Shown here: piece after piece, positions 1 to 64,000 of the stretch
Position numbering within the stretch: the first letter of the stretch is position 1
How the letters are laid out: each line of letters begins with the position of its first letter
Virus record (IMG/VR): IMGVR_UViG_3300032038_000027
Coordinates: 51,744 to 115,743 of that record
Strand: one strand, 5' to 3'
Length of the DNA: 64,000 bases
DNA from: a virus
Taxonomy: Duplodnaviria; Caudoviricetes
Notes under the pieces: generated by a model
The model's database searches: none
Told to the model about the DNA's origin: nothing
Seen by the model: only the letters and a program-made list of their open reading frames with translations
Program-made: the position numbers and the translations under genes

Positions 1-21
1 TGGACTGTTAATGCTATCAAT

Positions 22-3000
22 ATGTATGTTGAATGGAATTATAATGAAGCAACGATTCATACAGATGACACGTTTAGTATTGAATGGACACCATATGGTG
101 ATTTGGTAAAAACTACTCATATCATTATTAATGAAGGAACTCCAAGCGAAATCGTAAGGACTTCTACTACGGCAAAATCTGGCGATCCTGAGAGTATTGA
201 ATTATCTAAACTTTCTCATGGTAGTCATATGGTTAAATTATATGTTACTGCGGTTGTTAATGATAATGAAATTTCTACTACGCCAATGTACCATGATATG
301 ATTTTCGTAGATGATGAATCTACTACTCCGATTATTGCAACTAATTTTAGAGGCACTACTATGACGCAGTACAACACTGTGCGTATTCCTATTGTTGCTT
401 ATACTCCGAACAGTTTAACATCTGACGTTATTTTCTCGGTTAATGGAGTTGAAGTTGGTAGATGGATGAATTGTGATAGAACATTACATAATTTCAACTA
501 TACGCCAACAGATTATGGTACAAAAACATTCCGCGTTACTAACGGTAGCATTTATCGTGAGTTTACTATTGTTGTTGAAGAACTTGACATTGATAACGAG
601 GAAATTGCGAACTATAAATTCAAATTAAAAGCAAGTGATTTTGCGGGTAACGATAACTTGCGTGCATGGTCACAGGATGGCGTTGATTTAACATTCTCTG
701 ATAATTTCGATTGGGATAATGGCGGTATTAAGACCGAAGAAGATTCTGAGGGAAATATCAGACAGTATATTTGCGTTAAAGCAGGTACAAGAATGACGAT
801 CAATCACAAGCCGTTTAGTACCGATATTCGTACAGCCGGACAGACTTTCAAATTTATTTTCAAAACGGTTAATTGCCGCAATTATGATGCCAAAATCGCA
901 ACTTGTTTTGCGGATAATGTTGGTATTGAGATGTATGCTTATAAAGCAACATTTAGATCGACTGGTACAAAGATTTCAGTTGATTATAGCGATAATGAAT
1001 ATATTGAATTTGAATATGATGTATATCCGTCAAACGCTAAAGGTCGTTATATGATGACATGGCTTGACGGTGTGCCTTCATCTGCTCGTGTGTATAACGC
1101 TTCTGATAGCTTTACACAGGGTATTAATAATCAAAAGAATATCGTTATCGGTTCTGATGATTGTGATGTATATATTTATCTTGCAAAATTATATAATCGT
1201 GGTTTATCAAGAGATAATCATATTGAAAACTTTATTGCTGATGCACCAAATGCGCAAGAAATGTTAAAGCGTTATACTCGTAATGATATTCTTGATAATA
1301 AAATTATTAGTTATCAGAAACTATATCAAAACAATCCTGATTGTCGTGTATGGTTATATGATATTCCTTATATGACTACGGGTAAAAAGGACTATGTTGA
1401 TAATTGTATTTTTAATCAGTTCTGGGTTAATGGCGATCAGTATTATACATTATCAGGTGTTGGTACAATGTCTGTACAGGGTACTTCATCTGTTGACTAT
1501 ATTCGTGGTGCGGCAAATACGGATATCAACTTCAAGGTCTTAAAAGATGGTTATGACAACGATCTATTAGAGAATGGTGTTGTAGAGAAAGATTTATACG
1601 GTAATAACTATTATGTTGGTGATAAATCTACTGGTCATGTTACTGTGTTCGATGTAGATGAAAACACTAAATTAACCGCAGATTGTATTCCGATTGAGAG
1701 AGATTCAAGCGGTAATGTTACAAAGTATATTAAAGCATTAGGCTATAAAGTCAATGATGATTCTACTCCTATTTCATATTCTAACACGAAAGTAAATTTT
1801 GCTTCTTGTGAGCAAGTTAATAATATGCTTAATGCGGCATGGTATCAGCGTTTTCAGCCTTATAAGAGTAAGACACCGCGCGATTGTATGGAATTTGCTA
1901 TGGGTGTTCAGTTTATTAAGGACGAAGGTAATATCCCTGATACAGAATCACACTTTATTCTATTTGATAATGATAGATACAACTTCTATTCTATTGCAAA
2001 CATGGGTACAAGTAAAAAGAATGTTCATGTATTCCATGATATGTCTAATCCGAATGAATGTTGTGTTGAGGTAATGAACAACCTTAATGACCTTTGCCGT
2101 ATGGTTACGGATGATATGACTAATCTTGACTGGTCTGGTAAAGTCGATGGAAAAGATCATTCATTTGAAATGCGTTATCCTGATACTTCAAATCCGTCAC
2201 AGTCTATTAAGACAGCATGGCAGAGATTCGTTACATGGATGGCAACTAACAATCCGAACGCTGCTACAGATCAGCTTCTGTCTACTCCCGAAACTTATGG
2301 TGAGTATACGTTTAGAGGTCATGATGGCGATGGAGATCAGGTTCTAAAAGGAACTAAAGTTACGCAATATGCGGGTACATACACACACGATACATTTAAT
2401 CGTCGTGTTGCTAAAATGCTATCTGAATGTGAAGATTATCTCATAATGGATTCTGTTATCTATCATTTTGTTTATATTGAAAGACATACGATGGTGGATA
2501 ATGTTTCTAAAAATACTTTCTGGTCTACCCGTGATGGTATTCATTGGGATTTATCTAAAGCATATGATATGGACACATCCGACGGTAACAATAATGAAGG
2601 CAAAATGACGTTTGATTACGGCTATGAAGCTAATGATAAAGTTATTGTTGACGATAGCGGTTCGACATCTACTAAAGATGTATTTAATGCAAAGGATGCC
2701 GTATGGTTTGTATTCTCTAATGCTCTATTAGAGGCTTGCGAAACAATGTTTGTTGATCGTGAAAAAGAAGGATGTTGGTCTGCATCCGCATATCATGAAT
2801 TTTTCTTAGCGGAGCAAAGAAAAGTCCCTGAGAGAATTTGGGTTGAATGTTATTGGTACGATTATTTAAGAACCTTAGAAGATGGTATCAACGATAGTTG
2901 GATTGAGTTCCTTGACGGTGGTACTAAAGCACATCAAAGATGGCATTATGAGTTCTTTGAAGAAATTTATGATAGCTCAAAATATCGCGGTAATAATGCG

Positions 3001-6000
3001 ACAGCTAATAATATTAACTTCCGTGGTTATCATCCAGAAAAATGGGATGGTATTTCAGATGAAACATGGGCACAAATTTCGCCACTACATCAAATTCCCA
3101 TTAAAATGTTTAATAAATGTTATGTCAATGTATCTGTTGATGGTAACTTGTATAGACAAAAAGTGGAAAAGGGACAAACATATGTTGTTGACTTTAGCGC
3201 ACAGTCTAAACTGAACGATACTGTCATTAATATTTATTCTGCACAGATGATTCAAGAAATCGGCAACTTATCTCGTCTTTATCCGGGTACGCTGAATCTT
3301 TCTAACGCAAAGAGATTACGTTCTTTGACCGTAGGTTCGGCTGTTGAAGGATATAGAAATATGAACCTTAGTGCATTAACTCTTGGTCAAAACACAATGC
3401 TTGAATATCTGTATGTTCAGAATTTAGGCTATGTTGATGGCGGTCTTGATTTGAGTTCTTGCCCATCATTGATTTATTTGGATGCAAGTGGTTCTACATT
3501 TACTGCGTATACTTTCGCAAATGCGGGATTATTACAAACTGCTATTATTGAAAAGCCAACGGCTTTAGTAATGAGAAACCTGTTATATATTGATGATAAT
3601 CATCTATCTATCAATGATAACAGTTTATTTGATACAATTATTATCGAGAATTGTCCGCAACTCGATACCGAGGCGATTACCGATGCGGCAAAATCTTCAC
3701 TAACAAAAGTTCGTCTGTTAGGTATTGATTGGGATATGCTTGATACAACTTTACTTAACGCACTTTTGACAAAACAGGGTGTTGGCGATGATGGTAGCTT
3801 TACTCCTGTTTCTGTATTAACTGGTTCTGTGCATTTTGATACATTAACTGAGCGTGATCTTAATATGTTCCGTAGGGCATGGAGTCCAGAGGCTTTATCT
3901 ATTACTGCGGATAACTTAATTGAACAATGTGCTTTAACATTTTTAAATTATGATGAATCATCGATTTATGGCAAAGATGGCGATGAATATGTTCAATGGG
4001 TTGATAAAGGACAGAGAGCGTATGACCCATTAGAAGCTGACCCTGCGGAAATCAATACGCCTGTTAAGCCAAGCTCTGAAATGTACGATTATACATTTTC
4101 ACATTGGGCGATTTATCAAGATGGTGTAATTAGCGATACACCTTATGATTTCTCAAATGTTGTTCTCACTCCTATTACTTTAATTGCCGTATATACTCAA
4201 TCTCTCCGTACTTTCACTGTTAATTGGTATACCGCGCCTGTTAATAATGGTATGATTAGAGGAAGTTGGGATTCAGAGAATAATAAAGCAAATCGTACTC
4301 TAATTCATTCTGAAACTGGTATTTCATATGGCGAAGAAGCTGTTTTAGATAATTTCAAAAAGCTGAGTGTTAAAGATATATCATCTGGAAGCACTCAATA
4401 TGTTGAATGTTACAATTTTGAAAATTGGAACAGATCAACGGGCAATATCACAGAAGATATTGATGTATATGCTGTTTGGGATTATGCAAAGGTATTCAAA
4501 GATGTTGACGATAATCTAATCTTAAAAGATAGTTTGGGAGCGAATAAGAATTTAAAGGATATGTCAACAGCCGAAATCGCTATTGTTATGGCAAAAGGCG
4601 AAACTCGTAATTTCTTTGAAAACAAAGACTATTTTGATTTTGTTATGGGGCACGATTATGACTTTAAGAATGTTGACTCAGATACATTAGTTGATATTGA
4701 CAACTATTTATATGTAGATGGTCTTGAAGGCATTATTCCTGTCGATAAGAACGGAAATCAGATTAAATTATTTGCTGAAGATAGTCCGTCATTTACAATG
4801 GCTATTGATATGATGGTTACTAATGACGCACATGATTATTCTCCGCAAAATAAAAATACTCTTTTATCTTGCTTTGAAAACCCTGATAACGGCAATTATG
4901 GCGTTGCTTTACGCAGTATGGGTAGTAAAGTTAATGTATTATGGGGCGATAAATCAGACGATTTAGGCTATAATACAGCGCGAGATATGATTGTATTAAG
5001 ACATATTAAAGGTAGTCCAACGTTATATATCTATTCGTTTAATGGTTCTGCTCCTGCTGCTGAAAATTATGGTGATACTTTAAAGACAGTTGAATCTGTT
5101 CGTACCGCGTTTAATTATACCGATGCTCCTTTAGTATTTGGTAGTATTGCTGAATACGATGAAGATTCACAAAGATATATAGCAAGTACAGATGATACTT
5201 ATTTAGGTGCAGGTATGATTTATTGGTGCAAAATTTGGTATGCTGATTTAGGTGATACTGTTGCCAGAAATCTCGCCTCATGGACTCGTGATGAAGATAG
5301 ACAAGATTATTTTGAGGTTGCACTTGATTCTACTGGTGAATGGTTAGGCAGTCCTTATATTATTTCTGGTACTGTCAATAAACGTCCAAACGCTTCATTC
5401 TGTTCAAATAACTTAATGAGATATCTACATAGGATGAATAGCGATAATACCAACTCAGGAGGTTGGGGCGGTAATCAAGCCACTGGTAAATACCAATATT
5501 CTATGCACAACTTTATGCAGACACGTTTTTATCCTGCAATTCCCAACAATGTGCGCAGTTTAATTGTTCAAGTTAAAGTGCCATCAACTATTGGTGGAGC
5601 GTCAACTTCTATCGGTAATTATGATAGCTATGTTTATATTCCTTGTTTGCGTGAGGAAACTGGCGATACCGGAGCGGGATATGCTAATGAGGGTGAACGT
5701 ATTCCGTGGAATGTTACAAATGCTCGTAGGCTGAAATTCAGAGATATTATCGTATTAGATACCTCTTTAAACGCTGCGGGTAACGCTGTACATTCAGGCG
5801 CTAACGAACCAATCTTCGGGCAAGGTAAAGGCTTCTATGACCCAGATACAAATCCGAACGGCGTTCGAGAATTTGATATTTGGCAAAACGGTACTAACAC
5901 TGGTTATATTTATTTGTCAGCCGAAACATTAAGGAAGAAACAGATCACGCCTACGACGAGAATCACACGCGGCGACGAGCTGTTAGGCGGTTGGGTGGCA

Positions 6001-6156
6001 GCTGTGGTTTGGTGGTTGCGCTCTCCGAATACTGGTAATACCATCAGCTTCTGGAGCATCTACACCATTGGCACGACGAACTACAGCGGCGCGAGCTACT
6101 TCTACGCGCTTTGCCCCTGTTTCTCTCTTTACGCAGAAATTGACGATTCAGAATAA
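22..6156 (+). CDS. Giant tail/receptor-binding protein, DGR target (likely 5'-partial; CotH-like kinase-type region, LRR-like repeats, LamG-like region, C-terminal CLec-like variable domain)
   Basis: 2044-aa ORF; the frame is open from base 1. DNVSKN and YDMDTSDG motifs, LxxLxL repeats, C-terminal WWLRSP...ALCPCF encoded by the VR. Domain calls are by motif recognition only. Confidence 0.8.
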   Translation: MYVEWNYNEATIHTDDTFSIEWTPYGDLVKTTHIIINEGTPSEIVRTSTTAKSGDPESIELSKLSHGSHMVKLYVTAVVNDNEISTTPMYHDMIFVDDESTTPIIATNFRGTTMTQYNTVRIPIVAYTPNSLTSDVIFSVNGVEVGRWMNCDRTLHNFNYTPTDYGTKTFRVTNGSIYREFTIVVEELDIDNEEIANYKFKLKASDFAGNDNLRAWSQDGVDLTFSDNFDWDNGGIKTEEDSEGNIRQYICVKAGTRMTINHKPFSTDIRTAGQTFKFIFKTVNCRNYDAKIATCFADNVGIEMYAYKATFRSTGTKISVDYSDNEYIEFEYDVYPSNAKGRYMMTWLDGVPSSARVYNASDSFTQGINNQKNIVIGSDDCDVYIYLAKLYNRGLSRDNHIENFIADAPNAQEMLKRYTRNDILDNKIISYQKLYQNNPDCRVWLYDIPYMTTGKKDYVDNCIFNQFWVNGDQYYTLSGVGTMSVQGTSSVDYIRGAANTDINFKVLKDGYDNDLLENGVVEKDLYGNNYYVGDKSTGHVTVFDVDENTKLTADCIPIERDSSGNVTKYIKALGYKVNDDSTPISYSNTKVNFASCEQVNNMLNAAWYQRFQPYKSKTPRDCMEFAMGVQFIKDEGNIPDTESHFILFDNDRYNFYSIANMGTSKKNVHVFHDMSNPNECCVEVMNNLNDLCRMVTDDMTNLDWSGKVDGKDHSFEMRYPDTSNPSQSIKTAWQRFVTWMATNNPNAATDQLLSTPETYGEYTFRGHDGDGDQVLKGTKVTQYAGTYTHDTFNRRVAKMLSECEDYLIMDSVIYHFVYIERHTMVDNVSKNTFWSTRDGIHWDLSKAYDMDTSDGNNNEGKMTFDYGYEANDKVIVDDSGSTSTKDVFNAKDAVWFVFSNALLEACETMFVDREKEGCWSASAYHEFFLAEQRKVPERIWVECYWYDYLRTLEDGINDSWIEFLDGGTKAHQRWHYEFFEEIYDSSKYRGNNATANNINFRGYHPEKWDGISDETWAQISPLHQIPIKMFNKCYVNVSVDGNLYRQKVEKGQTYVVDFSAQSKLNDTVINIYSAQMIQEIGNLSRLYPGTLNLSNAKRLRSLTVGSAVEGYRNMNLSALTLGQNTMLEYLYVQNLGYVDGGLDLSSCPSLIYLDASGSTFTAYTFANAGLLQTAIIEKPTALVMRNLLYIDDNHLSINDNSLFDTIIIENCPQLDTEAITDAAKSSLTKVRLLGIDWDMLDTTLLNALLTKQGVGDDGSFTPVSVLTGSVHFDTLTERDLNMFRRAWSPEALSITADNLIEQCALTFLNYDESSIYGKDGDEYVQWVDKGQRAYDPLEADPAEINTPVKPSSEMYDYTFSHWAIYQDGVISDTPYDFSNVVLTPITLIAVYTQSLRTFTVNWYTAPVNNGMIRGSWDSENNKANRTLIHSETGISYGEEAVLDNFKKLSVKDISSGSTQYVECYNFENWNRSTGNITEDIDVYAVWDYAKVFKDVDDNLILKDSLGANKNLKDMSTAEIAIVMAKGETRNFFENKDYFDFVMGHDYDFKNVDSDTLVDIDNYLYVDGLEGIIPVDKNGNQIKLFAEDSPSFTMAIDMMVTNDAHDYSPQNKNTLLSCFENPDNGNYGVALRSMGSKVNVLWGDKSDDLGYNTARDMIVLRHIKGSPTLYIYSFNGSAPAAENYGDTLKTVESVRTAFNYTDAPLVFGSIAEYDEDSQRYIASTDDTYLGAGMIYWCKIWYADLGDTVARNLASWTRDEDRQDYFEVALDSTGEWLGSPYIISGTVNKRPNASFCSNNLMRYLHRMNSDNTNSGGWGGNQATGKYQYSMHNFMQTRFYPAIPNNVRSLIVQVKVPSTIGGASTSIGNYDSYVYIPCLREETGDTGAGYANEGERIPWNVTNARRLKFRDIIVLDTSLNAAGNAVHSGANEPIFGQGKGFYDPDTNPNGVREFDIWQNGTNTGYIYLSAETLRKKQITPTTRITRGDELLGGWVAAVVWWLRSPNTGNTISFWSIYTIGTTNYSGASYFYALCPCFSLYAEIDDSE
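6002..6125 (+). repeat. DGR variable repeat (VR)
   Basis: 124-bp ungapped match to 7139-7262 with 12 mismatches, all opposite TR adenines (6 A>T, 6 A>G). Confidence 0.97.
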
Positions 6157-6205
6157 ATATAAATCGTGCGCAAAGCAAAATATATTAGTTATGATTATTT
6201 ATTTA

Positions 6206-6250
6206 AAGACCTATATCTGGTGGTAACTCGCTTACCACCAAATAGGTCTT
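6206..6250 (+). terminator. Hairpin downstream of VR (DGR homing hairpin and/or intrinsic terminator)
   Basis: AAGACCTAT-atc-TGGTGGTAA-ctcgc-TTACCACCA-a-ATAGGTCTT followed by an AT-rich run. Confidence 0.65.
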
Positions 6251-6266
6251 ATTTATTTAAGGAAAG

Positions 6267-7082
6267 ATGATGATAAAATTGTCCGTATTAAAAGTAAATA
6301 GGCATTTATCTCATACTGAATATGAGGAAGCATATTATAGATATTTTCATGATTCAGAAAGAATATTGAACAAATGTTCTAAAAGACGAGAGAAATATAT
6401 AGCTCAACCTATTGCGGAATTGAATGTACTTCTGTATGAGGAAATAATGTCTATTACAACAAATCTATATGCAAGGTCAAAAGAGAAAAAGAAACAAAAA
6501 CAAGACAAAATACAAAATTGTTTCAAATATATAAAAGGACTGAATAAAGCTATTATGGTTTATGCAAATATTAGAGAAATCAGTTTTGATTCACAATGTA
6601 GGTGGTGCGAACCTCTCGTTGATATAATGGAATATTTGAATAATAAAGTAGATCATCCATATCCACATTCTAAGTATAAATTTCGAGTTTTAGATTGGGA
6701 TAAGATCAAAGATTTCGAGGTATTGAATAATATGTGTGAACTTCATAGGTATTGTCATTGTAAAGCCGTAAGAGCTAAAGAAATATTGGACGATAATACA
6801 GTTTCTCTATTGATATACTTAATCGACGAATCGTTCTACTTAACGATGATAGCAAATTCATATATTCCTCGTACTAAAGCTGAATATGAAGAACGTAAAA
6901 AGATGCTCGATGAATCTTTGGCTCTTCTATATCATATTCAAAGACCTATGATTACACTTTATAATGTGATGAAATATAGTAATAGGATTCAAACTGAATG
7001 GAGCAATCTTTTAACTAAACAAATTAAGTTATTAAATGGTTTGCGAGAATCGGATAAATCTCGATTTAGCAAACTATCTTAA
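6267..7082 (+). CDS. avd: DGR accessory variability determinant (Avd-like), apparently double-length
   Basis: Lies between target and TR. Basic and helical; SVLK..R..S N-terminus; ANS.IP....E...R and W..LL......L.GLRESD..RF resemble Avd-type four-helix bundles. Confidence 0.7.
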   Translation: MMIKLSVLKVNRHLSHTEYEEAYYRYFHDSERILNKCSKRREKYIAQPIAELNVLLYEEIMSITTNLYARSKEKKKQKQDKIQNCFKYIKGLNKAIMVYANIREISFDSQCRWCEPLVDIMEYLNNKVDHPYPHSKYKFRVLDWDKIKDFEVLNNMCELHRYCHCKAVRAKEILDDNTVSLLIYLIDESFYLTMIANSYIPRTKAEYEERKKMLDESLALLYHIQRPMITLYNVMKYSNRIQTEWSNLLTKQIKLLNGLRESDKSRFSKLS

Positions 7083-7138
7083 TATATCATTAGGTTAAGG
7101 GCTAATTTTATGGTAGGCGCTTTTGCGGGCTGCCTTGT

Positions 7139-7262
7139 CTGTGGTTTGGTGGTTGCGCTCTCCGAATACTGGTAATACCAACAACTTCTGGAACATCAAC
7201 ACCAATGGCACGACGAACAACAACAACGCGAACAACTTCTACGCGCTTTGCCCCTGATTCTC
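7139..7262 (+). ncRNA. DGR template repeat (TR)
   Basis: AAC-rich non-coding copy of the VR lying between avd and RT; has TGA where the VR has TGT. Confidence 0.95.
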
Positions 7263-7579
7263 ATTTTATAGTAGCTACGTTATAGGAGTGAAGGAGATAT
7301 TTTTTAAGATATTATCTAAATTGAGAAGGAGCTTTTAACCTTCTATTTTATTTTTTTAAAATAGCAAATATACGCACCGATTATGCTTTAATTTTCGGTA
7401 CGCCATGCTGTATTATGCGGCATGACGGTTCTGTTTCAGGAAAGTTGAAGCTACTTGCATGGTAGTGGGGATTGCGGCAACCACTATTTCATACTTGCCT
7501 GAGAAAGCTGTAACTCGCAATCAAATATTAAGCCCGACAGAAGTATTTTAAACTAATTATATTGAAAAGAGGTGAATAG

Positions 7580-8887
7580 ATTATAAATAATAATGAACGA
7601 ATACAAAATAGAATAGCTCGTGATAAAATTAGAAGAGCTATTAAAAAAGAATTTAAGAATAAAGATTTTGATGATTTCTATCAAGTTATTACTATGGAAC
7701 ATTATACTGCGGCTTTATATAAGTGTAAAAAGGGAGTCATGTGGAAAGGTAAACCTCAAAAATATTGTTTTATGGCTATAACACGGATGGATGAAACGAT
7801 CAACTCAGTAATTAAAGGTGAGTTGCCATCTCTCAAAAATTATAAAGTAATGATATTGAGGGAGCGCGGAACTGAAAGAAGTATTGTTGCCATAGTATTT
7901 GATGACCGCATCACGCAGAGAACATTAGCGGATTTTGCTTTAGTTCCTGTCGTGTCGCGGTCTTTAATATATGATAATGGTGCAAGTACAAAAGGCAAAG
8001 GAACTGATTTTGCACGCAACAGAATAAATAAGTTTATGCACGATGCTGCCTGTAAATATGGAGATGATTTCTACATATTGAAATTTGATTTCAAAAAATT
8101 TTTCGAAAGCATACCACACTCAACTTGTCAAAAGATATATGAGAAATATTTTAATGATAAAAGAATAGTGGATTTAATTATGAATATCATAAAATCATAT
8201 TATAAACCACTAATTATGGAAATCGAGGATGAAAATGAGCGAGAAGAACAGCTACGAAAATTAGAAAACAATGAATTGTGTGGAATTACATTAGGAAGTC
8301 AAATTTCGCAAGTTACTGCTTTAATTGTGCCAAACGCAATAGATCATTATATTAAAGATAAATGTGGCATTAAATATTATGTTAGATATATGGATGATGG
8401 TATTGTAATTCATCATGACAAAGAGGTTTTAATCAAACTTCTTGATGACTTAAAAAAGATTGCAGATGAATTAGGATTATCTTTTAATGAGAACAAAACT
8501 ATGATTGTTAAAGCAAAGAAAGGCTTTGTATTTCTTAAAGTAAAATATAGAGTTGTTGAAAATAAAGTTGTTAAAACATTATCTCGTTCCGGTATTACTC
8601 GCATGAGAAGAAAACTTAAAAAATACGCAATTAAAGTTCAAAATAACGAAATGACATTAGATGATGTTTATAATTCAATGCAATCTTGGTTAGATCACGC
8701 TAAAATAGCAAATTCTTATCGAACTGTTCAAAATATGTTGAAGCTGTATGATGATCTATTTGATGGATATCTAATTACGGATAAATATTTTGAAAAAATA
8801 AAACAAAATAAGAAGGAGGGTAATAATCTTGAAATATTACAAAATAATAAGTGGGCAGCTTTTCGTTGGGATAGCTACGACATCTGA
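7580..8887 (+). CDS. DGR reverse transcriptase
   Basis: LKFDFKKFF, GITLGSQISQ and YVRYMDD motifs. The frame is open from 7580 (ATT/ATA) just after SD AGAGGTG; first ATG is at 7694. Confidence 0.93.
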   Translation: MINNNERIQNRIARDKIRRAIKKEFKNKDFDDFYQVITMEHYTAALYKCKKGVMWKGKPQKYCFMAITRMDETINSVIKGELPSLKNYKVMILRERGTERSIVAIVFDDRITQRTLADFALVPVVSRSLIYDNGASTKGKGTDFARNRINKFMHDAACKYGDDFYILKFDFKKFFESIPHSTCQKIYEKYFNDKRIVDLIMNIIKSYYKPLIMEIEDENEREEQLRKLENNELCGITLGSQISQVTALIVPNAIDHYIKDKCGIKYYVRYMDDGIVIHHDKEVLIKLLDDLKKIADELGLSFNENKTMIVKAKKGFVFLKVKYRVVENKVVKTLSRSGITRMRRKLKKYAIKVQNNEMTLDDVYNSMQSWLDHAKIANSYRTVQNMLKLYDDLFDGYLITDKYFEKIKQNKKEGNNLEILQNNKWAAFRWDSYDI

Positions 8888-9587
8888 ATTGCGTAAAATC
8901 CAATCAAAACATAATATTCTTGTTGAATGTAAAGAGCGTGAAGCTCAATGTGTTCAATGTAATGAATATTACTATCATGCGGGTTGGATGCTGCCAATTC
9001 CAGAAAACGTCGGGGCGATTTTCGCGCAAGTAATCGAAATTGACAAGGAAGAATATGATTATTTATACGAATTGATTGATGGTGATGAAGATATTCCAGA
9101 CCCAGAACCGCCAGAGCCAGAACCCGAACCTATTGAACCTGATTCTGATATCACAGTAGAGTATGCAAGGAAATTAAAAACTGAACAAATGGAAAAATAT
9201 AAAGATAATATTCTTTATGAAGGAATTGATGTAATTCTGCCGGATGGTACTGCTTCTCATTTTAGACTTAGAACCGGAGATCAATTATATTTATTTAGAT
9301 TAGAGTTGATGGCTAATAATGGAGCGGAAAAAATCGCATATCATTCTGATGATGATCTTTGCAAATATTATACACGAGAGGAAATTCTTTCGATAACAGG
9401 GCAGGTATTACCATATATCACATATCATGAAACGTATTTTAATAGTTTGAAATACTATATCAATCATTATTTAGATACTGTTGCAGATATTGCAAATGTT
9501 TATTATGGCATGGATATTCCCGAAGAAAGTCAATCGGAAGTTTGGAATGATATTATTAATGGTAAGATTAATGCGGATTCTATTTAA
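8829..9587 (+). CDS. Phage tail-associated hypothetical protein with PE-rich linker
   Basis: 252-aa ORF, TTG start after SD AAGGAGG; PDPEPPEPEPEP linker; overlaps the RT 3' end. Confidence 0.55.
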   Translation: MKYYKIISGQLFVGIATTSELRKIQSKHNILVECKEREAQCVQCNEYYYHAGWMLPIPENVGAIFAQVIEIDKEEYDYLYELIDGDEDIPDPEPPEPEPEPIEPDSDITVEYARKLKTEQMEKYKDNILYEGIDVILPDGTASHFRLRTGDQLYLFRLELMANNGAEKIAYHSDDDLCKYYTREEILSITGQVLPYITYHETYFNSLKYYINHYLDTVADIANVYYGMDIPEESQSEVWNDIINGKINADSI

Positions 9588-9987
9588 ATATATTATATTG
9601 TTATCAGTAGGTGGGTTATTATATTGTGGCTGCGAAATATTATGGCGTGGCTATACCCATTGGACTATGTTTTTTGTAGGTGGCATTTGTTTCATATTTT
9701 GTGGTAGTTTAAATGAAATATTTGATAAAAATATGCCATTATGGAAACAGATGGCAATTTGTTCCTTTGGGATAACGTTAATAGAGTTCATATCTGGTTT
9801 TATTCTTAATATCATCATGCAATTACATATATGGGATTATAGTAATATGCCATTAAATGTTTTAGGACAAGTCTGTTTACCATTTATGATATTATGGTTT
9901 ATTCTATCTTTAGTGGCGATTGTCGTTGATGATTGGATAAGGTATTTATGGTTTGGTGAAGAAAAACCACATTACAAATTATGGTGA
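9571..9987 (+). CDS. Putative membrane protein (DUF1113/ABC_trans_CmpB-like)
   Basis: Hydrophobic helices; EILWRGYTHWTMF and WDYSNMPLNVLGQVCL; likely ATG at 9571. Confidence 0.7.
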   Translation: MRILFKYIILLSVGGLLYCGCEILWRGYTHWTMFFVGGICFIFCGSLNEIFDKNMPLWKQMAICSFGITLIEFISGFILNIIMQLHIWDYSNMPLNVLGQVCLPFMILWFILSLVAIVVDDWIRYLWFGEEKPHYKLW

Positions 9988-10013
9988 TCTTAAATTTAGT
10001 CAATAATAAAAAT

Positions 10014-10037
10014 AGGGCTACAAGAAATTGTAGCCCT
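10014..10037. terminator. Bidirectional intrinsic terminator between convergent modules
   Basis: AGGGCTACAA-gaaa-TTGTAGCCCT perfect 10-bp stem with A-run and T-run flanks. Confidence 0.85.
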
Positions 10038-10050
10038 TAATTTTTGCGCT

Positions 10051-11205
10051 TTATAAATTGTTTTTCAATGAATCTACCGCCAAATATCCCTCGGCTTCAG
10101 CAAAATGAATGTAAGTATCGAGCGTGATCTGCACGCTTGCATGACCGAGTAGAGTAGAGATTGTTTTAATATCTGTATGATTTCTAAATAGCATATTGGC
10201 AAAAGTGTGCCTCAAAGAATGTGTTGAACCTTTATTTATATTTGTATTTTGAATTATTCTGCGGAAGGTTCTATCATATTGTTGCGGCGCAAGAACACCG
10301 CCATCTTTCGCACATACTATTCTTTCAGACAGCGGAAATTTATCGCACATTCTTTGTAATGCTTTTTCAGCCATTTCATTTAGCGGAATTTTTCTATAGC
10401 CGGAATATGTTTTGGTAGTTGTAGATATTGTTTCATATCCTATGGCATTTCCATTATCATCACGTTTTCTAACTGTCTGCACATTTTCTCTGATAGTCAA
10501 AACATGATTTTCTTTATTCCAATCCGATTTTTTGAGAGCTACAATCTCACCTCTTCTCGCCCCGGTATTAAGCTGCAAGATATAAGCATCACCATATAAA
10601 TATACTGGCGTTTCTGAATTTGGATATAATCTTCTACATTCTTCAACTATAAGTCTTGATTCCTTATCGGTAAACCACACCATGTCTTTTTTTGGAAAAC
10701 TGGATTTTTTCGCAAGAACAACTCCATCCATCGGATTATATTCAATGTGTTTCATTTTAAAAGCGTGAGAAAGAATCATTTTTGCGCCATCACGAGCTTT
10801 TTTCACAGTAGAGTATGACAATCCTTGCTTCTTTAATGTGTTTAGCATGATCTGTATATCTTTTGTTGTAATTTCAGAAATACGAATCATTCCGATATGA
10901 GGATAAATTTGATTTTTAAATGTTTTTTCAAGAGTATCATATGTGGATGCTTTAACGGTGTTTAATTTATATGTTACGAGCCATTCCTTTGCATATGTTT
11001 CGAATGATGTGGTTATAGGGTTGATATGAGTTTCGACATTGAATTGATTGATCTGCTTTTGTACTTCCATTTTTGTCTTGCCTGAAAAATAAGCCATTTC
11101 TGGTTTACCATTAGATTTGTATCTGCCCGTTCTTATTCTGCCGTAATATTTATCACCTCTTTTGTAAATACTTCCTGTTCCTTTTGGTCGTCGTGTTTGA
11201 GCCAT
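10051..11205 (-). CDS. int: Tyrosine integrase
   Basis: N-terminal RRPKGTGSIY arm-binding region; TGARRGE (R), HSLRHT (HxxR), LLGH, and DTY (catalytic Y). Confidence 0.95.
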   Translation of the reverse strand: MAQTRRPKGTGSIYKRGDKYYGRIRTGRYKSNGKPEMAYFSGKTKMEVQKQINQFNVETHINPITTSFETYAKEWLVTYKLNTVKASTYDTLEKTFKNQIYPHIGMIRISEITTKDIQIMLNTLKKQGLSYSTVKKARDGAKMILSHAFKMKHIEYNPMDGVVLAKKSSFPKKDMVWFTDKESRLIVEECRRLYPNSETPVYLYGDAYILQLNTGARRGEIVALKKSDWNKENHVLTIRENVQTVRKRDDNGNAIGYETISTTTKTYSGYRKIPLNEMAEKALQRMCDKFPLSERIVCAKDGGVLAPQQYDRTFRRIIQNTNINKGSTHSLRHTFANMLFRNHTDIKTISTLLGHASVQITLDTYIHFAEAEGYLAVDSLKNNL

Positions 11206-11257
11206 AAAGACATCTCCTTTGCAAGATAAAAATATGTAAAATACATGATATTTTTGG

Positions 11258-11301
11258 ATAGTGCTACAAATTAGCCTTTTGTAGCACTATTGTAGCACTA
11301 T
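11258..11301. repeat. Integrase arm-type sites (three copies of TTGTAGCACTAT, one inverted)
   Basis: Inverted copy at 11258-11269; direct copies at 11279-11290 and 11290-11301. Confidence 0.8.
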
Positions 11302-11408
11302 AATTTGGAATTAGGTGATATTAGATAACATTTCTATGCCTATATTATTTTGTCATTAATTTAAAAAAATGACGAAAAATATTATCAAACATTTGTTTGC
11401 AATTATGT

Positions 11409-11437
11409 ATTATAGCACATATTTTCGAGAATGTCAA
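11409..11437 (-). promoter_or_regulatory. Consensus sigma-A promoter upstream of int
   Basis: TTGACA-17 bp-TATAAT with extended TG on the - strand. Confidence 0.8.
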
Positions 11438-11495
11438 ACAATATTATAAAACAATAGTATGCTCAAAAATGGCTTATCCATGCGGTTTTTAATAT

Positions 11496-11529
11496 AAAAA
11501 AGCACCCCAACTCCGAAGAATTGAGGTGC
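11496..11529 (-). terminator. Intrinsic terminator after tRNA-Cys
   Basis: GCACCTCAATTC-TTCG-GAGTTGGGGTGC followed by T6 on the - strand. Confidence 0.9.
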
Positions 11530-11536
11530 GAAAATT

Positions 11537-11611
11537 TGGAGGCGACGAACGGATTTGAACCGATGAATCAGGCTTTTGCAGAGCCGTGCCTTACCACTTG
11601 GCTACGTCGCC
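11537..11611 (-). tRNA. tRNA-Cys(GCA)
   Basis: GGCGACGTAGCCAAGTGGTAAGGCACGGCTCTGCAAAAGCCTGATTCATCGGTTCAAATCCGTTCGTCGCCTCCA; cloverleaf with GCA anticodon and encoded CCA. Confidence 0.93.
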
Positions 11612-11635
11612 GTATATCAAATTTTATTCCGCGAT

Positions 11636-11652
11636 AAGGTTTTGCAGACCTT
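11636..11652 (-). other. Putative attP core (copy of a tRNA-Cys anticodon stem-loop)
   Basis: AAGGT-CTGCAAA-ACCTT on the - strand, between the two arm-repeat clusters and between int and xis. Confidence 0.7.
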
Positions 11653-11709
11653 GATTCCTCAACTCAAAACAATAGATGTAACCTACGCTTTTCAAGCATT
11701 GTTTCTGTT

Positions 11710-11732
11710 TTGTAGCACTATTGTCGCACTAT
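11710..11732. repeat. Integrase arm-type sites (two tandem copies)
   Basis: TTGTAGCACTAT (11710-11721) and TTGTCGCACTAT (11721-11732). Confidence 0.8.
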
Positions 11733-11755
11733 TATTTTTCTTAGAAAGAAAATAA

Positions 11756-11959
11756 TCAATAATGGTAAACTTTATTTGTTTGTTTATTAAACCATTTTTC
11801 AAAATTTTCTTTGCTAACATAAAGCCTATTATTAAGTTTCACAGACGGAAATCCATCGCTCCGCATAAGTTCATATGCTTTTGTTCTGCCTAAAGATAGA
11901 ATATTTTGCACATCTGTTACTGTATATATAATAGTATCACATTCAAAATCCTTTGTCAA
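11756..11959 (-). CDS. xis: Excisionase-like HTH protein
   Basis: 67 aa; YTVTDVQNILSLGRTKAYELM...FPSVK is typical of HTH_17; next to attP. Confidence 0.8.
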   Translation of the reverse strand: MTKDFECDTIIYTVTDVQNILSLGRTKAYELMRSDGFPSVKLNNRLYVSKENFEKWFNKQTNKVYHY

Positions 11960-11999
11960 TCATAAACCTCCTATATAAATGGATATAAGGTAGGAGAAT

Positions 12000-12440
12000 T
12001 TATCTCCTACCAAATTCCCTTTTGTCACTTCGCCACACCATAATGTTTTGATGGGCTTCAGCTTCTTCTTTTGTTGTAAATACGCGCATATTAATGCTGT
12101 TTTGATTAGATAGCATAAGATCATTTGATACAGATGAACCGATATCTGTTTTCATTGTGAAACTATAATAGAGTTTCTTTTTAAGGGTAATTTTATACAG
12201 TCGCATTTTAACTATTTTATTTGATATATCATCTTTTGGCATAATCACATAATATAAGTTACCGACTTGTAATTCTTTTGATATGTGATTCATTATAATG
12301 CCTAAAGCATCTGAAAGTCCCGCAACATAGTGTTCTTGACAACTATTTTGAATACCTTTCATTTCAAAATTGATCTTATCTTGTAATTCTTTAATTGCCG
12401 GATGCGTGTATTCAATTTGAATCGGTGCTACCAAAGCCAC
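12000..12440 (-). CDS. Hypothetical protein
   Basis: ORF in operon position; start uncertain. Confidence 0.5.
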   Translation of the reverse strand: MALVAPIQIEYTHPAIKELQDKINFEMKGIQNSCQEHYVAGLSDALGIIMNHISKELQVGNLYYVIMPKDDISNKIVKMRLYKITLKKKLYYSFTMKTDIGSSVSNDLMLSNQNSINMRVFTTKEEAEAHQNIMVWRSDKREFGRR

Positions 12441-12948
12441 CTTCTCTCGTTGATTCTACATTATCCTCTTCTGCAATTCCATAAGGTAAAAATACGCCCT
12501 GAAACATAGCAGCACCTGCGCAAATTTGAAACTGCTTATTCTTGCCAAGAGTTGAATCATTTACGAGCTTAACAAAAATATGTCCTTCATTTTTCGCACC
12601 ATAATAGTCTGAATCAATAATGCCAACTGTATTTGCTAATCGCAATCCAAACTTAAATCCGAGTCCACTTCTTGGATATGCGGTTAATACCCAACCATTA
12701 TCAATTTTGCAACGAATACCGGTAGGAATGGTGATACTTTCATCATATGGAATTTCAATGCTGATCGGACAAAAGAAATCATATCCTGCACTTCCACTTG
12801 TCGCACGCTTTGGTAATACAATATTATCATAAATAGTTTTAATGATTTCATCTTGCCATTCGACAGGCATATAATCAAATACTTCGAGCCAATCAGATTT
12901 AAATTGTTCAAAACTGACTTTTTCGAATTTCGCAATCGTATTGTTCAT
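12412..12948 (-). CDS. dut: Trimeric dUTPase
   Basis: SAGYDF, PRSGLG, GIIDSDYY and REGGFGST motifs. Confidence 0.95.
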   Translation of the reverse strand: MNNTIAKFEKVSFEQFKSDWLEVFDYMPVEWQDEIIKTIYDNIVLPKRATSGSAGYDFFCPISIEIPYDESITIPTGIRCKIDNGWVLTAYPRSGLGFKFGLRLANTVGIIDSDYYGAKNEGHIFVKLVNDSTLGKNKQFQICAGAAMFQGVFLPYGIAEEDNVESTREGGFGSTDSN

Positions 12949-13511
12949 TATCCCTCTCCTTGTTTTCTACAAAAGAATTTATTATCATGTAAATGTTTAA
13001 ATAAGTTTTGTTTTAGATTCTGCGTATCAATTACTCTTTGATTGTAGCTTCCTGCCCAAATAATTTTTTCGTTATATGTATCTACTTTATCTTCATCAAA
13101 ACGTCCTTCGACTACTGTATCAACACAACAAACGGTTTCAAATCTATTATAAGGTGGGCTATCTTGAATCCATTCGGTTAAAATTTCATCAAAAGTATAT
13201 CCAGTATATAACCATATTTTTTTATCTGGGAAACGTTCTTTAACTGAACGAATTATATGATTAACATAACCGAGATTTTCATCACATAGCGGTTCGCCGC
13301 CTAATACGGTAAATCTATCTATATAAGGTTTATTAATACATTTATATAGGAAACTTTCTGTTTCATAAGTAAATTCTTTGCCTCCATTAAAATCCCACGT
13401 TTCTGGGTTAAAGCAATTTTTACAATGAAATTTACAACCTTGAACGAAGAGGGACACGCCAATTCCCTCTCCGTTCGTGTATTCGCATTTATCAATAAAG
13501 GCGTATCTCAT
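12948..13511 (-). CDS. nrdG: Anaerobic ribonucleotide reductase activase
   Basis: CKFHCKNC radical-SAM motif, LGGEP, GSYNQRVID; follows nrdD. Confidence 0.95.
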   Translation of the reverse strand: MRYAFIDKCEYTNGEGIGVSLFVQGCKFHCKNCFNPETWDFNGGKEFTYETESFLYKCINKPYIDRFTVLGGEPLCDENLGYVNHIIRSVKERFPDKKIWLYTGYTFDEILTEWIQDSPPYNRFETVCCVDTVVEGRFDEDKVDTYNEKIIWAGSYNQRVIDTQNLKQNLFKHLHDNKFFCRKQGEG

Positions 13512-13515
13512 AGCA

Positions 13516-14481
13516 TTATCCTTTTAAATGTTTTACTCTATCTTCGGTTTCTGCTCTTTTGCCCGGATTAAATGCTTCAATGTAATCACCAGTTAGATAT
13601 CCTGTTACTCGGCGCAATCTGCGAATTTCTGTACATCCACATTTGGGGCAAGCATCTTTAATTTCATCCGTCCAACCGCAGTTTTTGCACATATCATTAG
13701 GTACATTTGCCGCCGCATAAGGAATATCCTTATCCATCGCATAGTTAATAATGGTTTCAACTGCTTTAGGATTATCTTTTACACGAGCATTTAATTCAAC
13801 ATAAGTAATACAACCTGCACTTGAATAACCAGTTAATTGAGATTCAATATCAATTTTTTCGAAAGGAGTCATTTCTTTCCAAACAGGAACATGAATTGAA
13901 TTAGTAAAATATTCACGATCAGAAACATTTGGAATAACGCCATATTTTTCTTTAAACTTCTTCATGGCTGTATAGCAAAGATTTTCAGCAGGAGTATAAT
14001 ACACACCAAAGTTTAGTTTATATTTAGTTTTAAATTCAGCGCAGCGATCTTTGAATAATTGCTCAATTTTTTTCGCAAGTTCCATGCCTCTTTCTTCGGT
14101 ATGATCGCAACCGATAAGAATTTGAAGAGCTTCTGCAAGACCGAGCTGACCTACTGCAAGCGTACCATGCTTTAATGCAGATCGAATATCTTTACCATCA
14201 TAGCCCTCCATTAAACCGTTTTCATACATGAACTTTGCGGCATCTGCGGGCTGAGAACAAATATATTCAAATCTTTCAATAAGCATATCTTTCGCTTCGT
14301 GGATTTTTGCATCGAGCATATTTAAGAATACAGTAGGAATATCATCGTCATAATTTGAATCATATGATTCTTTCGCCATCATAGCGATTGTCGGTAAAAT
14401 AATTGTTACGGGGCAGATATTTCCACGACCATCTTTTAATTGACCGAAGCCGTTAATATCATACCCATTAGCTGTTCTACA
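13516..14481 (-). CDS. nrdD: Class III ribonucleotide reductase, exon 2
   Basis: Begins CRTANGYDING...GRGNI and ends with Zn-site cysteines and the RVTGYL glycyl-radical motif. Confidence 0.92.
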   Translation of the reverse strand, partial: CRTANGYDINGFGQLKDGRGNICPVTIILPTIAMMAKESYDSNYDDDIPTVFLNMLDAKIHEAKDMLIERFEYICSQPADAAKFMYENGLMEGYDGKDIRSALKHGTLAVGQLGLAEALQILIGCDHTEERGMELAKKIEQLFKDRCAEFKTKYKLNFGVYYTPAENLCYTAMKKFKEKYGVIPNVSDREYFTNSIHVPVWKEMTPFEKIDIESQLTGYSSAGCITYVELNARVKDNPKAVETIINYAMDKDIPYAAANVPNDMCKNCGWTDEIKDACPKCGCTEIRRLRRVTGYLTGDYIEAFNPGKRAETEDRVKHLKG

Positions 14482-14750
14482 CGTTTAAACCCTCTGTCAC
14501 CAGAGGAACTGACTATATCTTCTATCTTTCGATAGCCTTCCGCTTCGGATGCGTGCCTATCTCGCATCCTACTCCCTTACATTCATCAGGGATAGTCGAT
14601 ACACTTTTAATTTAGCATAGATATTTTAATACTATTCTAAATCACTTAGCACGGTTTCAACTTATTAACTAAGTCCTGACCGTTAGCCCGTTTTATCGGA
14701 CACCTTCGGGCGAAGTTCAAAAGGTTTTAGATGAGCTGTAGTTTACGCTT
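14482..14750 (-). ncRNA. Group I intron in nrdD (269 nt, no ORF)
   Basis: Exon ends in U (ATG GGT) and intron ends in G. P1 AUGGGU/GCUCAU, P10 CUACA/UGUAG, core AUCGACUA and AGAUAUAGUC. Splicing restores STMG-CRT in frame. Confidence 0.9.
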
Positions 14751-16091
14751 ACCCATCGTTGAGAAATATGTTTTAGGGTCATTTCTGTCATATCCCTTAT
14801 TACCAGACCAATCTACATTAGCGTAGTTCGGATATAATCTTAATGATGTTGATCTGATTGCTAACTGGAATAAATCGTAATTTGGTTCGCCCTCTTTACG
14901 ATTCACGCCGCGCATTAATTGAAAAATACCGCACGGGAAAATAGAGGTTTTATGTAGCTTGCCGATACCTTTAATCGAGGTTTCGAGTAGGCAACGAATA
15001 ATCAGTCTACCTTCGGGAGAAGTGCAAGTACCGTAGTTGATTGAGGTGAATGGCAACTGGTTTCCTGACCTGCTTTGAAGTGTATTTAAATTGTGATACA
15101 TTCCCTCAACAGCTTGTTTGGTTTCAATAATTGTGTCATATAAAGCACTTTGCGCGTATTTCTTGTTTAAATCAGTATTACCGAGATGATAATCATCTTC
15201 GGTTGTATTAGTTGCGGCGAAAAATTCGTCCTTATGGGAATCTACCCAATCATCAAATCTGTTTCTCCAAACAATATTGCCATCAACGATTTCTTTGTAA
15301 TCATCGAAAACCATATTAATGAGATCAAGTTCGACAAACTCAGGACGATCTTTTAGCCATGCGGCGATATAATGCTTTAGGAAACTTTTCTTAACATACG
15401 GCACCATTGTCCAATCTAAGTGTGTAGCGGAAACGCCGCCAAATTGCTGAAGGCTCTGTAATTGGAAAATCACAGCTACTAATTGAAAAGCTGTGCCTAC
15501 AGATTGTGCGGGTCGAACATCTGTTTGTCTTGTGTTAAATCCATTTGCTAATAATTTATCAAAAGGAATAGACAAGCAGTTATGATCTCCGACAGAATAA
15601 TGGTCTAAATCATGAACGTAAATCATATTATTCACATGATTGATATAAGACATTTTAGACATTCGATTATTTAGTGCATCGTCTTTCATGGTTACACTTA
15701 GCGCAGCGCCCATTCTGCCGCCAAATGAATGTTCATCAACATTTGCGTTCTGATTCTTAACATTCTTCGCAAAGAGTTTTTCTTCCACTTCTTTCGAAAG
15801 TTTACTCTTTTGTTGTCTTGCGCGTGTTCTGTCGTTACGATAGATAATGTATGCTTTTGCGACATCTTTGCGAGAACTCTGCATGAGCTGCTTTTCGATA
15901 AGGTCTTGGATTTCTTCTACATTCATTTGTGGCTTATCAAGATTTGTAATGGATTGAGCAATATTCTCACAAATCTTTTCGGACGTTTCATCAAAATAGC
16001 CATCAATTTCGATGAAAGCCTTTTTCATGGCGTTGAGAATTTTCTGAACATTAAACTCTACAACACGACCATCACGTTTAATTACTTTCAT
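14751..16091 (-). CDS. nrdD: Class III ribonucleotide reductase, exon 1 (ATP-cone)
   Basis: MKVIKRDG ATP-cone, HDLD, NTLQSRSGNQLPFTSINYG; spliced product about 768 aa. Confidence 0.92.
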
Positions 16092-16674
16092 TAGATACCT
16101 CCATATTGTGTGTTTCACCATTTAAGGCGTGATTGTATATTAGACTAACAACTTCTTCGGGCGAAAGTTTGTATCTATCATTTTCAATAACGTAATTAAC
16201 TTCACGCTCAAATCCGGCAAACTGCCCTTCATCAGATGTGCAACGGCGATACGCTTCTTCAATATCGTCGCCACGTTCTAACATTTTAATTAGTCGAGAA
16301 CGTCGATCTACATTAAGATAAACGATAACCATATCAGTATGGTAATATTTATTGTATGTTTTAAACGCCCTAACGCCAGTAGGATTAAGAACTACAACTT
16401 GATTTAGCATTGGGTTCATATCAATTTTTGTGCCATATTGCCAATTCTTATATGTAACAAATTCAAAGAACTCATTATTATCTTTCATTCGGTTGAATTG
16501 CTCGTCCGTTACAAAGTGATAGTCAACACAATCTTGCTCATTTTCTCTTGGCTTTCTTGTAGTGTATGTGATAACTTGTTTTATATCATTACGATTATCA
16601 TCGTTAATCATTTTGGCGCAAGTAGATTTACCACTCGCACTTGCACCTGCTAAAATCAATATCATTCGTTCCAT
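16078..16674 (-). CDS. gmk: Guanylate kinase
   Basis: GASASGKS P-loop, TTRKPRENE, DYHFV, WQYGT. Confidence 0.9.
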   Translation of the reverse strand: MERMILILAGASASGKSTCAKMINDDNRNDIKQVITYTTRKPRENEQDCVDYHFVTDEQFNRMKDNNEFFEFVTYKNWQYGTKIDMNPMLNQVVVLNPTGVRAFKTYNKYYHTDMVIVYLNVDRRSRLIKMLERGDDIEEAYRRCTSDEGQFAGFEREVNYVIENDRYKLSPEEVVSLIYNHALNGETHNMEVSNESN

Positions 16675-16988
16675 TCCTCCGATAAATCAATATCTAATAA
16701 TTTAGCTTTTTCATGTAATGTTAAATCATTAAATAGCTCTTGATATAATTCATCAGGCGTGATTTCAAGTAGTTGCGCTTTTTGAGATAATGATGTTTCA
16801 TTGAATATTTTTTGCAACATTTTTCTCGCACATTCCGCGCAAATATCTGTTTCATTATCGAGATTATATTTTGCATAGTCCCCACATATATCGCAGTATC
16901 TAACTGGAACATTCATATAAGGGCATGATTTTCCCAAGCATCCCATTTCAGTAGGACAGCCAACGCAGTTATCTTCATAACGTAGCAT
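16662..16988 (-). CDS. Cys-rich hypothetical protein
   Basis: 108-aa ORF with multiple CxxC motifs. Confidence 0.6.
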   Translation of the reverse strand: MLRYEDNCVGCPTEMGCLGKSCPYMNVPVRYCDICGDYAKYNLDNETDICAECARKMLQKIFNETSLSQKAQLLEITPDELYQELFNDLTLHEKAKLLDIDLSEEWNE

Positions 16989-17505
16989 TATTTATCCTCC
17001 TGAACACCTTGAAATCGACCTGTTTCCCGTTATAATAATCTTTTTCTAATTTCGCTGAAGATTCAGCCCAATCAGGCATTGTATTTAATGCAGGAAAATG
17101 AGTATCAGCTTCAAAAGTATCATGTAAATAGGTTACATACGCAAGATCACATAACGGCAACAGTTGTTTATAAATACTTTCGCCGCCGATAATATATAAA
17201 TTTTGTTGATGAATATGACTAATTCGTTTTACATTATTGATATATTGTTTCACATGATACATATTCGAATATATAACACCGTTATCATCTCTAACTGGAT
17301 TTGCGTATTCGTGCGTAATAACAATATTTGTACGATGCGGCAAAGGCTTTAAACCAAGAGATAAGAATGTATTCTTGCCCATGATAACGATATTATCTGT
17401 TGTTAATTCTTTAAAGCGTTTCAAATCTTTAGGGATTTTGAATAGGAGCTGATTTTTGTTACCTATTCCCCAATTTTCATCAACGGCTACAATAGCTATA
17501 ACCAT
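16975..17505 (-). CDS. folA: Dihydrofolate reductase
   Basis: IVAVDENWGIG, IMGKNTF, PLPHRTNIVI, IIGGESIY, ADTHFP. Confidence 0.95.
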   Translation of the reverse strand: MVIAIVAVDENWGIGNKNQLLFKIPKDLKRFKELTTDNIVIMGKNTFLSLGLKPLPHRTNIVITHEYANPVRDDNGVIYSNMYHVKQYINNVKRISHIHQQNLYIIGGESIYKQLLPLCDLAYVTYLHDTFEADTHFPALNTMPDWAESSAKLEKDYYNGKQVDFKVFRRINNATL

Positions 17506-17513
17506 TTCGCACC

Positions 17514-18359
17514 TCAGATTCCAATATCTAATGTTAATTGTGGCTTGATCGGGTCATAATTAATCATCTCAAAATCATCAATGGTAAAGTCATAAAAATT
17601 GTTTTTATCAGGGTTCAGAATAAGTTGCGGCTGATTTTCTGGCTGATCGTCAATATGTTTATTAAATCTTTTGAAAAGTTCGTCCGCAGCTTCGGTGTGC
17701 CTATCATATATTTGCTCATTGGCAACAACATGAGAGAATACGCCCGGTTCATATCCTGTATGTCTTGCAATCATCATCAGTAGTGCGGCATATTGTACTT
17801 CATTTACGCCACCGCCGCCAGATGCCATTAACATATCGCCAGAGCGTTGAATTAGCATCATATCAAGGAATTTACCTCTAACGTTCCAAATTGTTAAGAA
17901 GGCGCAAGGTGCAAGTCCGGGTGTTTCATTCAAATCCGTATCTTGCCAAAGATTGACGATTTTGCGGCGACCATAAGGGTCTGTTTGAATATCTTTGATT
18001 AATTTATTAATTAAATCGTAACGCTTTACAGTGCCGCCATATCTTTGCCCGATAGTGCCATCGCCAATATCCCATTCATTCCACCATTTAACACCCATCT
18101 GCTCCATTTCTGAAATTACATTGGTAGGCTTTTGATAAATGGTGAAAATCTCTTTGATTGCTGTTCTCCATGCAATTGGTCTTAGGGTGCAGATCGGAAA
18201 TTCGCCAATGCCTAAATCATACATTCTTCCAACATGATTAACTGAATATGTATGTGCAGGTGTGCCGTCTTTGTATTTCGGGCGCGGATTTTCATCTTTA
18301 TAACCAAATTCTTTAATTTTTTGAATACCATAAGCTAAGTAATAATCAGCTTTTGTCAT
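17514..18359 (-). CDS. thyA: Thymidylate synthase
   Basis: GLAPCA catalytic Cys, QRSGD, IYDRH; adjacent to DHFR. Confidence 0.93.
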   Translation of the reverse strand: MTKADYYLAYGIQKIKEFGYKDENPRPKYKDGTPAHTYSVNHVGRMYDLGIGEFPICTLRPIAWRTAIKEIFTIYQKPTNVISEMEQMGVKWWNEWDIGDGTIGQRYGGTVKRYDLINKLIKDIQTDPYGRRKIVNLWQDTDLNETPGLAPCAFLTIWNVRGKFLDMMLIQRSGDMLMASGGGGVNEVQYAALLMMIARHTGYEPGVFSHVVANEQIYDRHTEAADELFKRFNKHIDDQPENQPQLILNPDKNNFYDFTIDDFEMINYDPIKPQLTLDIGI

Positions 18360-18363
18360 TTAT

Positions 18364-18630
18364 TCACTCTCCATACTTTGCGATATACGCATTATTTTTA
18401 AATGTGATCTTATATTCGTTAGTAGTTTCTTTTTGCTCGAATTGATCGTAAATTGGTTCAGTGCGAGAAATAGATATTGAAATAGGAGAATTTGATCTCG
18501 CTACTTGCTCCATTAGCCCAGAAAACTCACTCATGATAAGTAATGCAGGAGATGTTATTTGTTTCGCGCTCTTTACGCCGTCATTGTTAAGTTCAATTAA
18601 TACGGTGAAAATTTCAAAAGTTTCAAACAT
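18364..18630 (-). CDS. Hypothetical protein
   Basis: 88-aa ORF with SD. Confidence 0.55.
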   Translation of the reverse strand: MFETFEIFTVLIELNNDGVKSAKQITSPALLIMSEFSGLMEQVARSNSPISISISRTEPIYDQFEQKETTNEYKITFKNNAYIAKYGE

Positions 18631-18644
18631 TTTAGCTCCTTATC

Positions 18645-19871
18645 TTAACTTAATTCTACTAAGTATTTGATTGTTGATTGTTCTTCTTTATAAACTATAA
18701 TTTCATCGTTATAGAGCATTTTCCCTGCATGAGCGTGTAAACAATTTGCGCCCGGACAATTCTTTTGCAAGCGATCATAATTAAAATCATAATATTTTGA
18801 ATCATGCGAATATACATCAAACGGCTTGCCATAGGCAACACTCATGAGCGCCATGAAACCTGAGTGTGAATTACCTCTCGCCCAATAGCTACCATTAATA
18901 CTTGTATATCCTAATGACTTTTTGGCTTTTGGCGCATAATAAATGCCATATCCAAACATTTTGCCTGTGATAACAGCATTTGTAGGTCTAAGGACTAAAC
19001 CGCCTTGAATAATCGACCACCAATTCTCATTTCTGCTACCATGAAACAGCAAACGAACATCATGAATATGATTCTCTGCAACAAAGTTATCAAATCTTTC
19101 TTGCGTTTTAATATTCGTAACCTTCCATGCGTTGCGAAATCTGTCTACGCAACTGCCAAGAGCCACTTTGATTGTTGCAATATCATCTCTATCACATTCT
19201 TCAATAATAAGCCCAAGAGATTCAAGAATCGTTTTATCATAAATGGGTGCTGTTTCATCATGCACTGTTTCATCAAGCGCTTGTTTTTCAATTACTTGTC
19301 CTTTCATAACGTCAAGCAGATTTTGCTCTTTATCAATGATCTTATTAAAATCTTTATTGTCTTTTGCGAGATAGCTTCCTACGCTACCCATTTTTCGCGG
19401 AATAGTAGTAAACAACTTGATTAAACTATCATTAAAGTCTTGAACGTTAGTGATGGAAAGTAATCCATTGATAATATCTTGCGCTTCGTCGATCATCGCA
19501 TGAGTAACTTTATTAGAAGAAACAGTGTAATTTTCGCTAATAACTTTCTTTGCCATACGTTGTAAACGATCAACAATATTCGCTATATTAGCATTTTCAA
19601 TGGGCTTATATTCTGGATTCATTGTCGGCGAAACTTTCTGAATAGTAATTAAATCTTGTACTAAATCCGTCTGATCTTTATACCCTTTACGAATTTTTTC
19701 TTTATATTTTTTATCCCATTCAGATAACGGATAGGAGCGAATTTGTGGATTGCTCCCTACTCTGCCATATTCAGCAATCCACGAATCGCCATTTGGTTTC
19801 ATGTCATAATATTTATTGTTGTTCGCTCCTGCCGTAACCATAACTAAGTGTTTAGGAGTGTAATCCGGCAT
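18645..19871 (-). CDS. WGR-domain poly(ADP-ribose) polymerase-like protein
   Basis: N-terminal NNNKYY...YGRVG (WGR-like), helical middle, catalytic LLFHGSR, GKMFGYGIYYA and NDEIIVY (H-Y-E triad). Confidence 0.88.
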   Translation of the reverse strand: MPDYTPKHLVMVTAGANNNKYYDMKPNGDSWIAEYGRVGSNPQIRSYPLSEWDKKYKEKIRKGYKDQTDLVQDLITIQKVSPTMNPEYKPIENANIANIVDRLQRMAKKVISENYTVSSNKVTHAMIDEAQDIINGLLSITNVQDFNDSLIKLFTTIPRKMGSVGSYLAKDNKDFNKIIDKEQNLLDVMKGQVIEKQALDETVHDETAPIYDKTILESLGLIIEECDRDDIATIKVALGSCVDRFRNAWKVTNIKTQERFDNFVAENHIHDVRLLFHGSRNENWWSIIQGGLVLRPTNAVITGKMFGYGIYYAPKAKKSLGYTSINGSYWARGNSHSGFMALMSVAYGKPFDVYSHDSKYYDFNYDRLQKNCPGANCLHAHAGKMLYNDEIIVYKEEQSTIKYLVELS

Positions 19872-19881
19872 AAGTCACCTC

Positions 19882-20319
19882 TTAAAGCGTATAAACAACA
19901 ATTTCAATATCAGTACCACTAAAGACATCTTCGAGAATGTCTTTTACCGTTTCCCAATTCAATCGGTCAAGTCCGCAGCCAATTCGCGGAATAGCTAATT
20001 TGTCAATGTCAAAAAGGCACATTTGTTCTTTCATATCCACCAATGAATCATAAAGATCATCATAAGTTGGTTTATGGAAACAACGGGCTTTAGTGACCAA
20101 ATTAAATACATTATCTACAAGTAGCGCACGACCTACATTCGCAAATTTTGCACCTTCAGGAATCGCATAATCTCTGTGTAGCTTAAATTTCATGTTATAA
20201 GTTTCATCAAACTTAACCGCAATTCCCGCGCCAAGAGCGTAATCGCCACTGATACAATGTGCAAGGTAATATCCTTGCGGGGCTGAGAATAGATCACCCT
20301 GTTTTTCAATTAATTGCAT
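19882..20319 (-). CDS. Macrodomain ADP-ribose glycohydrolase (TARG1/OARD1/DarG-like)
   Basis: HCISGDYALGAGIA, FNLVTK, KPTY, LAIPRIGCGLD. Confidence 0.88.
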   Translation of the reverse strand: MQLIEKQGDLFSAPQGYYLAHCISGDYALGAGIAVKFDETYNMKFKLHRDYAIPEGAKFANVGRALLVDNVFNLVTKARCFHKPTYDDLYDSLVDMKEQMCLFDIDKLAIPRIGCGLDRLNWETVKDILEDVFSGTDIEIVVYTL

Positions 20320-20337
20320 ATAAATAAACCTCCATGT

Positions 20338-22245
20338 TTATAATGAGGATATTTTTTGATAGCGAGATATCCATAACTCGCTTGTATTGGGTATAGATTC
20401 CCATTTACCTAATTCATTTTTGCGCTGTTTAGGCTTTTTTGTAGTGCTGCTGATCGTAACAATATCGCCCTCTTCTAATACGCATTTTTTGAATAAAGGT
20501 TTTGAGATTTTACAGTCAATAGTCGTACCATTTTTTAAAGAGTACATTTTACAGCGCGGAGAATATTTAGTATCAATTTCTAATACTACCGCCATACCAC
20601 TGTATCTATCATCACGAATAGTTAAATATCCAAGATACTCTTTTTGCGCTTTGATATCGTCTGATAATTTTCGTGGCGAAAATTTCAGCTTATTTGCAAC
20701 AGAATTAGCAAATTCTCTAAAATTCACATCCGTAAACATTGTTTGTGTTTCTCTTTTGGCATAAGGCTTAATATCTTCAGTGCCTAAATTAAATGTAGCT
20801 AAAGCATCTTTTTTAAATTGTTTCTTGCCGACGAATTTGTTGAAAAATTCAGCTTGTTTTAGCAATAAGTTAATATCGCCAAATTCAGAAAAGTAATCCA
20901 ATTCAATCAAACACTTTAATTGTGATTTTGTTGCAGAAGTTTTATACTTTATATCAAATAGTAATTCAAAGAATGTCTTATAATTATTGTCGCGAAATTC
21001 GTAGATTTCATCAGCTACTTTAGCGTTCATGCCTTTAATACTCTGTATGCCTTTATAAATACTGTAATCAGTCCTTGATAAAGCATAATCGCCTTTTGAA
21101 TATCTGAACTTAATCGGGCGCAATTTTATTCCCCAATAATCCAATTCTTTAGTAAGTCTTAATGTACGCTTTTCGTCATCACCATAAAAGTTTAGAGCTG
21201 TTGTATAATATTCCAATGGATAATGTGATTTTAAATACGCGCCGTATAAGCTATCGTAAGCATAAGAGAGAGAATGTGAAGCGTTAAATGAATAGTGCGC
21301 CGCTTGTTCAACAACTGTCCACGTTCCATCAAAATTATCAGGATTTCCAACTTTTTTATTCCAACCTTCAAGAAGTTGTTGTTTCAGTGCTTTCAATTCC
21401 GGCTCTTTAAATTTTTTCTTTGATATTTTTTTGATAATATCATATGAACCTGTTTCTTTAACGCCTAACCAGATCAAGTATTTCATGATTAGTTCCTGAT
21501 AAATCATGCGGTTATTGCCCTCTGCGAGAAGATCATCTAATTCTTTAACACCAGTAGAGTAATCTTTGCGATCTATGAAATCTTGTAAAAGGCTTGCGCA
21601 ACCCGGACGAATGATCGCAACAAACGCAGACATCTCAGATACACTTTTAGGTTTATAACGTTTGACCAAGCCTGTTGCGAAATCGCTATCAGCCTGATTG
21701 ATAGTACACGTTAATCCATTTTTATATATGTCAAATGTTTCATCGTCAAGTAATTCGTTAAATTCGCGGATTGTTGGAATAGGAATATTCGCCATTTTGC
21801 ACACTTCGCGAATAATTGCCCAAACTGTGACGGTCAAATAATCATTTTTCAAATATTTATATTTATCACAGTTGTAACCATCAAGTAGACAACATATTTT
21901 CGGCGAATCTTTAGAATTTGTTCTAATAAGACCTAATTCTTGTCTTACAGGTTTATAGTACAATAACATCGAGCATGGTGATTCGGATATGCTTTCTATA
22001 ACTCCGATGAATCGTTTGCTTTCTTGTATGATATTCTTCCATTTCTTATCATGCTCGTAAGCTGCTAAATTTTTCGCTACATCATCGTAGTCTTTAATAT
22101 CTAATCCAATTCCTTTGCAGTAAAGGCGAAACGCTTTTGCGGCTTGTAATGGATTCCATGCTACCATCCATGCGCAATTTTCTGCGCCAAGTAAATCTTC
22201 TGTTGCTTTAATAAATGGAACTCTGTCTGTTGTATTAAGGTCTAT
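20338..22245 (-). CDS. dnaE: Family C DNA polymerase (Pol III alpha-type), exon 2
   Basis: Starts IDLNTTDR; includes KNDYL, IIRPG, IYQE and YSFNASHS. Confidence 0.9.
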   Translation of the reverse strand: MDLNTTDRVPFIKATEDLLGAENCAWMVAWNPLQAAKAFRLYCKGIGLDIKDYDDVAKNLAAYEHDKKWKNIIQESKRFIGVIESISESPCSMLLYYKPVRQELGLIRTNSKDSPKICCLLDGYNCDKYKYLKNDYLTVTVWAIIREVCKMANIPIPTIREFNELLDDETFDIYKNGLTCTINQADSDFATGLVKRYKPKSVSEMSAFVAIIRPGCASLLQDFIDRKDYSTGVKELDDLLAEGNNRMIYQELIMKYLIWLGVKETGSYDIIKKISKKKFKEPELKALKQQLLEGWNKKVGNPDNFDGTWTVVEQAAHYSFNASHSLSYAYDSLYGAYLKSHYPLEYYTTALNFYGDDEKRTLRLTKELDYWGIKLRPIKFRYSKGDYALSRTDYSIYKGIQSIKGMNAKVADEIYEFRDNNYKTFFELLFDIKYKTSATKSQLKCLIELDYFSEFGDINLLLKQAEFFNKFVGKKQFKKDALATFNLGTEDIKPYAKRETQTMFTDVNFREFANSVANKLKFSPRKLSDDIKAQKEYLGYLTIRDDRYSGMAVVLEIDTKYSPRCKMYSLKNGTTIDCKISKPLFKKCVLEEGDIVTISSTTKKPKQRKNELGKWESIPNTSELWISRYQKISSL

Positions 22246-23217
22246 CCTTTATACCCTCGGTTTCCCGATATTTATTAGGGGAGTAGACTATACCATCATC
22301 GTTGATATTATCTTGGATGCCAGTTGGTAGTCGTTGGGGGCTTTAATAATATAAATTATTACTATCCCTGCTGATTGCCCATTGTTACATACGCAACATT
22401 TTCACACTTTGGTAGTTACGTCTTTAGGGGTTTCCAGCATATTCTGGTTTTCATTACATATCACTATGTAATGCGACAAAATAACTATGTTATAAATATT
22501 TCCAATGCAATCCCGCCGCTGTCCTTGTTGGGTGCTTTAACGCAACGGTCAATGAACCATCTGATTTAATTTTATATTTTTCTTTTGCATATTTGATACA
22601 TTCAAATATTTCACCAGTTTCAATGCACATGATTCTTTTAGCATTTGGATTATTTTCATTTTTATATATAGGATTGTTTCGTTGCTTTATACTTAATTTT
22701 TCTTTTTGGTCGTCTGTCCAATAATGTTTAAAATTAGGATTATTCTCGCCAGACACTAATTTGGAAATTTTTGCTCTAAATTCAGCGGATTGATATATTC
22801 CGCTTTCTTGACGTTCTTTAAGAACTCTGGCTTTATAATCTTCATCTTCCCATTTCTTCTTATTAATTTGCGATTGCTTTTTTCTAAACTCTTCGGGTGC
22901 TTTCCAACCTACAGTACCTTCACCACCTTTCGTAAGATTATACCCATTTGGTGCTTTAGAGTTATACATTTCAATATATTTCTTTTCTAAAGCGCAAGCA
23001 CTTTCGAATGTTAAATTATCAGCTATAATTTTATGGCTGAAGTTTTCCCAACCATATTTATTAATCGCATTTCTAAAATATCCTTTATATCCTTTACCAC
23101 CTTTTCTCCATCTTTTTTCCGGTGGTATTTGACTGGTTATTCCTATATATTTTTTACCATTGAACAAATTTGTGTGCATATATACGCACCAATTAGAATT
23201 AACATTGTTATACATTT
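22246..23217 (-). ncRNA. Group I intron in DNA polymerase gene (972 nt) carrying a homing endonuclease
   Basis: Exon ends GAU and intron ends G. Core CAACGACUA and AUGGUAUAGUCUAC. Splicing restores SLPD-IDLN in frame. Confidence 0.9.
22490..23215 (-). CDS. Intron-encoded GIY-YIG homing endonuclease (NUMOD-type repeats)
   Basis: CVYMHTN...KKYIGIT, NGYNLTKGGEG, GENNPNF repeats. Confidence 0.9.
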   Translation of the reverse strand: MYNNVNSNWCVYMHTNLFNGKKYIGITSQIPPEKRWRKGGKGYKGYFRNAINKYGWENFSHKIIADNLTFESACALEKKYIEMYNSKAPNGYNLTKGGEGTVGWKAPEEFRKKQSQINKKKWEDEDYKARVLKERQESGIYQSAEFRAKISKLVSGENNPNFKHYWTDDQKEKLSIKQRNNPIYKNENNPNAKRIMCIETGEIFECIKYAKEKYKIKSDGSLTVALKHPTRTAAGLHWKYL

Positions 23218-24408
23218 ATCGGGTAAAGACCTTGCACCCAATATTCTTTCGACAGACATAAATCTATGTGGAAACAGCGTAATCGGTGAAGCAATACGAT
23301 CAATATCGGTTAAACCAAGTAATTTAGTAATATAAAAACTGGGAGCTGACCCGCGCCCCGTATTGGTTAATCTGCCATCATATTTTGCTTGTCCGTTTTT
23401 TGCAACAATATAATCAATTAAGAAATAGTTCTCCATATGAGTTTTTTCAACGATATCTAACTCATACTCAATAGCTTTGGTGTATTCTTCCCAACGCTCT
23501 TTTGGAACATTATGTTTCTCGATATCCCATTGATTATTGATAATTTCGCGCAAATCTTCTGTTGGTGTTTCAGAAACTTGCGGCAATTTTATATCATCAT
23601 TAATCAATGTAATCGATTCACATTCATCAAACACATTAGTCTTATCGAGCGCAGATTTTGCCAACGAACTTTTTACAACACCTTGCTTATCATATCTGTC
23701 GAGGATTTCATCATATCCGGGATAATCAAGACACATTTCATCTTCATTATCATATTTAAAACCTTTGGCTTCTAATAGAATATCGCGATATTTTGAATCC
23801 TCTGGATAAATATAGTGACTATCATTTGCATGAATTATCGGTATTCCAACTTGCTCATGAAGTTTCAGCATTTTTTGATTTACGGTCTTTTGTAGAGCGA
23901 AATTATGATTTTGAATTTCTAAAAAGAAATTATCTCCGAACTTTCTATATAAAGCTAAGATCAATTCACTATCGTCCCAAATTCCCGCAACACACGCTGT
24001 TGTAATAATGAAGTTTTTAGGATTTAAAGAGAATAATAATTGCCGATCAATTCTTGGTTTGCGATAAAAGCCCGTAATATGCGCCTCAGACATGATATCA
24101 TTAAGCTGCATTACACCTTCATTATTTTTCGCAATAATTATTAAGTGCTTGTTGCTATTATCTTTTTCAAATCTATCAGTAACATAATACGCTTCAGTTC
24201 CATAACACATTTTGAGATTATATTTTTTAGATTTCTCCATCCACTCAAAAATGTTGCCTGTAACGCCATGATTCACAGTAAAAACGGTATCATGCCCTAA
24301 TTCAACAGCACGTTTACAATAATCTTCGGGACTTACTGCAACGTCCATCATCCACGGATTACCATAATAATCATGCTTATGATAATTTTTATAAATATCA
24401 GTTATCAT
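23218..24408 (-). CDS. dnaE: Family C DNA polymerase, exon 1 (PHP domain)
   Basis: NYHKHD, HANDSHY, GRGSA, RSLPD; spliced product about 1032 aa. Confidence 0.9.
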
Positions 24409-25213
24409 TTTTATTCCACCATTTCTTTCTGCTTTCTTTGTTATATTCGCAGCTATTACGGAAATTACAAAGATTATTACAATAGAAATAATCCGTATTA
24501 GCGGGAAAATCTGTTTCTTTCTCTATTTTTTTAATGGTGGTTTTGAACCATTCCATAGTTTCATCATATTCTTTTTTGATGAAAGGAATCGTCGCTAATT
24601 TGCCATTTTCTTTAAAATGATGCCATGTCATTTCTTTTGGAAATTCATCGTATAATTGATGAACAGCATGGGCGTATAAGTACATTTGCTTTTTATAAGA
24701 ATAGAAGCTGTGCGCAACACTTTTTTTGACTTCTCCATTCTTTTTAAATGGATAAGCTGAACTTTTATGATCGAGTACAACAATTCTGCCGTCACGTTTG
24801 TCGCGCAAGAGTAAATCAATATATCCTATGAAATCATATTTATACAGCTTGAATTTTGCTTTTAATTCTATTCCTATAACATCGTAATATTTTAACCACG
24901 GGAAAGATAAATTACTAAAATAATCAGATAATTTGTTATATGTGTTCTCCATAATTGAATCTTTAACTTTATAGAAAACATTATTATCATAATTTGTTTC
25001 GAAATATTTTAGCGCATTATCTATGGTCAATTCTTTTTTAAATATCAATTCCATAATACTGTGAACGTAACTTCCGATTTCAGCATAGTAGTTACCTTCG
25101 GATAAATACAGATCGTTATCATGGATAATATATTGCAAATAATACTCATATGGACAATGCTCAAAACAGGTGGTGCGAGAGTAAGACCACCTGATCTGAT
25201 GTTCTTTGTCTAT
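24398..25213 (-). CDS. PD-(D/E)XK Cas4/AddB-like exonuclease
   Basis: WSYSR...CPY N-terminus (frame extends to ATA at 25213 after a GGTGGTG SD), GYIDLL, VLDHKS, QMYLY, C-terminal CxxxCxFxxxC. Confidence 0.85.
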   Translation of the reverse strand: MDKEHQIRWSYSRTTCFEHCPYEYYLQYIIHDNDLYLSEGNYYAEIGSYVHSIMELIFKKELTIDNALKYFETNYDNNVFYKVKDSIMENTYNKLSDYFSNLSFPWLKYYDVIGIELKAKFKLYKYDFIGYIDLLLRDKRDGRIVVLDHKSSAYPFKKNGEVKKSVAHSFYSYKKQMYLYAHAVHQLYDEFPKEMTWHHFKENGKLATIPFIKKEYDETMEWFKTTIKKIEKETDFPANTDYFYCNNLCNFRNSCEYNKESRKKWWNKNDN

Positions 25214-25217
25214 ACCT

Positions 25218-26225
25218 TTACACCACCTTTCTTTTATTAGAATACAAATCCTCCCAGACTTCTTTACCGCAATCTACGGGGGAATTTTTTGCTTCTTGTC
25301 CACCTAAATATCCGTAAGCATCATGAATTTCATATACATTAGTTATACGGCGCAAAATATCAATATCGTGTTTTACGTCATTTGCGTTATAACTAACATC
25401 GGAATCATAAGCGAACACTATATTCACATTCAGTTTAACTAATAATTGTATTTGTTCCGGCGTTAATGTATGCTTTTCAGCAGAGGCGCAATTTTTGTAA
25501 CCCCAACCATATGCTTTCATTACGCTCTTAACAGATTCAAAAATAATAATTTCGTTAGCTTCTTTAATGTTTTCAAGTGTGATATTTAGCCCTTGAAAAT
25601 AATCCATTACGCCAACTTTATAATAGTTTATATATTTTGATAAACCCAATTCTTTATAATTAAGATATCTGGTGCGCCCTTTTATATTGATTAAATCACC
25701 TTGGATATCATAAACAGGATATACAATTCTATTGCTGTAAATATCAATTCTTACACCAAACAAATCCATTACTTCTTGCGAAATACCTTCTTCGAGCCAT
25801 TCTGTTGCTTTTAGATCGGCATCGAATTTTTCGAGCGTACTATCGGGCAGGATAGTATGCTCAAATGTGTCATTTTCATGGTGCAACACTTTGCGATATT
25901 TTTTCAGCATCGTCATAGTAGACGATTTACAAATTTTACTCAGATCAAGACTTGCGAGTTTTGCAGCTTTTTGAACAGCATCATCAAAACTTAGTTTTTC
26001 AAATGCCATTAAATAACCGATAATGCCGCCACCCACACCACACGAGAAACAATAGAAAGAATTAACAGATGGGGTGAAACACAAAGACGGGGTGAGGTCT
26101 GTATGTAGCGGACAATTTGTAAAATAATGATCTTGCCGCTCAACGAAGTCCATTTGAGTTTGGGCATATTCAAAGAGGTTAGCGTTTTCGTTGATTTCAG
26201 CTAAAGTGTCATCATCGTATTTCAC
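25218..26225 (-). CDS. dnaG: DNA primase (CHC2 Zn finger + TOPRIM)
   Basis: CPLH...FYCFSC, IIFES, AYDSD. Confidence 0.85.
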   Translation of the reverse strand: MKYDDDTLAEINENANLFEYAQTQMDFVERQDHYFTNCPLHTDLTPSLCFTPSVNSFYCFSCGVGGGIIGYLMAFEKLSFDDAVQKAAKLASLDLSKICKSSTMTMLKKYRKVLHHENDTFEHTILPDSTLEKFDADLKATEWLEEGISQEVMDLFGVRIDIYSNRIVYPVYDIQGDLINIKGRTRYLNYKELGLSKYINYYKVGVMDYFQGLNITLENIKEANEIIIFESVKSVMKAYGWGYKNCASAEKHTLTPEQIQLLVKLNVNIVFAYDSDVSYNANDVKHDIDILRRITNVYEIHDAYGYLGGQEAKNSPVDCGKEVWEDLYSNKRKVV

Positions 26226-26244
26226 ATCTAACCCTCTTTCTTAT

Positions 26245-27600
26245 TTATGTAAAACTATTATCTCTTTGATGTTGCTGCGCCTCGATAATTGTAAATGTAT
26301 CTCCTGAGAAAACGAAATCAATATAATCTTTTTCGTCATCTTCCATCATTTGTTCTCCTAATCTATTTACATATATCTTGGCATAAGCATTACCACATTC
26401 CATTCCATCATCCGCTATCATAGCTTGGGTTTTATATCCCCATTTAATTCCTACGGATAGATAACGATTGATCTTATCTGAATCAGCGACTTCATCTTGA
26501 CGGTTAAGTTGACAAGCGGAAAGAACAGCTAAATCAAGTTCACCCGCAATCATGTTTTTCAAAAAATCACACTGAGCGCCCAGAATATTGTAATTCTCAC
26601 TTGTTTTCTTTGCGTTTGATTTCATATAATCAAATACAACGAAAGTTAAGCCCATTTTATATTTCAGCATTTTACAAATGGAGTATAATTTTTCGTTACT
26701 CATGTTTGGGGCGAAAAGATGAACAAAAGGTTGTTTTTTAATCCACGCCTTACAATCCTCAATTTTCTTTGCTTCTTGTTCGTTGTAATTGCCGGATTTT
26801 ATCTTTTTTACGCTGATTCCTGTGATATGTGCCATTAGACGCTCAACATATAATCGTGTTTTCATTTCTGTATCTACGACTAATGTTGGCACGCCGTTTC
26901 GCAACTTATGGACAACTTCATTCATTAACAAAATTGATTTGCCTTTTTTATACTTTGCTTGTACAACAACTAATTCACCTTGTTCAAATGTAAAATAATT
27001 ATTGAACATAGGATATTTTGATGGGATTCCATATAAGCCATTTTCTGATCGGCGGCTTACAATTTCATCCCAATAATCATCAATATCTTCTCCTAATAAA
27101 TGAATTTCATTATTAGTTGTTAAATATTTTTCTGTTAATTCATTGATGTCTGTGTAAGTTGCGGAATCTAAATCATCTAACGAAATATTAGAGTCGTAAC
27201 ATTTACGTTCTAAGTTTTTAAGCAGTTTAATATAATCTCTTTTGAACGAAAGCGAGATCACATTATCAACAAGCATCTTATATTCTTCAAGAGTATTTCG
27301 TGTAGTTTCCTTATAAAGTTCTAAAACCTCTTGAATGGATGGAAGATTATATTTTTCTATTTCTCTTGCAACCGCCGCATTACTTTGTAATTTATTTGAA
27401 ATATTGTAGGCATCAATATTAGTGATACCATCCCGATATAGTTCTTGAATTGCCCAATAGATACAAGCATTTTCTTTCCCTACAAAATAATTTGGTTTCA
27501 AGTAATCAGTATGTAGAATAAATTCGGGATGTTGAATCACAGTACCAATGATGCCGCTTTCAGACTGAATGTCGGAAAGCTCAGATATATTGTGATTCAT
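26245..27600 (-). CDS. dnaB: Replicative DnaB-like helicase
   Basis: KKGKS Walker A, DTEM, VFDY, QLNR. Confidence 0.85.
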   Translation of the reverse strand: MNHNISELSDIQSESGIIGTVIQHPEFILHTDYLKPNYFVGKENACIYWAIQELYRDGITNIDAYNISNKLQSNAAVAREIEKYNLPSIQEVLELYKETTRNTLEEYKMLVDNVISLSFKRDYIKLLKNLERKCYDSNISLDDLDSATYTDINELTEKYLTTNNEIHLLGEDIDDYWDEIVSRRSENGLYGIPSKYPMFNNYFTFEQGELVVVQAKYKKGKSILLMNEVVHKLRNGVPTLVVDTEMKTRLYVERLMAHITGISVKKIKSGNYNEQEAKKIEDCKAWIKKQPFVHLFAPNMSNEKLYSICKMLKYKMGLTFVVFDYMKSNAKKTSENYNILGAQCDFLKNMIAGELDLAVLSACQLNRQDEVADSDKINRYLSVGIKWGYKTQAMIADDGMECGNAYAKIYVNRLGEQMMEDDEKDYIDFVFSGDTFTIIEAQQHQRDNSFT

Positions 27601-28169
27601 TAACTACCTCCCTTTAAAATACCTCCGAAGCCCTTTTTTGCTGAATGGTTAATAGTAAATTCGGGAGCGTTTTTACTATCTTCTGCTGTAAAATCAGAAA
27701 ATGATTTTATACCGCTTTTGCGTAGCTTTTCTTTTCGATATGCGGACTTTATTTCTTCTTTATCAACGTAGTATCTAAACCCGTTAGGGTAGCGGAGTGG
27801 CATTTTGTGGTCTACAATATAATCCATAGTAAAAGTAAGATATTCTGTAGAAATACCACGCCCAATTAAATCATTCAATACACGCTTTAATTCGCTAATC
27901 ACAACAGTATTACTAATGTGCAAAAACCATTGATTCTTGATATATTCAATATCCGCTTTTGTGTTTTTATTAGCTATTTTCTTAGCATTTTCAGTTTTTT
28001 TGACGATTTTTGCTTGCTTTTCAGCTAATTGTTTGGCTTCAAAGCAATCTTTATGGAAATAAAATGTCTTTTTTATTTTTACATACGGTTCACAAGAGAT
28101 ATCAATTTCTTTGCTATTATGCAAGCAATCAGCATATCTACAGATTTTAATATCTGTTTTTTTGCTCAT
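27600..28169 (-). CDS. Hypothetical replication-region protein
   Basis: 189-aa ORF translationally coupled to the helicase. Confidence 0.55.
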   Translation of the reverse strand: MSKKTDIKICRYADCLHNSKEIDISCEPYVKIKKTFYFHKDCFEAKQLAEKQAKIVKKTENAKKIANKNTKADIEYIKNQWFLHISNTVVISELKRVLNDLIGRGISTEYLTFTMDYIVDHKMPLRYPNGFRYYVDKEEIKSAYRKEKLRKSGIKSFSDFTAEDSKNAPEFTINHSAKKGFGGILKGGS

Positions 28170-28780
28170 TATTCCTCTTCCTCTAATAAATAGGTTGATT
28201 CAAGGTCTGATTCATGGATTGCCAAAATCAATGGATATTTACGAATAGCTGCGCTAAGTGTATTCCATGACTCCTTCGGTTCAGTAAAGCCCATATGCCA
28301 ACGAATAGCATATCTCTCGACAGGCTCTAACGTAATATAACTCTCAACTATCATCACGGATTTCTCTCCGTGTCCATATGGAATCCTATCGTCTACTACA
28401 TAACCCGGTACGGATTGCCAATCAAATCGACCTTTTTCATCACGCTTTGTGCCATGTTCGTCATATATCTTCTTGTTTCTATACTCAACGTTATAGAAAT
28501 ATGTTTTGCAAATATCGTGCAGTAGCGCAGAAATGACGATATTATCGTGAGTAACATTTACACAATGCGGTTCTTTGTTGATAAATTTCTTATTCAGTTG
28601 TTCGTAAACATTTAAGGTATGTTCAAGCAATCCACCCTCATGACATGAGTGATAGCGTGTACTCGCCGGAGCGGTATAGAAGTCTGACTTTCTAATGAAA
28701 GAAAGCAGATCATCCATACCGTCACGACTAACATCACCTAATAATGTTTCGAACTTTACAACATTATCTTGATTCATCAT
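28169..28780 (-). CDS. HD-domain phosphohydrolase
   Basis: APASTRYH...GGLLEH, LLHDICK, GHGEKS, IRWHMG. Confidence 0.85.
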   Translation of the reverse strand: MMNQDNVVKFETLLGDVSRDGMDDLLSFIRKSDFYTAPASTRYHSCHEGGLLEHTLNVYEQLNKKFINKEPHCVNVTHDNIVISALLHDICKTYFYNVEYRNKKIYDEHGTKRDEKGRFDWQSVPGYVVDDRIPYGHGEKSVMIVESYITLEPVERYAIRWHMGFTEPKESWNTLSAAIRKYPLILAIHESDLESTYLLEEEE

Positions 28781-28782
28781 TA

Positions 28783-29265
28783 TTATTCAAAAGGAAGATC
28801 GTCGTCATCATCAACGGCAACATCCGGCTTCTTAGTAGACGGCTTTCTTGTCGGCTTCGCCGCTTCGCCGTTGCCATTGTAAATTTCAAGGGCATAAACG
28901 TGGAAATTGGTATAACCAACTTTCTTTTCCGCATCATAAGGTGTCTTAACACCAGTAGCGAGAAGTCTTACGGTAAGACCATTCTCAGGGATTTCAACGC
29001 CCTTGATAGCTTCATGCGCCTGTCCGCTAAGAGTAACGAACTTATTATTCATATCCGTTTCATAATGAGCCTTGCCGCTTTCATCAACTCTCTTAACAGA
29101 TGTGCTAAGTTCAACCGTAGAGAACTCGCCTCTATCAGTAACAGCCCAAATACGGGCGAAACCACCAGAGCGATTTTTTGCGATAAGTGCAGACAGCTCC
29201 TTTTCATTCATACCAAGATCGTTTGCTAAACCTTTAACGTAAATATTTGCTGAACAAAATGCCAT
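28783..29265 (-). CDS. ssb: Single-stranded DNA-binding protein (putative)
   Basis: Acidic DDDDDLPFE tail; next to the SSAP. Confidence 0.7.
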   Translation of the reverse strand: MAFCSANIYVKGLANDLGMNEKELSALIAKNRSGGFARIWAVTDRGEFSTVELSTSVKRVDESGKAHYETDMNNKFVTLSGQAHEAIKGVEIPENGLTVRLLATGVKTPYDAEKKVGYTNFHVYALEIYNGNGEAAKPTRKPSTKKPDVAVDDDDDLPFE

Positions 29266-29284
29266 AATTGTTACCTCTTTCTTA

Positions 29285-29977
29285 TTATTTTCTTACTGCA
29301 AGCAGATTTTTTTGGAGAGTTTTAAGAATCTCTTCGTCATCAATAGTCTTATAATTGCCGCGAATCAAATCATCATCAATGTTCGGATTTGCGGTCTTTT
29401 CAGCCTTCTTGCAAAGATCAGATACTTGTTTCTTTGCCTTATCCGATAATGCAGTTTTCTTTGTGACCAGATCGCCGATTTCCTTTTTCAGCTTAATTAC
29501 CTCGGCAGCAACATCAGGCAAATCTTCACCCATGAATACATATAGACCAATACCGTGTAAAGCAAGGCACTTAGCGAGGCAACGCTTGAATGACTTATTC
29601 GCCACAAATGATGTGATCTTGTCAATGGTAACAGGCTGATTCTTATGATCGAGGATAGGAAGTGTTTCAACGTGAGATACGCCGCAAATTGTAACTTCTA
29701 CCTCTACCCAACCGTACTTGCCATCATCATGCCAAAATCTGGTGTTACCATATTCATCCATAATCTGCGGAATAATTCTGAAATTAGCGTCCGGGAAACG
29801 TGACTTTACTTCAGCCCACGCCGCAGCCCACGGCAAATAAGATAACTGGTTTTTTGTCTTGACTTTGTTTGAAACATCAACATTATTAAGTGTTTCAAAC
29901 ACTTTTTTCTCAGTGTATTCTGAGTTTAATGTTTCGACATTTGTTTGAATGTTATCCATAACAATCAATCCTTTCAT
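29285..29977 (-). CDS. Sak/DUF1071 (Rad52-like) single-strand annealing protein
   Basis: LSYLPWAAAW, LPILDHKN, KRCLAKCLALHGIGLYVFMGEDLP. Confidence 0.85.
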   Translation of the reverse strand: MKGLIVMDNIQTNVETLNSEYTEKKVFETLNNVDVSNKVKTKNQLSYLPWAAAWAEVKSRFPDANFRIIPQIMDEYGNTRFWHDDGKYGWVEVEVTICGVSHVETLPILDHKNQPVTIDKITSFVANKSFKRCLAKCLALHGIGLYVFMGEDLPDVAAEVIKLKKEIGDLVTKKTALSDKAKKQVSDLCKKAEKTANPNIDDDLIRGNYKTIDDEEILKTLQKNLLAVRK

Positions 29978-30011
29978 TAAATAATAAATCTATGTAATCA
30001 CTCTAAGAGTG

Positions 30012-30353
30012 TTATTGTTTTTTGACTGCGCGGCAAATATAACCATGATTGAGGAAACTAATAAATGCACGAAATTGCATACTTTCAATCCATCCATAGT
30101 GTCTTATTGCATCACGGAAATAAAATAAAGATTCGCCGTTTTCTTTGAGATGAAAGTATTCATCAACGCTTTTAATTGGTTCGCCTTGACGATATTGGCG
30201 ACGACTTTCGAGATATTCATCATATTTCTTGCGCTTTTCACATTCGCGACAAACTTCACCAACTATGCCCCAATTTGAGCTGTCGTATCTCGTCTGACCA
30301 CTTGGCGTTTTATATGAATAGGCGCATTTACATTTATTACAAGGTTTCTGCAT
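30012..30353 (-). CDS. Hypothetical protein
   Basis: 113-aa ORF with CxxC motifs. Confidence 0.5.
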   Translation of the reverse strand: MQKPCNKCKCAYSYKTPSGQTRYDSSNWGIVGEVCRECEKRKKYDEYLESRRQYRQGEPIKSVDEYFHLKENGESLFYFRDAIRHYGWIESMQFRAFISFLNHGYICRAVKKQ

Positions 30354-30364
30354 AATACATCACT

Positions 30365-31471
30365 TTAATGCGCCGCCACATCCGCTTCATGGATTAGCAT
30401 AACGTCATTAAACATATCCTCTCCAATTAGCTTTAAATCACGATTGCGCGATTTTTCTGATCTATTCCAACTCATGTACGGGTGCATATGGTAATAAATC
30501 AAATTACATAAATAACTCAATTTATCGGAATTAAGTTCATCCATAAAGCCGTAGAATAGAGCCTCATAAGCGCCGACACATTGATGCTGATAATAGTGAC
30601 ATTCACCGTCGTCAATTCCCTTGAAGTTCACTCTTGTCTTTGTGTGTTCTTTGCCGTTATCATGTAACACAGTTGCAAATTTAAAGAGAACAAAATCATT
30701 TTTAACCTTTGCGGCAATTTCATCTCGATCAACATACTCTAACGCCTTAATAGAATGACTGCCCAAAGTGAGTGCATGATGTGAATTTTCTTGGTCAAAA
30801 TGTGCCGCTCTTGAAAGATAATCCATGAGATAATAAGTGTTTGAATAAGTATTAACTATACTTTTATCAAAGATATAATAAATATCATTAAATCCCTCAT
30901 GCTTATGTGGCGGTGTGTAGTTAAAATACATTCTCTTAACTACTTCCTGCGGTACTTTCTGGGTGCGAAATTCATTTGTCGGTCTTTCGGCGCACCTTTG
31001 CAAACATTTCTCATAAGGTGTCGCCATTACCACACAAATCTTCTCGCAATCAATTTTCTTAATACGTTGCAGGAAATCAATTCTCAATGACTTTTTGATA
31101 TTTGTCGCATCATAAATAACGCTTTTACCGTTAGACAAATCATTGATGATATTTTTATGTAATTGATTGAAAAGAGTTTGATTATCTCCTTGAATAGCTG
31201 CATCACCATATAATTCATGGCGTAATTTATCAGAAGAATGAATAATTGGAGTAATTAATAAATGAGCATTAAATGTTGCGTCGAATTTAATCTTGTTGCC
31301 GTGTAGACAAGTTGTGGGATATTCTTCGGAAATATGAATTCGATTTTCCGCATAATAAGATTTGCCAGAACCCGGAAGTCCTATCATCATAATGAAATAA
31401 GGCTTCTCTTTTTTATCTAATAAAAGCTGATAATCATTGAATAAAATATTATTTTGCTGATTATTTTTCAC
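30365..31471 (-). CDS. Polynucleotide kinase-like AAA_33 + HD-domain protein
   Basis: GLPGSGKS, SSD, YDATN; C-terminal VLHDNGK, HM and HEAD. Confidence 0.8.
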   Translation of the reverse strand: MKNNQQNNILFNDYQLLLDKKEKPYFIMMIGLPGSGKSYYAENRIHISEEYPTTCLHGNKIKFDATFNAHLLITPIIHSSDKLRHELYGDAAIQGDNQTLFNQLHKNIINDLSNGKSVIYDATNIKKSLRIDFLQRIKKIDCEKICVVMATPYEKCLQRCAERPTNEFRTQKVPQEVVKRMYFNYTPPHKHEGFNDIYYIFDKSIVNTYSNTYYLMDYLSRAAHFDQENSHHALTLGSHSIKALEYVDRDEIAAKVKNDFVLFKFATVLHDNGKEHTKTRVNFKGIDDGECHYYQHQCVGAYEALFYGFMDELNSDKLSYLCNLIYYHMHPYMSWNRSEKSRNRDLKLIGEDMFNDVMLIHEADVAAH

Positions 31472-31860
31472 TGTTCATCATCCTCTTCAAGCTCTGGAAT
31501 CCGATCATTCTCTTGAATATCTTCGTCAATTACTTTCTTATCCTGTTCGGTGATAAGTCCAAATTCAGCCATTTCGGGGTTGTTATTCGCCACTCGGCAA
31601 TAAGCCTTGACCTCACTAATGCGCTGAATAAGCGGTTTAGATGTATCGGCGAGCTTATCAAGCACAACCTTAGAGCAAATATAAATTCCCTTTTTCAAGC
31701 CCTCTACGAATTGTTTCCGTAAGGCATCAGCAATAATCCGATTCATTTCTTCATCGGCTTTTCTTTTTTCTTCCTCGGTGATTTTCTTAGGTGCGGCAGG
31801 TTCAACACCTAAAGGGGTAATCGGTGATTTAGGATTAGTTGTGTCCATATTAACCTCCAT
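31468..31860 (-). CDS. Hypothetical protein
   Basis: 130-aa ORF. Confidence 0.5.
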   Translation of the reverse strand: MEVNMDTTNPKSPITPLGVEPAAPKKITEEEKRKADEEMNRIIADALRKQFVEGLKKGIYICSKVVLDKLADTSKPLIQRISEVKAYCRVANNNPEMAEFGLITEQDKKVIDEDIQENDRIPELEEDDEQ

Positions 31861-31862
31861 AA

Positions 31863-33038
31863 TTAACTGTGATGTTTTAGTAGGTATTCGTTTGATACAT
31901 TCTTAAAGCTCATATCATTAGTCGGGTCACGCAATACAACACCCTCACGAAGAACATTAGGATTGATCGCTGAAGGAGCGGTTGCATATTTCTTAAACGT
32001 TTCCATATCATTCGGGATATGGTAATTTGTATCTAAGATAGGCACAAATTTCATGCCCATGCTTTCGACAATTTCTTTCGCTTCAACTGACGGCAAACGC
32101 CCACGATCTGAACGAATAAAGTTAAAGATATATAAATCATCTTCATCAAGTTTCAACGGATTGCCTTGAACCTTGCCAACAGCTTCACCTTGAATACATA
32201 CATAATCAAGCTCCGGAAATGCGTTCAGATAACTTTTTAATACATTTTCAATATCGTATTTAAAGGCGTTATTCCAATAAATATTTTCATCGTGATAACA
32301 CTCCTGATCGGGCGTAAGTTGTCGCACATTTCTTGAAAGAACATAAAACTCAAACTTCTTCTTACCTTTGCGTTCGAGAATATATGTTGAACTCGTTCCA
32401 TCTAATTTTTCAGTAACAACGAATTTGTTTGGTAAACCTAATACCCACGGCATATTTTCGCAGCGCTCTTCGTCGGTCTTATGTACAAACGAGAACTGAG
32501 TAGGAAAAGCAAGTGGTTTATCTTTCTTTCTACCAAAGATAAAGAATAGTAACTTTCTGCCCCACTTTCGTTTCATCAGCTTTCTGATAAATGGCTTTCT
32601 AAATAATTCTTTATGTCGTGCAGCCATTGATTTATATTTTGCGTTAGGGTCTGGCTTTGCGGATTTTCTGACATTATCTTCCGGCACATAGTATTTTACT
32701 CCCAACAGATCAGTAACATCAGCACCGATATCAAGATCATTGACTTCCGGGAATACATTCGCGGGCATCAATAGACCCTGCGATAATACCTTGCACATCT
32801 TTTGCGTTTTGATCTTATAATGCTTTGACTCTAAAAACGCAAAACGCTCGTCTGTTTCGGGAACTTTACTGTCAATTTCAAAGTAAATTGCCCTATCCCC
32901 TACATTAAATTCATCTTTACGAACGACACACCACCAACCGTTTGTTCTTGCATGAACAACACGATCATAGTTCGGAATCGGGCGAATTTCATCAATCGTA
33001 ACAATATAAGCTAACGCTCTTTTGCTATTACTTACCAT
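31863..33038 (-). CDS. RNA ligase (Rnl2/DRB0094-like)
   Basis: TEKLDG motif I, IQGE, FVP, REGVVLR, SFKNVS. Confidence 0.88.
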   Translation of the reverse strand: MVSNSKRALAYIVTIDEIRPIPNYDRVVHARTNGWWCVVRKDEFNVGDRAIYFEIDSKVPETDERFAFLESKHYKIKTQKMCKVLSQGLLMPANVFPEVNDLDIGADVTDLLGVKYYVPEDNVRKSAKPDPNAKYKSMAARHKELFRKPFIRKLMKRKWGRKLLFFIFGRKKDKPLAFPTQFSFVHKTDEERCENMPWVLGLPNKFVVTEKLDGTSSTYILERKGKKKFEFYVLSRNVRQLTPDQECYHDENIYWNNAFKYDIENVLKSYLNAFPELDYVCIQGEAVGKVQGNPLKLDEDDLYIFNFIRSDRGRLPSVEAKEIVESMGMKFVPILDTNYHIPNDMETFKKYATAPSAINPNVLREGVVLRDPTNDMSFKNVSNEYLLKHHS

Positions 33039-33273
33039 TGTTTCGCCTCCGCTTGTTATATTTCTTTCTATTAGGTCTGGCGCGTGTCATCTTGCCCTTT
33101 TCATCAAATCCAATAGTTTCGCCATCAGCTACATGACCGCAATTTGGACAAGTATATTTCGTATATGAATTACTTGGTTCAAAGCAATAGCTGATTGTCA
33201 TTTCAACATTACATTTTTTGCAAATCATTTTTACCTCCTGTAATCTTTCAGTACAGCAATTAAGAATAATCAA
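33028..33273 (-). CDS. Zn-ribbon hypothetical protein
   Basis: CKKC and CPNCG motifs. Confidence 0.5.
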   Translation of the reverse strand: MIILNCCTERLQEVKMICKKCNVEMTISYCFEPSNSYTKYTCPNCGHVADGETIGFDEKGKMTRARPNRKKYNKRRRNNGK

Positions 33274-33830
33274 TTAATAATTTCGGCGATTTCATATTTC
33301 TCAGCTTCTCCGCTTCTAATGTACCAATTCATTTTCTTGTCTGCAATTTCATGCAGTTTTTCAAGAGGAATTTTAGTGCGTTCAGCCACAAAGTATTCAT
33401 ACTGAGCATATATTCTCTTTGTTTCATCAATATCTTCAATTAAATCGTTTAATTTACCGCTTATTCTTGTACTTGTTTGGTGGTACATGAGTACCGCATT
33501 TTTAGACATAAATCTTTTATGTCCGGCAAGAAATATCTTGAATCCTGCGCTCATAGCATATCCCATGCAATATGTATAAATAGGTGTCTTAGAATTAAGC
33601 ATTATACCGATTATGCTCCACGCATCATATGCACTACCTCCGCGTGAATCAATATAAAAATGAATAGGTTGCCTTGTATATTCTTTCAGTTGAGTTTCTT
33701 TATTATCATCGGCAAAAATTAGCGATAATAAATAAGAATTGATCTGTCCACAAATTTCATTATCAATTATATCATTCACGACAATTACTCTATTATTTTC
33801 ATCAAAGGATATATTTGCGATCTGAACCAC
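33270..33830 (-). CDS. clpP: ClpP-like protease subunit
   Basis: YIDSRGG, GYAMSAG (catalytic Ser), LMYHQ. Confidence 0.85.
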   Translation of the reverse strand: MVQIANISFDENNRVIVVNDIIDNEICGQINSYLLSLIFADDNKETQLKEYTRQPIHFYIDSRGGSAYDAWSIIGIMLNSKTPIYTYCMGYAMSAGFKIFLAGHKRFMSKNAVLMYHQTSTRISGKLNDLIEDIDETKRIYAQYEYFVAERTKIPLEKLHEIADKKMNWYIRSGEAEKYEIAEIIN

Positions 33831-34413
33831 TCCTTAAAGTGTTATTATGAATAATTCTTATAACACCCGCCCATGAATTTGCTATTACCATACTATCGCT
33901 ATTAATTTTATAATTCCGATTATGCGGTGCGTCAAATAAAATTTTAAATTGTTTTTCACTCGTTAAATTATGAACACCATCATCAATTAGAAAGTGTCCG
34001 TTAATCAAGTCTTTACGAGAAGTAATAATAACATCATTCCATGAAATAAATGGAAAATATTTCTTTACCACATACTCAAATTTCGGCTCAACACACTTAT
34101 AATATGTAGTAGAGCAAGGCATGATATGATAGCCTTCATCAGACAGTAATTTAAGTGATTCCACAGCACCAAATTTAGGTTTAACGGTGCACCAGAATAG
34201 TTTGCTGTTAAATGGTTCATATATTTCATCATTCTTTAATGTCGGAAATGCTTTCTGCATATTCCATTCAGTAATATCATCAACGGACACACTCAATGAG
34301 TGCATACGATTCAAACGCTCTACCCATGCAGGTAATAAGTCTATCATTACATCATCTATGTCAACCAAAATAATGATTTGATCTGGCGGCAAATTATAAT
34401 ACGGTTTCTTCAT
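33802..34413 (-). CDS. 5'(3')-deoxyribonucleotidase (NT5C, HAD)
   Basis: VDIDDV, LIDDG, FDAPHN. Confidence 0.85.
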   Translation of the reverse strand: MKKPYYNLPPDQIIILVDIDDVMIDLLPAWVERLNRMHSLSVSVDDITEWNMQKAFPTLKNDEIYEPFNSKLFWCTVKPKFGAVESLKLLSDEGYHIMPCSTTYYKCVEPKFEYVVKKYFPFISWNDVIITSRKDLINGHFLIDDGVHNLTSEKQFKILFDAPHNRNYKINSDSMVIANSWAGVIRIIHNNTLRSGSDRKYIL

Positions 34414-34416
34414 AAA

Positions 34417-34962
34417 TCAATCCCACAAACAATAGTAATACTTTTTGAACAAATCCATAAATTCACACAAACATTCTTCGCGATATTTTTCTAATTCTAT
34501 ATCAGCTTCTAAATGTTTCTTGATGATGTTTTCATATTCCGGCACATCATCTGCGGAACTATTCAAATAATCGCATATGTTCCCAATCGTTTCCCGATAT
34601 TCATCATCGTATGGATTTTTCTTTGTACAAGTAAATTCATCAGATTCGCCGAGCAAGAAAATCATTCTGTTTAATAATTTGACATATGCTTCATCTTGCT
34701 TGTCCACATCACAAGGGTCAACATTTTCATCAATTTGAATTGTTGGTACGCCACAATGATTATCTCTAAGAGTTGTTAAAATCTTTATCATTGTAGGTGC
34801 GAACCAAGTATCGACTTCCCAATTTGCGGTGATATCATAACCATTCTTAATAAGATAATGAAGATCACTGAAATATCTCGGAATTGCTTTAATATTTTTA
34901 TACCAACGTTTTTTATCCCAACAAAAACAACGTTGCCATATTTTGCGATTGTATAAAATCAT
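34417..34962 (-). CDS. Hypothetical protein
   Basis: 181-aa ORF ending LWD. Confidence 0.55.
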   Translation of the reverse strand: MILYNRKIWQRCFCWDKKRWYKNIKAIPRYFSDLHYLIKNGYDITANWEVDTWFAPTMIKILTTLRDNHCGVPTIQIDENVDPCDVDKQDEAYVKLLNRMIFLLGESDEFTCTKKNPYDDEYRETIGNICDYLNSSADDVPEYENIIKKHLEADIELEKYREECLCEFMDLFKKYYYCLWD

Positions 34963-34973
34963 AATGTATCACC

Positions 34974-35462
34974 TTATGAAAATTTTATATTAGACTTACT
35001 TGGGATGGTTATCCTATATTGCGTATCACCATACGATAAACACCAAAGATTCCAGAAGGGATTTGCTTTGCGAGAAGTAATCTCTACATTTGGTGTTTCT
35101 GATTTATCAAAGTTCAAATGAACATCCTCTTTTTTGTCTTTATAAACTGTTATTTCATCATCTTTATATGCAAAATAATATCGAGAATCCTCAAATTCAC
35201 CGCTAATTTCAAGATAATAATCAATATTATCGTCAGAAGTTTGAATCAAATCATATGTTTCGCACGTTGCATATGATGCAGAATCATTTGAATATATAAT
35301 TGCACCAGTTATGAGATTAATGATTGAACCTAAAAATAAACTACCAATAATGGCAACCGCACAAGCCGTTACAATTAAACCGATAAGATGTGATACATCA
35401 TCTCGAAAATAAATAATAATTATAGCTGCAATAATAGCAAATACCAAAATATATGTAAGCAT
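34974..35462 (-). CDS. Membrane protein
   Basis: Two N-terminal hydrophobic helices. Confidence 0.55.
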   Translation of the reverse strand: MLTYILVFAIIAAIIIIYFRDDVSHLIGLIVTACAVAIIGSLFLGSIINLITGAIIYSNDSASYATCETYDLIQTSDDNIDYYLEISGEFEDSRYYFAYKDDEITVYKDKKEDVHLNFDKSETPNVEITSRKANPFWNLWCLSYGDTQYRITIPSKSNIKFS

Positions 35463-35471
35463 ATTAACTCC

Positions 35472-36062
35472 TTATCTATTCAAAATATTAATCTGGCAAC
35501 TTTCCATAACATCGAGAGCTTCATTATGTTTTTCTGGTGTAGTTCCGGCACAACACGAGGCATCAACATAAATTTCAGCAAATGGAAACTCTGTCTTTAA
35601 ATATAATGCGTTGCTAATAACACAAATATCAGTGCAAAGACCGATCAAATGAAATTCAAGAGATTTGCCATTTGTAAGTTTACCTGCCAACATTTCGCCC
35701 ACCATTAAAGGAAGAACAGTTGAAGCGAAAATACCTTTTGCTGCAATTCTTTCCTTAGAAATTTTCTTTTCGCAAATATATGTTTTCAATTCATCGGGGA
35801 AATCCCAACCATTAGTTTTATAAATACAATGCGGTACAGGAAGATGTTGTCCTTCAACTGTTTTTAAATAACTATCATCATAGTGTGTATCTTTTGTAAA
35901 GAAAATCTCGTCATCCCAATTTTTGATCTTATCCATAACATTAGAATAGATAGCTTGCGCCTCTTTCGTGCCTAATGTGCCATTGATAAAATCATTTTGG
36001 AAATCAATACAAAATAAAACCTTAATTTTATCCATTTGAAACCTCGTCATCCATGTGTTCAT
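35472..36062 (-). CDS. Nicotinamidase/isochorismatase-family hydrolase
   Basis: IDFQNDF, DTH, PVPHC, GLCTDICV; start likely near 36033. Confidence 0.85.
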   Translation of the reverse strand: MNTWMTRFQMDKIKVLFCIDFQNDFINGTLGTKEAQAIYSNVMDKIKNWDDEIFFTKDTHYDDSYLKTVEGQHLPVPHCIYKTNGWDFPDELKTYICEKKISKERIAAKGIFASTVLPLMVGEMLAGKLTNGKSLEFHLIGLCTDICVISNALYLKTEFPFAEIYVDASCCAGTTPEKHNEALDVMESCQINILNR

Positions 36063-36459
36063 ATTGATACTGTGCTATAAGATCACAACCAATTTTCTTT
36101 GCATATTCCTCGGTTTTTGCGTAAACCCAAACTTCATAACGCTCTTGATTATAAATACTTGCTGCACGACAATATTTAACATTATTGATTTCAATACTTT
36201 CATCATAATGATCTCGTTCAAAAGTAGTAATTTCATTATCATTTAAATATTTGCTAACTTTATATAAATGATATCCTCGCGCCGCAAAATCTACGGCTTG
36301 TTCATATTGGTCACTGTCATATATTTCAATATTAGCATTACTATCCCAAACTGAGTTGCTATAATAATTCCTTAATTTTTCAGCCATCTCTGGTGTAGTA
36401 GCAACACCACAAACATGATAATCTGAATAGCTACCCGCAGTAATTACATAAATTTTCAT
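36028..36459 (-). CDS. Hypothetical protein
   Basis: MKIYVITAGSYSDY N-terminus, a style common in phage ORFs. Confidence 0.55.
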   Translation of the reverse strand: MKIYVITAGSYSDYHVCGVATTPEMAEKLRNYYSNSVWDSNANIEIYDSDQYEQAVDFAARGYHLYKVSKYLNDNEITTFERDHYDESIEINNVKYCRAASIYNQERYEVWVYAKTEEYAKKIGCDLIAQYQYEHMDDEVSNG

Positions 36460-36484
36460 ATATTATCCTTTCACACCAATGATT

Positions 36485-36889
36485 TTATTCTTTTGTGATC
36501 TTATATCCTAATTTTTGAATCAATTTTAATGTTTCCATAGCCGTATTCAGATCATATGCCTGTTCACATTCCGGCAACTCGTCATAAGGAACAAGACAAG
36601 GATTTGTCTTTGCGACATCATCACGGGTTTCGCCATATGTCCAACCATCACGAATCCTACCTTCAGCCCAAACATCATGAACATTAGCGGCGATTTTTTC
36701 GCTCAACTCCATAATATTATCACTTAATTCAACATCGGTTGTATCAATAGGCTTTGGCTTATATGCCTCTGGTTCTCCTGTTTCTTCTTCACCGAATATT
36801 GAATTTAAAAATAGCGCAAATGCAGCTATACAAGCGATAATACACATAAGTTGTACAATATTACAAAATAACATAACCATAATTAACAC
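36485..36889 (-). CDS. RyR-domain protein with N-terminal TM segment
   Basis: YKPKPIDT, IAANVHDVWA, GWTYG, PCLVPYDEL. Confidence 0.85.
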   Translation of the reverse strand: MLIMVMLFCNIVQLMCIIACIAAFALFLNSIFGEEETGEPEAYKPKPIDTTDVELSDNIMELSEKIAANVHDVWAEGRIRDGWTYGETRDDVAKTNPCLVPYDELPECEQAYDLNTAMETLKLIQKLGYKITKE

Positions 36890-36938
36890 TCCGATACGGT
36901 ACTATCAAGATAAATAATATATTCATATTTGATTTCGC

Positions 36939-37508
36939 TCATTTGTACCTCCGCTTAATGGTCGCACGATTTCTATTATTAAATTTTTCAGAACAGTAAT
37001 TATTTATATAATAAATTGCAAGAATAATTGATTCAATCATACGCTCATCTTCTTTATCCATATGACAAATTGGCATTTCGGAATAATGATGACATAGATC
37101 AATCATAAATTGCCACAAATTATTTTGTTGCTTAATCTTTGATTCTAAAACATGAATGGGAACAAATTCTTTAACTGAAAAAGTAAAAGGATATTTCGTA
37201 CTCCTTTCTAAAAGAGTATTTATAAAACCGAATAAACCTTTTTCAATCAAAATATCACAATGAAATTTTGTAGATTCGTATAAATGCTGCGGAATATTTT
37301 CAATCTCAGTTAATAATGCAAGCATAATTGTATCAGCATAATCCGCATCTTTTAAGCAATATCCCGATTCGCGCGAATTATAATAATAGCTATCAACAAT
37401 ATGCCAACCTTTATTTTCACCGTCAGAATATCTCCATAAAGTCCATGCCATAGGGTTTACTGTTCCATAATTAACCGATAAGATAAAATGATTATTATCC
37501 ATTGTCAA
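36939..37508 (-). CDS. Hypothetical protein, weakly resembling a terminase RNase H-like nuclease domain
   Basis: VNYGTVNP and YYYNSRE resemble DYG..NP and eYY motifs of large terminases, but the acidic residue is replaced. Confidence 0.35.
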   Translation of the reverse strand: MTMDNNHFILSVNYGTVNPMAWTLWRYSDGENKGWHIVDSYYYNSRESGYCLKDADYADTIMLALLTEIENIPQHLYESTKFHCDILIEKGLFGFINTLLERSTKYPFTFSVKEFVPIHVLESKIKQQNNLWQFMIDLCHHYSEMPICHMDKEDERMIESIILAIYYINNYCSEKFNNRNRATIKRRYK

Positions 37509-37896
37509 ACTCCTTACCCGGATAGAAAATGTATGTTTTGATTCTTTTACTCTTTGCGATGCCTACCATGTGCGAAGTTCCGCGACTTTTGCCATCCCAA
37601 AAAGCTATTAAAACACCCTTATGACCATCTTCTTTTGCCCATTGTGCCATTTGAGTATTTCTAATAAATCCGGCTGATTTGCCATAGTTTGTCCATTGAG
37701 CGTGATAGATCGTCAATTTAATATTGTTTTCACGAGCGTATCTATTACCGAGAAGATCAGCACCTTTTGCGCCGCCAGTAATTATTTCAATATAGTCACA
37801 ATCATATTTTGAAATAACTTCATCAATCTTTTCTTTAACATAATCATAATCATTAAACGAGCGGCAACCCGCAACAATTATTCTTAAATTCACCAT
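37495..37896 (-). CDS. YspA-like SLOG family protein (DUF2493)
   Basis: IIVAGCRSF, TGGAKGAD, GKSAGFIRN, AFWDGKSRGT. Confidence 0.85.
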   Translation of the reverse strand: MVNLRIIVAGCRSFNDYDYVKEKIDEVISKYDCDYIEIITGGAKGADLLGNRYARENNIKLTIYHAQWTNYGKSAGFIRNTQMAQWAKEDGHKGVLIAFWDGKSRGTSHMVGIAKSKRIKTYIFYPGKEFDNG

Positions 37897-37904
37897 ATTA
37901 TCAC

Positions 37905-38411
37905 CTATATAAGATTTTTTAAATATGCAATTACTGCTTTCAAATCATAATAATCCATTATATCATTTAAAGATAATTCATCGGGTGAAACTTCAGTATA
38001 ATAATGTTTCAATCTGCCTTTTTTAAAATTTTTATGTGATGCTGTCTTATTATAACCGTATAGTAGAATATTGCCCTTTTGTGTTGTTCGTGCGCTGACA
38101 TATGTATGTTCTTTAATTACAGCTTCAGCAAAACTTTGCCAATCATCATATGTTTCATCCGAATCAGGCTTTCTTTCGCCAATGTACACTTGTGATCTGC
38201 TATCGAATAACTTGCCGTTAATCCGCACTTCAAGGCGTTCATTATAATATGCGATGTCATTTGATTTTTTATAATAATGTTCAAGTGCCTGTTTAACACG
38301 AAATACAGGAATTAATTTTGCACCATTAGTATAGATTTCTTGCTTATCTTTAAATGAATGATCTTCAAGAAATTCTTCTATTGTATCAGGGAATGACATA
38401 ATGTCCGGCAT
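37905..38411 (-). CDS. Hypothetical protein
   Basis: 168-aa ORF. Confidence 0.5.
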   Translation of the reverse strand: MPDIMSFPDTIEEFLEDHSFKDKQEIYTNGAKLIPVFRVKQALEHYYKKSNDIAYYNERLEVRINGKLFDSRSQVYIGERKPDSDETYDDWQSFAEAVIKEHTYVSARTTQKGNILLYGYNKTASHKNFKKGRLKHYYTEVSPDELSLNDIMDYYDLKAVIAYLKNLI

Positions 38412-38436
38412 TTAATCGCTCTCACTTTCTTTAAAT

Positions 38437-38808
38437 TTATCTCCTATATTCATTCACAATTTTGTGATTGGCTTCCCGGAGCTTTTCAATTTCTCTTAGA
38501 TTTTGCCGATAATTTGCAATAGAAATGCGCAAATTTGGCGGGAAATCTACTGTTTCTTTACGCGAAAAATTAGTTATTCGATATGATATTATTTCATCAC
38601 GATATATACAATACACATATCTATAGTCTTTCGGATTGATATAAAACTTAACTGCACTTTTAACGGTTTCGCCATTTATAAAATGTAAATTATAATATGA
38701 TTTGTACAGCCTCAAAATATGCCCATCATAATCGGAATGTGCGGAAATTAAATCGCCGAATTTCTTATCATCAAATATTTTGATGTCTGCATAAAACTCA
38801 TTATTCAC
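38437..38808 (-). CDS. Hypothetical protein
   Basis: 123-aa ORF. Confidence 0.5.
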   Translation of the reverse strand: MNNEFYADIKIFDDKKFGDLISAHSDYDGHILRLYKSYYNLHFINGETVKSAVKFYINPKDYRYVYCIYRDEIISYRITNFSRKETVDFPPNLRISIANYRQNLREIEKLREANHKIVNEYRR

Positions 38809-38829
38809 ATCAATGCCTCATATGGTAGA

Positions 38830-39126
38830 TCATGATTTGTTGCGCATAAAGTTAATCATCTTATTAACACCATCAATTACACCAACATAGTATTCTACGT
38901 CAAGTTGAGCTGATGATAATTGCTTACTTAATGCTTTATTATTTGATGATAATTCTTGATTCTTATTCTTTAAATCATTATTTTTGTCGTTTAATTCTGA
39001 TAATTCTGTCTTTAACTTATCAATATAAGAATTTAATTCCGCAATTCTCGCTTTGTATTCAGCGATGATTCCAGAGCCATCGTTATGTGTTTCGTTTGTT
39101 TCGTACATTTGTTCTAATCCTCCCAC
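38830..39126 (-). CDS. Coiled-coil protein
   Basis: Heptad-rich ORF. Confidence 0.5.
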   Translation of the reverse strand: MGGLEQMYETNETHNDGSGIIAEYKARIAELNSYIDKLKTELSELNDKNNDLKNKNQELSSNNKALSKQLSSAQLDVEYYVGVIDGVNKMINFMRNKS

Positions 39127-39151
39127 TTATATTAATATTTGTCATAATATG

Positions 39152-39946
39152 CTAATCCTTTTTTAATGGTTTAACAAAGCTAAATTCATATACATCTGTT
39201 GGTTCAACTAAAATGTGATGACAAGTTTCGCCATCATATATGCTGCCTTTGTGGTGATTACAAAGCGGTGATCTTACGTCCTCGCCGCAGATAGAACAAA
39301 TGGTACGATTTACGCTACAACCAATAGATACTTCATTTAATTCACCGGATTCAATTTGTTGGATTATTTCAGCGTTTTCGTTTGAGCGTATCATAAATAT
39401 TCTTGCAGTTAAATTGAAAAGCTGCTCTCCGGTCTTAGTAGCTTTGCCATCAGGTGCTTCAACATCGCAAGAAATAATTCGCATTATCTGAGTTGGCATG
39501 ACATCGGTATCAACATATCCAGTTTTGCCAACGAATAATTTCTTAAAGCCATATAATGTATCTACGGAAAATTGTTCATTATCTTTGTCGATATCATTAT
39601 TACAAAGAATAACAGTAAACAAATAAACTTCTTCAGGATTCAAATAGCGGCGAGAATAGCTATTGACGAGTTCCATTTCTTCTGCGCTCCACTTTGATGC
39701 CGCAAGAGAACCTACACGACAGTTCCAAAACTCCGCAGCTTTACCGTAACCATCTTCGAGAACAACGAAATCGCCTTCAACATATTGCGAACGATGTTCA
39801 AACTCTCTTGTTTGAATTTTGCAATCGCAACATTCTATATTGAATTTTTCGGTATAAATTCCACCACTTGCGATAGTGCGATGAAGAACATGAAATCTTG
39901 ATTTGCCGCCACATATCGGGCAATTTTTTAAAATCATTTTAACCAC
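39152..39946 (-). CDS. Lar-like Zn ribbon fused to a prohead-protease-like domain
   Basis: N-terminal CPICGG...CCDC...FWN; C-terminal DIDKDNEQF, EVSIGC, CSICG and EFSFV. Confidence 0.5.
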   Translation of the reverse strand: MVKMILKNCPICGGKSRFHVLHRTIASGGIYTEKFNIECCDCKIQTREFEHRSQYVEGDFVVLEDGYGKAAEFWNCRVGSLAASKWSAEEMELVNSYSRRYLNPEEVYLFTVILCNNDIDKDNEQFSVDTLYGFKKLFVGKTGYVDTDVMPTQIMRIISCDVEAPDGKATKTGEQLFNLTARIFMIRSNENAEIIQQIESGELNEVSIGCSVNRTICSICGEDVRSPLCNHHKGSIYDGETCHHILVEPTDVYEFSFVKPLKKD

Positions 39947-40330
39947 CTACAATAAATTTGATAAATATTCGCGCAATTCTTTTACGATCACAGGATTTTT
40001 TCTTAATAGGTTCTTTGTGTATTTGAGATCATCATTTGCGACAGGTGCAATATTTTGTTGATCTTCGCCCGGAATAGGAGGCAACTCCATCCAATACCGC
40101 ACATTAGTCCATTCGTAATATCCTACTTCAGAATCATAAGCATACCAACCGCTTTCGCCACGTTTATGATTGAAATCATCATTATCGACTGCATATAAAT
40201 TTCTCGCAAAATAACAAATATTATGCCTGAGATATTTTTTGCCGCCAGATATTGATTCTGTTAAAACATAATAGCGTTTACGATCTTTTTGCGGTAACTC
40301 TTTGCTTGCATCATGCCAAAACATTTCCAT
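39947..40330 (-). CDS. DUF551-like protein
   Basis: WHDASKELP...VRYWMELP. Confidence 0.65.
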   Translation of the reverse strand: MEMFWHDASKELPQKDRKRYYVLTESISGGKKYLRHNICYFARNLYAVDNDDFNHKRGESGWYAYDSEVGYYEWTNVRYWMELPPIPGEDQQNIAPVANDDLKYTKNLLRKNPVIVKELREYLSNLL

Positions 40331-40335
40331 TTATG

Positions 40336-40620
40336 TCATCTTTCCTTCGTGATTTCATATTGTGTTGCACACATTCCTATACATTGTGGCGTTTCATATT
40401 TTTTATTACCGAATCTTTTGGAACATACATAATGAGTATCATGCCAATTAATTCTATCGTCAGGAAATGATCTTTCGTCAATCACCAAATCATTAATATC
40501 AAATAAGTTTTGCGAATGATACTTTATGATATATTCAAACATTTCTTCTTTTGTATTAAACTCTTTTGCTTCTGCCATAGCATCAGCTAAAAGGTAACGG
40601 CGCGGTCTAAATATATACAT
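40336..40620 (-). CDS. Hypothetical protein
   Basis: 94-aa ORF. Confidence 0.5.
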   Translation of the reverse strand: MYIFRPRRYLLADAMAEAKEFNTKEEMFEYIIKYHSQNLFDINDLVIDERSFPDDRINWHDTHYVCSKRFGNKKYETPQCIGMCATQYEITKER

Positions 40621-40634
40621 TACACATTACCCCT

Positions 40635-41057
40635 CTATGAAATCGCTTTATATTCGTGAATTATTGCACGCTTGAAATTATCATCGCGATTTATGCACAT
40701 TCTCCATATTTCAGTAAGAGGAATTTCAATAACGATAAAGCTCACATTTGGCAGAAGAGCCATAATTTTTAATTGCACATTCAAATAACCAGTTTCTACA
40801 CCTGCACCGATCTCGTCTAATCCGTTATATTCTATCGAACTATCTTTTATAATCTCGGCATCTAATTTGATTATTTCAGCTTTTTCATATGAACCATGTT
40901 CACATATTTCTTTATCTTTCGATAAATAATATGCTAATACTGTTTCTGCTTCTTCATTGAAGTCAAATCTATGAGAAAGTTCTTTAACTGCTTGCACCTG
41001 TTCATATTCTCTCAGAGTGAATATATCTTTATAATTATTTGGCAATTTAACTGTCAT
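40635..41057 (-). CDS. Hypothetical protein
   Basis: 140-aa ORF. Confidence 0.5.
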   Translation of the reverse strand: MTVKLPNNYKDIFTLREYEQVQAVKELSHRFDFNEEAETVLAYYLSKDKEICEHGSYEKAEIIKLDAEIIKDSSIEYNGLDEIGAGVETGYLNVQLKIMALLPNVSFIVIEIPLTEIWRMCINRDDNFKRAIIHEYKAIS

Positions 41058-41068
41058 TGTTGTCCCTC

Positions 41069-41749
41069 TTAATCATCAATTTTAACGCATTTCTTTCGGT
41101 CGAATTGATATTTACCTTTTTCGCCACCAATTTCTTTGTCGCTAACAATTCTTTCCATACCGTTACTACGCAACTTAATATCACATGAATAATCTTCGTG
41201 TTGAGTGACCGAAATTACTTTATATGTATCTAATGACCAATCTAAGCAATACTCATATGCAAATAGAATATCTCCAACTTGGCATGGTGGTGCTTTTCGT
41301 AAAGATTTTAAACCATCAAGAGTAAATGCTTCATGAACGCTAACATAATATTTATTGGGTTTATAATCAGCGTATGTTACTTCACGAACTTGCTCATAAA
41401 TCTTAATGTCGCTATGATCGCCAATGGTTAGCCAATGATATTTAACACGATCACGAAATTGCTTATTATAGATTCGATATTCTTGTCCGGGCGCAATAGA
41501 TAATCTTTTTACAATATCTTCTTTTGAAAATTCTATAAAAGCACCGTAATCTCCAATTACAATACGATCATATTTTTTACATATGATAGTGCCTTCGATG
41601 GTATATAATTCTTTATTATCACCATTTACATCTAAATAAGCAGGTATATTCTCAGCCCAAAATGTTCTATATTTTTCAGATAGATCATCTGGTAATTTTT
41701 TGTATTTATACTTTTCTGCTAATTTTGCTTCAATTCGTAATGTATTCAT
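41069..41749 (-). CDS. Hypothetical protein
   Basis: 226-aa ORF containing RIVIGDYGAFIE. Confidence 0.55.
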   Translation of the reverse strand: MNTLRIEAKLAEKYKYKKLPDDLSEKYRTFWAENIPAYLDVNGDNKELYTIEGTIICKKYDRIVIGDYGAFIEFSKEDIVKRLSIAPGQEYRIYNKQFRDRVKYHWLTIGDHSDIKIYEQVREVTYADYKPNKYYVSVHEAFTLDGLKSLRKAPPCQVGDILFAYEYCLDWSLDTYKVISVTQHEDYSCDIKLRSNGMERIVSDKEIGGEKGKYQFDRKKCVKIDD

Positions 41750-42066
41750 TATATTTCAACCTCTTGCTCCCACCTTATACAAGCAGCATTGTTAATCAGT
41801 TCATTAGTAAAATAAGGTTTTAAGAATTGAATTTGAGGCTCAGTTAGGAACTTATTCCATTCAATATAAAATTTGCGATAAGGTGCAAGAGAACAAGTAA
41901 TATGTACCCACGAATGACTTAAAAGAATATCATCGACAGATTTATAACCTTCATATCCGAACTTTTTACAAATCTCTTTTGCCATTTCTATATGATCGTA
42001 AAGATCACATTCATACATATCACCATCAGGCGCAAGCCAACCTACTTGTAGTCCATTATATTTCAT
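41749..42066 (-). CDS. Hypothetical protein
   Basis: GWLAPDG...H motif. Confidence 0.55.
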   Translation of the reverse strand: MKYNGLQVGWLAPDGDMYECDLYDHIEMAKEICKKFGYEGYKSVDDILLSHSWVHITCSLAPYRKFYIEWNKFLTEPQIQFLKPYFTNELINNAACIRWEQEVEI

Positions 42067-42081
42067 AATCCACCTTAACTT

Positions 42082-42471
42082 TTACATCAGATAATCATAA
42101 TTTGCCCTTGCTACCCACTCAGCATTTTGAAAAATTATGACTGCCTTGCCATTATCATCTCTTATAAAAATGCAAGGAGTTTTTACATCGGGATTTTGTG
42201 GAGAAACATATAATACTTTATCTCCAAATCTAAATTCATAGCTTTTATTAGCAGATTCTTGCTTTTTATCATCAAGTATAATGTATTGTTTCTCGCCATC
42301 TACCATTTTCCAAAATGTATAAGCAGTTCGCGGAACTGCAATATCAAAGTATTCAAATTCTTCTTTCGTGTTTGATTGAATGATCTGACAATCTGGTGGA
42401 GTTGTGAAAATCGGGTGAAAATCAACACCGTCTGCTTCTAATTCATTCATTGTTTTTAAAAATGGATTCAT
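42082..42471 (-). CDS. Hypothetical protein
   Basis: 129 aa; C-terminus resembles 47010-47201. Confidence 0.5.
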   Translation of the reverse strand: MNPFLKTMNELEADGVDFHPIFTTPPDCQIIQSNTKEEFEYFDIAVPRTAYTFWKMVDGEKQYIILDDKKQESANKSYEFRFGDKVLYVSPQNPDVKTPCIFIRDDNGKAVIIFQNAEWVARANYDYLM

Positions 42472-42541
42472 TTTTTGTTCCTTATCTAATTATATTTTAG
42501 AAATGATCTCATTAAAAACTGCATCTCGTTCAGATTCAGTT

Positions 42542-43396
42542 TTAGCGCACCAAATGTAACCTATCTTTGGCAACTTGAAACCACTTTTCCTCAATTTCAA
42601 TACCGATAAAATGACGATCTAAAGCGATTGCAGCCGCGCCGGATGTTCCGCTACCCATAAAAATGTCTAAAACAATATCGCCCGGTTCACTCCATGTCTT
42701 GATCTGGTCGCTTGCAAGCTGCTCCGGGAATGGAGCAGGATGACCTTTGGTCGCTTTATCCTTATTTGTTAAATAAGTAAAGATGTTACCGTGTTGCTTA
42801 TATTGATTAACTACATGAGAACCACAATTAACTAATCCGCTGTCATTACTCTTATGGTATGTTGCTCCACCCCAAGTTTTTGTTCCGGCATATTTGCATG
42901 GTATCATAATTGGGTGGAAAGATTTTGGACGACCTTTAGAGAACACAAACATATACTCAAATTCCTGCTCATACCTACGGTGAGTAAGCGGTACATAATT
43001 TTGTTTTCTGTATATCATTGTGTCATATATGTTAAAGCCACAATCTTTAAACATTAATGCCTGTCGAAAACTTGTGCCTGTTTCTGAACCGTTGAACGTA
43101 GCGTCGGCAACTATCCATATAACGACACCGCCATTTTTTACTACGCGATATAGTTCTTTTACAATCTTTACAAAGTGTTCCCAACTCAACCGATCATTAT
43201 TAGTTCCATATTTTCTGAGATTGTCATATGGTGGAGAAGTAATCACCATGTCAACACTATTTGCCTCCATTGAAGATAAAGTTGTTAAGCAATCGTCACA
43301 GTACAGACTACAACACTCGCTAATATACTCATTAATGATTATATTACCCCCATTCTCTAATATCGTTTTAAAATATCGAATTATAAAATATACCAA
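42542..43396 (-). CDS. N4-cytosine/N6-adenine DNA methyltransferase (beta class)
   Basis: TSPPY, HPAPFP, DIFMGSGTS; true start probably near 43340 after a GGGGGT SD. Confidence 0.92.
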   Translation of the reverse strand: MVYFIIRYFKTILENGGNIIINEYISECCSLYCDDCLTTLSSMEANSVDMVITSPPYDNLRKYGTNNDRLSWEHFVKIVKELYRVVKNGGVVIWIVADATFNGSETGTSFRQALMFKDCGFNIYDTMIYRKQNYVPLTHRRYEQEFEYMFVFSKGRPKSFHPIMIPCKYAGTKTWGGATYHKSNDSGLVNCGSHVVNQYKQHGNIFTYLTNKDKATKGHPAPFPEQLASDQIKTWSEPGDIVLDIFMGSGTSGAAAIALDRHFIGIEIEEKWFQVAKDRLHLVR

Positions 43397-43568
43397 GAAA
43401 CATAGAAACGATAAACCCTATAATACTAATTCCACCACAAAATTTAGCTGTCCCAAAAATGTCTGATTTTTCTTTAAATAAAGAAATTCCACATATTAAG
43501 AAAATGAAAGCGAGCATAAAAATGCCAACTTGACTTCCAAGAAATGATTTAATGCTAACTATATTCAT
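43368..43568 (-). CDS. Small membrane protein
   Basis: Two hydrophobic segments. Confidence 0.5.
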   Translation of the reverse strand: MNIVSIKSFLGSQVGIFMLAFIFLICGISLFKEKSDIFGTAKFCGGISIIGFIVSMFLGIFYNSIF

Positions 43569-43578
43569 ACATTAACAC

Positions 43579-44118
43579 TTATTGTTCTATTCCTTTCACG
43601 CGACAGTAAACATCTGCTACGATCTCTTTGTAGCCGCCTATATAGCCCTCAATGTTTTTATATTCAACATTATAATTATCAAGTAATTGTTTGATTTCAT
43701 CACCTATCTTATCTGATTCTTCTTCTGTCTGAAATCGCCCGTTAGGATTGTATTCTTTCACTCTTGTAAGATAATAATTCATATTATCATAAGAGTTAAA
43801 TACGTCTAATACATAATTATTAAAACTTTCTTTAAGATTAGATGTTTGATTATATTGAATAGAAAGTAATAGCGGAGAATCAGTAACGATTACATTTACT
43901 TTATTGGTGCATCTTGATATTTTGAATGACTGTTTTCCAAAGATATATGCTTGGTTTTCAAATACAGCTTTATTGCCTTCCCACAATTTATCTTTTGCAA
44001 ATTCCGTTACAAGCTCCGCATCTATTCCTTGCATTTTAAGTAGCGCAAAAACATATGCTGCACCCGTACTTTTACCTGCGCCGGGTGCGCCAAATAAATT
44101 AACAATAATTGTTTTCAA
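43579..44118 (-). CDS. AAA_28/NadR-like P-loop kinase
   Basis: GAPGAGKS, TEFAK, TDSPLL, GRFQ. Confidence 0.75.
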   Translation of the reverse strand: MKTIIVNLFGAPGAGKSTGAAYVFALLKMQGIDAELVTEFAKDKLWEGNKAVFENQAYIFGKQSFKISRCTNKVNVIVTDSPLLLSIQYNQTSNLKESFNNYVLDVFNSYDNMNYYLTRVKEYNPNGRFQTEEESDKIGDEIKQLLDNYNVEYKNIEGYIGGYKEIVADVYCRVKGIEQ

Positions 44119-44128
44119 ACAATCACTC

Positions 44129-45070
44129 CTATTGGATTTTTACATTTATGTAATCAAGCACATTTTTCATTCCTAAACCACCGTCATTCCAATCTCTCAT
44201 ACAATACTCCCATAACTTCGGATGCGTTTCATGTAATCTTTGAAATCTATTAGGTTCTTTTTCAAGATGACATCCAAAGCCGCAGAAAACACAGCCCGTT
44301 CTATCACAGCCGGTCGTATATAGTTTGCCGTTTTCATCTTCCTTGATTTCGCTGTAAACAGAAGCATAGGGAATGTTGTAATTGCGGAGATATTGCAATA
44401 CGTCTTGCTCAGTCCAAAAGCTCATAGGGCGGGAAGTTGGACGTTTACTATTAAAAGCATTACAACCATACATTAACCAGTTAGACTTTCTCTGCACTGA
44501 TTCTTCTGTCATAGTTGCGATAATTGGAACTTTACCAGTTTCTTTTTCATACTGTTTGGCAGGATTCTTTTTCATCACATCACAGCATTTATCAGAAATA
44601 AGAAATGGAGCATCAACTAAATATTTATGACATTCCGAAATTTTACCACGACCATATTTATTGCCATTCCAACGAATATCTTTTAGCTTTTCAGATTTTG
44701 TAGTTCGATATTCTTGAATAAAAGCCGCTTGTTCTTTTCCTATAATGGGATAGCCATATGTTTCGATAACTTTTCTGAAATTCATCTTTGGTTTAAGTCG
44801 AATAACATTTTCTTGACTTAACGCAAATTCCCTTACTTCTGGATATTCCAATCCCGTATCGACAAATACCGCAGGAATATTTGGTCTTAATTGTCTGGCA
44901 ATATGTAATAATACTGTGCTGTCCTTACCTCCGCTAAACGAAACATAAGCATCATATTCTCTTAACCATTCTCTAATTCTGTTTGTTGTTAGACCAATCT
45001 TGACATTTAAAGGCATTGATTGAAAATACTTTAAATGCTCTGCGGTAAAACTTGAATTAGATTTTTTATT
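44129..45070 (-). CDS. PAPS-reductase-family (PP-loop) protein; native start lies on the flipped segment (predicted OFF)
   Basis: SFSGGKDS, VDTGLEY, CC, RTGCVFC. The frame is open to 45076 but closed by TAA at 45077-45079, and there is no SD-preceded start. Confidence 0.85.
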   Translation of the reverse strand, partial: NKKSNSSFTAEHLKYFQSMPLNVKIGLTTNRIREWLREYDAYVSFSGGKDSTVLLHIARQLRPNIPAVFVDTGLEYPEVREFALSQENVIRLKPKMNFRKVIETYGYPIIGKEQAAFIQEYRTTKSEKLKDIRWNGNKYGRGKISECHKYLVDAPFLISDKCCDVMKKNPAKQYEKETGKVPIIATMTEESVQRKSNWLMYGCNAFNSKRPTSRPMSFWTEQDVLQYLRNYNIPYASVYSEIKEDENGKLYTTGCDRTGCVFCGFGCHLEKEPNRFQRLHETHPKLWEYCMRDWNDGGLGMKNVLDYINVKIQ

Positions 45071-45203
45071 TAGATTTTAGTCAAATAAAATACCAATGTT
45101 TCGGTAAATTATTTAGCTGTTATCAATTAGATCATAAAGTGAAAGTTTAATAAGCAGCGAAAGTTAGGTGTTTAATAAATGGAAGAGCCAAATAAAAAAT
45201 CTA
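45058..45203. promoter_or_regulatory. Putative invertible start-codon switch A
   Basis: 14-bp perfect IR at 45058-45071/45190-45203; AGGTG-8nt-ATG GAA GAG CCA on the + strand becomes in frame with the gene after inversion. Confidence 0.8.
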
Positions 45204-45235
45204 TTTGATTGTTAAATTATCGTTCATAAATTTAT

Positions 45236-45445
45236 TTATTTCTTAATTTTTAGTTTTATCGTTTCTGGCACAACTTCGGCAAACCCAATTCCAATATCAT
45301 ATTCATCATCAGATTGACCTTCATAATCATCCACGATAATTTCTCCTATGAATTTTCTACCATCATAATTGTTAATTAAATCGCCTGAGATAGTCTTACC
45401 ATTGTCTTTTCGCTTTCCCGAAAAAATATATTTGGAATTATTCAT
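45236..45445 (-). CDS. YopX-like short protein
   Basis: FSGKRKDNGKTISGDL...EVVPET. Confidence 0.6.
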   Translation of the reverse strand: MNNSKYIFSGKRKDNGKTISGDLINNYDGRKFIGEIIVDDYEGQSDDEYDIGIGFAEVVPETIKLKIKK

Positions 45446-45447
45446 TT

Positions 45448-46125
45448 TTACCTCTTGGCATCTCCAATATCATTCACATAAAAATAAGATTGTGGCGATC
45501 TTGTTAATTTCATTTTAGGACAATCTTCACCGCTAAAATCATATCCACATACCATCATATTCTCACAATAATCAAACATATATGCGTCACATGATTTGCA
45601 AGGTCGCTTATCTTCGTCATAATTCCAATACTTAGAAAATTCTCCAAGCTCTTTTGGTTTATCATAAATAATAAGATTTGTAATGTGCCAAAGGTAAACG
45701 TCATTACGGTTGTTATATCTCATGATTTCACCAAGCGACATACAAATTCTAAGTAATGGTGTTGTAAAATCTACAAATAATCCAGAAGCATTTGGGTCTA
45801 ACCAATCTGTTCGATCACATATAAACTCGCCGATAACTTTCCCATTAAGAAAATTATCTTTGTTCCATTGGTTAGGAAACCGAGCTAACTCAATAGATGA
45901 ACCATATTTGATTTCGCCGTTTGGTAATCTGTATAATTCATCTGTATAAAGCGAAACATCTGAATTGTAATTTTTAGGTTTAGAGCAATATATATAGCAC
46001 TTGAATGGTGGCTTTATTTTTGGAATTGTTTTCTTAACTTCCTCGGTTTTCTCTCCATCAATAATTTTTGCACACAATTTTGGGTTTATATTGATTAGTA
46101 TAGCTTTACCAGAATTTTCGCTCAT
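45448..46125 (-). CDS. ASCH-domain protein
   Basis: ILININP...IIDGEKTEEV, CYIY, GKVIGEF, PQSYFYV. Confidence 0.75.
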   Translation of the reverse strand: MSENSGKAILININPKLCAKIIDGEKTEEVKKTIPKIKPPFKCYIYCSKPKNYNSDVSLYTDELYRLPNGEIKYGSSIELARFPNQWNKDNFLNGKVIGEFICDRTDWLDPNASGLFVDFTTPLLRICMSLGEIMRYNNRNDVYLWHITNLIIYDKPKELGEFSKYWNYDEDKRPCKSCDAYMFDYCENMMVCGYDFSGEDCPKMKLTRSPQSYFYVNDIGDAKR

Positions 46126-46150
46126 TTTAGAATCTCACTTTCCTTGTTAT

Positions 46151-46657
46151 TTATAGTTCAACTTTAAATAAAAGATTTTTTGCAGAATTTAAGATATCTT
46201 CATCTGTAGAAATTCTATGCCAAAAATCAGAAATACTTTCGCAAAAATGTATTTCATCCATTATTCCGACAAATGTTGATACATACCATTCGTCATTAGA
46301 ACTCGGAAACAACTGAAATATCGTATCTTTGCCATTAATAAGCGTAGGAAAATGCTTAAACATAGAAGTCAGAACACGATAAATATAATCCGGCACAGAA
46401 AGAACATCTGCATCATCACCGATATCTTCTATGATGATGTAATTATTATCAGTGCCTTGAAAATAATGTTCTACTACATAGTTCCATTTTGATTCCGGCA
46501 CACTAAAAGTATTACTACCAGAATGTTCTTTTAATTTGCTATACGTCACTTTAAATTCTCGGATTAGTCGCAAATTACATTCAAATTTAATATCATTGAT
46601 TTTGAATTTCATTGAATCTAATTCTTTACTGCTGCTGAGATTCATCATTACCTCCAT
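46151..46657 (-). CDS. Hypothetical protein
   Basis: 168-aa ORF. Confidence 0.5.
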   Translation of the reverse strand: MEVMMNLSSSKELDSMKFKINDIKFECNLRLIREFKVTYSKLKEHSGSNTFSVPESKWNYVVEHYFQGTDNNYIIIEDIGDDADVLSVPDYIYRVLTSMFKHFPTLINGKDTIFQLFPSSNDEWYVSTFVGIMDEIHFCESISDFWHRISTDEDILNSAKNLLFKVEL

Positions 46658-46994
46658 CGGGTTCGTTCAGCAGCTTGCCGTGCAGATCATAAATATCAAG
46701 ATGATCTCTTGATAATAAATCCTCGAATCCTTCATATTTTTCGCTCTTATATGTCGGAACTGGCGTTACATCCGTCCACGATTTGTTCTTTTTAACAATA
46801 ACAATATAATTCATATACACATATACATAATAATCATTATTGTTTAAGACGACCTCTGTTAAGATAAAGTTCTCAGTATCGGGCGCAAGATCAGCACGAA
46901 TCAAACTTTCATTAGCGAATCTTTCATCAACCAAAAGTTCGCACACCTTGTTATAAATACTATTAATGTCATAATCTACTTGAATATTTACCAT
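46626..46994 (-). CDS. Hypothetical protein
   Basis: 122-aa ORF. Confidence 0.5.
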   Translation of the reverse strand: MVNIQVDYDINSIYNKVCELLVDERFANESLIRADLAPDTENFILTEVVLNNNDYYVYVYMNYIVIVKKNKSWTDVTPVPTYKSEKYEGFEDLLSRDHLDIYDLHGKLLNEPDGGNDESQQQ

Positions 46995-47009
46995 TTCAAT
47001 AAATCCACC

Positions 47010-47201
47010 TCAATTCTTTAATGCGGTTAAATAGCTATCATTGGCGAAAAATTCCATATCAGAATTTTCAAATTGAATTACTGCATGATGTTTTGAATAT
47101 CTAATAAAGACACATTTAGATACCAATCCATTTCGATAGGGAGATGAATATAGGCATTGATCTCCGCTTTTAAATTTATTAGGATAATGGATTCTCGACA
47201 T
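47010..47201 (-). CDS. Hypothetical protein
   Basis: 63 aa; similar to the C-terminus of 42082-42471. Confidence 0.55.
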   Translation of the reverse strand: MSRIHYPNKFKSGDQCLYSSPYRNGLVSKCVFIRYSKHHAVIQFENSDMEFFANDSYLTALKN

Positions 47202-47344
47202 TAACCTTTCCTCTTTTTATTCACGATGATAGCAATAATTCCAACAATAAGTTGCAAGATATTCACGACGAGAATTGCGAATGAAAAGTTGCCCAAATAT
47301 GCTTCATTCGCAACATTTCGCAAAAATTGCAAAAATTCCTCCAT
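47201..47344 (-). CDS. Small single-TM protein (47 aa, absent from the ORF track)
   Basis: MEEFLQFLRNVANEAYLGNFSFAILVVNILQLIVGIIAIIVNKKRKG; fills the gap exactly, with a GGGTGA SD. Confidence 0.65.
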   Translation of the reverse strand: MEEFLQFLRNVANEAYLGNFSFAILVVNILQLIVGIIAIIVNKKRKG

Positions 47345-47545
47345 TTAATCACCCTGCTTTACCTGTCGTATTCTGACTATTTCAATTTCTTTAGGTTTAT
47401 ATCTCTTTTTTAATTTCCTTAAAACCTTGCGTCTTGCTCCGGCTTCAGTAAATGCGCGGACGTAAACAGTCCTTTTCTGCGGACGATAAACACCGATATA
47501 ATACAGCATGGTTACAACGGCTCTTACTTTCCATTTCTTAATCAT
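47345..47545 (-). CDS. Basic hypothetical protein
   Basis: 66-aa ORF. Confidence 0.5.
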   Translation of the reverse strand: MIKKWKVRAVVTMLYYIGVYRPQKRTVYVRAFTEAGARRKVLRKLKKRYKPKEIEIVRIRQVKQGD

Positions 47546-47548
47546 AGA

Positions 47549-47827
47549 TCATTCCCATGCAAATAATTGTCCGCATCTTGGACAACGATTATCCCTTGTT
47601 AAACAATTAGCAGCTCGCCCATCTCTAATTCTTCTGCCACAAGCAGGGCAATATCTTTTTAAAGCACTTCCATTCGGAGCAGTAGGAGTATTTTTCGCAA
47701 TCACTTCATCAATGGCTTGAACCAAATTATATGGTAAAGGACATAAAGATTCTTTGGATTTTGATTCTAAGATAACTTTCACATCTTTTAAGCAATCAAG
47801 AAGTTCATAGTCATTCATATATATCAC
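47549..47827 (-). CDS. Zn-ribbon protein
   Basis: CPACG...CPRCGQ. Confidence 0.6.
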   Translation of the reverse strand: MIYMNDYELLDCLKDVKVILESKSKESLCPLPYNLVQAIDEVIAKNTPTAPNGSALKRYCPACGRRIRDGRAANCLTRDNRCPRCGQLFAWE

Positions 47828-48237
47828 TCCTTTTTAAAGGATTTAATTGATACGAATAATCGTTTAATACGTTTTTTAGTCTTTTTAATAAACTGGCGAT
47901 AATTCCTATTCCTATATTCTTTGCGACTATATGTGATGAATCCTTTCTGAGATAACTCAAAATATCTATCAAATGTAGATTTCTTCATCCAACGAAATCT
48001 TTTGGAATTATCTTCAGAAACACATCCAAACTCCCACGCAACATAACGCATAATCCACGCAAAGAATCTTTCAAAAATATTAAGATAAACCCTCATATCA
48101 ACAATATATGTACCTTTAGGAATAAGTTCATCGCACTCAGGTATAAATACCTGTCTTGTGCAAATATATGTGTCATAACAAAACGGACTTTTAATCACAT
48201 AATAAGTTTCGCCACTTGTACTATTTGGATTTATCAT
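47824..48237 (-). CDS. Hypothetical protein
   Basis: 137-aa ORF. Confidence 0.5.
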   Translation of the reverse strand: MINPNSTSGETYYVIKSPFCYDTYICTRQVFIPECDELIPKGTYIVDMRVYLNIFERFFAWIMRYVAWEFGCVSEDNSKRFRWMKKSTFDRYFELSQKGFITYSRKEYRNRNYRQFIKKTKKRIKRLFVSIKSFKKE

Positions 48238-48248
48238 TTTGATCTCCT

Positions 48249-49058
48249 TTAATCGGATTTCTTTAATACTGTATTTGCTGCTTTAGATTTCTTTAATATT
48301 GTATTTGCTGCTTCAGATATTCTTCTTAATGCTATATCATCATATTCAAGATTGTTCTCGATGCCGATGAAATAACGATTTGTATTCACGCACGCTACGC
48401 CAGTTGAACCGCTGCCCATACAATTATCAAGAACTACGTCGCCCGGATTCGTATATGTTTTAATCAAATACTCTAATAAGGCAACTGGCTTTTGAGTTGG
48501 ATGAAATCTACCTCCATCTCTCGGATAACTTAATATACTTAGCGGATTTCGCGCACCGTCCAAAGATTCAGTATAAGCTACTCCCCTATTGCCGTAATTA
48601 TCAGACAATCTACCGTTTTTAGTCTTTTTATACGGCGAGGAATACCATAACTGCTTATTATATATAGGTTTCTTTTTGTAAAAAATCGCAATTTCTTCAT
48701 GGGATTTAAGTGGCTTTACATTGGCGTTTAGAAAATCTGAGCCGCGCTGCTTATCCCAAATCAGATTGTATCGCCATAGCTTAGTATTAGATAACATGAG
48801 ATTTGCCATGAATAAACCATCACAAAATAAAGCGATACAACCGTGTTCTTTAATAATTCTTGTGTAATGCTCCCATAATTTATCGAGCGGAATAACTATG
48901 TCCCATTTATTATGGGTTGTACCATAAGGCAGATCACATAAAATCATGTCTATGGATTCATCTGGTATTGTTTGCATTACATTTAAACAGTCACCAAAAT
49001 GTAATTCATAGTTATACGGGGGGGGTGTTGAAGCTGAATTGTTAAATATTTTTCTCAC
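48249..49058 (-). CDS. N6-adenine/N4-cytosine DNA methyltransferase (beta class), in-frame C8 tract
   Basis: CDLPY, HPTQKP, DNCMGSGSTG; poly-C at 49018-49025. Confidence 0.92.
   Translation of the reverse strand: MRKIFNNSASTPPPYNYELHFGDCLNVMQTIPDESIDMILCDLPYGTTHNKWDIVIPLDKLWEHYTRIIKEHGCIALFCDGLFMANLMLSNTKLWRYNLIWDKQRGSDFLNANVKPLKSHEEIAIFYKKKPIYNKQLWYSSPYKKTKNGRLSDNYGNRGVAYTESLDGARNPLSILSYPRDGGRFHPTQKPVALLEYLIKTYTNPGDVVLDNCMGSGSTGVACVNTNRYFIGIENNLEYDDIALRRISEAANTILKKSKAANTVLKKSD
48256..48313. repeat. 30-bp-period tandem duplication at the MTase 3' end
   Basis: GATTTCTTTAATA(C/T)TGTATTTGCTGCTT twice; encodes AANT(I/V)LKKS twice. Confidence 0.85.
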
Positions 49059-49750
49059 CTTGCTCTTGATTTGTTGCTAAAATACGCTCTTTGGCGATTT
49101 CAAAAGAGTGATCGTCTAATTCAATACCGAAGAATTTTCTGCCAGTTTCCAATGCGGCGATTCCCGTAGTTCCCGAACCCATACAAGGGTCAAAGATCAA
49201 ATCACCAACATTACTATTGTCTAATAGTAATTCTTTACATAAATCGAGATTCTTTTGAGTAGGATGAACCTTATTCCTGCCACACGGATATTCAAAAACT
49301 GTATTCTTACAATTAGCATTAAAAACTGCACCACGTTTTTTAAACCATATAGCGTTTTCAATGCCGGATAAGTAAATGTATTTGCCGTTCATTGGAGAAG
49401 GATTAGTTTTCTTCCAAATTAATTGGCGCACCGTACCTTTATGTTTATCTTGTAAATCTTGAAAGAAATTTTTAATTTCGCTTAATTGATGCTGACCACA
49501 AAATATAATAATTGTGCCAGAAGTAACACGATTGATTTCTTTAAGAAAATCTATTAGACAAAAAGTAGTAATATCTGCATATTCTTTGTTGAGATTTCTC
49601 AAACCGTTATCAGCACGATTGATCTCACCATACGGAATATCTGTTAATGTAACATTTACTGAATCAGATTCCATTTGTTGCAAAACTGTCATGCAATCTG
49701 CATTTAATAATTTTGCGGGGGGGGGTTCTACTGGCTATTGAATTAATCAT
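49042..49750 (-). CDS. Beta-class DNA methyltransferase, frameshifted at a C9 tract (phase-variable, predicted OFF)
   Basis: TDIPY, HPTQK, DPCMGSGTTG. The SD-preceded ATG at 49750 joins the main frame only with C8 or C11 at 49717-49725. Confidence 0.85.
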
Positions 49751-49781
49751 AATCATTCCTATCTTTCAATACAGTAATTAG

Positions 49782-50120
49782 TTATATAAGTTCAATGCCA
49801 CATTTGGGGCAAAATTTCGCTGCCACTAAATCGAATTGTCCCTCAACCTTTGGAGCGGTTGATGTGAATAATAAGCAATTACACTTCGGGCAGAACATCT
49901 TGATAGTTTCGCCATATTTGGAAATTCGCTTTACTGCAATATTATCATTCAATACAGCGGTGTTGATCTTCCTGCGAATATTAAGCATATTGGTGTGGGT
50001 TGTATTGGTTATACGGGTATTGCATTTGATACAATACACACCTGCACGTTTGCCTTCCATTTTTGCATAAACATCTTGACTACCGCAGGATGGACAAGTA
50101 TAAACTATCTCTTTAGCCAT
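49782..50120 (-). CDS. Double Zn-ribbon protein
   Basis: Four CxxC motifs. Confidence 0.6.
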   Translation of the reverse strand: MAKEIVYTCPSCGSQDVYAKMEGKRAGVYCIKCNTRITNTTHTNMLNIRRKINTAVLNDNIAVKRISKYGETIKMFCPKCNCLLFTSTAPKVEGQFDLVAAKFCPKCGIELI

Positions 50121-51576
50121 TACGACACACCATCTTATTGTAACGATCAGTAAGATAGTTCATAATTTCATTGTGCGAATTTCTCAGATTCTCTTGCATA
50201 ATCTGATCTACAACATCGTCTAAAGCTGCGCCGATTTCTTTACCTTTATAACCAATAGACATTACATCATTACCGTCAACGGTTAAATATCTCATATCGG
50301 CAAATCCACTCTCGCGGAAATCCTCTTGAATACAATGAAAAACATTCTCTGTAATATAAGCATATGCTAACAGCTTTTTGTTTTCATCATTTGCTAAAAC
50401 AGCTTTCAAATAATCGAAAACCATATCCGTCATAACACAGTTGTGAGTTTTACGATAAACATCGCGGCAGAAATATCTAACGAATTTCATATAATCAAGG
50501 GATTTAATTTCGCCAAGTGTCGTAATGCGCGGAATACCGCTCTTTTGCGGAGATTCAATGTATTCAAAATAATACTTCGCAATAGCATCTGAATACGGCT
50601 TATTTTGCCACCCATTAAATTCATCAATCATATTTTGGGCGGCACTATGAATCGTAGCAACCTCTTTAATGAGCCTGTTAGAATAACGAAGTTTTTTCAT
50701 GACAGATTCTACATTATAATCATGAAAAACCACCGCTAATCTTAATGTTAGATCATTATATGTATGCTCCAAATTCTCATAAATACCACGAGGGTACACC
50801 CAAAGTTGTCCTATAATATCTTGAATAACCACCATGAATAAACGAAAATATTTAATCATAGTTTCACGATCAAGCCGATTATAATGAACTATATCTGAAA
50901 TTGATGAAAAGTATGTATCTTTAAGCATACGAGAAAATTCTGATCTAATTCTCTCAACTGAAACACATGACACGGCTTTAATAAGATTAGTGTTTAATGC
51001 TTTATATGTTTCTTCCTCAATCGCAAAGCTATATGTCAAAGCGAAACGTAGCGCACGAAGTCGTCGCAAAGCATCTTCATTAAATCTGTCTACAGGATTA
51101 CCAACGCAACGAATAATGCCATTTTTGAGATCGTTTTCGCCACCAAATGGGTCAATTAATCCGCTTGTATAGTTATATGCCATAGCGTTGATCGTAAAAT
51201 CTCTGCGTGACAAATCCTCTTGAATATCAGAAACAAATTCTACATTATTTGGGTGGCGTGAATCATCATACTGACCATCTTTGCGGAAAGTTGTTACTTC
51301 AAATGCTCCGTCTGGTTCGCCATCATTCTGAAGAACTACGGTTATTGTGCCATGCTGAATACCTGTCGGAACAATAGGACAATCATAAAATACTTCAGCG
51401 ACTTGTTCCGGCAAAGCAGATGTAGTAATATCCCAATCTTTTGGAGCTTTGCACATCAACGAATCACGAACGCAGCCACCAACAACATATGCTTCGAATC
51501 CCGCTTTTTCGAGCTTATCAATAATATATTCAACTCTAATAGGCAATTTAATCTCAATCATTATATTCACCGCCAA
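50113..51576 (-). CDS. cca: Class II tRNA nucleotidyltransferase (CCA-adding-like)
   Basis: VGGCVRD, DWDITT, EVTTFR, DLSRRDFTINAMA, RFNEDALR. Confidence 0.88.
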   Translation of the reverse strand: MAVNIMIEIKLPIRVEYIIDKLEKAGFEAYVVGGCVRDSLMCKAPKDWDITTSALPEQVAEVFYDCPIVPTGIQHGTITVVLQNDGEPDGAFEVTTFRKDGQYDDSRHPNNVEFVSDIQEDLSRRDFTINAMAYNYTSGLIDPFGGENDLKNGIIRCVGNPVDRFNEDALRRLRALRFALTYSFAIEEETYKALNTNLIKAVSCVSVERIRSEFSRMLKDTYFSSISDIVHYNRLDRETMIKYFRLFMVVIQDIIGQLWVYPRGIYENLEHTYNDLTLRLAVVFHDYNVESVMKKLRYSNRLIKEVATIHSAAQNMIDEFNGWQNKPYSDAIAKYYFEYIESPQKSGIPRITTLGEIKSLDYMKFVRYFCRDVYRKTHNCVMTDMVFDYLKAVLANDENKKLLAYAYITENVFHCIQEDFRESGFADMRYLTVDGNDVMSIGYKGKEIGAALDDVVDQIMQENLRNSHNEIMNYLTDRYNKMVCRNG

Positions 51577-52498
51577 AAGGATATTTCACAGGATTCTTAA
51601 TAGGCTCTAAAAATTTCGCAAGCATATGATTATATCTAAATACAAGATCGGAATCTGTCGGCGTTTGACCGTTCATGTAGCGCAAAATCTGCGGCAAAAT
51701 GTCGCCATCTACACACTTGATTTGAGTTGGCTCAAATGCAAAATATTTAGCCCACCCATAATCACCAAGTTTGCTTAAACAGAATACTTCCATTCTAAAC
51801 AAAGCACCAATATCACAATCCAGAACATCTTTTAATTCTGTAAGAGTAACATCACCGACGTTTTCAATGATAATTTCATCGTTGCTTACGCTGTAAATTT
51901 TAATATCGGGCATTTTTTCGGAAATCAAAAACGCTAAATGAGTAGTTAAATATCTTTCGTATTGTATCTGCTTTTTAGGGTTACAAGCACCCATAATCAC
52001 TTGACGAATATACTTGCTATGAATGATGTGCTGAAAATTAGTAAACATACCAATGTATTGTTCCCATGTTTCAGCGTTTTTGAAAATTTGCGAATTAAAA
52101 TGCCGTAATGCGGAAAAATTCGCCTTTTTCATATCAATCGAAATAAAGTGCTTATTATCATTTTCATCAATATAAAGATTTCTATTAGGAAAATTACCAA
52201 TGGGCGCAATAGCGCCGACATCAACATTATTAAAAATGTTATAATATTCATTCTCTTTAATCATGTTGATAATGCTATCTTTAACGGAATTATAGAACTC
52301 AAAATATGATTGCTCGTCGGGATAGTGTTCTAACTCTTTCGCAAATAGAACGAATTTTTCAACGCACCCATAATAATCATCGAGTAATTCCAACCTTTGC
52401 GAAAAATACGGTTCATCAAAAACTGTGATCGGCACGTTCGCATCTTTACAGAATCGCTTTTTTAATGCAACTGAGCTTAAAACCTGTTCATATGTCAT
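51554..52498 (-). CDS. Hypothetical protein with polymerase-palm-like acidic motifs
   Basis: FISIDMKKANF and SNDEIII. Confidence 0.45.
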   Translation of the reverse strand: MTYEQVLSSVALKKRFCKDANVPITVFDEPYFSQRLELLDDYYGCVEKFVLFAKELEHYPDEQSYFEFYNSVKDSIINMIKENEYYNIFNNVDVGAIAPIGNFPNRNLYIDENDNKHFISIDMKKANFSALRHFNSQIFKNAETWEQYIGMFTNFQHIIHSKYIRQVIMGACNPKKQIQYERYLTTHLAFLISEKMPDIKIYSVSNDEIIIENVGDVTLTELKDVLDCDIGALFRMEVFCLSKLGDYGWAKYFAFEPTQIKCVDGDILPQILRYMNGQTPTDSDLVFRYNHMLAKFLEPIKNPVKYPFGGEYND

Positions 52499-53547
52499 TA
52501 TCTCAACACCAATCTATTCATGGAATATTTTCTCACACCAGTTTGCCAATTAATTTCAATTAGCAATTCATCAATCTTTTTGCGATCTGGCGCTTCCGGC
52601 AAGGAAGTTGTCTTAGAAAGTTTATTTAGCTTATTTTCATATTCATCTACAATATCATAAAACTCTGGCAGTACCTGACGATCATCATCAAGATATTTAC
52701 CGTTGCGAATATCCATCAAGAAATCATGCTCTTTTTCACGATATGTAATAATTTCGCCGTTTTCAAGAATATCAAAAGCCATTAAATACAAGCGTACAAG
52801 GTGCATCATGTGCTTACCTAATTTATTATGCTCAATAGCTTTTTCATTTCTCTTACCCATTTTCTTATATCCGCTGAGAATAGCTTGCATATCAGAGAAC
52901 ATAGATTTATGATCTCTCAAAGGATAATGATCTAAATGAATATCACAGAAGATTTCACTATCATAGCCTTCCCTATCAGTTTCATCAACATAAAGTTCTA
53001 TTGCACCGGGCGGGACATTCTCGTATCTTTCGCTAAACATAACAGAAGCGTGTTTGATGCTATTAAGAATGTTTTGCTCTTGATGTGTCTGATCTGTTAA
53101 TCTCGCAGATTTATTTTCAAGCCTACGAAGCTGCGAATTTGCATACCCTCCAAAAGAATGAATTGCTTTTTTAGATAAGAACAGATGTTTATTTTGTAAT
53201 AACAAATCACCTGCATATGTTGTATGTAAATAGTGTTCGGGCTTCAATCCCAGAATTTCTATCGTATTGGGATTACAATCATAAAGCAGCTTAAATATTT
53301 TATTAACTGAATAGATTGTCGTATCGGTTTCAACATCAACAACCTGTTCAAAATCTTTACCGCTTAAAATATTTTCAGCAGAATTGGCGGCGATTCCCCG
53401 AATGTCTAAATCGGAGTTTTCATTATTAGTGCCATATGCGTGGCTGCCGCCAAGTCCAAGAAGAATAATCTTATCATTATTGATTTCCGGGTTATCTCTT
53501 AAAGAATCATATTCTTTTTTCTTAATTGTTTCTCTATAATCATTCAT
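52498..53547 (-). CDS. Pol-beta-superfamily nucleotidyltransferase (RlaP/YcgL-like)
   Basis: GGSHAYGTN..SDLDIRG, NPNTIEIL, KHMMHLVRL. Confidence 0.85.
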   Translation of the reverse strand: MNDYRETIKKKEYDSLRDNPEINNDKIILLGLGGSHAYGTNNENSDLDIRGIAANSAENILSGKDFEQVVDVETDTTIYSVNKIFKLLYDCNPNTIEILGLKPEHYLHTTYAGDLLLQNKHLFLSKKAIHSFGGYANSQLRRLENKSARLTDQTHQEQNILNSIKHASVMFSERYENVPPGAIELYVDETDREGYDSEIFCDIHLDHYPLRDHKSMFSDMQAILSGYKKMGKRNEKAIEHNKLGKHMMHLVRLYLMAFDILENGEIITYREKEHDFLMDIRNGKYLDDDRQVLPEFYDIVDEYENKLNKLSKTTSLPEAPDRKKIDELLIEINWQTGVRKYSMNRLVLR

Positions 53548-53564
53548 AACTTTCAGTACAGCAA

Positions 53565-54377
53565 TTAACGCTTTGAATAAATCTCAAACAAGTCATTATC
53601 TAAATATTGCTTTAGATACTGATCTGCGTTTGAGATCAAATCATCTTTCTCAAATAATTCTTCAGCAATACCGCCACCAATCGCCGCTATAGTATCTGTG
53701 TCTACTTTGAATGACAAAACATTATGGATAAACTCAGAATAACTATCAGCTTCATATAAACAGCGAATTGCGAAAGGAACGCTACCTTGACAAGTTTCAT
53801 CCCAATGATAATATTTACGCATTTCTGACAAAGAATTTTCTGCGCTGAAAGCATAATTGCATTTCGGATAACGCCAATTTACAAATGATAGAATATCGTC
53901 CTTTGTGGCGTTATCATATTTTACCATCCAAACGCAAGTCGCAATCGTAATTGCACCCTTGATTCCCTCGTCGTGATTATGTGTAACTTCTGCCGATCTA
54001 TGTGCAAAAAGAACAACATCGGCGAGCTTGTTATAATAATCACCTATGTAAGACACACGCATAGCTGCGCCGTTGCCATAACTGTTATAAGGCTCATGAT
54101 TATCACTCTCTAACCAGTCCATGAACATTGAACCATAACCGCCATATTTGTACTTAATTCCGTACTCTAAATACGCAGATTTGAAGTCTGGGTCGTCTGG
54201 ATTTCGCAAAATTGCGGCTTTTGTGGCTAAAGATAGCACAGAATCGTCTGTAAAATGCGTTTTTTCTCCAAATAAAATAGGTGTTTTATCACGGTTATAA
54301 TAATCGTCTGCAAACTCATTTTTGAACTCATATGCAGAACCAATGATATCTCCTAAGATCGCTCCCTTTAGAGCCAT
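53565..54377 (-). CDS. ADP-ribosylglycohydrolase (DraG/ARH family)
   Basis: GDIIG, FTDD, SYGNGAAMR, TH, DTDTIAAI. Confidence 0.92.
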   Translation of the reverse strand: MALKGAILGDIIGSAYEFKNEFADDYYNRDKTPILFGEKTHFTDDSVLSLATKAAILRNPDDPDFKSAYLEYGIKYKYGGYGSMFMDWLESDNHEPYNSYGNGAAMRVSYIGDYYNKLADVVLFAHRSAEVTHNHDEGIKGAITIATCVWMVKYDNATKDDILSFVNWRYPKCNYAFSAENSLSEMRKYYHWDETCQGSVPFAIRCLYEADSYSEFIHNVLSFKVDTDTIAAIGGGIAEELFEKDDLISNADQYLKQYLDNDLFEIYSKR

Positions 54378-54405
54378 ATAATATTCCCTCCGGCTTACCG
54401 ATCAG

Positions 54406-54729
54406 TTAGCTAACCACCACACCATCAACGCACCAGTATTGAAGTTCACCATCATTATTAACAGTTGCGTTGCTGAAAATTACAGGAATACCCGCAACGC
54501 CTTGAATAATATTTTTGAAATCATTATACCCCATCAGGATATTAGATGGTGTTTTTACTTCTATGTATACCCCATCGGGAGTTTTATATATAAATTCGCG
54601 CAGATAAGGAAGTTTATCAAGCAACTTATCGGTGAAATTCTCAATAAATTTATCTAATGCATCTGTATTAAAAACCATCTCAATAAATTCTCTACCTGCA
54701 TCCTGCTTTCCCACAACTAAATCTCTCAT
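54406..54729 (-). CDS. Hypothetical protein, first gene after the leftward promoter
   Basis: A GGAGG SD supports a start near 54729 rather than the track start. Confidence 0.5.
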   Translation of the reverse strand: MRDLVVGKQDAGREFIEMVFNTDALDKFIENFTDKLLDKLPYLREFIYKTPDGVYIEVKTPSNILMGYNDFKNIIQGVAGIPVIFSNATVNNDGELQYWCVDGVVVS

Positions 54730-54780
54730 GATAAACATCCTCCATTTTCTTTTATTTCGAATGAATTTTCGAATAAATTG

Positions 54781-54809
54781 TTGACTTTTCAAGAAATTTC
54801 GACTATAAT
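54781..54809 (+). promoter_or_regulatory. Rightward promoter for repressor/ImmA genes
   Basis: TTGACT-17 bp-TATAAT. Confidence 0.75.
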
Positions 54810-54847
54810 TTTATTGAAAATAAGTCCGTTTTTCTCCAACGGTTCTT

Positions 54848-54876
54848 ATTTTAGCAGAATATTTTCTACTTGTCAA
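54848..54876 (-). promoter_or_regulatory. Leftward promoter (face-to-face with the rightward one)
   Basis: TTGACA-17 bp-TAAAAT with extended TG. Confidence 0.75.
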
Positions 54877-54917
54877 GTCCTACAGAAGAAAATATCACTA
54901 AATTGAGGTGCGAAATT

Positions 54918-55271
54918 ATGGAAAACATTCTTTACGCTCGTATTAAACAGCTATGTGACGAACGAGGAATAAGCATAAAGAAACTTGAATCTATGCTTGG
55001 TTTTGGTGCATCTTCAATTCAAAAATGGAAAGATTCTACATCTCCATCTATAGATAAAGTAAAACGTGTTGCGACGTTTTTCAATGTTTCTATTGATTAT
55101 CTAACCGGTAGGACAGACATAAGAGAAATAGATTATTTTAAAGAACCTAATGTCGTCACATTCCAACGTGCGCGAGAAAAGATGGATTCAGATACCGAAG
55201 AGCGCATGATGGCTACTTTGCGTGCGGCATTTGGTAATGATTACTTTCCGCAGGAGGATAATAACGAATAA
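54918..55271 (+). CDS. XRE-family HTH repressor (ImmR/CI-like)
   Basis: RIKQLCDERGISIKKLE...SPSIDKV...VSIDYLTG; GAGGTG SD before ATG at 54918. Confidence 0.9.
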   Translation: MENILYARIKQLCDERGISIKKLESMLGFGASSIQKWKDSTSPSIDKVKRVATFFNVSIDYLTGRTDIREIDYFKEPNVVTFQRAREKMDSDTEERMMATLRAAFGNDYFPQEDNNE

Positions 55272-55895
55272 ATGATAAGATATGCCTTTGTGAATAATCA
55301 AGTATTACGAATTTATAGAAGTTTACCTTATATTGAATTTCCGATCAACGTAAAGAATATTATTAGTTTAATCCCAAATTGTAGATATATGTCGTATGAA
55401 CAATTTGCAAAATTAAGTGATTGTTCGGTTGATGATGTTATCAAATTTTGTAAAAGTAGATTTGGCTGTACAAAATATGATGCTAAAAGTGATAGATATA
55501 TAATTCTGTGTAATGAGCAAACAAACGATAATAATAATATAGGTCGTCAAGCATGGACGTTAGCTCATGAAATAGGTCATATTGTGTGCAATCATCATAA
55601 GATCATTCTCTACTCTAAACCAAATAGTGAAAAAATAGTGAAATCTATTACGAAAGATTTTGAAAGTGAAGCGGATTATTTCACCGCTATGTTGCTTTCC
55701 CCATTTCCTATCTTTGGTGCATTTAATATCCATTCTGTAATAGATATTAAGAACACATTTGGATTGTCAATGCAAGCCGCACGAAATCGTTTTGCTCATT
55801 ATCAACGATGGAAATTAAACCATCGTAAAACATCATGGGAACATGATATGCTAAATACTATCACATTCAATTATTTAAAAGCAAGTTCATTATAA
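55272..55895 (+). CDS. ImmA/IrrE-family metallopeptidase
   Basis: WTLAHEIGH, ESEADYF; adjacent to the XRE repressor. Confidence 0.9.
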   Translation: MIRYAFVNNQVLRIYRSLPYIEFPINVKNIISLIPNCRYMSYEQFAKLSDCSVDDVIKFCKSRFGCTKYDAKSDRYIILCNEQTNDNNNIGRQAWTLAHEIGHIVCNHHKIILYSKPNSEKIVKSITKDFESEADYFTAMLLSPFPIFGAFNIHSVIDIKNTFGLSMQAARNRFAHYQRWKLNHRKTSWEHDMLNTITFNYLKASSL

Positions 55896-55898
55896 GTC

Positions 55899-55940
55899 GC
55901 ATGGTAATGTATATTAAGATATACACTACCATGCTTTTTT
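55899..55940 (+). terminator. Intrinsic terminator between immA-like gene and groEL
   Basis: GCATGGTA-a-TGTATAT-taag-ATATACA-c-TACCATGC followed by T6. Confidence 0.85.
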
Positions 55941-55946
55941 ATTTAA

Positions 55947-57566
55947 TTACTGCGCGGTAGGAATTTGTACAGGCTCTTTTTCATCTGCCACAAGAGTTTC
56001 AGTTGTCAGAATCATACCTGCAACAGACATAGCATTTTCAAGTGCCTTAATAGTCACCTTTGCAGGGTCGATAATGCCACTTTCGAGCATATCAACCATT
56101 TCGCCGCTCGTAACATCGAATCCCATATTGGGGTTGTTTCTTTCAACATTATCGACTTTATATCTAAGAGCGCAACCGGATGGCGATAATCCTGCGTTAT
56201 TGACAATGTTGTTAAAAGGCTCTGAAATTGCAAAAGAAACTGCATCAAAATATTTCTGATCTTCTGATTCAGAATACTTAGCAGCAAGCGGAACAATAGC
56301 GTTCATAAGAGCAATACCGCCGCCCGGAACAATGCCAAACTCGATAGCTGCTCTTGTCGCTGACAGTGCATCTTCAAGACGAAGTTTCTTATCCTTCAAC
56401 TCGATCTCTGTATTTGCACCAACGCGAATAACTGCAACACCATTTGTCATCTTTGCAAGACGTTCCTTGAACTGCTTGCGATCATATTCATTAGTCGCTG
56501 AGTCACAAGCGCAACGAATAGAATTTGCTCTTTCCTCGATATTCTTTGTATCGCCATGACCGCCGATAATAGTAGTGCTTTCCTTTTCAACCTTAACCTT
56601 GTCGGCACTACCAAGATCATCAATAGTGACATCTTTAATTGTATATCCTAACTTAGATGTGAAACACTTAGCGCCAGTTACAACAGCAATATCCTCTAAC
56701 CATGCTTCTCTGTTTTCGCCAAACTTAGGAGGCTTTACGCACACAACATTGATAATGCCTTTCATCTTATTAGTAATAAGAGTACCCGCAACCTCATTAC
56801 TAATTTCATCAGAAATAATTACTAAACTTCTGCCACGCTTTACCGTGCTTTCAAGTAGCGGAAGGATATCAGGAACAGAATTGATTCGAATATCAGAAAC
56901 GAGAATAAGAGGATTATTGTATTCCGCAACCATTTTGTCGGGGTCTGTTACCATATAAGGTGAAATATAGCCCTTGTCAAACTGAATACCCTTTACGATC
57001 TCATGCTTAGTTTCGTTTGTCTGAGAATCATCAACAGTAATCACCAGATCGTTACCAAGTTCACTAATAATATTCGCAATAATTTCGCCAAACTCAGGGT
57101 CACGAGAAGAAATTGTGGCTACCTTTTCAATATCATCACTACCACGCACAGGAATAGCATATGCTCTAATGATAGAGATTACATCTTCAACAACCTTCTC
57201 CATATTTCTCTTAACGATAACGGGATTCTCGCCAGATGCAACTAATTTCATTCCCTGCTCAACAAGAGCTTGTGCAAGCACAATAGCGGTAGTTGTGCCA
57301 TCGCCGGAATCCGTATTTGTTTGTGAAGAAATTTCACTTACGAGCTTTGCACCCATATTTTCAAATTCATCCGGCAAACTAATCTCTTTGGCAATAGTTA
57401 CGCCATCATTAGTGATTAGCGGAAATGTATAAGAGCGATCAAGGGCGACAAATCTTCCCTTTGCGCCAAGTGTTGACTTTACGCAATTTGCAACAATATT
57501 GATTCCCTTAATAAGCGCATTTTTAGCTTCAGCACCCATAAGAATTTTCTTAGCCATTGTCATCAT
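55947..57566 (-). CDS. groEL: Chaperonin GroEL
   Basis: ITNDGVTIAKEI, GDGTTT, FDKGYISPY, GIVPGGG, GIIDPAKV. Confidence 0.97.
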   Translation of the reverse strand: MMTMAKKILMGAEAKNALIKGINIVANCVKSTLGAKGRFVALDRSYTFPLITNDGVTIAKEISLPDEFENMGAKLVSEISSQTNTDSGDGTTTAIVLAQALVEQGMKLVASGENPVIVKRNMEKVVEDVISIIRAYAIPVRGSDDIEKVATISSRDPEFGEIIANIISELGNDLVITVDDSQTNETKHEIVKGIQFDKGYISPYMVTDPDKMVAEYNNPLILVSDIRINSVPDILPLLESTVKRGRSLVIISDEISNEVAGTLITNKMKGIINVVCVKPPKFGENREAWLEDIAVVTGAKCFTSKLGYTIKDVTIDDLGSADKVKVEKESTTIIGGHGDTKNIEERANSIRCACDSATNEYDRKQFKERLAKMTNGVAVIRVGANTEIELKDKKLRLEDALSATRAAIEFGIVPGGGIALMNAIVPLAAKYSESEDQKYFDAVSFAISEPFNNIVNNAGLSPSGCALRYKVDNVERNNPNMGFDVTSGEMVDMLESGIIDPAKVTIKALENAMSVAGMILTTETLVADEKEPVQIPTAQ

Positions 57567-57840
57567 CCTCCGTATTCAGCTTTAAAATAATATCCTTATT
57601 CTTTGCAATATAATACTCTTGTCCATCATACTCAATTCTTAGAGTTTCACGAAAATCAAAAAGCACAATATCGCCAATTTCAAGATTATGATGTTTCTGC
57701 TTATTAACAACTTTCGCAATACAGCGTGTGTCCTTATTGTTAGTAAGAATCAAACTATTTGAGCCATCATGTTCAATTTCACAAGGTAAAAGCAGTAGAT
57801 AATTATTAAACATTTCGCCCTGTTCAATCTTATTATTCAT
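57550..57840 (-). CDS. groES: Divergent co-chaperonin GroES-like
   Basis: 96 aa directly upstream of groEL; IGDIVLF and YDGQEYYI...DII. Confidence 0.65.
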   Translation of the reverse strand: MNNKIEQGEMFNNYLLLLPCEIEHDGSNSLILTNNKDTRCIAKVVNKQKHHNLEIGDIVLFDFRETLRIEYDGQEYYIAKNKDIILKLNTEDDDNG

Positions 57841-57860
57841 CTTTCAATCCCTCTCTTTTA

Positions 57861-58295
57861 TTATTCTGCATCAGTCACAAAACGATAAGGCTTCTTTTCT
57901 ACAATAGGTAAAGCCTTAGTAATGTAATATACAGCGATGTTTTCAACAGCACCTTCAATTTGCTGCTCATTGATTCTATGATCGTACATAATCACATTAG
58001 ATTCAATTTGCATTGACTTTGCTGTAGGCTTTGCAATCGTAATTGTGCCGCCATTTGTGAATCGAATTACATAATAGAGATTACTATTTTTAGCTGTATA
58101 TTCTTGAATTTCATCAATTAACGAAGTAGAAATCTTATTGTAATATTCACTTAATTCATTACAAAGAGCGATTGCCTTTTCACGATCTGCCATAAAGAAC
58201 AGAATTTGATAGTTATGATACATCTGAAGTCTTTTAAGGATTCTATCAATCAAAAAAGTCTGATTATTAATCATTTGTTTCACCTCTCTTCCCAC
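57861..58295 (-). CDS. Hypothetical protein
   Basis: IRFTNGGTITI motif. Confidence 0.5.
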   Translation of the reverse strand: MGREVKQMINNQTFLIDRILKRLQMYHNYQILFFMADREKAIALCNELSEYYNKISTSLIDEIQEYTAKNSNLYYVIRFTNGGTITIAKPTAKSMQIESNVIMYDHRINEQQIEGAVENIAVYYITKALPIVEKKPYRFVTDAE

Positions 58296-59356
58296 GGAAA
58301 ATTATTTGTTCCAAAATGTCCAAATTTAGCTGTTTCATAGAATTTAACATGACCATCATTAAGATGTAAGTCCTTAATCATTCTTTCTGGGGTACATTCT
58401 TCAAGATATTGATATTTATTGATACCAAGAATTGCATTATTTCTGTCACTAATTGCAATATTTTTATCGCTTTGAATATCAATAGATACAGGCTCGGCAA
58501 TACCAATAGCATAAGATAGTTGAACTTGCACCCAATTCAAATCTTCATTACGGTTTAAAACATCAATGGCGATCTGTCGTGCCTTATAAGCTGCGGAACG
58601 ATCAACCTTAGTCGCATCTTTACCGGAGAAAGCACCGCCACCAATCGGCGCAAATGAATGATAATTGTCTACACATAGCTTTCTGCCAGTTAATCCCGCA
58701 TCGCCATCAAAACCACCAATCAGAAATTTGCCAGTAGGATTGATATGAAAATTCTCAATAGAGATATAAAATTGATGACATAAACTACGGCAAAAATCTA
58801 TTAGAATCTGATCTGTTTCTTTGCGTTCAACTTCTGTATTTTGATATGAGATAATAAAATCTTTAATGTAGCGCAATTTGTTATTTTCATCATAACAACC
58901 GACAATCTGTGCTTTACCATCTGGTAAAAATCTTGAATCTGATCGTCGCAAGGAATCATAATACATTGAAAGTATCTGAAGAATATTCATAGCAAGTGGA
59001 ATATTATTTTGCGTATCTCTACAAGCAAATCCGAACATCATTCCTTGATCTCCTGCACCGCCGATATCCACACCTTGTGCAATATCGGGAGATTGTTTAC
59101 CAATGTTATTGATTACAGCATATTCTCTTGTATAACCCACATCTTGTAAGACTTTTCTTACAACTTCTTGGATATTAACATTAGCGGTTGATGTAACTTC
59201 GCCAGTTACGAAAATCACACCTTTGCCGCCAACTACTTCGATTCCGCAGCGACTATTGCGATCTTTCGCCAAATAAGCGTCAAGAATAGCATCGCTAATC
59301 TGATCGCAAACTTTATCCGGGTGTCCTCTAAAAACTATCTCATTACTATATAGCAT
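58280..59356 (-). CDS. metK: S-adenosylmethionine synthetase
   Basis: GHPDKVCDQISD, GAGDQG, PDGKAQ, GLTGRK, GGGAFSGKD.TKVDRS. Confidence 0.97.
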   Translation of the reverse strand: MLYSNEIVFRGHPDKVCDQISDAILDAYLAKDRNSRCGIEVVGGKGVIFVTGEVTSTANVNIQEVVRKVLQDVGYTREYAVINNIGKQSPDIAQGVDIGGAGDQGMMFGFACRDTQNNIPLAMNILQILSMYYDSLRRSDSRFLPDGKAQIVGCYDENNKLRYIKDFIISYQNTEVERKETDQILIDFCRSLCHQFYISIENFHINPTGKFLIGGFDGDAGLTGRKLCVDNYHSFAPIGGGAFSGKDATKVDRSAAYKARQIAIDVLNRNEDLNWVQVQLSYAIGIAEPVSIDIQSDKNIAISDRNNAILGINKYQYLEECTPERMIKDLHLNDGHVKFYETAKFGHFGTNNFPWEER

Positions 59357-60275
59357 TTGGTTTTATATCCTTTTCAATATATAATTTGTATTTTCGTATT
59401 ACATCTTCAAAAAATCTATTCCATTCGCTATCTTTAAGATCATATATGCCTTTTGACTTTAATAAATCCGAGCGAAGAAAACTCCTTCTCAAAGAATCAA
59501 CCATATGGGATTTACATATAGGATATACTTTTGCAAAATTTCTGAACACTATCCATGCTTCGTTCCGCAAAACTACATCTCCCCAAGCATCATCATAAAT
59601 AAATTTCTTGTGTTTCTCTTTAATTTCAGGGAAATATTTACTTATGATAACGCTTAACGGTGCGCCAATATCTTCAACCGGAGGTCTAAAAGATTGCGAG
59701 AAGAAATCACGGTGTTTAAGCCATAGATCGTTATCTTTAATAAAACATTGAAATTTCGCACGATCACCAAGCCAACTAACAGAAAACGATGGTTTTATAC
59801 CTTTTAATTCAAATGGCTTTTCAAGTTTTGGTTCACCATAAATACGATATGAATAAATTTCACAGATCATAGGCTCTAAAAAGTATTTTTCATATACTTC
59901 GCGCAAATTATCGGACACAGTTACAATATCAAATGTAACAGGAAAATTTAACTTACCATACGGCACGACTTGATAATCTACTCTATCGAGATATTCACAA
60001 TCATCCATACTATCACGGTAAAATCTAACGATTATTGAAAAATCGCTTGTTTCACATTGTCGCCATTCTCGCCAACCGTCTTTTCGTTTCTCGACCTTAA
60101 TAGGATAGGATTTGTCGCGCATTAAGTTTATATATGTCAGATAAGTCTTATCGGTATAAGGCTCTATTTTTATGATCTTTTCGGACGGGAAATATTTCGC
60201 AGCTTCTTCTTTAGTATCAGCATATATCTTTGGCTGATAATCTCTACCATCAAGGGTTAATATCCAACGGTTCAT
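59346..60275 (-). CDS. Hypothetical protein
   Basis: Long ORF; likely start MNRW at 60275 after an AGGAG SD. Confidence 0.55.
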   Translation of the reverse strand: MNRWILTLDGRDYQPKIYADTKEEAAKYFPSEKIIKIEPYTDKTYLTYINLMRDKSYPIKVEKRKDGWREWRQCETSDFSIIVRFYRDSMDDCEYLDRVDYQVVPYGKLNFPVTFDIVTVSDNLREVYEKYFLEPMICEIYSYRIYGEPKLEKPFELKGIKPSFSVSWLGDRAKFQCFIKDNDLWLKHRDFFSQSFRPPVEDIGAPLSVIISKYFPEIKEKHKKFIYDDAWGDVVLRNEAWIVFRNFAKVYPICKSHMVDSLRRSFLRSDLLKSKGIYDLKDSEWNRFFEDVIRKYKLYIEKDIKPNAI

Positions 60276-60633
60276 TTTCGCTCCTATTATAATATGGCAC
60301 AAGACAAGGAGTATACGTTTTACAATCAACATGATTAGAATGTAAAAGCGCATTAATTCGCAACCCGGTTGCAACCCAATCCTTATTCAAAACTAATGTG
60401 ATCTTGCTCTGATTGCTGAAAAATATATGTCCTTGTTCATGTCTATGAACAAATTTCACATTAGGGATTTGGCGACAACATTCGCGCAATTCTTTAATAC
60501 TTGCAAATACCACCAATGCTTGAAAGCGAGGATAAGTGCAACAATAAAATATAATCTCACCCATTGTATCGAAAGAATACTTTTTATGAATCGGATTAAG
60601 ATATGTATTACCCAAAGAAGCCTCCGAACGCAA
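60250..60633 (-). CDS. Hypothetical protein
   Basis: IFFSNQSKITL...GLRIN; start uncertain. Confidence 0.45.
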   Translation of the reverse strand: MRSEASLGNTYLNPIHKKYSFDTMGEIIFYCCTYPRFQALVVFASIKELRECCRQIPNVKFVHRHEQGHIFFSNQSKITLVLNKDWVATGLRINALLHSNHVDCKTYTPCLVPYYNRSENEPLDINP

Positions 60634-60766
60634 GCAGCGCTACCTGTATGCCAACACTAATCAACGCTCCCCAAAAATTATTCTTCGTTTCTTTACCGTG
60701 TAGATATGCGTTTGCACATAAACTTAATCCCATAAGAACAATCCAAATAATTTGGCACACACCCAT
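60608..60766 (-). CDS. Small two-TM protein (52 aa, absent from the ORF track)
   Basis: MGVCQIIWIVLMGLSLCANAYLHGKETKNNFWGALISVGIQVALLAFGGFFG after a GAGGTGA SD. Confidence 0.7.
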   Translation of the reverse strand: MGVCQIIWIVLMGLSLCANAYLHGKETKNNFWGALISVGIQVALLAFGGFFG

Positions 60767-60767
60767 G

Positions 60768-61166
60768 TTAATCACCTCTGCTTTCAAACATCACTTGATG
60801 ATGCTCCTTAATTTGTGGAAAATCGGACTTTAACATCGCTTTTAATTCGGCAACTAATCCCTTTAAATATGCCTTTGTTAAGCCGCTAAAAACATATTCA
60901 CATATATATTTCTTATCCGCAGAACCGCCAAACATGATACACAGATCAAGTTTATTACCCCAATCAATAACTCCATCTATGACTTTTTTGTGTTCATTAT
61001 ATATTTTAGCGGTTGCCTCATTAAGTGCTTCGGTCAATAATTCTGATTTATCGAGATCATTATAATATACTGTATCGTTTGCCTCATTAAGTGCTTCTGA
61101 TTTATCGGGAACATTATTTGAATCGACAATATCCGATTTAAGTATAAACATTCCTTTAACCATCAT
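60768..61166 (-). CDS. Hypothetical protein with internal duplication
   Basis: DKSE and EALNEA are each repeated. Confidence 0.5.
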   Translation of the reverse strand: MMVKGMFILKSDIVDSNNVPDKSEALNEANDTVYYNDLDKSELLTEALNEATAKIYNEHKKVIDGVIDWGNKLDLCIMFGGSADKKYICEYVFSGLTKAYLKGLVAELKAMLKSDFPQIKEHHQVMFESRGD

Positions 61167-62100
61167 TTCTTATCAGACCTTTCAAAATATGTTTGATAAC
61201 TTCAATACACCAACCATCGCCGCACATATTATAAATATGACTATCTGCAAAATCCATTTTATACCACTCAGGTATCGTTTGTAATTTACGATATTCATGC
61301 GGTGTGAGTTTGCGACATCTGCCGTGATCGTATACTTTCTTTTGCAAATTCCCGCCACGACAAGCTGTCAATGTTGGTGATTTATAATTAGGATTGTTGA
61401 CACGTTTTAAGATATCGTGTCCATTAATATGTAATATAGCGCAAACTTTTTTGCCATCATAATAATCATAGCTTTGCGTATAATAATATTTTTCATCTAC
61501 ATCTGAATCCATAATATCGCGCAAAACTAATGAACAATTATCCGGCAACTTATTTATAGGAATGTTTGTCCAATAATTTCTCGCCCGATCTTGTGCGGAA
61601 AATAAATTTGCGTTTATTAAAATGGGTTCAACTCCTAATATTTTGCTCATTTCATGAATATCATCTTTGCGATTACTATCCACGTTTTCTACGAGAAAAT
61701 AAACCATAGAATTATTATTTATTTGAATCCATTTAAGAATCTTAGCGCATGAGTAGAATAAACTTGATGAACCTTTTAATCCATTATTATATTCTGATCT
61801 ACCCATTGTAACTTTAGATAATGATCGACACGGACTGCCGAACATCACCAAATCAATTCTTGGTAAACTTTGTAACATATTATCAGTAATTTTCGTTACA
61901 TCTCCAAGCTGTATGGTGTTCGGAAAATTATCTTGTGTGCATTTTATCGCAACTTTATCAATTTCACTCGCATAATAATTATTGATCTTAAACCCTAATT
62001 CGGTTAATGCAATTTGACCGCAACTCATTCCATCACACAAACTAAGCACATTTAATCCTTCATCGCCAAATAAAGTGTTGTTTTTATCTTTTAATTCTAT
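61156..62100 (-). CDS. C5-cytosine DNA methyltransferase (switch B, predicted ON)
   Basis: VLSLCDG, FGSPC, LVENV, QDRAR, GDGW. Frame extends to ATA at 62100 after a GGTGA SD; GTG at 62049 is an alternative start. Confidence 0.9.
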   Translation of the reverse strand: MELKDKNNTLFGDEGLNVLSLCDGMSCGQIALTELGFKINNYYASEIDKVAIKCTQDNFPNTIQLGDVTKITDNMLQSLPRIDLVMFGSPCRSLSKVTMGRSEYNNGLKGSSSLFYSCAKILKWIQINNNSMVYFLVENVDSNRKDDIHEMSKILGVEPILINANLFSAQDRARNYWTNIPINKLPDNCSLVLRDIMDSDVDEKYYYTQSYDYYDGKKVCAILHINGHDILKRVNNPNYKSPTLTACRGGNLQKKVYDHGRCRKLTPHEYRKLQTIPEWYKMDFADSHIYNMCGDGWCIEVIKHILKGLIRNDG

Positions 62101-62220
62101 TTTAAGTCACCAAACTTTCGAATGTTAATTTCATATTATATGATGGTTAATTGTTGATAATTCAATATAACTCCGCAATATAAGGGCTTTCTTAACAAAA
62201 TTCGCACAATAAAAACAACA
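62076..62220. promoter_or_regulatory. Putative invertible start-codon switch B
   Basis: 12-bp perfect IR at 62076-62087/62209-62220. The current orientation supplies SD+ATA; the flipped one gives an in-frame TAA (62193-62195). Confidence 0.7.
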
Positions 62221-62225
62221 TTTGC

Positions 62226-63752
62226 TTAATGAAACATATTTTTCATTAAATGCGCAATTACCTCTACAGTCCAACCGTTGCCTAAACATTTATAAGCCTG
62301 TGAATCACTAATCACGCTAAAATCATACCATTCCGGCACAGTCTGTAATCTCTTACATTCACTCACCGTTAATTTTCTGATTATGTAAAAACCATCTGCT
62401 AATTTAATAGGATAGGTTTTACCTTTAATTTCAATCATACCGTTCTCTACGGTATGAACAACATAAGTTTTACCATCTGCTGACGATACAGCTTTAATTG
62501 GTTTATCGTTTTCAAACTTAACTGGAATAGCATAAAGTCCAGTATTAGAACCAATCCCACCACTATTGGATTGTTGCGTTACTGATTTACCATTTATACT
62601 ATAAATTCTGTTGCCTTGCCCACCGTTTCCTATTTCACCGATTTTATGAGATGTAAGTAATTTATCATGTTCAATATTTTCATTTACTGGTTCAATTACA
62701 CCTTCATAACCGCGACCATGAATAATATTTTCTTCAAGATTTCTTCCATTACCGATTTTATAATATGTAGCTCTTAAACAACTTGATTTATCTTTACATC
62801 TCGTAGTAACCGGCTCAGCAACCATCCTGCGTGCAGCGACAGATGTTAAAGCAGCAGACTTATTATCTGTTTTAGCTTCATATCTGCGGTCATACGTTCC
62901 ATCAGATTGTTTCTTTCTGCCGTATACTTGTTCTTGTACAGCTACAGGTTCGGCAACACCACTTGCTCCGTAGGTAGAAGTATATTTGCAAATATTCGCA
63001 ATACTTGTTTGCTGATATTGTGCTTTAATTGTTTGAGATTTGCCATCCTTAGTAGTATTCACAGGTTCAAATGTCATTTGACCTTGATTTTTCTTAAAAT
63101 ATTCTCGCGTAGTAGTTCTCCCGATACTGCTAATAATTGCGCGAGATTTATCACGATTAACTACGCCATCAAGAACATCTCGTAATAATATTCCCCTATC
63201 TTCCGGTTGCGGAATATCAGCTTTTCTATATGTGCCATCATCATTTCTGATTCCGCACCAATAATATCTATTGCGATTTTGTGCCGATACTAAAGCGGAA
63301 TTTATTAAAATAGGTTCAAATCCGAATGTATTTGAAATACTTTCGTAAATAGCTTTTGCCATTGACTTATTGTTTTCATAAATAAAGTATTTAGGTTTAG
63401 CTTCTTTCAATGCTCTAACATATTGACTGAATAATTCCCAACCTAAACCACTTGCTTCAGTTTCGCGGCGATCATTCTTTTGAGCGATTGACCAATATGT
63501 GCAAGGGCTGCCGCCAATTAAGAAATCAATATTTTCATATTGAGTGAAATCCGCGTCAAATACATCACCATTTTGCTCGATCTCAGGGAAATTATGCTGT
63601 GTAACAGCGATCGCATACTTGTCGATCTCATAAGCGGAATATTTTGCAACGTTAATGCCGCTGCTCATGAACGCCAACATTCCGCAAGCCATGCCGTCAA
63701 ATAGGCTCAGAACTGAAACTCCGTCATTTGCGGATAAATCAGTGTTTTTATT
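62226..63752 (-). CDS. C5-cytosine DNA methyltransferase with extended multi-segment variable region (switch C, predicted OFF)
   Basis: VLSLFDGM, GGSPC, IYENN, QNRNR, LGNGW. The frame is closed by TAA at 63753-63755 with no SD-supported start before motif I. Confidence 0.9.
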   Translation of the reverse strand, partial: NKNTDLSANDGVSVLSLFDGMACGMLAFMSSGINVAKYSAYEIDKYAIAVTQHNFPEIEQNGDVFDADFTQYENIDFLIGGSPCTYWSIAQKNDRRETEASGLGWELFSQYVRALKEAKPKYFIYENNKSMAKAIYESISNTFGFEPILINSALVSAQNRNRYYWCGIRNDDGTYRKADIPQPEDRGILLRDVLDGVVNRDKSRAIISSIGRTTTREYFKKNQGQMTFEPVNTTKDGKSQTIKAQYQQTSIANICKYTSTYGASGVAEPVAVQEQVYGRKKQSDGTYDRRYEAKTDNKSAALTSVAARRMVAEPVTTRCKDKSSCLRATYYKIGNGRNLEENIIHGRGYEGVIEPVNENIEHDKLLTSHKIGEIGNGGQGNRIYSINGKSVTQQSNSGGIGSNTGLYAIPVKFENDKPIKAVSSADGKTYVVHTVENGMIEIKGKTYPIKLADGFYIIRKLTVSECKRLQTVPEWYDFSVISDSQAYKCLGNGWTVEVIAHLMKNMFH

Positions 63753-63886
63753 TTAAATTCCGGTACTTTAAATGCCCAATAATTGAGAATTTATAATTCG
63801 CTGTTTATCTTAGATATTTTAACAACGACATAAAAACATATAGAAAGGTGGGTGTTTCACAATAGATTTAGCCAATAAAAACACTG
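63740..63886. promoter_or_regulatory. Putative invertible start-codon switch C
   Basis: 13-bp perfect IR at 63740-63752/63874-63886; GAAAGGTGGGTG-7nt-ATA GAT TTA GCC on the + strand becomes in frame after inversion. Confidence 0.78.
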
Positions 63887-63892
63887 TTTACT

Positions 63893-64000
63893 TGTATGCG
63901 GGTGAGGATTCGCACCTCACATGGCACACTTTCGCTTAGTTATCGAGTTTCTTCCACCCTACTCTCACTTCGCCACAGGAAATTGTGTACCTTCCCATCA
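63893..64000 (-). ncRNA. Possible tRNA-like RNA 3' end (truncated by window edge)
   Basis: T-arm-like GTGAGG-TGCGAAT-CCTCAC followed by CCGCATAC; no full cloverleaf visible. Confidence 0.3.

Follow-up and report, generated by a model that had tools for sequence, protein, structure and literature searches.

Gene content of the DNA modification module

The window analyzed (the whole stretch of 64,000 nucleotides) represents the right half of a 115,743 bp (~116 kb) phage genome with 34% GC, the likely hosts being gut or rumen Clostridia. Among its genes are those for an integrase, a DGR reverse transcriptase, and an XRE/ImmA pair of repressor type. The DNA modification module in this window probably carries two kinds of heritable, reversible switch, the evidence consisting throughout of comparison between assemblies.

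Searches against Pfam and NCBIfam, with PHROGs also used for neighboring ORFs, identified three N6/N4 and two C5 DNA methyltransferases, one PAPS-reductase-like gene, and metK spanning 21 kb, with the minus strand coding throughout (Table 1), confirming the gene content reported in a first-pass annotation. The metK product is a genuine S-adenosylmethionine synthetase (TIGR01034, 324 bits versus an equivalog cut-off of 309), and methyltransferase genes also adjoin metK in the loci L114, L115, and L118. The earlier statement that no cognate restriction enzyme was evident agreed with the absence of nuclease domains from the neighboring ORFs according to Pfam, PHROGs, and NCBIfam, several of these ORFs remaining unannotated. 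The PAPS-reductase-like protein scored below every NCBIfam cut-off including CysH and DndC-type, and is a putative rather than a demonstrated DNA-modifying enzyme, assigned by association with its neighbors. Neither a homopolymer nor a cassette was found at the N6/N4 gene with the SPPY motif.

Table 1. Coordinates of modification genes, candidate switches, and candidate invertases (window positions unless stated).
Feature	Position	Strand	Details
Tyrosine recombinase, integrase type, candidate invertase	10051..11205	-	Adjoins tRNA-Cys
N6/N4 DNA methyltransferase, SPPY motif	42542..43396	-	Pfam N6_N4_Mtase, E = 3e-43
PAPS-reductase-like (PP-loop) gene	44129..45076	-	Pfam PAPS_reduct, E = 2.5e-21; annotated ORF 44129-45016, annotated ATG at 45016
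Cassette A, 152 bp, 17-nt inverted repeats	45055..45206	.	Repeat pair 45055-45071/45190-45206
N6/N4 DNA methyltransferase A, DLPY motif	48249..49058	-	GTG start; Pfam N6_N4_Mtase, E = 4e-31
Poly-C tract of 8, methyltransferase A	49018..49025	-	Coding TPPP; G8 on plus strand
N6/N4 DNA methyltransferase B', DIPY motif	49042..49756	-	Pfam N6_N4_Mtase, E = 6e-26; longest intact ORF 49042-49692, ATG at 49692
Poly-C tract of 9, candidate slippage switch of methyltransferase B'	49717..49725	-	G9 on plus strand
metK, S-adenosylmethionine synthetase	58280..59356	-	Three of three Pfam domains; NCBIfam TIGR01034
C5 DNA methyltransferase B (C5-B)	61156..62100	-	Pfam C-5 DNA_methylase, E = 4e-27; annotated ORF 61156-62049
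Cassette B, 151 bp, 15-nt inverted repeats	62073..62223	.	Repeat pair 62073-62087/62209-62223
Multi-domain C5 DNA methyltransferase C (C5-C)	62226..63752	-	Pfam C-5 DNA_methylase, E = 1e-36; annotated ORF 62226-63692
Cassette C, 153 bp, 16-nt inverted repeats	63737..63889	.	Repeat pair 63737-63752/63874-63889
Xer-like protein, 350 aa, second candidate invertase	G000:C1:29947-30999 (outside window)		

Predicted invertible cassettes and the PAPS-reductase-like gene

The first kind of switch would be partial-intergenic invertons of ~150 bp, in which one inverted repeat lies within the first codons of the gene, always read xAT-AAA-AAx, and the invertible piece bears, beside one of the repeats, a Shine-Dalgarno site together with a start codon and roughly three codons. 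The gene would gain a ribosome-binding site, a start, and the conserved N-terminus in one orientation, and in the other an in-frame stop would abut the repeat with no start left. Three cassettes (151-153 bp, 15-17 nt inverted repeats) have in common the repeat core, span, inner motif, and codon phase across the repeat, and were the only genome-wide matches to the pattern TTTTTAT-N112-142-ATAAAAA (reversed control, 0). In cassette B the shared inner motif is directed toward the gene, and in the other two cassettes away from it. Flipping would presumably be carried out by a tyrosine recombinase, for which there are two candidates, the integrase and a Xer-like recombinase that is a core gene also present in related phages without cassettes; serine recombinases are absent from the genome.

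Cassette A lies directly 5' of the PAPS-reductase-like gene, whose conserved N-terminal coding extends to a TAA (45077-45079) and lacks a start codon in the present orientation, and relatives, whose N-terminus is conserved, start ~22 residues farther upstream. On the plus strand the cassette carries AGGTG (45166-45170) and ATG (45179-45181), both directed away from the gene, and the window copy is accordingly read as a predicted OFF state. One orientation provides the Shine-Dalgarno site, ATG, and four codons, and inversion in silico gave a 317-aa protein whose first 22 residues, the four cassette-encoded ones included, equaled those of P0009 save one position. The genes for P0009 (ON, L111) and P0010 (OFF, L113) are 98% identical with colinear flanks, and the 120-bp inner segment could be aligned only after reverse-complementing one copy. 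Additional ON/OFF pairs were P0406/P0405 and P0001/window, with other ON copies in L007, L011, L112, L284, and Ruminococcus sp. YE282 and other OFF copies in L005 and L117. This comparison between assemblies of near-identical phages shows cassette A to switch, between forms predicted to be ON and OFF.

Homopolymer tracts in adjacent N6/N4 methyltransferase genes

The second kind of switch would be poly-C/poly-G runs of 8-9, located ~ten codons into N6/N4 methyltransferase genes, where the gain or loss of a base through replication slippage would move the gene into or out of frame. Across the whole genome there are just two G/C runs of at least 6, C8 and C9, compared to an arithmetical chance expectation at its GC content of ~0.13 runs of at least 8, and they lie one each about ten codons into two adjacent methyltransferase genes. 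In methyltransferase B', the real SD-ATG start (49750) is not in frame owing to the C9 tract (OFF), and an ENA re-assembly was identical to the window at this tract. P0372 from the same 90% cluster has an N-terminus exactly matching the in-frame C8 reading, and comparison with this near-identical gene shows the C9 tract to switch, as judged from the predicted frames. The C8 of methyltransferase A is in frame (ON), and only in-frame alleles were seen within its own 90% cluster, where short gene calls are uninformative since identical DNA was called at 232 and 269 aa; the L118 ortholog (81%) has G8 at the same N-terminal site and is out of frame. Orthologous tract alleles were also identified in P0244 (G8, DNA in L291) versus P0243 (implying G9), which share 100% identity over 223 residues, and L118 and L003 carry orthologous or replacement methyltransferases with G8 or G9 at the same site, the homopolymer there being poly-C or poly-G according to lineage.

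C5 methyltransferases and cassettes B and C

Homology to cassette A suggests that cassettes B and C may also be switches. Cassette B lies directly 5' of C5-B with its inner motif and GGTG-6-ATA directed toward the gene (ON-like), and read by hand its flip would bring a TAA in frame; the opposite orientation was sought among relatives and none was found. The C5-B frame extends back to an ATA (62100-62098) within the cassette, and the gene has its own start (AAGGA-6-GTG at 62049) whichever way the cassette lies. Its cluster mates P0399 and P0396 have extended gene calls covering the repeat-encoded residues, with an ATG or TTG start located two codons before these, and the P0399 ATG falls where the window has the cassette B interior.

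Cassette C, directly 5' of C5-C, carries GGTG-7-ATA (63851-63864) on the plus strand, directed away from the gene (OFF-like), and has one orientation in three of three assemblies, which represent two distinct sequences (the window and the identical L114/L115). The first ATG of C5-C (63692) falls within SAM-binding motif I, family N-termini include the VLSLFDG strand, and conserved coding extends to a TAA (63753-63755) with no canonical start; a CTG at 63710 is preceded by GGAG 8 nt upstream (GGAG-8-CTG), and L114 and L115 have GGAG-8-TTG. Because of the GTG of C5-B and the TTG in L114/L115, both genes may be translated irrespective of cassette orientation. The cassette start codon is ATA in both B and C, a poor start codon, and ATA or ATT starts recur among methyltransferase genes of this phage group.

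Predicted state of the genome

As read from the DNA, the predicted state of this genome is OFF for the PAPS-reductase-like gene, methyltransferase B', and C5-C, and ON for methyltransferase A and C5-B. The first-pass annotation had assigned binary switches to five of six modification genes (three cassettes and two poly-C tracts), giving up to 32 modification states. All of these elements are present, and the claim was borne out by the two orientations of cassette A, the in-frame allele of the C9 tract, and the orthologous G8/G9 alleles; for cassettes B and C it held less well, given the single orientation seen, the GTG of C5-B, and the ATA starts. Together with the assignment of the PAPS-reductase-like gene by association, these points make 32 an upper bound. 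The phage population is likely a mixture of DNA modification patterns, with SAM supplied by the phage's own synthetase, and the marks on the DNA probably differ between sister phages; if so, some progeny would survive the restriction-modification or modification-dependent nuclease of the next host.

Alternative explanations

A doubtful but tenable alternative is that the functional switches are cassette A and the poly-C tracts, with cassettes B and C being relics or promoter/5'-UTR elements and the C5 genes constitutive from GTG 62049 and CTG 63710. The Shine-Dalgarno-like sites before these starts and the TTG of L114/L115, the constant orientation of cassette C, and the shared ATA are consistent with this, as is a sigma-70-like site in the cassette B interior directed toward the gene, although promoter-like sites across the region overall are at chance level. 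Against it, both cassettes keep the codon phase of cassette A across the repeat, with frames open for 17-20 codons in the two genes, the translations of P0399 and P0396 include the repeat-encoded residues, and B and C are oppositely oriented relative to their own genes in the same genome. Somewhat less probable is that the same switches are of use to the lysogen and not to the virion, with the prophage varying the host epigenome (a phage-borne phasevarion) or limiting the cost or toxicity of methylation. The tRNA-adjacent integrase and XRE/ImmA pair suggest a temperate lifestyle, a cultured Ruminococcus prophage carries the cassette, and Bacteroides host methylomes are shaped by prophage methyltransferases (PMC10333322); however, the module and metK lie amid early/replication-type genes on the lytic strand, fitting bulk modification during replication, and five separate enzymes exceed the usual regulatory phasevarion. 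The evidence fits both uses, which are not exclusive.

The loss of frameshifted or start-less accessory genes, with inversions as rare short-repeat accidents, is improbable. In its favor, this genome has three of its five switched genes OFF, and at the related locus L057 two genes are fragmented by six G8-G9 tracts. Against it, every OFF copy has an intact downstream ORF, copies in both states (98% identity) are seen repeatedly in independent lineages, genes sharing only 57-75% identity keep the same cassette architecture in span, repeat core, codon phase, and position of the SD and start, and the homopolymer site is retained despite the change between poly-C and poly-G. That homopolymer lengths were miscalled and short segments mis-oriented is hardly credible: some sequencing platforms are error-prone at homopolymers and the ENA contig agreeing with the window may come from the same reads, but the 15-17 nt repeats are far below the k-mers used for assembly (k119 to k141 according to contig names), so an assembler cannot invent an orientation, the same alternative states occur in JGI, ENA, Logan, and isolate genome data, and in-frame and out-of-frame alleles each give the predicted proteins. 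The reading of two kinds of switch in one modification module is preferred.

Comparison with known switches

Invertons and contingency loci are known, and full-text literature searches found no description of them in the context of orphan modification genes of phages. The phage Mu G and P1 C segments (Gin/Cin) are 3-4 kb long and exchange tail-fiber C-termini via serine invertases; like them, the cassettes would be phage-encoded invertible DNA for bet-hedging, but this genome has no such invertase and the targets are modification genes. In C. difficile, the flgB and cwpV switches are flipped by the tyrosine recombinase RecV. The cassettes resemble such short switches, known from Clostridia and Bacteroides (for C. 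difficile, PMC5386303), in that short inverted repeats enclose ~150 bp immediately 5' of the gene under control, in having a tyrosine recombinase as candidate invertase, and in their Firmicutes host range and predicted ON/OFF output. They differ in that they lie in a phage genome as three sister copies, target DNA modification genes, include one repeat as coding sequence, and would move a ribosome-binding site, start, and first codons rather than a promoter or terminator. Invertible promoters and the "partial intergenic invertons" of Chanin et al. (bioRxiv 10.1101/2023.03.11.532203) belong with these short switches. Type I restriction-modification epigenetic invertons shuffle hsdS via PsrA/CreX (PMC7672463), likewise altering the methylome of a clonal population by site-specific inversion (here predicted), but swap target-recognition domains among alternative hsdS genes and hence specificity, whereas the cassettes would turn whole enzymes on or off via the start codon.

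The poly-C tracts resemble phasevarions, the simple-sequence-repeat mod/methyltransferase genes of Haemophilus, Neisseria, Helicobacter, and Moraxella (PMC4209511, PMC6902483), in the 5'-coding homopolymer of a DNA methyltransferase with close relatives in-frame and out-of-frame. In contrast, the present enzymes are phage-borne orphan N6/N4 rather than chromosomal type III/type I mod, two adjacent paralogs each have a tract, and the benefit would presumably lie in protecting phage DNA, not in regulating host genes. The T2/T4 agt homopolymer is a phage contingency locus in which toggling of a DNA modification gene lets the population survive hosts with opposite restriction specificities (bioRxiv 10.1101/2025.10.21.683753), and poly-G tracts occur in Campylobacter phages according to an article citing the original study (Sorensen et al. 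2021, cited in PMC12823448). The present tracts share with these loci slippage in a phage gene with reversible loss of function, but take the form of 8-9 G/C bases within methyltransferase genes, belong to an AT-rich phage of anaerobes, occur alongside invertons, and are known from sequence. The logic of agt is that of the hedging between restriction-modification and type IV restriction put forward in the first-pass annotation, which by analogy with T2 agt is plausible for this phage.

Two switch types in the modification genes

Comparison of the phage with its natural relatives showed that two types of switch exist in its modification genes, short invertible cassettes at the 5' end and poly-C tracts within the coding sequence, each with alternative states that are predicted from sequence to turn translation of a modification gene on or off. 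The first-pass annotation had listed five methyltransferases, a PAPS-reductase-like gene, and metK, and this gene list was correct, comprising three N6_N4 and two C5 methyltransferases. It had also proposed five binary switches, among which cassette A and the tract of methyltransferase B' were borne out; the tract of methyltransferase A had its out-of-frame state only in L118, a locus with an 81% ortholog, and cassettes B and C are candidate switches by homology. Below, ON denotes the orientation or tract length that gives a start and an open frame, and OFF the opposite state.

Modification genes, candidate switches, and mobility-related features by window position
Feature	Position	Strand	Remark
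DGR-type reverse transcriptase	7694-8887		
Integrase-type tyrosine recombinase	10051-11205		adjoins tRNA-Cys
N6_N4 methyltransferase	42542-43396	minus	
PAPS_reduct-domain gene	44129-45016	minus	
Cassette A	45055-45206		directly 5' of PAPS-like gene; 17-nt inverted repeats, span 152 bp
N6_N4 methyltransferase A	48249-49058	minus	
G8 tract	49018-49025	plus	C8 of methyltransferase A
N6_N4 methyltransferase B'	49042-49692	minus	
G9 tract	49717-49725	plus	C9 of methyltransferase B'
metK	58280-59356	minus	
C5 methyltransferase B	61156-62049	minus	
Cassette B	62073-62223		directly 5' of C5-B; 15-nt inverted repeats, span 151 bp
C5 methyltransferase C	62226-63692	minus	
Cassette C	63737-63889		directly 5' of C5-C; 16-nt inverted repeats, span 153 bp

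Anatomy of the cassettes

The repeats of all three cassettes share the core TTTTTAT/ATAAAAA, which at this spacing occurred at no other site of the genome and 0 times in the reversed control. By one repeat, each cassette carries GAAAG-3-GGTG followed after 7-8 nt by ATG (A) or ATA (B and C) and three codons in frame into the repeat, this Shine-Dalgarno (SD)-start end being turned to the gene in B and in the opposite direction in A and C. In all three, the repeat nearest the gene is read in the phase xAT-AAA-AAx, with the frame open on into the enzyme. All three are thereby short inverted-repeat-flanked segments at a gene 5' end, as defined for partial intergenic invertons. Inversion of a promoter was set aside as a model because what is conserved inside the cassettes is an SD site with an in-frame start codon and sigma-70-like sites were at chance level (96 found vs 95 expected). 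Rfam and ARAGORN found no RNA in the cassettes. The 14-base core pattern was at chance level in a 2.5-Mb Ruminococcus genome (20 matches vs 37 in the control), so it is informative only at the scale of a phage genome.

Cassette A in both orientations

The family of the PAPS-like protein has a conserved N-terminus starting approximately 20 residues upstream of the window's ATG at 45016; the codons for it are present in the window but closed by TAA at 45077-45079, with no start codon. Flipping cassette A in silico yielded a 317-aa protein whose first 22 residues are those of the database protein P0009 bar one position, including four residues whose codons lie, in the window, at the distal end of the cassette on the other strand. 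The two orientations occur in nature, since P0009 (Logan, locus L111) and P0010 (JGI, L113) are 98% identical with directly aligning flanks and the inner ~120 bp of their loci aligns only with one copy reverse-complemented, the window then aligning with L113. Six more copies agreed with the switch, four ON (L007, L011, L112, and a prophage on contig NZ_FMUV01000013.1 of Ruminococcus sp. YE282, a rumen isolate in culture) and two OFF (L005, L117), and the cluster mates P0406 and P0405, of 321 and 297 aa respectively, made another near-identical ON/OFF pair. The hidden SD-ATG was intact in every OFF copy and would come into frame on flipping. As the 15-17-nt repeats are far shorter than assembly k-mers, the opposite orientations are real. 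At the sequence level, cassette A when ON supplies the SD site, start codon, and N-terminus, and when OFF leaves an in-frame stop.

Just beyond cassette A's distal repeat, several relatives (L007:3740-3810, L117:1280-1330, L284:1280-1310) have a T-run hairpin and then a conserved stretch with TTGAC, which may represent a terminator plus a fixed promoter; if so, transcription would not vary and the cassette would control translation. P0131/P0138 were rejected as a second ON/OFF pair as they differ only in the start chosen by the gene caller. An exact-junction scan of IMG/VR found nothing, and a cassette-motif scan gave 0 matches in IMG/VR and six in JGI metagenomes, none of the six with a flanking repeat pair, which were taken as chance. 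No cassette was found upstream of twenty IMG/VR relatives of methyltransferase C or, above control level, in the large relatives G004, G005, and G007-G011, and the central ARH gene as an anchor recovered no syntenic loci. The ENA contig ERZ27256903 was 100% identical to the window and is therefore silent on variation.

Poly-C tracts in methyltransferases A and B'

Exactly two G/C homopolymers of at least 6 occurred in the 115.7-kb genome, where approximately 0.13 runs of at least 8 are expected by chance at this base composition (our own arithmetic). Each lies about 10 codons into one of two adjacent paralogous methyltransferases, just ahead of the conserved 'DC' strand. In methyltransferase A, C8 keeps the frame opened at GTG 49058. 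In B', translation from ATG 49750 (AGGA-6-ATG) enters C9 and meets a stop after ~30 codons; with C8 it would read through into the enzyme. This in-frame allele was found in P0372, from the same 90% cluster as the window's B' protein, with the first part of its 232 aa being the exact C8 reading. Length alleles were also recovered for a 75% ortholog, in which P0244 has ..FGRGGY.. from G8 (DNA in L291) and the start MVGGGY of P0243 needs one extra G (G9), the remaining 223 residues being 100% identical. For A, the only out-of-frame allele seen was that of L118, with G8 at the same site; at the same locus, L003 has an unrelated Dam-like gene with an out-of-frame G9. Retention of the tract at this site as poly-C or poly-G, together with common frame-toggling alleles, is the signature of a contingency locus. 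Both tracts also exceed the ~7 bases expected of a homopolymer in the 5' coding region of such a locus. L291 and L292 were discarded as a tract-length pair because their difference is ATG to ATA at the same tract length, and a tract-flank scan of IMG/VR found nothing.

In L118, a complete 144-kb relative, positions 2371-3662 comprise methyltransferase genes (for a multi-domain C5 enzyme, an N6/N4 enzyme with G8, and a further one whose G8 is in frame) together with a short MetK-like gene. The neighborhood being kept there, the association of methyltransferases, SAM synthetase, and homopolymers is a trait of the phage group. A related 151-kb phage (L057:5100-8170) displayed six G8-G9 runs in 3 kb, by which a C5 methyltransferase and a second PAPS-reductase-like gene are split among several frames; either contingency tracts are used there to an extreme degree, or the homopolymers were mis-sequenced.

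Cassettes B and C

The case for cassettes B and C as switches rests on homology: they match A in repeat core, span, inner motif, and codon phase, and their orientations are opposite within one genome. The translations of the B orthologs P0399 and P0396 (>90% identical) begin at an ATG or TTG two codons ahead of the repeat-encoded residues and run on through these; that start falls where the window has the interior of cassette B. Against a switch, the gene behind B has its own AAGGA-6-GTG start at 62049, that behind C has a GGAG-8-CTG start (TTG instead in L114 and L115), and the cassette start codon is ATA in both. Cassette B was not found in both orientations, and the opposite orientation of C was not found in the three assemblies carrying it (the window and two ENA assemblies, L114 and L115, which are identical to each other at this site).

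Several methyltransferase genes of the phage group offer no start other than ATA or ATT (L199; L292, with ATA where L291 has ATG). Such sole starts behind a good SD site were observed at L199:1301-1320, in L292 vs L291 (~590-605), and in the window at 62098-62100 and 63862-63864. Given this recurrence, ATA/ATT may, as a conjecture, be a deliberately weak initiation for methyltransferases. Just upstream of cassette C, a tRNA-like element of ~140 nt occupies 63893-64000 and extends past the window end (whole in L004:2135-2274), with a perfect 7-8 bp acceptor stem, D-arm, and T-arm; it was not called by ARAGORN or Rfam and had a folding z-score of only -2.1. Its ends are conserved; in L114 and L115 its middle is of wholly different sequence, with 34 nt more.

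Candidate recombinases

No serine recombinase is encoded. Two tyrosine recombinases were identified, the integrase-type enzyme of the window and, encoded in the structural module (G000:C1:29947-30999), an Xer-like protein of 350 aa. The gene for the latter is conserved (33-59% identity) in large related phages, whether or not they have cassettes, and in the YE282 genome. Either of the two, or a host enzyme, may be the cassette invertase.

Proposed function of the switches

Phage orphan methyltransferases are usually seen as fixed anti-restriction armor. Five independent switches, comprising three start-codon invertons and two slippage tracts, would instead create a combinatorial, heritable, and reversible epigenome with up to 32 virion patterns, the number of states put forward in the first-pass annotation, as a bet-hedge against classical restriction-modification or modification-dependent nucleases, with the start-codon inverton as a previously undescribed wiring. 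We advance this whole reading tentatively, giving it clearly less than an even chance. Within a lineage, switching would occur often and be reversible, the five switches would act independently of one another, and the benefit would be protection of phage DNA against varied host nucleases. A role in the lysogen is equally compatible, in which the switches would vary the host epigenome or limit cost. For the virion bet-hedge, the proposed trade-off between protection and targeting has an experimental precedent in the T2 agt contingency locus, whose modification shields from McrA/BC yet is the target of TgvAB (bioRxiv 10.1101/2025.10.21.683753).

Invertons including the 'partial intergenic' type (bioRxiv 10.1101/2023.03.11.532203) and repeat-driven phase-variable methyltransferases (PMC4209511, PMC6902483) are already known, as are poly-G tracts in phages (bioRxiv 10.1101/2025.10.21.683753; PMC12823448). 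Full-text literature searches gave no report of phage-borne invertons controlling orphan modification genes, of an inverton carrying a ribosome-binding site and start codon with one repeat within coding sequence, or of several such invertons plus slippage tracts in one phage. This compact design, in which a repeat lies in the coding sequence and the invertible segment brings the ribosome-binding site and start, is easily searched for, and gene callers miss it by giving just a shorter protein. If the armor is adjustable here, it would explain silent-looking prophage methyltransferases, methylome differences among near-identical phages, and how phages cope with hosts punishing both unmodified and modified DNA. 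The idea is directly testable as the cultured Ruminococcus isolate YE282 has a prophage cassette.

Modification enzymes and phage genome

All five methyltransferases passed Pfam gathering scores, and MetK scored 324.3 bits against NCBIfam TIGR01034 (cut-off 309.4) with all three Pfam domains present. Identity of the PAPS_reduct-domain gene as CysH or PAPS reductase was rejected as its best NCBIfam matches were 36-56 bits vs cut-offs of 154-745 and only the Pfam superfamily domain passed; being below every curated cut-off, the protein is filed as PP-loop / PAPS-reductase-like of unknown function. Between the modification genes lie a CCA-adding enzyme, an RlaP-like nucleotidyltransferase, an ADP-ribosylglycohydrolase, GroEL, and several unannotated ORFs. 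The earlier statement that no cognate restriction enzyme is evident held, with no nuclease family among the neighboring ORFs in Pfam, PHROGs, or NCBIfam, an absence of evidence given seven ORFs without annotation in every library used.

Motif IV of the three N6/N4 enzymes was SPPY, DLPY, and DIPY, two of three being non-canonical, with DLPY and DIPY replacing the canonical (D/N/S)PPY in the tract-bearing pair (48249-49692). DIPY was kept in the eleven homologs read (thousands detected) and is presumably functional. The 3' end of methyltransferase A contains 2.3 copies of a 30-nt tandem repeat (48256-48324), whose copy number differs among strains, the cluster mate P0388 being exactly 10 residues shorter there. 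The middle of C5-C (62500-63100) has repeated blocks resembling target-recognition domains between the catalytic halves; block number varies, and its relatives (P0122, P0123, P0124-P0148) include otherwise near-identical variants of 400, 439, and 488 aa, the longest having 844 aa. This pattern fits a multispecific C5 methyltransferase gaining and losing specificity modules, which, if real, would be a further layer of methylome variation.

The phage is a single IMG/VR virus record of 115,743 bp, with an estimated completeness of 74% and 34% GC; its final 64 kb form the window. The 22-kb region had no megablast match in the INPHARED phage collection. Homologues of the phage's genes were located in MAG contigs and prophages, for the most part from Ruminococcus, Oscillospiraceae, Lachnospiraceae, and other Clostridia, and its translation starts employ SD sites. 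The DGR-type reverse transcriptase, the integrase-type recombinase by tRNA-Cys, and an XRE/ImmA pair encoded in the window suggest a temperate phage. Beside the reverse transcriptase, integrase, and tRNA-Cys (7694-8887, 10051-11611), 11-nt direct repeats at 11279-11301 and 11710-11733 may be att-related.

Follow-up and report, generated by a model that had tools for sequence, protein, structure and literature searches.

Three homologous segments at the 5′ ends of phage genes

A large phage of gut or rumen origin has three homologous segments of 145–147 bp, one at the 5′ end of a PAPS-reductase-like gene and one at the 5′ end of each of two C5 methyltransferase genes. Each segment is bounded by perfect inverted repeats of 12–14 nt (N5-TTTTTAT ... 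ATAAAAA-N5). This raises the question whether these segments can invert and thereby switch the genes on and off. The DNA analyzed here is a stretch of 64,000 nt, referred to as the window, which belongs to a record of 115.7 kb that is 74% complete according to CheckV. An earlier note, made without database searches, had placed three perfect inverted-repeat pairs in the window, and both their positions and their perfection were confirmed (Table 1).

With a profile of the cassette interior, matches in the 115,743-bp genome were obtained at these three places only (E 5e-26 to 1.5e-28). On the plus strand the profile matched cassettes 1 and 3, and on the minus strand cassette 2, with all three downstream genes on the minus strand. 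A single 12-nt inverted repeat spanning 100–200 bp is not rare (∼1.9 per simulated genome). The scan for further ATAAAAA-N5 pairs that the earlier note had suggested was run on the 115,743 bp and yielded three pairs in total, compared with ∼0.003 motif-constrained pairs expected from arithmetic on the half-site counts. The earlier observation of these cassettes therefore holds.

Table 1. Positions of the cassettes, their start signals, the genes behind them and further features in the window.
Feature	Position	Strand	Description
Tyrosine recombinase A	10051–11205	−	384 aa, integrase type, arm-binding N-terminal region
PAPS-reductase-like (PP-loop) gene	44129–45070 (44132–45070 in the PF01507 assignment)	−	PF01507 PAPS_reduct
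Cassette 1	45058–45203		146 bp; arms 45058–45071 and 45190–45203 (14 nt); OFF in window
Start signals, cassette 1	AGGTG 45166–45170; ATG 45179	+	directed away from gene
C8 tract	49018–49025	−	within the 5′ coding part of the adjacent N6/N4 methyltransferase gene (48249–49058); in frame now
C9 tract	49717–49725	−	between AGGA + ATG (49750) and N6/N4 methyltransferase frame (49045–49692)
C5 DNA methyltransferase 1	61156–62100 (61159–62100 in the PF00145 assignment)	−	PF00145; 314 aa read from ATA of cassette 2
Cassette 2	62076–62220		145 bp; arms 62076–62087 and 62209–62220 (12 nt); ON in window
Start signals, cassette 2	GGTG 62111–62108; ATA 62100–62098	−	
C5 DNA methyltransferase 2	62226–63752 (62229–63752 in the PF00145 assignment)	−	PF00145
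Cassette 3	63740–63886		147 bp; arms 63740–63752 and 63874–63886 (13 nt); OFF in window
Start signals, cassette 3	AGGTGGGTG 63846–63854; ATA 63862–63864	+	

Start signals and coding arms

Each cassette contains a GGTG-type ribosome-binding site and a start codon, which share the frame of the gene in one orientation only, and the gene-proximal arm is itself coding (N/D-K-K/N). In the OFF orientation a TAA is found in frame ahead of the repeat, without an alternative reading frame. The sequence therefore predicts that expression depends on orientation, with an in-frame start one way and a stop before the arm the other way. This effect on expression is inferred, and the long and short products reported by gene callers agree with it. 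The earlier claim that the start codon lies exactly four codons before the arm held only in part, as it applies to the window, whereas in relatives the distance is two to six codons, always in frame. The start codons claimed for cassettes 2 and 3 had to be corrected, since both are the non-canonical ATA. ATA is normally a very weak initiator, and because of it the ON state of these two cassettes may mean low expression. The ATA starts and an internal GTG start of methyltransferase 1 are caveats that had been given too little weight earlier.

The first codons of the PAPS-reductase-like gene (N-K-K-S) are the gene-proximal arm, and a TAA three codons upstream closes the frame; the sole alternative is an internal ATG without a ribosome-binding site. 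That this protein has a role in DNA modification is inferred from its gene neighbors only. In methyltransferase 1, an alternative start (AAGGA-6 nt-GTG) was identified at 62049, just ahead of motif I, and it is possible that this protein is translated in either state of its cassette. The native start of methyltransferase 2 (MKVLSLFDG in orthologs) is lost in the window (GTT TCA), and its first ATG (63692) falls within the SAM-binding motif I. As inferred from the sequence, methyltransferase 2 and the PAPS-reductase-like gene are left without any usable alternative start. Where orthologs lack a cassette, their genes begin with an ATG behind an ordinary ribosome-binding site.

Orientation differs between close relatives

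At the PAPS locus, contig L325 carries the ON orientation, whereas contig L326 and the window are OFF. L325 and L326 have the repeat TAGATTTTTTAT in common and are 93.3% identical in the gene flank, but their interiors reach 89.4% identity only after one of them is reverse-complemented and 53% otherwise. At the methyltransferase 1 locus, the window is ON, whereas in a JGI relative the overlapping contigs L329 and L330 rebuild the entire cassette 2 in the OFF orientation. Here the flank of the window and L330 is 95% identical, and the interior 88.7% when flipped versus 54% when not. In a third pair, L331/L332 (protein P0255, OFF) carries in reverse both the start and the leader MSDIKDKRNI, and the related protein P0254 (ON) opens with the matching MSDIKDKRNIL... 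The breakpoints lie within the repeats and the flanks are unchanged, and at two loci orientation differs between lineages that are just 5–7% apart. These comparisons show that close relatives differ by an inversion placed precisely at the repeats, and that an in-frame start is conserved.

The earlier note had held that a lack of relatives with the opposite orientation would refute its reading. Cassettes 1 and 2 passed this examination, and cassette 3 was seen only as OFF, in three assemblies; in L329 it has the same OFF state with the ATA conserved. On three contigs of JGI sample 3300041728 the states are OFF/OFF/OFF, and the sole other assembly of the window phage is identical to it, OFF/ON/OFF. 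Both forms are present in protein databases. Protein P0007 begins with MEEPNKKSNSSFTAEHLKY and up to residue 19 equals the product predicted for cassette 1 in the ON state, while P0003, P0004, P0013, P0014, and P0032 begin at the internal MPL.

A family of cassettes in related phages

At least 13 distinct cassettes of 135–157 bp could be identified in the window and in related phages of 95–170 kb (G001–G003, G005, G008, G010, L165, L325, L328, and L331), 10 of them in relatives. The start codon is in frame in every cassette examined; in 12 it lies two to six codons ahead of the arm, the exception being G005, whose cassette carries ∼31 codons. The arms are perfect in all of them, whereas the interiors drift to 50–70% identity and diverge faster than the genes. 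Start signals nevertheless stay intact in OFF cassettes, and GGTG-N7-ATA is conserved in cassettes 2 and 3 of the JGI relative. Among orthologs of the PAPS locus the arms co-vary (TAGAT, TTGAT, TAGAA, and CAGAT), both arms having changed each time.

Candidate recombinases

The earlier note had reported no dedicated invertase in the window. As a correction, a tyrosine recombinase of integrase type, recombinase A, is encoded in it (Table 1), adjoining a tRNA-Cys gene (11537–11611). The search for a second tyrosine recombinase, suggested by the same note, identified the Xer-like recombinase B outside the window. These two were the only recombinases found, and both are of the tyrosine type. No serine recombinase (PF00239, PF07508) or IS110-type enzyme was detected in the 115.7-kb record (74% complete), and no serine recombinase among the called genes of a further 21 kb of the ENA contig. 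Recombinase B is common to every large genome with a cassette. It is also present in G004 and G009, where no cassette was found (G006 was not scanned), and is therefore not specific to the switch. An invertase role can only be inferred; recombinase B is the best candidate for it and recombinase A is less likely.

Homopolymer tracts in further modification genes

Two poly-C tracts were observed near the 5′ ends of neighboring N6/N4 methyltransferase genes of the window (Table 1). The C9 tract puts the frame of the first gene out of register, and a C8 tract would join its ATG to that frame. In L318, the ortholog of methyltransferase 1 (77% identical) has no cassette; instead, a G7 tract separates its ATG from motif I. 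It is inferred from the sequence that these poly-C and poly-G tracts are independent phase-variation devices acting on the same gene class, which supports the reading of the cassettes as switches.

Proposed mechanism

Combining these results, it is likely that each of the three segments is a site-specific invertible switch, or mini-inverton, and that the phage switches the genes behind them on and off one by one. This is inferred from the flipped orientations in relatives. Flipping within one population, its rate, the enzyme behind it, any change in expression and any benefit are likewise only inferred. Each segment carries a Shine-Dalgarno sequence and a start codon followed by two to six leader codons. 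In the ON orientation these would be fused in frame to the gene via the coding arm, and in the OFF orientation they would face away and leave an in-frame stop ahead of the arm. The earlier claim that invertible cassettes give or remove start signals is supported by the relatives flipped at cassettes 1 and 2. Because the operons are tightly packed and co-directional and the cassettes show no evident promoter, translation initiation is the most likely point of action. The claim of action at the level of translation and not of the promoter fits this packing and the lack of a promoter excess in the ON direction, and remains unproven.

The putative recombination site can be written as AAW-N5-YTTTTAT, in which short A/T-tract half-sites would flank a locus-specific 5-mer. 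Such sites would fit a simple tyrosine recombinase that needs a matched crossover region in both partner sites, and this matching would confine each cassette to recombination with itself, so that the loci may switch independently. Independent flipping, as claimed earlier, fits the mixed states (OFF/ON/OFF in the window and OFF/OFF/OFF in JGI sample 3300041728). That a tyrosine recombinase does the flipping, and that matching locus-specific cores permit independence, are both still inferences. Together with the two poly-C tracts, the cassettes would give a phage population mixed DNA-modification states, which may be read as bet-hedging in the face of hosts that possess restriction enzymes or modification-dependent restriction.

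A bolder joint reading, judged slightly less likely than not, is that of a combinatorial, phase-variable DNA-modification program run by one phage tyrosine recombinase and widely used for bet-hedging. If true, three invertons and two poly-C tracts would make five independent switches with up to 32 states. One simple phage tyrosine recombinase would read AAW-N5-YTTTTAT, with the locus-specific spacers blocking cross-recombination, and the system would be widespread in phages of ∼95–170 kb from gut and rumen Clostridia. It would hedge against restriction-modification and modification-dependent restriction alike.

Alternative explanations

The cassettes could also hold a promoter and act mainly on transcription, as in the classical promoter invertons fimS and mpl of Mycoplasma penetrans. 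This is possible but less likely, and it would modify the main reading without excluding it. A size of 135–157 bp and 12-nt locus-specific repeats resemble mpl (PMC3047005), and in L004, a non-invertible relative, a perfect TTGACA-17-TATAAT precedes the ribosome-binding site, the ATG and the leader MNCNSNKK. However, in 15 cassettes the best promoter-like (sigma-70-like) matches in the ON direction did not surpass those on the reverse strand (the promoter type of the host is unknown), promoter scans of the window did not rise above shuffled controls, and the upstream genes are co-directional and lie 5–32 nt from the cassettes, with no terminator-like sites found. That inversion happened only as a rare evolutionary accident, or that the switches have become inactive, with other starts in use or the OFF genes decaying, is unlikely. 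Such a view is favored by the absence of evidence within a population, by the same states in the other assembly of the window phage, by the plausible internal GTG of methyltransferase 1 and by ATA being a poor start. Against it stand the arms, which stay perfect and co-vary despite the drift of the interiors, the intact in-frame start signals of OFF cassettes, the two loci that differ in orientation at 5–7% divergence, and the lack of a usable alternative start in methyltransferase 2 and the PAPS-reductase-like gene.

Small non-autonomous mobile (MITE-like) elements or integron attC-like sites, inserted either way upstream of genes, would account for scattered family members that are alike in size and have a common 7-mer in their terminal inverted repeats. 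This explanation is very improbable, and both candidates were rejected. Only the 7-mer is common; because the outer 5-mers are locus-specific and inverted, not direct, they do not qualify as a terminal repeat common to the family or as a target-site duplication. For insertion, every lineage would have to offer a 10-bp palindromic target at the same codon, and cassette-free orthologs lack such a target. Moreover, orthologous cassettes keep one locus while their arms co-vary, and the start codon is always in frame. Self-complementarity is limited to the terminal 12–14 nt, unlike in attC sites, and recombinase B scored 37.8 bits with the XerA/integron-integrase model, whose cut-off is 220. A structured RNA element of the operon transcript, for example a long-range stem or a regulatory leader, is practically ruled out as a substitute for a DNA switch. 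The 12–14-nt arms could pair in RNA, but homologous cassettes take opposite orientations relative to their genes, in this one genome as well as among orthologs, which contradicts this explanation because a cis-acting RNA cannot tolerate reversal, and no Rfam match was obtained. A serine-invertase switch (Hin/Gin/Cin/Mpi type) was rejected, as the 115.7-kb record (74% complete) has no PF00239 match, and so was a gene-altering inversion or shufflon, as the OFF orientation brings a stop codon and no alternative frame, and the cassettes hold only two to six leader codons.

Comparison with known systems

The mpl promoter invertons of M. penetrans (Horino et al., 2009, as described in PMC3047005) resemble the phage cassettes in being many and small, one per gene, in an AT-rich genome, with 12-bp inverted repeats that differ between loci, and their independent flipping is thought to be due to one tyrosine recombinase (MYPE2900). 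They carry promoters for bacterial surface lipoprotein genes, whereas the phage cassettes have no evident promoter, have one coding arm, supply ribosome-binding site, start and leader, and target DNA modification. In vsa of Mycoplasma pulmonis and mba/UU172 of Ureaplasma parvum (PMC3047005) the recombination site likewise lies in the 5′ coding region, but one expression site is moved among several gene bodies, resulting in antigenic variation, while each phage gene has a private ON/OFF cassette and no alternative partner. Partial intergenic invertons (Chanin et al., PMC10028968) and gene-altering programmed inversions (Milman et al., PMC9881135) also have one repeat in the gene and one outside, and DNA methyltransferases and restriction-modification specificity genes are favored targets of inversion there. 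Most of the described cases exchange alternative coding modules over long stretches in a shufflon-like manner, in bacterial chromosomes and in phage tail fibers, whereas the phage cassettes of ∼146 bp have no alternative module and would toggle initiation.

Among the RecV switches of Clostridioides difficile (cwpV, flgB, cmrRST, and pdcB; PMC2784873, PMC5386303, PMC9286219), one tyrosine recombinase serves several small switches with differing repeats in a Clostridia host lineage, and some act after transcription initiation. They differ in being chromosomal, in lying in 5′ untranslated regions and in working via promoters or terminators, and none is known to carry a start codon. Phasevarions (bioRxiv 10.1101/2020.06.18.137471) likewise involve ON/OFF DNA methyltransferases that yield mixed methylation, and the phage too has repeat tracts of this kind, poly-C in two other methyltransferase genes and, in an ortholog, poly-G. 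Phasevarions, however, rely on repeat slippage instead of inversion, and those described concern restriction-modification methyltransferases of bacteria. A phage-encoded DNA inversion switch is also found in the G segment of Mu (Gin) and the C segment of P1 (Cin). Gin and Cin are serine invertases that flip segments of 3–4 kb and swap tail-fiber C-termini, whereas in the record of the cassette-bearing phage the recombinases found are not of the serine type.

Structure of the three cassettes

The window is the final 64 kb of the IMG/VR record (G000), which is linear, 115,743 bp long, has a G+C content of 34% and is 74% complete according to CheckV. Contig k141_2455051 (58 kb) of ENA assembly ERZ27256903 showed 100% identity across the region and continues 35 kb beyond the window end, and no close relative of G000 was found among the INPHARED phages. 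An earlier note had described three cassettes bounded by perfect inverted repeats, in the states OFF, ON and OFF (ON meaning that the ribosome-binding site and start codon of the cassette are in frame with the gene behind it), and this was confirmed by repeat, profile and start-signal checks.

The interiors between the repeat arms are homologous, as a profile of the three cassettes matched these three loci (E 5e-26 to 1.5e-28) and nothing else in the genome; the matches are on the + strand for cassettes 1 and 3 and on the - strand for cassette 2. The downstream genes, encoding a PF01507 PAPS-reductase-family protein (cassette 1) and two PF00145 C5 methyltransferases (methyltransferase 1 behind cassette 2, methyltransferase 2 behind cassette 3), are all located on the - strand, so that the start signals of cassette 2 face its gene, to which it offers GGTG-7 nt-ATA-GAA-TTA-AAA. 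The start signals of cassette 1 (AGGTG-8 nt-ATG) and cassette 3 (AGGTGGGTG-7 nt-ATA) are directed away from their genes, and in both cassettes an in-frame TAA lies ahead of the coding repeat arm.

One 12-nt inverted repeat at such spacing is not unusual, with 1.9 ± 1.3 expected by chance per genome in a first-order Markov simulation. G000 contains exactly three copies of the motif-constrained pair N5-YTTTTAT ... ATAAAAR-N5 versus ∼0.003 expected, a value that is our own arithmetic based on half-site counts of 66 and 60; the genome-wide scan for further pairs proposed in the earlier note returned only the three known ones. No Rfam match was obtained on the cassettes. A perfect 14-nt inverted repeat at window positions 38765-38952 (188 bp apart), across the junction of two reading frames, was rejected as a family member. 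Since this repeat and those adjoining the gene of recombinase B in the related phage genome G004 lie in coding sequence without the motif, they are likely due to chance.

Location and properties of cassettes, recombinases and homopolymer tracts
Feature	Location	Strand	Properties
Cassette 1	window 45058-45203		146 bp, perfect inverted repeats, arms 14 nt
Cassette 2	window 62076-62220		145 bp, perfect inverted repeats, arms 12 nt
Cassette 3	window 63740-63886		147 bp, perfect inverted repeats, arms 13 nt
Cassette at orthologous PAPS locus	G001		OFF
Cassette at orthologous PAPS locus	G002		ON
Cassette at orthologous PAPS locus	G003		ON
Cassettes ahead of C5-methyltransferase-like gene	G005, G008, G010		gene without motif I at N-terminus
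Further cassettes	L165, L328, L331
Tyrosine recombinase A	window 10051-11205		384 aa, integrase type, beside tRNA-Cys
Tyrosine recombinase B	G000 29947-30999		350 aa, Xer-like, two domains, in structural gene block
C9 tract	window 49717-49725	-	AGGA and ATG (49750) out of frame with methyltransferase
C8 tract	window 49018-49025	-	in frame, next N6/N4 methyltransferase

Some other features of the region were observed. A stretch of ∼150 nt on the upstream side of cassette 3 (window 63890-64000, continuing into L156:10958-11114) resembles a tRNA with an insertion, with a D-arm-like start GGAATAGGTAGAC and a T-arm-like end GGTGCGAATCCTCACC; neither ARAGORN nor Rfam gave a call on this stretch. On the ENA contig past the window end (L317:1700-7100), a Thg1-like gene is found together with eight tRNA genes (Gln, Ser x2, Glu, Lys, Leu x2, Pro). 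They are located upstream of cassette 3 at a distance of 13-19 kb, in a region absent from the IMG/VR record. Outside the window, G000 1389-1700 contains an array of AT-rich repeats of ∼35 nt (TATTATATATAATA) in direct and inverted orientation, which could be an iteron region or an origin.

Related phages carry flipped alleles

The opposite orientation in relatives, which the earlier note had named as its own test, was found for cassettes 1 and 2; cassette 3 was OFF in all three assemblies examined. In a protein search, close homologs of the PAPS reductase came as long forms and as short forms of 294-305 aa. The long form, for example P0007, starts with MEEPNKKSNSSFTAEHLKY, the exact product predicted from a flipped cassette 1, and the short forms (P0003, P0004, P0013, P0014, P0032) begin at an internal MPL. 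At the DNA level, the cassette of the PAPS locus is ON in contig L325 (Logan SRR29188440) and OFF in L326 (JGI 3300041728). Both have the identical repeat TAGATTTTTTAT and their gene flanks are 93.3% identical, while their interiors reach 89.4% identity with one copy reverse-complemented and otherwise only 53%.

For cassette 2, the JGI contigs L329 and L330, overlapping by 37 nt, reconstruct a cassette opposite to the window orientation, with 95% identity to the window in the gene flank and 88.7% in the flipped versus 54% in the unflipped interior. A third ON/OFF pair was identified in a sister lineage of methyltransferase 1, in which protein P0254 begins with MSDIKDKRNIL, and the contigs L331/L332, encoding the truncated P0255, contain a 138-bp cassette with the same start and leader MSDIKDKRNI, reversed. 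These flipped alleles between relatives show that the invertible cassette family is real; switching within one population is not demonstrated and the enzyme is unidentified.

Separately, five PAPS-reductase homologs (P0057, P0073, P0103, P0116, P0119) have unrelated N-termini of ∼25 aa until the conserved YISFSGGKDS, which hints that the 5′ region of this gene family may have undergone other rearrangements or inversions of larger size.

The cassette family and its start codons

An nhmmer profile of the three cassettes had no significant match among 113 related loci, and the family was therefore sought in relatives by a repeat motif scan, which located members of 135-157 bp. The seven genomes that were scanned first (∼680 kb) contained eight motif pairs, all of them perfect. 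Exact-pattern scans of viral and metagenome contigs revealed no near-identical relatives or further members, and none of 80 PAPS-reductase loci on GTDB genome contigs had a cassette; these contigs suggest that the hosts of the relatives are likely Clostridia (Oscillospiraceae, Ruminococcus).

In every cassette found, the start codon is in frame with the arm and the gene beyond, and lies 2-6 codons ahead of the arm in all but G005, whose cassette has ∼31 codons. It is mostly ATG; L326 has GTG, G008 has TTG, and cassettes 2 and 3, like their JGI counterparts, have ATA. The interiors diverge faster than the flanking genes, while OFF cassettes retain intact start signals and GGTG-N7-ATA is kept in both JGI cassettes, which suggests that the switches are still in use and that ATA is the real, though probably weak, initiator of cassettes 2 and 3. 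From such starts a low output is inferred.

Cassette-free orthologs have an ordinary ribosome-binding site and ATG with a short N-terminus (MEKEKKYT..., MKVLSLFDG, MNVLSLCDG). In the window these native starts are lost (TTA-AAT-GTG in methyltransferase 1, GTT-TCA in methyltransferase 2). Methyltransferase 1 has AAGGA-6 nt-GTG one codon ahead of LSLCDG, conserved in the JGI relative, and could possibly be made in both cassette states via this internal GTG.

The C5-methyltransferase-like gene behind cassettes of relatives (G008 26400-27300, G005 62393-62770, G010 139064-139300; loci L135, L151, L339) begins with G(F/Y)ELVNFCE. In the G008 gene, motif X is followed downstream by the motif I stretch CFSGIGAFE, which suggests a possible circular permutation of this enzyme. 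In G005, the copy continues into a TnpB-like C-terminus (CKKCG...DINAAINIL).

Control of translation or transcription

The genes upstream of the cassettes are co-directional and end only 5-32 nt away, no terminator-like sites could be identified between them and the cassettes, and the OFF orientation showed no consistent terminator (by inspection only). The rival possibility is that the cassettes carry a promoter and control transcription. It gained no support from the promoter scans, in which promoter-like matches across 15 cassettes scored no higher for the ON direction than for the reverse. A promoter is kept as a live sub-hypothesis, since a perfect TTGACA-17-TATAAT precedes a similar MNCNSNKK leader in L004, a non-invertible relative. 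Based on the close, co-directional upstream genes and the absence of terminators and of a promoter excess in the ON direction, control of translation initiation is favoured, an inference from sequence without expression data.

At L004:2900-3010 (IMGVR_UViG_3300029305_001531, G010), the methyltransferase 2 relative has a fixed promoter, ribosome-binding site and ATG. Its leader includes the ATAAAAA motif and there is no distal repeat; it might represent a locked-ON or ancestral form.

Proposed recombination sites and candidate enzymes

The 5-mer of the PAPS locus varies among orthologs (TAGAT, TTGAT, TAGAA, CAGAT), always with the same change in both arms. Such co-variation would be expected if partner sites must match, or from gene conversion during recombination. 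When all 26 cassette ends were written outside-to-inside, the flank adjoining the repeat was nearly always A-A-(A/T/G), so that the site reads AAW-N5-YTTTTAT. The site would consist of inverted A/T-tract half-sites surrounding the locus-specific 5-mer. In the core sites of Cre, Flp and Xer, binding elements flank a crossover region whose sequence has to match between partners. By analogy, the layout resembles simple tyrosine-recombinase core sites, which does not prove the enzyme class.

The earlier note had seen no dedicated invertase in the window. Tyrosine recombinase A is encoded there, although a link to the switches is not established, and the second tyrosine recombinase that the note had suggested looking for was found outside the window (recombinase B). 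Orthologs of B are present in every large relative. These comprise G003, G005, G008 and G010, all with cassettes (in G005, B is the sole recombinase found), G004 and G009, where no cassette was found, and G006, which was not scanned for cassettes. B therefore belongs to the core genes of this phage group as a whole, fails as a switch-specific enzyme and is at best a moonlighting invertase; no sequence relative was found in the PDB. No serine or IS110-type recombinase was detected in G000 (74% complete), and in the ENA assembly the 21 kb that follow the contig end had neither a recombinase among called genes nor an additional cassette, yielding tRNA genes only. Possibly, the invertase is a host enzyme or is encoded in the quarter of the genome that the record lacks.

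Other putative switches and the modification genes

Homopolymer tracts occur near the 5′ ends of two N6/N4 methyltransferase genes that lie side by side in the window. C8 in place of C9 in the first tract would fuse the start to the methyltransferase, giving a 235-aa protein, and both tracts look like slippage-type phase switches, as inferred from their sequence. A methyltransferase 1 ortholog with 77% identity and without cassette (L318:2430-2520, IMGVR_UViG_3300031760_003956) is one base out of frame, with a G7 tract located after the ribosome-binding site and ATG (MNNILNKKVGG) and before motif I. As orthologous genes have a cassette or a G7 tract at the same position, it is argued that variable expression is itself a trait under selection.

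The PAPS-reductase-like protein had no specific equivalog match, and its role in DNA modification rests only on its neighbours, among them N6/N4 methyltransferases and an AAA_28 protein, with SAM synthetase further along the operon. In the operon downstream of the methyltransferases (window 56768-61166, via L155/L156) SAM synthetase (PF00438, PF02772, PF02773) and a Cpn60 chaperonin are encoded; the phage may provide its own methyl donor.

Significance and comparison with known systems

Phase-variable methyltransferases are known as a bacterial strategy, and inversion switches of phages have been described for tail fibres. In the present case, ON/OFF switching appears to be used by a phage on its own DNA-modification genes. 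The device is unusually compact, moving a translation start and not a promoter or protein module, and it recurs at several loci, each with a private crossover sequence. If the switches are active, this would explain how one lineage keeps differently modified virions ready for hosts that differ in their restriction or modification-dependent defences. Gene callers truncate OFF alleles, resulting in many 295-aa ‘PAPS reductases’ and seemingly start-less methyltransferases, and metagenome assemblies give only one arbitrary switch state. Once the enzyme is identified, the short sites with locus-specific spacers might serve as orthogonal recombination targets.

In the literature searched, which did not cover all journals, no description of start-codon-bearing mini-invertons on phage DNA-modification genes was found. 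Among the nearest described systems are the RecV switches of C. difficile, the ‘partial intergenic’ invertons (PMC10028968, PMC9881135) and the mpl invertons of M. penetrans (PMC3047005), which have 12-bp repeats that are different at each locus and one tyrosine recombinase.

Follow-up and report, generated by a model that had tools for sequence, protein, structure and literature searches.

The stretch of DNA analyzed here (the window) makes up the right-hand 64 kb of an IMG/VR virus record that is 115.7 kb long and has an estimated completeness of 74%, and from ~10 kb onward nearly every one of its genes lies on the minus strand. Within this long minus-strand block sits a gene of the PAPS-reductase family, the subject of this study (coordinates are collected in Table 1). 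In the present arrangement the only start codon of this gene is ATG 45016, from which a protein of 295 aa would be made. Upstream of that ATG the minus-strand frame runs on through 20 further open codons before it is closed by a TAA, which lies exactly where the initial annotation had placed it, and no ATG, GTG or TTG is present in the gene frame between the two. When the window ORFs were scanned for ribosome-binding sites (RBSs), none was found upstream of ATG 45016; a match of at least 4 nt precedes 34 of the 49 window ATG-ORFs, with the remaining 15 lacking a clear RBS.

Table 1 Features of the PAPS-reductase-family locus, related cassettes and recombinase genes in the same genome, and loci grouped by cassette orientation
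Feature	Position or locus	Strand	Comment
PAPS-reductase-family gene body	44129–45076	−	PF01507, phrog_424; frame open from 45076
TAA closing the gene frame in the OFF orientation	45077–45079	−	Read from the sequence
Gene-proximal inverted-repeat arm	45058–45071		Exact reverse complement of 45190–45203
Proximal site, proposed parts	45052–45069		Degenerate outer arm 45052–45057; 6-nt crossover spacer 45058–45063; inner arm TTTTAT 45064–45069; dyad layout
Invertible core (118 nt), OFF orientation	45072–45189	+	RBS and start codon point away from the gene
Cassette-borne RBS and start	45166–45190	+	AGGTG 45166–45170, 8 nt, ATG 45179–45181, codons E-E-P
Distal inverted-repeat arm	45190–45203		Proposed inner arm 45192–45197, spacer 45198–45203, outer arm 45204–45209
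Cassette B	62073–62223	−	Precedes C5-methyltransferase gene 61156–62049; ON
Cassette C	63737–63889	+	Precedes C5-methyltransferase gene 62226–63692; OFF
Tyrosine recombinase P0122	10051–11205	−	Integrase-like, phrog_1; where gene orientation changes from + to −
Tyrosine recombinase P0123	G000:C1:29947–30999, outside the window		Xer-like
OFF loci (n = 7)	Window, L003, L004, L007, L078, L079, L119		Read at the DNA level
ON loci (n = 10)	L001, L002, L008, L013, L070, L072, L074, L077, L122, L123		Read at the DNA level
ON locus with distal arm deleted	L121		Read at the DNA level

The 5′ end of the gene is overlapped by a cassette of ~146 bp (45058–45203, cassette A) bounded by inverted repeats, the arms of which match over 14 of 14 nt, or over 17 nt with one mismatch. 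The gene-proximal arm is itself coding, specifying N-K-K-S in the minus-strand frame of the gene. On the plus strand the cassette carries an AGGTG motif, a 5-nt match to the Shine-Dalgarno consensus of the kind found upstream of most window genes, followed by ATG GAA GAG CCA running into the second repeat copy; both were described in the initial annotation and were verified at the positions claimed. Inversion of the core in silico likewise gave the predicted product, a single ORF of 317 aa with the N-terminus MEEPNKKSNSS that runs into the existing frame. The ON ORF thus owes its RBS, its ATG and its first four codons to the cassette, and the proximal repeat lies inside the ON coding sequence while the distal repeat is intergenic, as in a partial intergenic (gene-altering) inverton. 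A simple scan of the core detected neither a promoter nor a terminator, and the core has no match in Rfam. Two promoter-like matches in 44900–45500 (fewer than in shuffled sequences) and two sub-threshold Rfam matches in 44800–45500 all lie outside the cassette.

Taken by itself, the inverted repeat is weak evidence, being near chance expectation and not significant: perfect inverted 14-mers spaced 60–300 nt apart are expected ~0.27 times per shuffled genome, and when up to two mismatches are allowed in the 14-mer the window is no richer in them than its shuffles. The element is lifted above chance because three homologous cassettes, with cores of 118–121 nt, occur at the 5′ ends of genes, and because the same codons bear a cassette in many related phages, in both orientations. 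The two sister cassettes in this genome, B and C, have cores of 121 nt each and stand at the 5′ ends of C5-methyltransferase genes. Read in the sense of the RBS, cassettes A, B and C align with one another, best over the RBS, the start codon and the arms; relative to their genes, B is directed toward and A and C away. At the position homologous to the ATG of cassette A, both B and C have ATA, and the alignment suggests that this may be a deliberately weak start codon. The first in-frame ATG of the C5-methyltransferase gene behind cassette C falls within SAM-binding motif I. A GTG with an AAGGA site of its own is also found at 62049 in the gene behind cassette B, and this gene may not be wholly dependent on its cassette. 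Elsewhere in the window, at 38765–38952, minus-strand coding sequence contains a perfect 13-nt inverted repeat (38765/38940) with 162 nt between its arms; it was considered as a further switch and set aside, as it lies inside a coding sequence and is probably due to chance.

The PAPS-reductase-family gene has thousands of relatives, and an alignment was built that took in 120 of them. Residues 12–21 of the ON form are conserved across this alignment, and the restored stretch includes the conserved positions T13 (in 76 of 86 aligned homologs that reach it), L17 (88 of 89) and Q21 (106 of 107). In the column of the window Met encoded by ATG 45016, Leu occurs in 49 homologs, Trp in 48 and Met in only 14, and ATG 45016 is therefore not a conserved start. 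Homologs that begin at the MPLNVK of the short form with no conserved extension, a case raised in the initial annotation as counting against a switch, were not what the alignment revealed; a conserved extension is present upstream of this Met. The protein of one related locus in the ON orientation (P0007, from L001) shares its first 19 residues with the predicted ON protein, and its AlphaFold2 model (pLDDT 91) has residues 1–9 disordered and residues 14–22 as a confident helix. The model thus places the codons of the recombination site in a disordered N-terminal tail, and predicts that starting at the internal Met deletes the conserved helix with the near-invariant L17 and Q21. OFF alleles are miscalled by annotation as truncated proteins of 295 aa. 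A nucleotide search of deposited phages returned distant matches only, at 65–76% identity and confined to the gene.

The protein matches PF01507 with 76.6 bits (cutoff 22.5), its PP-loop SFSGGKDS is invariant in the homolog alignment, and its best Foldseek matches are CysH and APS reductases, with E values down to 6e-9. From sequence and fold, the enzyme can be assigned to the PAPS_reduct/PP-loop ATP pyrophosphatase superfamily. A true PAPS/APS reductase (CysH) was considered and rejected: there is no C-terminal ECG(L/I)H motif, in place of which the enzyme carries a four-Cys cluster, C-x4-C-x2-C-x3-C, and the scores against the NCBIfam cysH and PAPS-reductase models are far below their cutoffs. 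PADLOC gave weak matches to two phosphorothioation enzymes, BrxP (E = 5.6e-12) and SspD (E = 4e-9; for background on these enzymes see PMC12914056), which cover only residues 42–108, the PP-loop region. The immediate neighbors encode an AAA_28 ATPase and an N6/N4 methyltransferase, and are not the recognized partners of DndC, SspD or BrxP (dndD, sspBC and brxC). Here and in relatives, the surroundings of the gene include DNA methyltransferases, a 5′-nucleotidase-type gene, an ATPase and an RNA ligase. By analogy, given the switch it shares with two C5-methyltransferases, these neighboring genes and the weak BrxP and SspD matches, it is plausible that the enzyme modifies DNA or nucleotides.

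Cassette orientation was then compared across related loci, with allele states counted only where the DNA of the locus itself was read (Table 1). The inverted-repeat layout of the window recurs at at least 15 related loci, and all seven OFF alleles have both an intact gene body and a hidden ATG on the other strand that comes into frame upon inversion; a clear purine-rich RBS precedes most of the hidden ATGs and is weakest in L078 and L079. Inverted alleles, on which the initial annotation had made its reading depend, do exist. In a blastn comparison of the window with the ON locus L001, the flanks match on the same strand (89% and 76%) and a 153-bp cassette matches on the opposite strand. Between L074 (ON) and L078 (OFF), which encode identical enzymes, the flanks align on the same strand with 96–99.6% identity and the 160-bp cassette aligns on the opposite strand with 97.5% identity. 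Mapped onto a maximum-likelihood tree of the enzymes, cassette state needs at least six changes, of which at least four are forced by well-supported branches, and shuffled labels average 5.8; the nearest relative of the window enzyme on this tree is ON. The scatter of states over the tree, together with a pair of identical enzymes that differ in state, therefore favors frequent, reversible flipping over an old fixed rearrangement. The cassette occupies the same codons of the same gene in phages with enzymes only ~47% identical, and its arms, which are repeats of 9–17 nt, differ between lineages and match within each cassette. Exact and degenerate gapped patterns for the gene-side junction that the window itself would have in the ON state had no match in IMG/VR and JGI metagenome contigs.

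Several loci depart from this common picture. The start of the L002 contig coincides with the inner edge of the distal arm (L002:1–110, by comparison with L008 and L122), a break that fits an assembly fork at the inverted repeat in a sample of mixed orientations. L121 (positions 1380–1510), apparently a natural variant locked in the ON state, is an ON allele without the distal arm and ~23 adjoining nt, the OFF form of its lineage being L119. In L124 (1–300) and L125 (200–510), which fall into the same 90% protein cluster as the window enzyme, the arms are separated by ~225 nt and are identical except at one position; most of a 78-aa Cys-rich ORF lies within the intervening segment, and the enzyme starts at a GTG that gene callers missed. 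Short proteins in the 90%-identity clusters were also considered as OFF alleles and rejected, as P0129 turned out to come from an ON locus with a GTG start missed by the caller and the short form P0076 reflects a missed TTG start.

With their inner ends aligned, all 26 sites fit an imperfect dyad in which a 6-nt spacer separates an A-rich outer hexamer (approximately ATAAAA) from TTTTAT. Agreement of the outer hexamers with ATAAAA averages 4.4 of 6 positions, compared with 2.0 for random genomic 6-mers, in a set of sites related by descent; the 18-bp dyad proposed from these sequences is a weakly tested model, with arms of 6 bp and sites that are kin. Inverted binding elements that flank a short asymmetric overlap are the classic layout of a tyrosine-recombinase core site. 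The spacers are specific to each locus (TAGATT in A, TGTTGT in B and CAGTGT in C), and being unlike, they would keep the cassettes from recombining with one another.

Two tyrosine recombinases, P0122 and P0123, and zero serine recombinases are encoded in the genome; with the serine recombinase family PF00239 found neither here nor in five cassette-bearing relatives, there is no sign in these six genomes of an invertase of the Hin/Gin/Cin type. When P0122, P0123 and the 348-aa protein P0126 were searched for in cassette-bearing and cassette-free records, no family was found to track the cassette. Genes resembling P0123 are present in the cassette-bearing G003 and G046 and absent from the cassette-bearing G005 (complete according to CheckV), and they are also present in G006, where no such cassette was found; scans for repeats over the whole genomes of G003, G006 and G046 gave noisy results. 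Among 49 phage records with a related PAPS-reductase gene that were searched, 10 contain a relative of P0123 (29–59% identity), and these ten are all 94–173 kb in length, some with direct terminal repeats. P0123 itself may act as an invertase, in the resolution of dimers or in integration. As a rough ranking of candidates for the flipping enzyme, P0123 stands first at somewhat short of an even chance, an enzyme of the host comes next as a serious contender, P0122 is unlikely, and any other enzyme is unlikelier still. At the left end of the genome and outside the window, G000:C1:1338–1708 holds a dense array of AT-rich palindromic repeats of 14–16 nt (TATTATATATAATA) at a spacing of ~35–36 nt, which could be an origin, a packaging site or a partition site.

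Together, the sequence comparisons make it very probable that the element is a programmed DNA inversion switch (an inverton) that acts on translation and is set to OFF in the window. In the ON orientation, the start carried by the cassette would join the gene in frame, to give the 317-aa protein with its conserved N-terminal helix. In the OFF orientation, the TAA would close the frame and leave only the internal Met, which has no RBS, so that little or no functional enzyme would be expected. The operon would be transcribed in both states, with the flip deciding whether ribosomes initiate; translational control is the simplest reading because no promoter or terminator was found in the cassette and because the gene lies inside a long minus-strand block. 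A tyrosine recombinase would most likely flip the cassette by acting on the 18-bp dyad sites, presumably with crossover in the 6-nt spacer, and with a different spacer in each of the three cassettes, each would flip independently. The purpose may be to hedge, with the DNA of phage or prophage modified in one state and unmodified in the other. A more ambitious reading, which we regard as possible at rather less than even odds, is that a single recombinase in a large temperate phage operates a set of independently addressable translational invertons, distinguished by their own spacers and each supplying the RBS and start codon of a different DNA-modification gene, two for C5-methyltransferases and one for a PAPS-reductase-like enzyme that would make an undescribed modification of DNA or nucleotides, and that the resulting combinatorial states hedge against restriction.

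The cassette might instead choose between two isoforms, with the 295-aa enzyme made from ATG 45016 being active or altered in function rather than absent. An ATG does exist at this position and is used by gene callers, and with 15 of 49 window ORFs likewise lacking a clear RBS, some translation from it is possible. Nevertheless, this ATG has no RBS, a protein started there loses the confident helix 14–22 with L17 and Q21, and most homologs have Leu or Trp in the Met column and hence no conserved internal start; we consider a choice of isoforms improbable.

Even less probable is that the two orientations are old inversions, fixed and inherited by lineage, with no switching at present and with OFF alleles that are decaying pseudogenes. 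This would agree with the fact that the two states are known from different assemblies only, never from one sample, but it does not account for a distribution of states on the tree that looks random, for phages with identical enzymes that differ in state, for the intact in-frame ATG and gene body of every OFF allele (7 of 7), for arms that stay matched within a cassette despite divergence between lineages, or for a break of the L002 contig that coincides with the inner edge of its distal arm. The least credible of the alternatives is a MITE-like element with terminal inverted repeats that landed upstream of the gene by chance, or an artifact of assembly. A length of ~146 bp, terminal inverted repeats and three copies in the genome are all features that such an element could show; however, the ends differ between copies A, B and C and match within each copy, the flanks carry no target-site duplication, the proximal arm encodes protein, phages with enzymes only ~47% identical have the element at the same codons of this gene, and both orientations recur in many independent assemblies.

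DNA inversion as a means of phase variation is a textbook strategy of bacteria, and in phages it is known mainly from the swapping of tail fibers in Mu and P1. The G segment of phage Mu and the C segment of P1 undergo programmed inversion by phage-encoded serine invertases (Gin and Cin), and these inversions of 3–4 kb exchange the C-termini of tail fibers and thereby change host range; both examples are cited in PMC9881135 and PMC12823448. The phage described here differs in that it has no serine recombinase, a tiny invertible segment and an enzyme gene as the target. In the expression-site inversions reported for Mycoplasma agalactiae (vpma with Xer1, PMC2268961) and Ureaplasma (mba, PMC3047005), a tyrosine recombinase moves the sole promoter and a 5′ end to or from the body of a gene. 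The recombination site is reportedly located in the 5′ part of the gene, as it is here, but a single expression site serves many silent surface-protein genes spread over kilobases, whereas here each gene has a private cassette.

The RecV switches of Clostridioides difficile (cwpV, flgB, cmrRST and pdcB; PMC2784873, PMC5386303, PMC9286219) are similar in that several segments bounded by inverted repeats occur per genome, each lying between a transcription start and a gene and exerting control after transcription has begun, and in that hosts are of the low-GC Firmicutes type and the tyrosine recombinase, RecV, is encoded elsewhere. They differ in being chromosomal and in consisting of untranslated leaders that work through terminators or unknown RNA effects and carry no start codon; the phage cassette brings an RBS, an ATG and the first codons, and one of its arms is coding. 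The partial intergenic inversions cataloged in bacteria (Milman et al. 2023, PMC9881135; PhaVa, PMC10028968) share with the present case one repeat inside a coding sequence and the other outside, such that coding potential is altered, but the gene-altering inversions in these catalogs are mostly long, shufflon-type exchanges of domains (HsdS, tail fibers, PilV) in bacterial genomes. Milman et al. (2023) required repeats of at least 22 bp (PMC9881135), compared with 9–17 nt in the cassettes described here, and no mention of a PAPS reductase was found in their paper. More generally, the bacterial literature describes invertible promoters, hsdS shufflons and gene-altering inversions (PMC9881135, PMC10028968, PMC7672463). 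For viruses, a 2026 methods paper on TPMM reports 16 putative viral invertons supported by reads in viral contigs from gut metagenomes (PMC13501310); neither the start-codon cassette architecture nor the gene targets seen here were found in the passages searched, and the word "methyltransferase" is absent from the text. A full-text search of the literature turned up no account of such a start-codon cassette on the modification genes of phages.

The phage studied here thus appears to turn DNA inversion on its own genes of the DNA-modification type, and to do so at the level of translation, by flipping an RBS together with a start codon. For the very common and uncharacterized phage PAPS-reductase family phrog_424, the cassettes offer a comparison of ON and OFF forms, and for metagenome assembly they mean that an arm can be the point at which a contig breaks, as seen with L002. 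Compact cassettes with locus-specific spacers could also provide orthogonal genetic switches. For the biology of the phage, one stock may comprise several epigenetic types that differ in their sensitivity to host defenses, and if the combinatorial reading is true, the switches would allow the phage to hedge its bets where some hosts restrict unmodified DNA and others restrict DNA that is modified.

Follow-up and report, generated by a model that had tools for sequence, protein, structure and literature searches.

An invertible cassette of about 150 bp at the 5' end of a phage C5 cytosine methyltransferase gene, and its probable role as an ON/OFF switch

The stretch of DNA analysed here, which we call the window, is the final 64 kb of a linear IMG/VR viral contig of 115,743 bp with 34% G+C; the contig is estimated to be 74% complete, with about 26% of the phage genome missing from it, and coordinates preceded by G000 lie outside the window. 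Close to the end of this window, two genes of the C5 cytosine DNA methyltransferase family (PF00145), called A and B, follow each other on the minus strand with a short cassette bounded by inverted repeats (cassette B) between them, in a neighbourhood that also holds a SAM synthetase gene and three N6/N4 methyltransferase genes. The features of this locus are the following:

61156..62100, minus strand: C5 cytosine DNA methyltransferase gene B, 314 aa from ATA and 297 aa from GTG 62049
62047..62060, minus strand: alternative start outside the cassette, with AAGGA (62060-62056), 6 nt, and GTG (62049-62047), opening M-LSLCDG...
62073..62087: gene-proximal inverted-repeat arm, AAGTGTTGTTTTTAT on the plus strand, inside the reading frame and coding for the leader residues D-K-N-N-T
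62088..62208, minus strand: invertible interior of 121 nt, with ribosome-binding site (RBS) and ATA on the coding strand, the ON orientation
62100-62098, minus strand: proposed start codon ATA, which follows GGTGA at a distance of 6 nt
62111-62107, minus strand: GGTGA, 6 nt before ATA
62107..62119, minus strand: RBS GAAAGTTTGGTGA, resembling the GAAAGGTGGTG-type sites before other ATG genes of the phage
62135..62165, minus strand: candidate outward promoter, TTGAAT (62165-62160), 19 nt, TATAAT (62140-62135), a consensus match only
62193..62195, plus strand: TAA that enters the gene frame upon flipping, from a simulated inversion
62209..62223: distal inverted-repeat arm, ATAAAAACAACATTT on the plus strand, 3 nt from the stop codon of gene A (62226-62228)
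62226-63692/63749, minus strand: C5 methyltransferase gene A (PF00145), upstream neighbour of gene B

In a profile search, gene B matched PF00145 with an E of 1.7e-27 over profile positions 2-322 of 324, and it carries both motif I (LSLCDGMSCG) and the catalytic GSPC, so that it counts as a full-length C5 methyltransferase. The nearest solved structures are the catalytic domains of the eukaryotic DNMT3A and DNMT3B (E about 1e-20), behind which the bacterial M.HhaI ranks with an E of about 1e-7, and judged by homology methyltransferase B is a Dnmt3-like phage enzyme. A particular likeness of its N-terminus to M.HhaI was set aside as weak: the full-length phmmer alignment extends as far as query residue 2 and chain residue 3, and the 30-residue leader alone gave no match. 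Among cultured phage relatives, only distant methyltransferase fragments were found. A methyltransferase of 78% identity, which starts with a usual ATG and has no cassette, lies in a 180-kb contig (L157, CATXZD010000004.1) of the metagenome-assembled genome of an uncultured Ruminococcus sp., and this is the sole hint of a Ruminococcus-like host, consistent with the strong Shine-Dalgarno sites of the phage.

The arms of cassette B, as found by a repeat search, are 15 nt long and 93% complementary, with 12 nt perfect and 121 nt between them, for a total of about 150 bp. The proximal arm lies in the coding frame of gene B and the distal arm lies between genes, a layout named partial intergenic. 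Along the minus strand, the text runs GAAAGTTTGGTGA CTTAAA ATA GAA TTA AAA GAT AAA AAC AAC ACT ..., onward to GTG CTT AGT TTG TGT GAT GGA, and the frame of gene B is open from the TGA at 62109-62107, which is the end of GGTGA, via ATA into motif I (LKIELKDKNNTLFGDEGLNVLSLCDG). The RBS and ATA face gene B in one orientation of the cassette only. The simulated flip reads ...GLS*QNSHNKNNTLFG, with the TAA in frame, and this flipped state contains no ATG, GTG, TTG or ATA between that TAA and GTG 62049; two natural flipped copies described below (L125 and L127) have TAG where the simulated flip has TAA. A simple-sequence-repeat switch at gene B was also looked for, and there is no such tract within 62040-62230. 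These results agree with an earlier note on this DNA, which had called the gene a C5 methyltransferase, had placed GGTGA and ATA on its coding strand and had predicted that flipping would bring the TAA in frame: the coordinates match. The caveat raised in the same note, namely an AAGGA-6nt-GTG start outside the cassette that might bypass it, is equally well founded, as this start is present and conserved in all variants of cassette B.

The key evidence for inversion comes from near-identical relatives in other metagenomes, which were taken from the 90% protein cluster of methyltransferase B, while an exact-pattern scan for the proximal junction in viral and metagenome collections gave no match. 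The proximal arm is found in L124 to L127 and in L005, and the distal flank ATGTTTCATTAAGCAAA is kept in L125 and L127 despite the different upstream gene there. In L124, an ENA sequence whose gene is 100% identical, the cassette has the same orientation as in the window, and the interior agrees at 121/121 positions. In L127, with a gene 85.9% identical, the same arms stand in the same place with the interior inverted, matching at 119/121 positions after reverse complementation, and L125 (gene 94.5% identical) likewise has its interior inverted between the same arms, with 105/121 matching positions. The contig of L005 (gene 95.8% identical) starts inside the interior of cassette B, which is again inverted. 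In L126 the interior is inverted as well (109/121 after reverse complementation), and nucleotides 1-68 are the perfect reverse complement of nucleotides 190-257, so that the cassette is flanked at either end by the 5' end of the gene. This contig was built from short reads by MEGAHIT, and its name indicates a k=119 assembly; a fold-back at k=119 therefore requires that the sample contained reads across each of the two junctions, ON and OFF, which is indirect evidence of a mixed ON/OFF population. On the testimony of these assemblies, cassette B is a genuine inverton that occurs in both orientations in nature. Its interior also appears to be under constraint or selection, because between the window and L127 it is 119/121 (98%) identical vs. 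85.9% for the gene, a gap that would reflect either a stronger constraint on the cassette or a recent exchange.

Cassette B is not alone in its contig. Inverted repeats with a TTTTTAT core and a spacing of 95-150 nt occur exactly three times in the 115,743 bp, against 0 in 20 shuffles, and all three are placed at the 5' ends of DNA-modification genes. Unanchored 11-mer inverted repeats of similar spacing arise a few times by chance, and therefore, the case rests on what the cassettes share, namely the ATAAAAA core, equal spacing and a location at the 5' ends of genes. The two sister cassettes, and the gene next to the second of them, are the following:

63737..63889: sister cassette at gene A, arms 63737-63752 / 63874-63889, a 16-nt repeat with 121 nt between, OFF
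45058..45203: sister cassette at the PAPS-reductase-like gene (cassette C), a 14-nt perfect repeat with 118 nt between, OFF, with a true ATG
44129-45016, minus strand: PAPS-reductase-like gene (PF01507)

The RBS reads GAAAGTTAGGTG in cassette C and GAAAGGTGGGTG in the cassette of gene A. In the latter, the RBS and the codons ATA GAT TTA GCC lie on the opposite strand, and the first in-frame ATG of the gene (63692) falls within motif I, ahead of which the gene offers no other start. When the three interiors were aligned globally, they showed no likeness outside the RBS end. Cassette B is thus ON in the contig, with the other two OFF; ON and OFF states are also found among relatives, and this, together with the exact inverted copies in L127, L125 and L005 and both junctions in L126, supports what the earlier note had proposed, namely an invertible cassette caught in the ON orientation beside sisters in the opposite state.

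The same design is found at modification genes of other phages. Among relatives 59-72% identical in protein, L037 carries the PAPS-reductase cassette in the OFF state, and L039 and L043 carry it in the ON state; the repeats are AATAAAAAATCAA, ATAAAAATTCTA and ATAAAAAATCTG, and the spacers measure 120-126 nt. L153 also has an ON PAPS-reductase cassette, and its contig begins exactly at the boundary of the interior. Cassette-less PAPS-reductase relatives have an ordinary ATG and retain the N-terminal residues YTSEDLKEMQ..., and because these residues lie upstream of ATG 45016 in the window, this ATG is internal. Elsewhere, two tandem C5 methyltransferases, each with its own cassette, are both OFF in L154 and L155 and both ON in L156 (cassette regions 1-260 and 1020-1210 of L154 and the same regions of L156), with repeats AATATTTCTTTTAT and AAATTTTCTTTTTA and with ATG and GTG starts inside the cassettes. 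The joint OFF state of L154/L155 vs. the joint ON state of L156 leads one to ask whether switches lying side by side flip as a pair. Given that the cassettes recur at other modification genes, this class of element supplies the translation-initiation region in several phages.

Some further observations were made on these cassettes and their surroundings. The AT-rich interiors (window 62170-62185, 63760-63770 and 45130-45140, and the cassettes of G001 to G003) each hold, about equally far from the distal arm, a short CG-containing motif, such as TTGCGG, TCCGGT, TTCGGT or CCGCGA, which might be bound by an accessory factor or act as a promoter element; the sequence TTATATTGCGG is present twice more in the contig, at G000 35138 and 35480. 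Just upstream of the gene A cassette, a tRNA-like element (window 63896-64000, continuing into L124:2010-2150) combines a D arm of type-II-like form (GGTGGAATAGGTAGACAC) with a T arm and acceptor (GAGGTGCGAATCCTCACCCGCATA); TATGCGG pairs with CCGCATA, and the two arms are about 88 nt apart. Neither ARAGORN with its intron option on nor Rfam called it.

Homopolymer tracts are found at other methyltransferase genes of the same phage. A G8 (49018-49025) and a G9 (49717-49725) are the only G/C runs of at least 7 in the 115-kb contig; each is placed at the 5' end of a gene for an N6_N4 DNA methyltransferase (48249-49058 and 49042-49692, both minus), where it reads as C on the coding strand, and the two fit slipped-strand ON/OFF switches as far as their sequence and position can tell. 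In a 77%-identical ortholog of gene B without a cassette (L004:2970-3010, IMGVR_UViG_3300031760_003956), the N-terminal leader contains a G7 tract that shifts the ATG out of frame, and with G8 the frame would be regained; P0003, from another contig, reads MGNILNKKVGGGISVLSL, in frame. In L127 (3280-3420) and L125 (1610-1750), the gene upstream of cassette B is not a C5 but an N6-adenine methyltransferase with a DPPY motif, and it is broken after about 32 codons by a G7 tract that resembles another repeat-tract switch.

Which start codon serves gene B is the next matter to consider. ATA initiates poorly in E. coli. In gene B, no other near-cognate start is found from the in-frame TGA to GTG 62049, its distance of 6 nt from GGTGA is normal for the RBSs of this phage, and it is invariant in five cassette variants (the B variants plus cassette A), while the codon before it is AAA in the window, L126 and L127, AGA in L125, and ACA in cassette A. 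L176, which lacks the cassette, reads GAGGTGA TTT ATG ATA GAA TTT AAA AAT vs. TTTGGTGA CTT AAA ATA GAA TTA AAA GAT in the window, and because the ATG of L176 stands one codon before the same ATA GAA TT, the initiation regions are homologous, with the old ATG replaced. ATG-started homologs open with MIEFKNLSS... (P0013) and MSDIKDKRN... (P0014), which resemble (I)ELKDKNNT, and by these comparisons the leader before motif I is coding. No special initiator tRNA was found in the contig, whose only tRNAs are tRNA-Glu, tRNA-Asn and tRNA-Cys. We infer that ATA is the start codon in use, a conserved weak start that would give a low ON level.

The GTG outside the cassette deserves equal attention. It is kept in L005 and L125 to L127 with AAGGA or AAGGG before it, and gene callers choose its equivalent in P0122, P0123 and P0126. 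The Shine-Dalgarno-like AAGG is largely forced by conserved [E/K]-G codons, and the equivalent GTG of L156 has no ribosome-binding site. Compared with the shortest ATG-started homologs (MNVLSLCDG), the GTG product would lack 2 residues, and because many homologs start only two residues before the GTG point, the OFF state may still yield active enzyme, so a leaky or short isoform from GTG 62049 may exist.

With regard to transcription, the interior probably carries a promoter pointing at gene B. The TTGAAT hexamer is kept in L125 to L127, with TATAAT, CATAAT or TATGAT as the -10. A consensus promoter scan gave no more sites than shuffled sequences, its top match overlapping the RBS; TTGAAT-19-TATAAT is unlisted there because its spacer exceeds 18 nt.

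Most likely, then, and we say this with good though not complete confidence, cassette B is a site-specific invertible element that delivers an RBS, an ATA start and a probable promoter to the methyltransferase gene, and the phage is probably able to turn this enzyme on and off. In such a mechanism, a recombinase would swap strands within the 15-nt inverted repeats and thereby flip the 121-nt interior. In the ON state, a Firmicute-style RBS, and probably a promoter, would be placed on the coding strand, the interior would supply the start of a 17-codon leader (ATA GAA TTA AAA, followed by the repeat-encoded GAT AAA AAC AAC ACT), and the full-length enzyme would be made from the weak ATA start. 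In the OFF state, the gene-proximal end would present an in-frame stop and no RBS, leaving at most the short protein from GTG 62049. Cassette B would act independently of its two sisters and of the two poly-G tracts in other modification genes; with independent switches, the phage population would therefore hold mixed DNA-modification states.

The main rival view is that the segment does invert but that translation always begins at GTG 62049, the ATA leader being the decayed remnant of an ATG start, so that a flip would alter either transcription or how much long protein is made relative to short, rather than the presence of a start codon. This is unlikely but by no means negligible, given that AAGGA, 6 nt and GTG are kept in all B variants, that gene callers pick this GTG, that the ancestral ATG seen in L176 is gone from every B and A variant, and that the TTGAAT-19-TATAAT of the interior aims at the gene. 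In contrast, the cassette of gene A has no alternative start before motif I to fall back on, related cassettes carry real ATG or GTG starts, ATA stays constant while the neighbouring codons vary, the AAGG is largely dictated by the [E/K]-G codons, and L156 has the equivalent GTG without an RBS; we therefore retain the ATA start within the cassette as the more probable origin of the full-length enzyme.

The objection that the segment is inactive, the two orientations being rare inversions fixed between strains and the fold-back contig an assembly artefact, draws on the fact that all of the evidence comes from assembled contigs, with L126 itself a short-read MEGAHIT product. Against it, orientation differs among sequences that are 94-100% identical, ON and OFF interiors are 98% identical, both states are found at at least 5 different genes with the same design, a k=119 graph needs both junctions in the reads in order to fold back over a 12-15-nt repeat, and contigs break at or inside two cassettes (L005 and L153), all of which makes a fixed inversion very improbable. 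We give hardly any credit to a MITE-like miniature transposable element with terminal inverted repeats, inserted at gene 5' ends either way round: the cassettes are indeed short, bounded by inverted repeats, present in several copies per genome and missing from the orthologs L004, L157 and L176, but the three interiors are unlike except for the RBS, each locus has its own repeat sequence, no target-site duplication was noticed on reading the ends, both orientations occur at the identical position, and one arm belongs, in frame, to the coding sequence and is homologous to the N-terminus of relatives that lack a cassette. A reading as attC sites of an integron was rejected, since the inversion is exact and no GTTRRRY core was noticed on reading the repeats, and a serine-invertase switch of the Gin/Hin/Cin type or a shufflon was ruled out, as the contig has no PF00239 match and the interior lacks an alternative open 5' end.

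The site-specific inversion that we favour would be the work of a recombinase, and the contig, which has no serine recombinase matching PF00239, encodes two tyrosine recombinases that are candidate invertases:

10051..11205, minus strand: integrase-type tyrosine recombinase (PF00589), beside tRNA-Cys
G000:29947-30999, plus strand: XerC/D-like tyrosine recombinase of 350 aa (PF00589), outside the window

NCBIfam gave only sub-threshold Xer-like matches. Homologs of both candidates also occur in G004 and G005, relatives that lack cassettes, and for this reason neither is linked to the cassettes. The genes common only to cassette-bearing contigs (kinases, nucleotidases, methyltransferases and RNA-repair enzymes) include no recombinase. 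The invertase may thus be one of the two tyrosine recombinases, a product of the missing quarter of the genome, or a host-encoded enzyme.

Among known systems, the mpl (P35 family) promoter invertons of Mycoplasma penetrans reportedly have an element of about 135 bp with 12-bp repeats. According to the summary in PMC2268961 of the work of Horino et al. 2003, these invertons resemble the phage cassettes in that many genes each have a very short upstream element between short inverted repeats, switched ON and OFF independently and hence in combination, and the catalysts proposed in that summary are tyrosine recombinases encoded elsewhere in the genome. The differences are that mpl concerns surface lipoproteins of a bacterium and an intergenic promoter element, whereas cassette B concerns DNA-modification enzymes of a phage, has one arm in the coding frame, and also gives the RBS, the start codon and the first four codons. 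Also comparable are the gut-bacterial invertible promoters and the RecV switches of Clostridioides difficile (Jiang et al. 2019, cited in PMC10333322; 10.1101/690230), which share with cassette B a small repeat-bounded segment, a tyrosine recombinase serving several loci, and ON/OFF control of the adjacent gene. Compared with these, cassette B has shorter repeats, candidate recombinases in place of a linked one, control that would be translational at least in part, and phage orphan methyltransferases as its targets.

In terms of layout, cassette B is like the so-called partial intergenic invertons or gene-altering inversions (Chanin et al., PMC10028968; Milman et al., PMC9881135), which have one repeat in the coding sequence and the other between genes, and in which, as in cassette B, inversion changes both the protein end and the regulation (PMC10028968; PMC9881135). 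The published partial intergenic cases are mostly long, shufflon-like swaps of alternative domains, significantly longer than the other classes (PMC10028968). In contrast, cassette B is much shorter, an ON/OFF element of 150 bp that lacks an alternative coding end and is borne by a phage in several copies per genome.

Phase-variable methyltransferases are familiar as bacterial devices. Phasevarions, whether based on simple-sequence repeats in Mod genes or on the hsdS "epigenetic invertons" (PMC7672463), are similar to the present case in the reversible switching of a methyltransferase that leads to epigenetic heterogeneity, and the same phage offers a parallel to them in the G8 and G9 of two other methyltransferase genes and the G7 of its relatives. 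Cassette B, however, involves neither a repeat tract nor an hsdS domain swap; it would deprive a Type II-like orphan C5 methyltransferase of its initiation region, and it is viral. In the literature covered, including a 2026 review of methyltransferase regulation (PMC13076061), we found no case of inverton-gated phage orphan methyltransferases.

Taking all of this together, we put forward, tentatively and with rather less than even confidence, a combinatorial phase-variable phage epigenome, possibly in a Ruminococcus-like Firmicute host, in which mini-invertons of about 150 bp, all served by one recombinase reading an ATAAAAA-type core, each supply or withdraw the entire translation-initiation region of a DNA-modification gene and work alongside poly-G tracts in further methyltransferases. 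If this were true, as many as 32 modification states could arise from five genes, a conserved non-canonical ATA would serve two of the switches for a low ON level, and virions would hedge their bets between classical restriction in some hosts and methylation-dependent restriction in others. There are also practical consequences: genes in the OFF state are mis-started by gene callers (297 vs. 314 aa here, and 295 vs. 317-321 aa for the PAPS-reductase-like gene), and the cassettes are easily missed because assemblers break or fold back at them. The conserved ATA at a good RBS, in turn, provides a natural and testable case of non-canonical initiation. Should the switch work as we read it, phage populations would vary their own DNA modification on purpose, and this would bear on host range, on how phages evade restriction as well as modification-dependent defence, and on how the silent methyltransferase genes of viromes are to be read.
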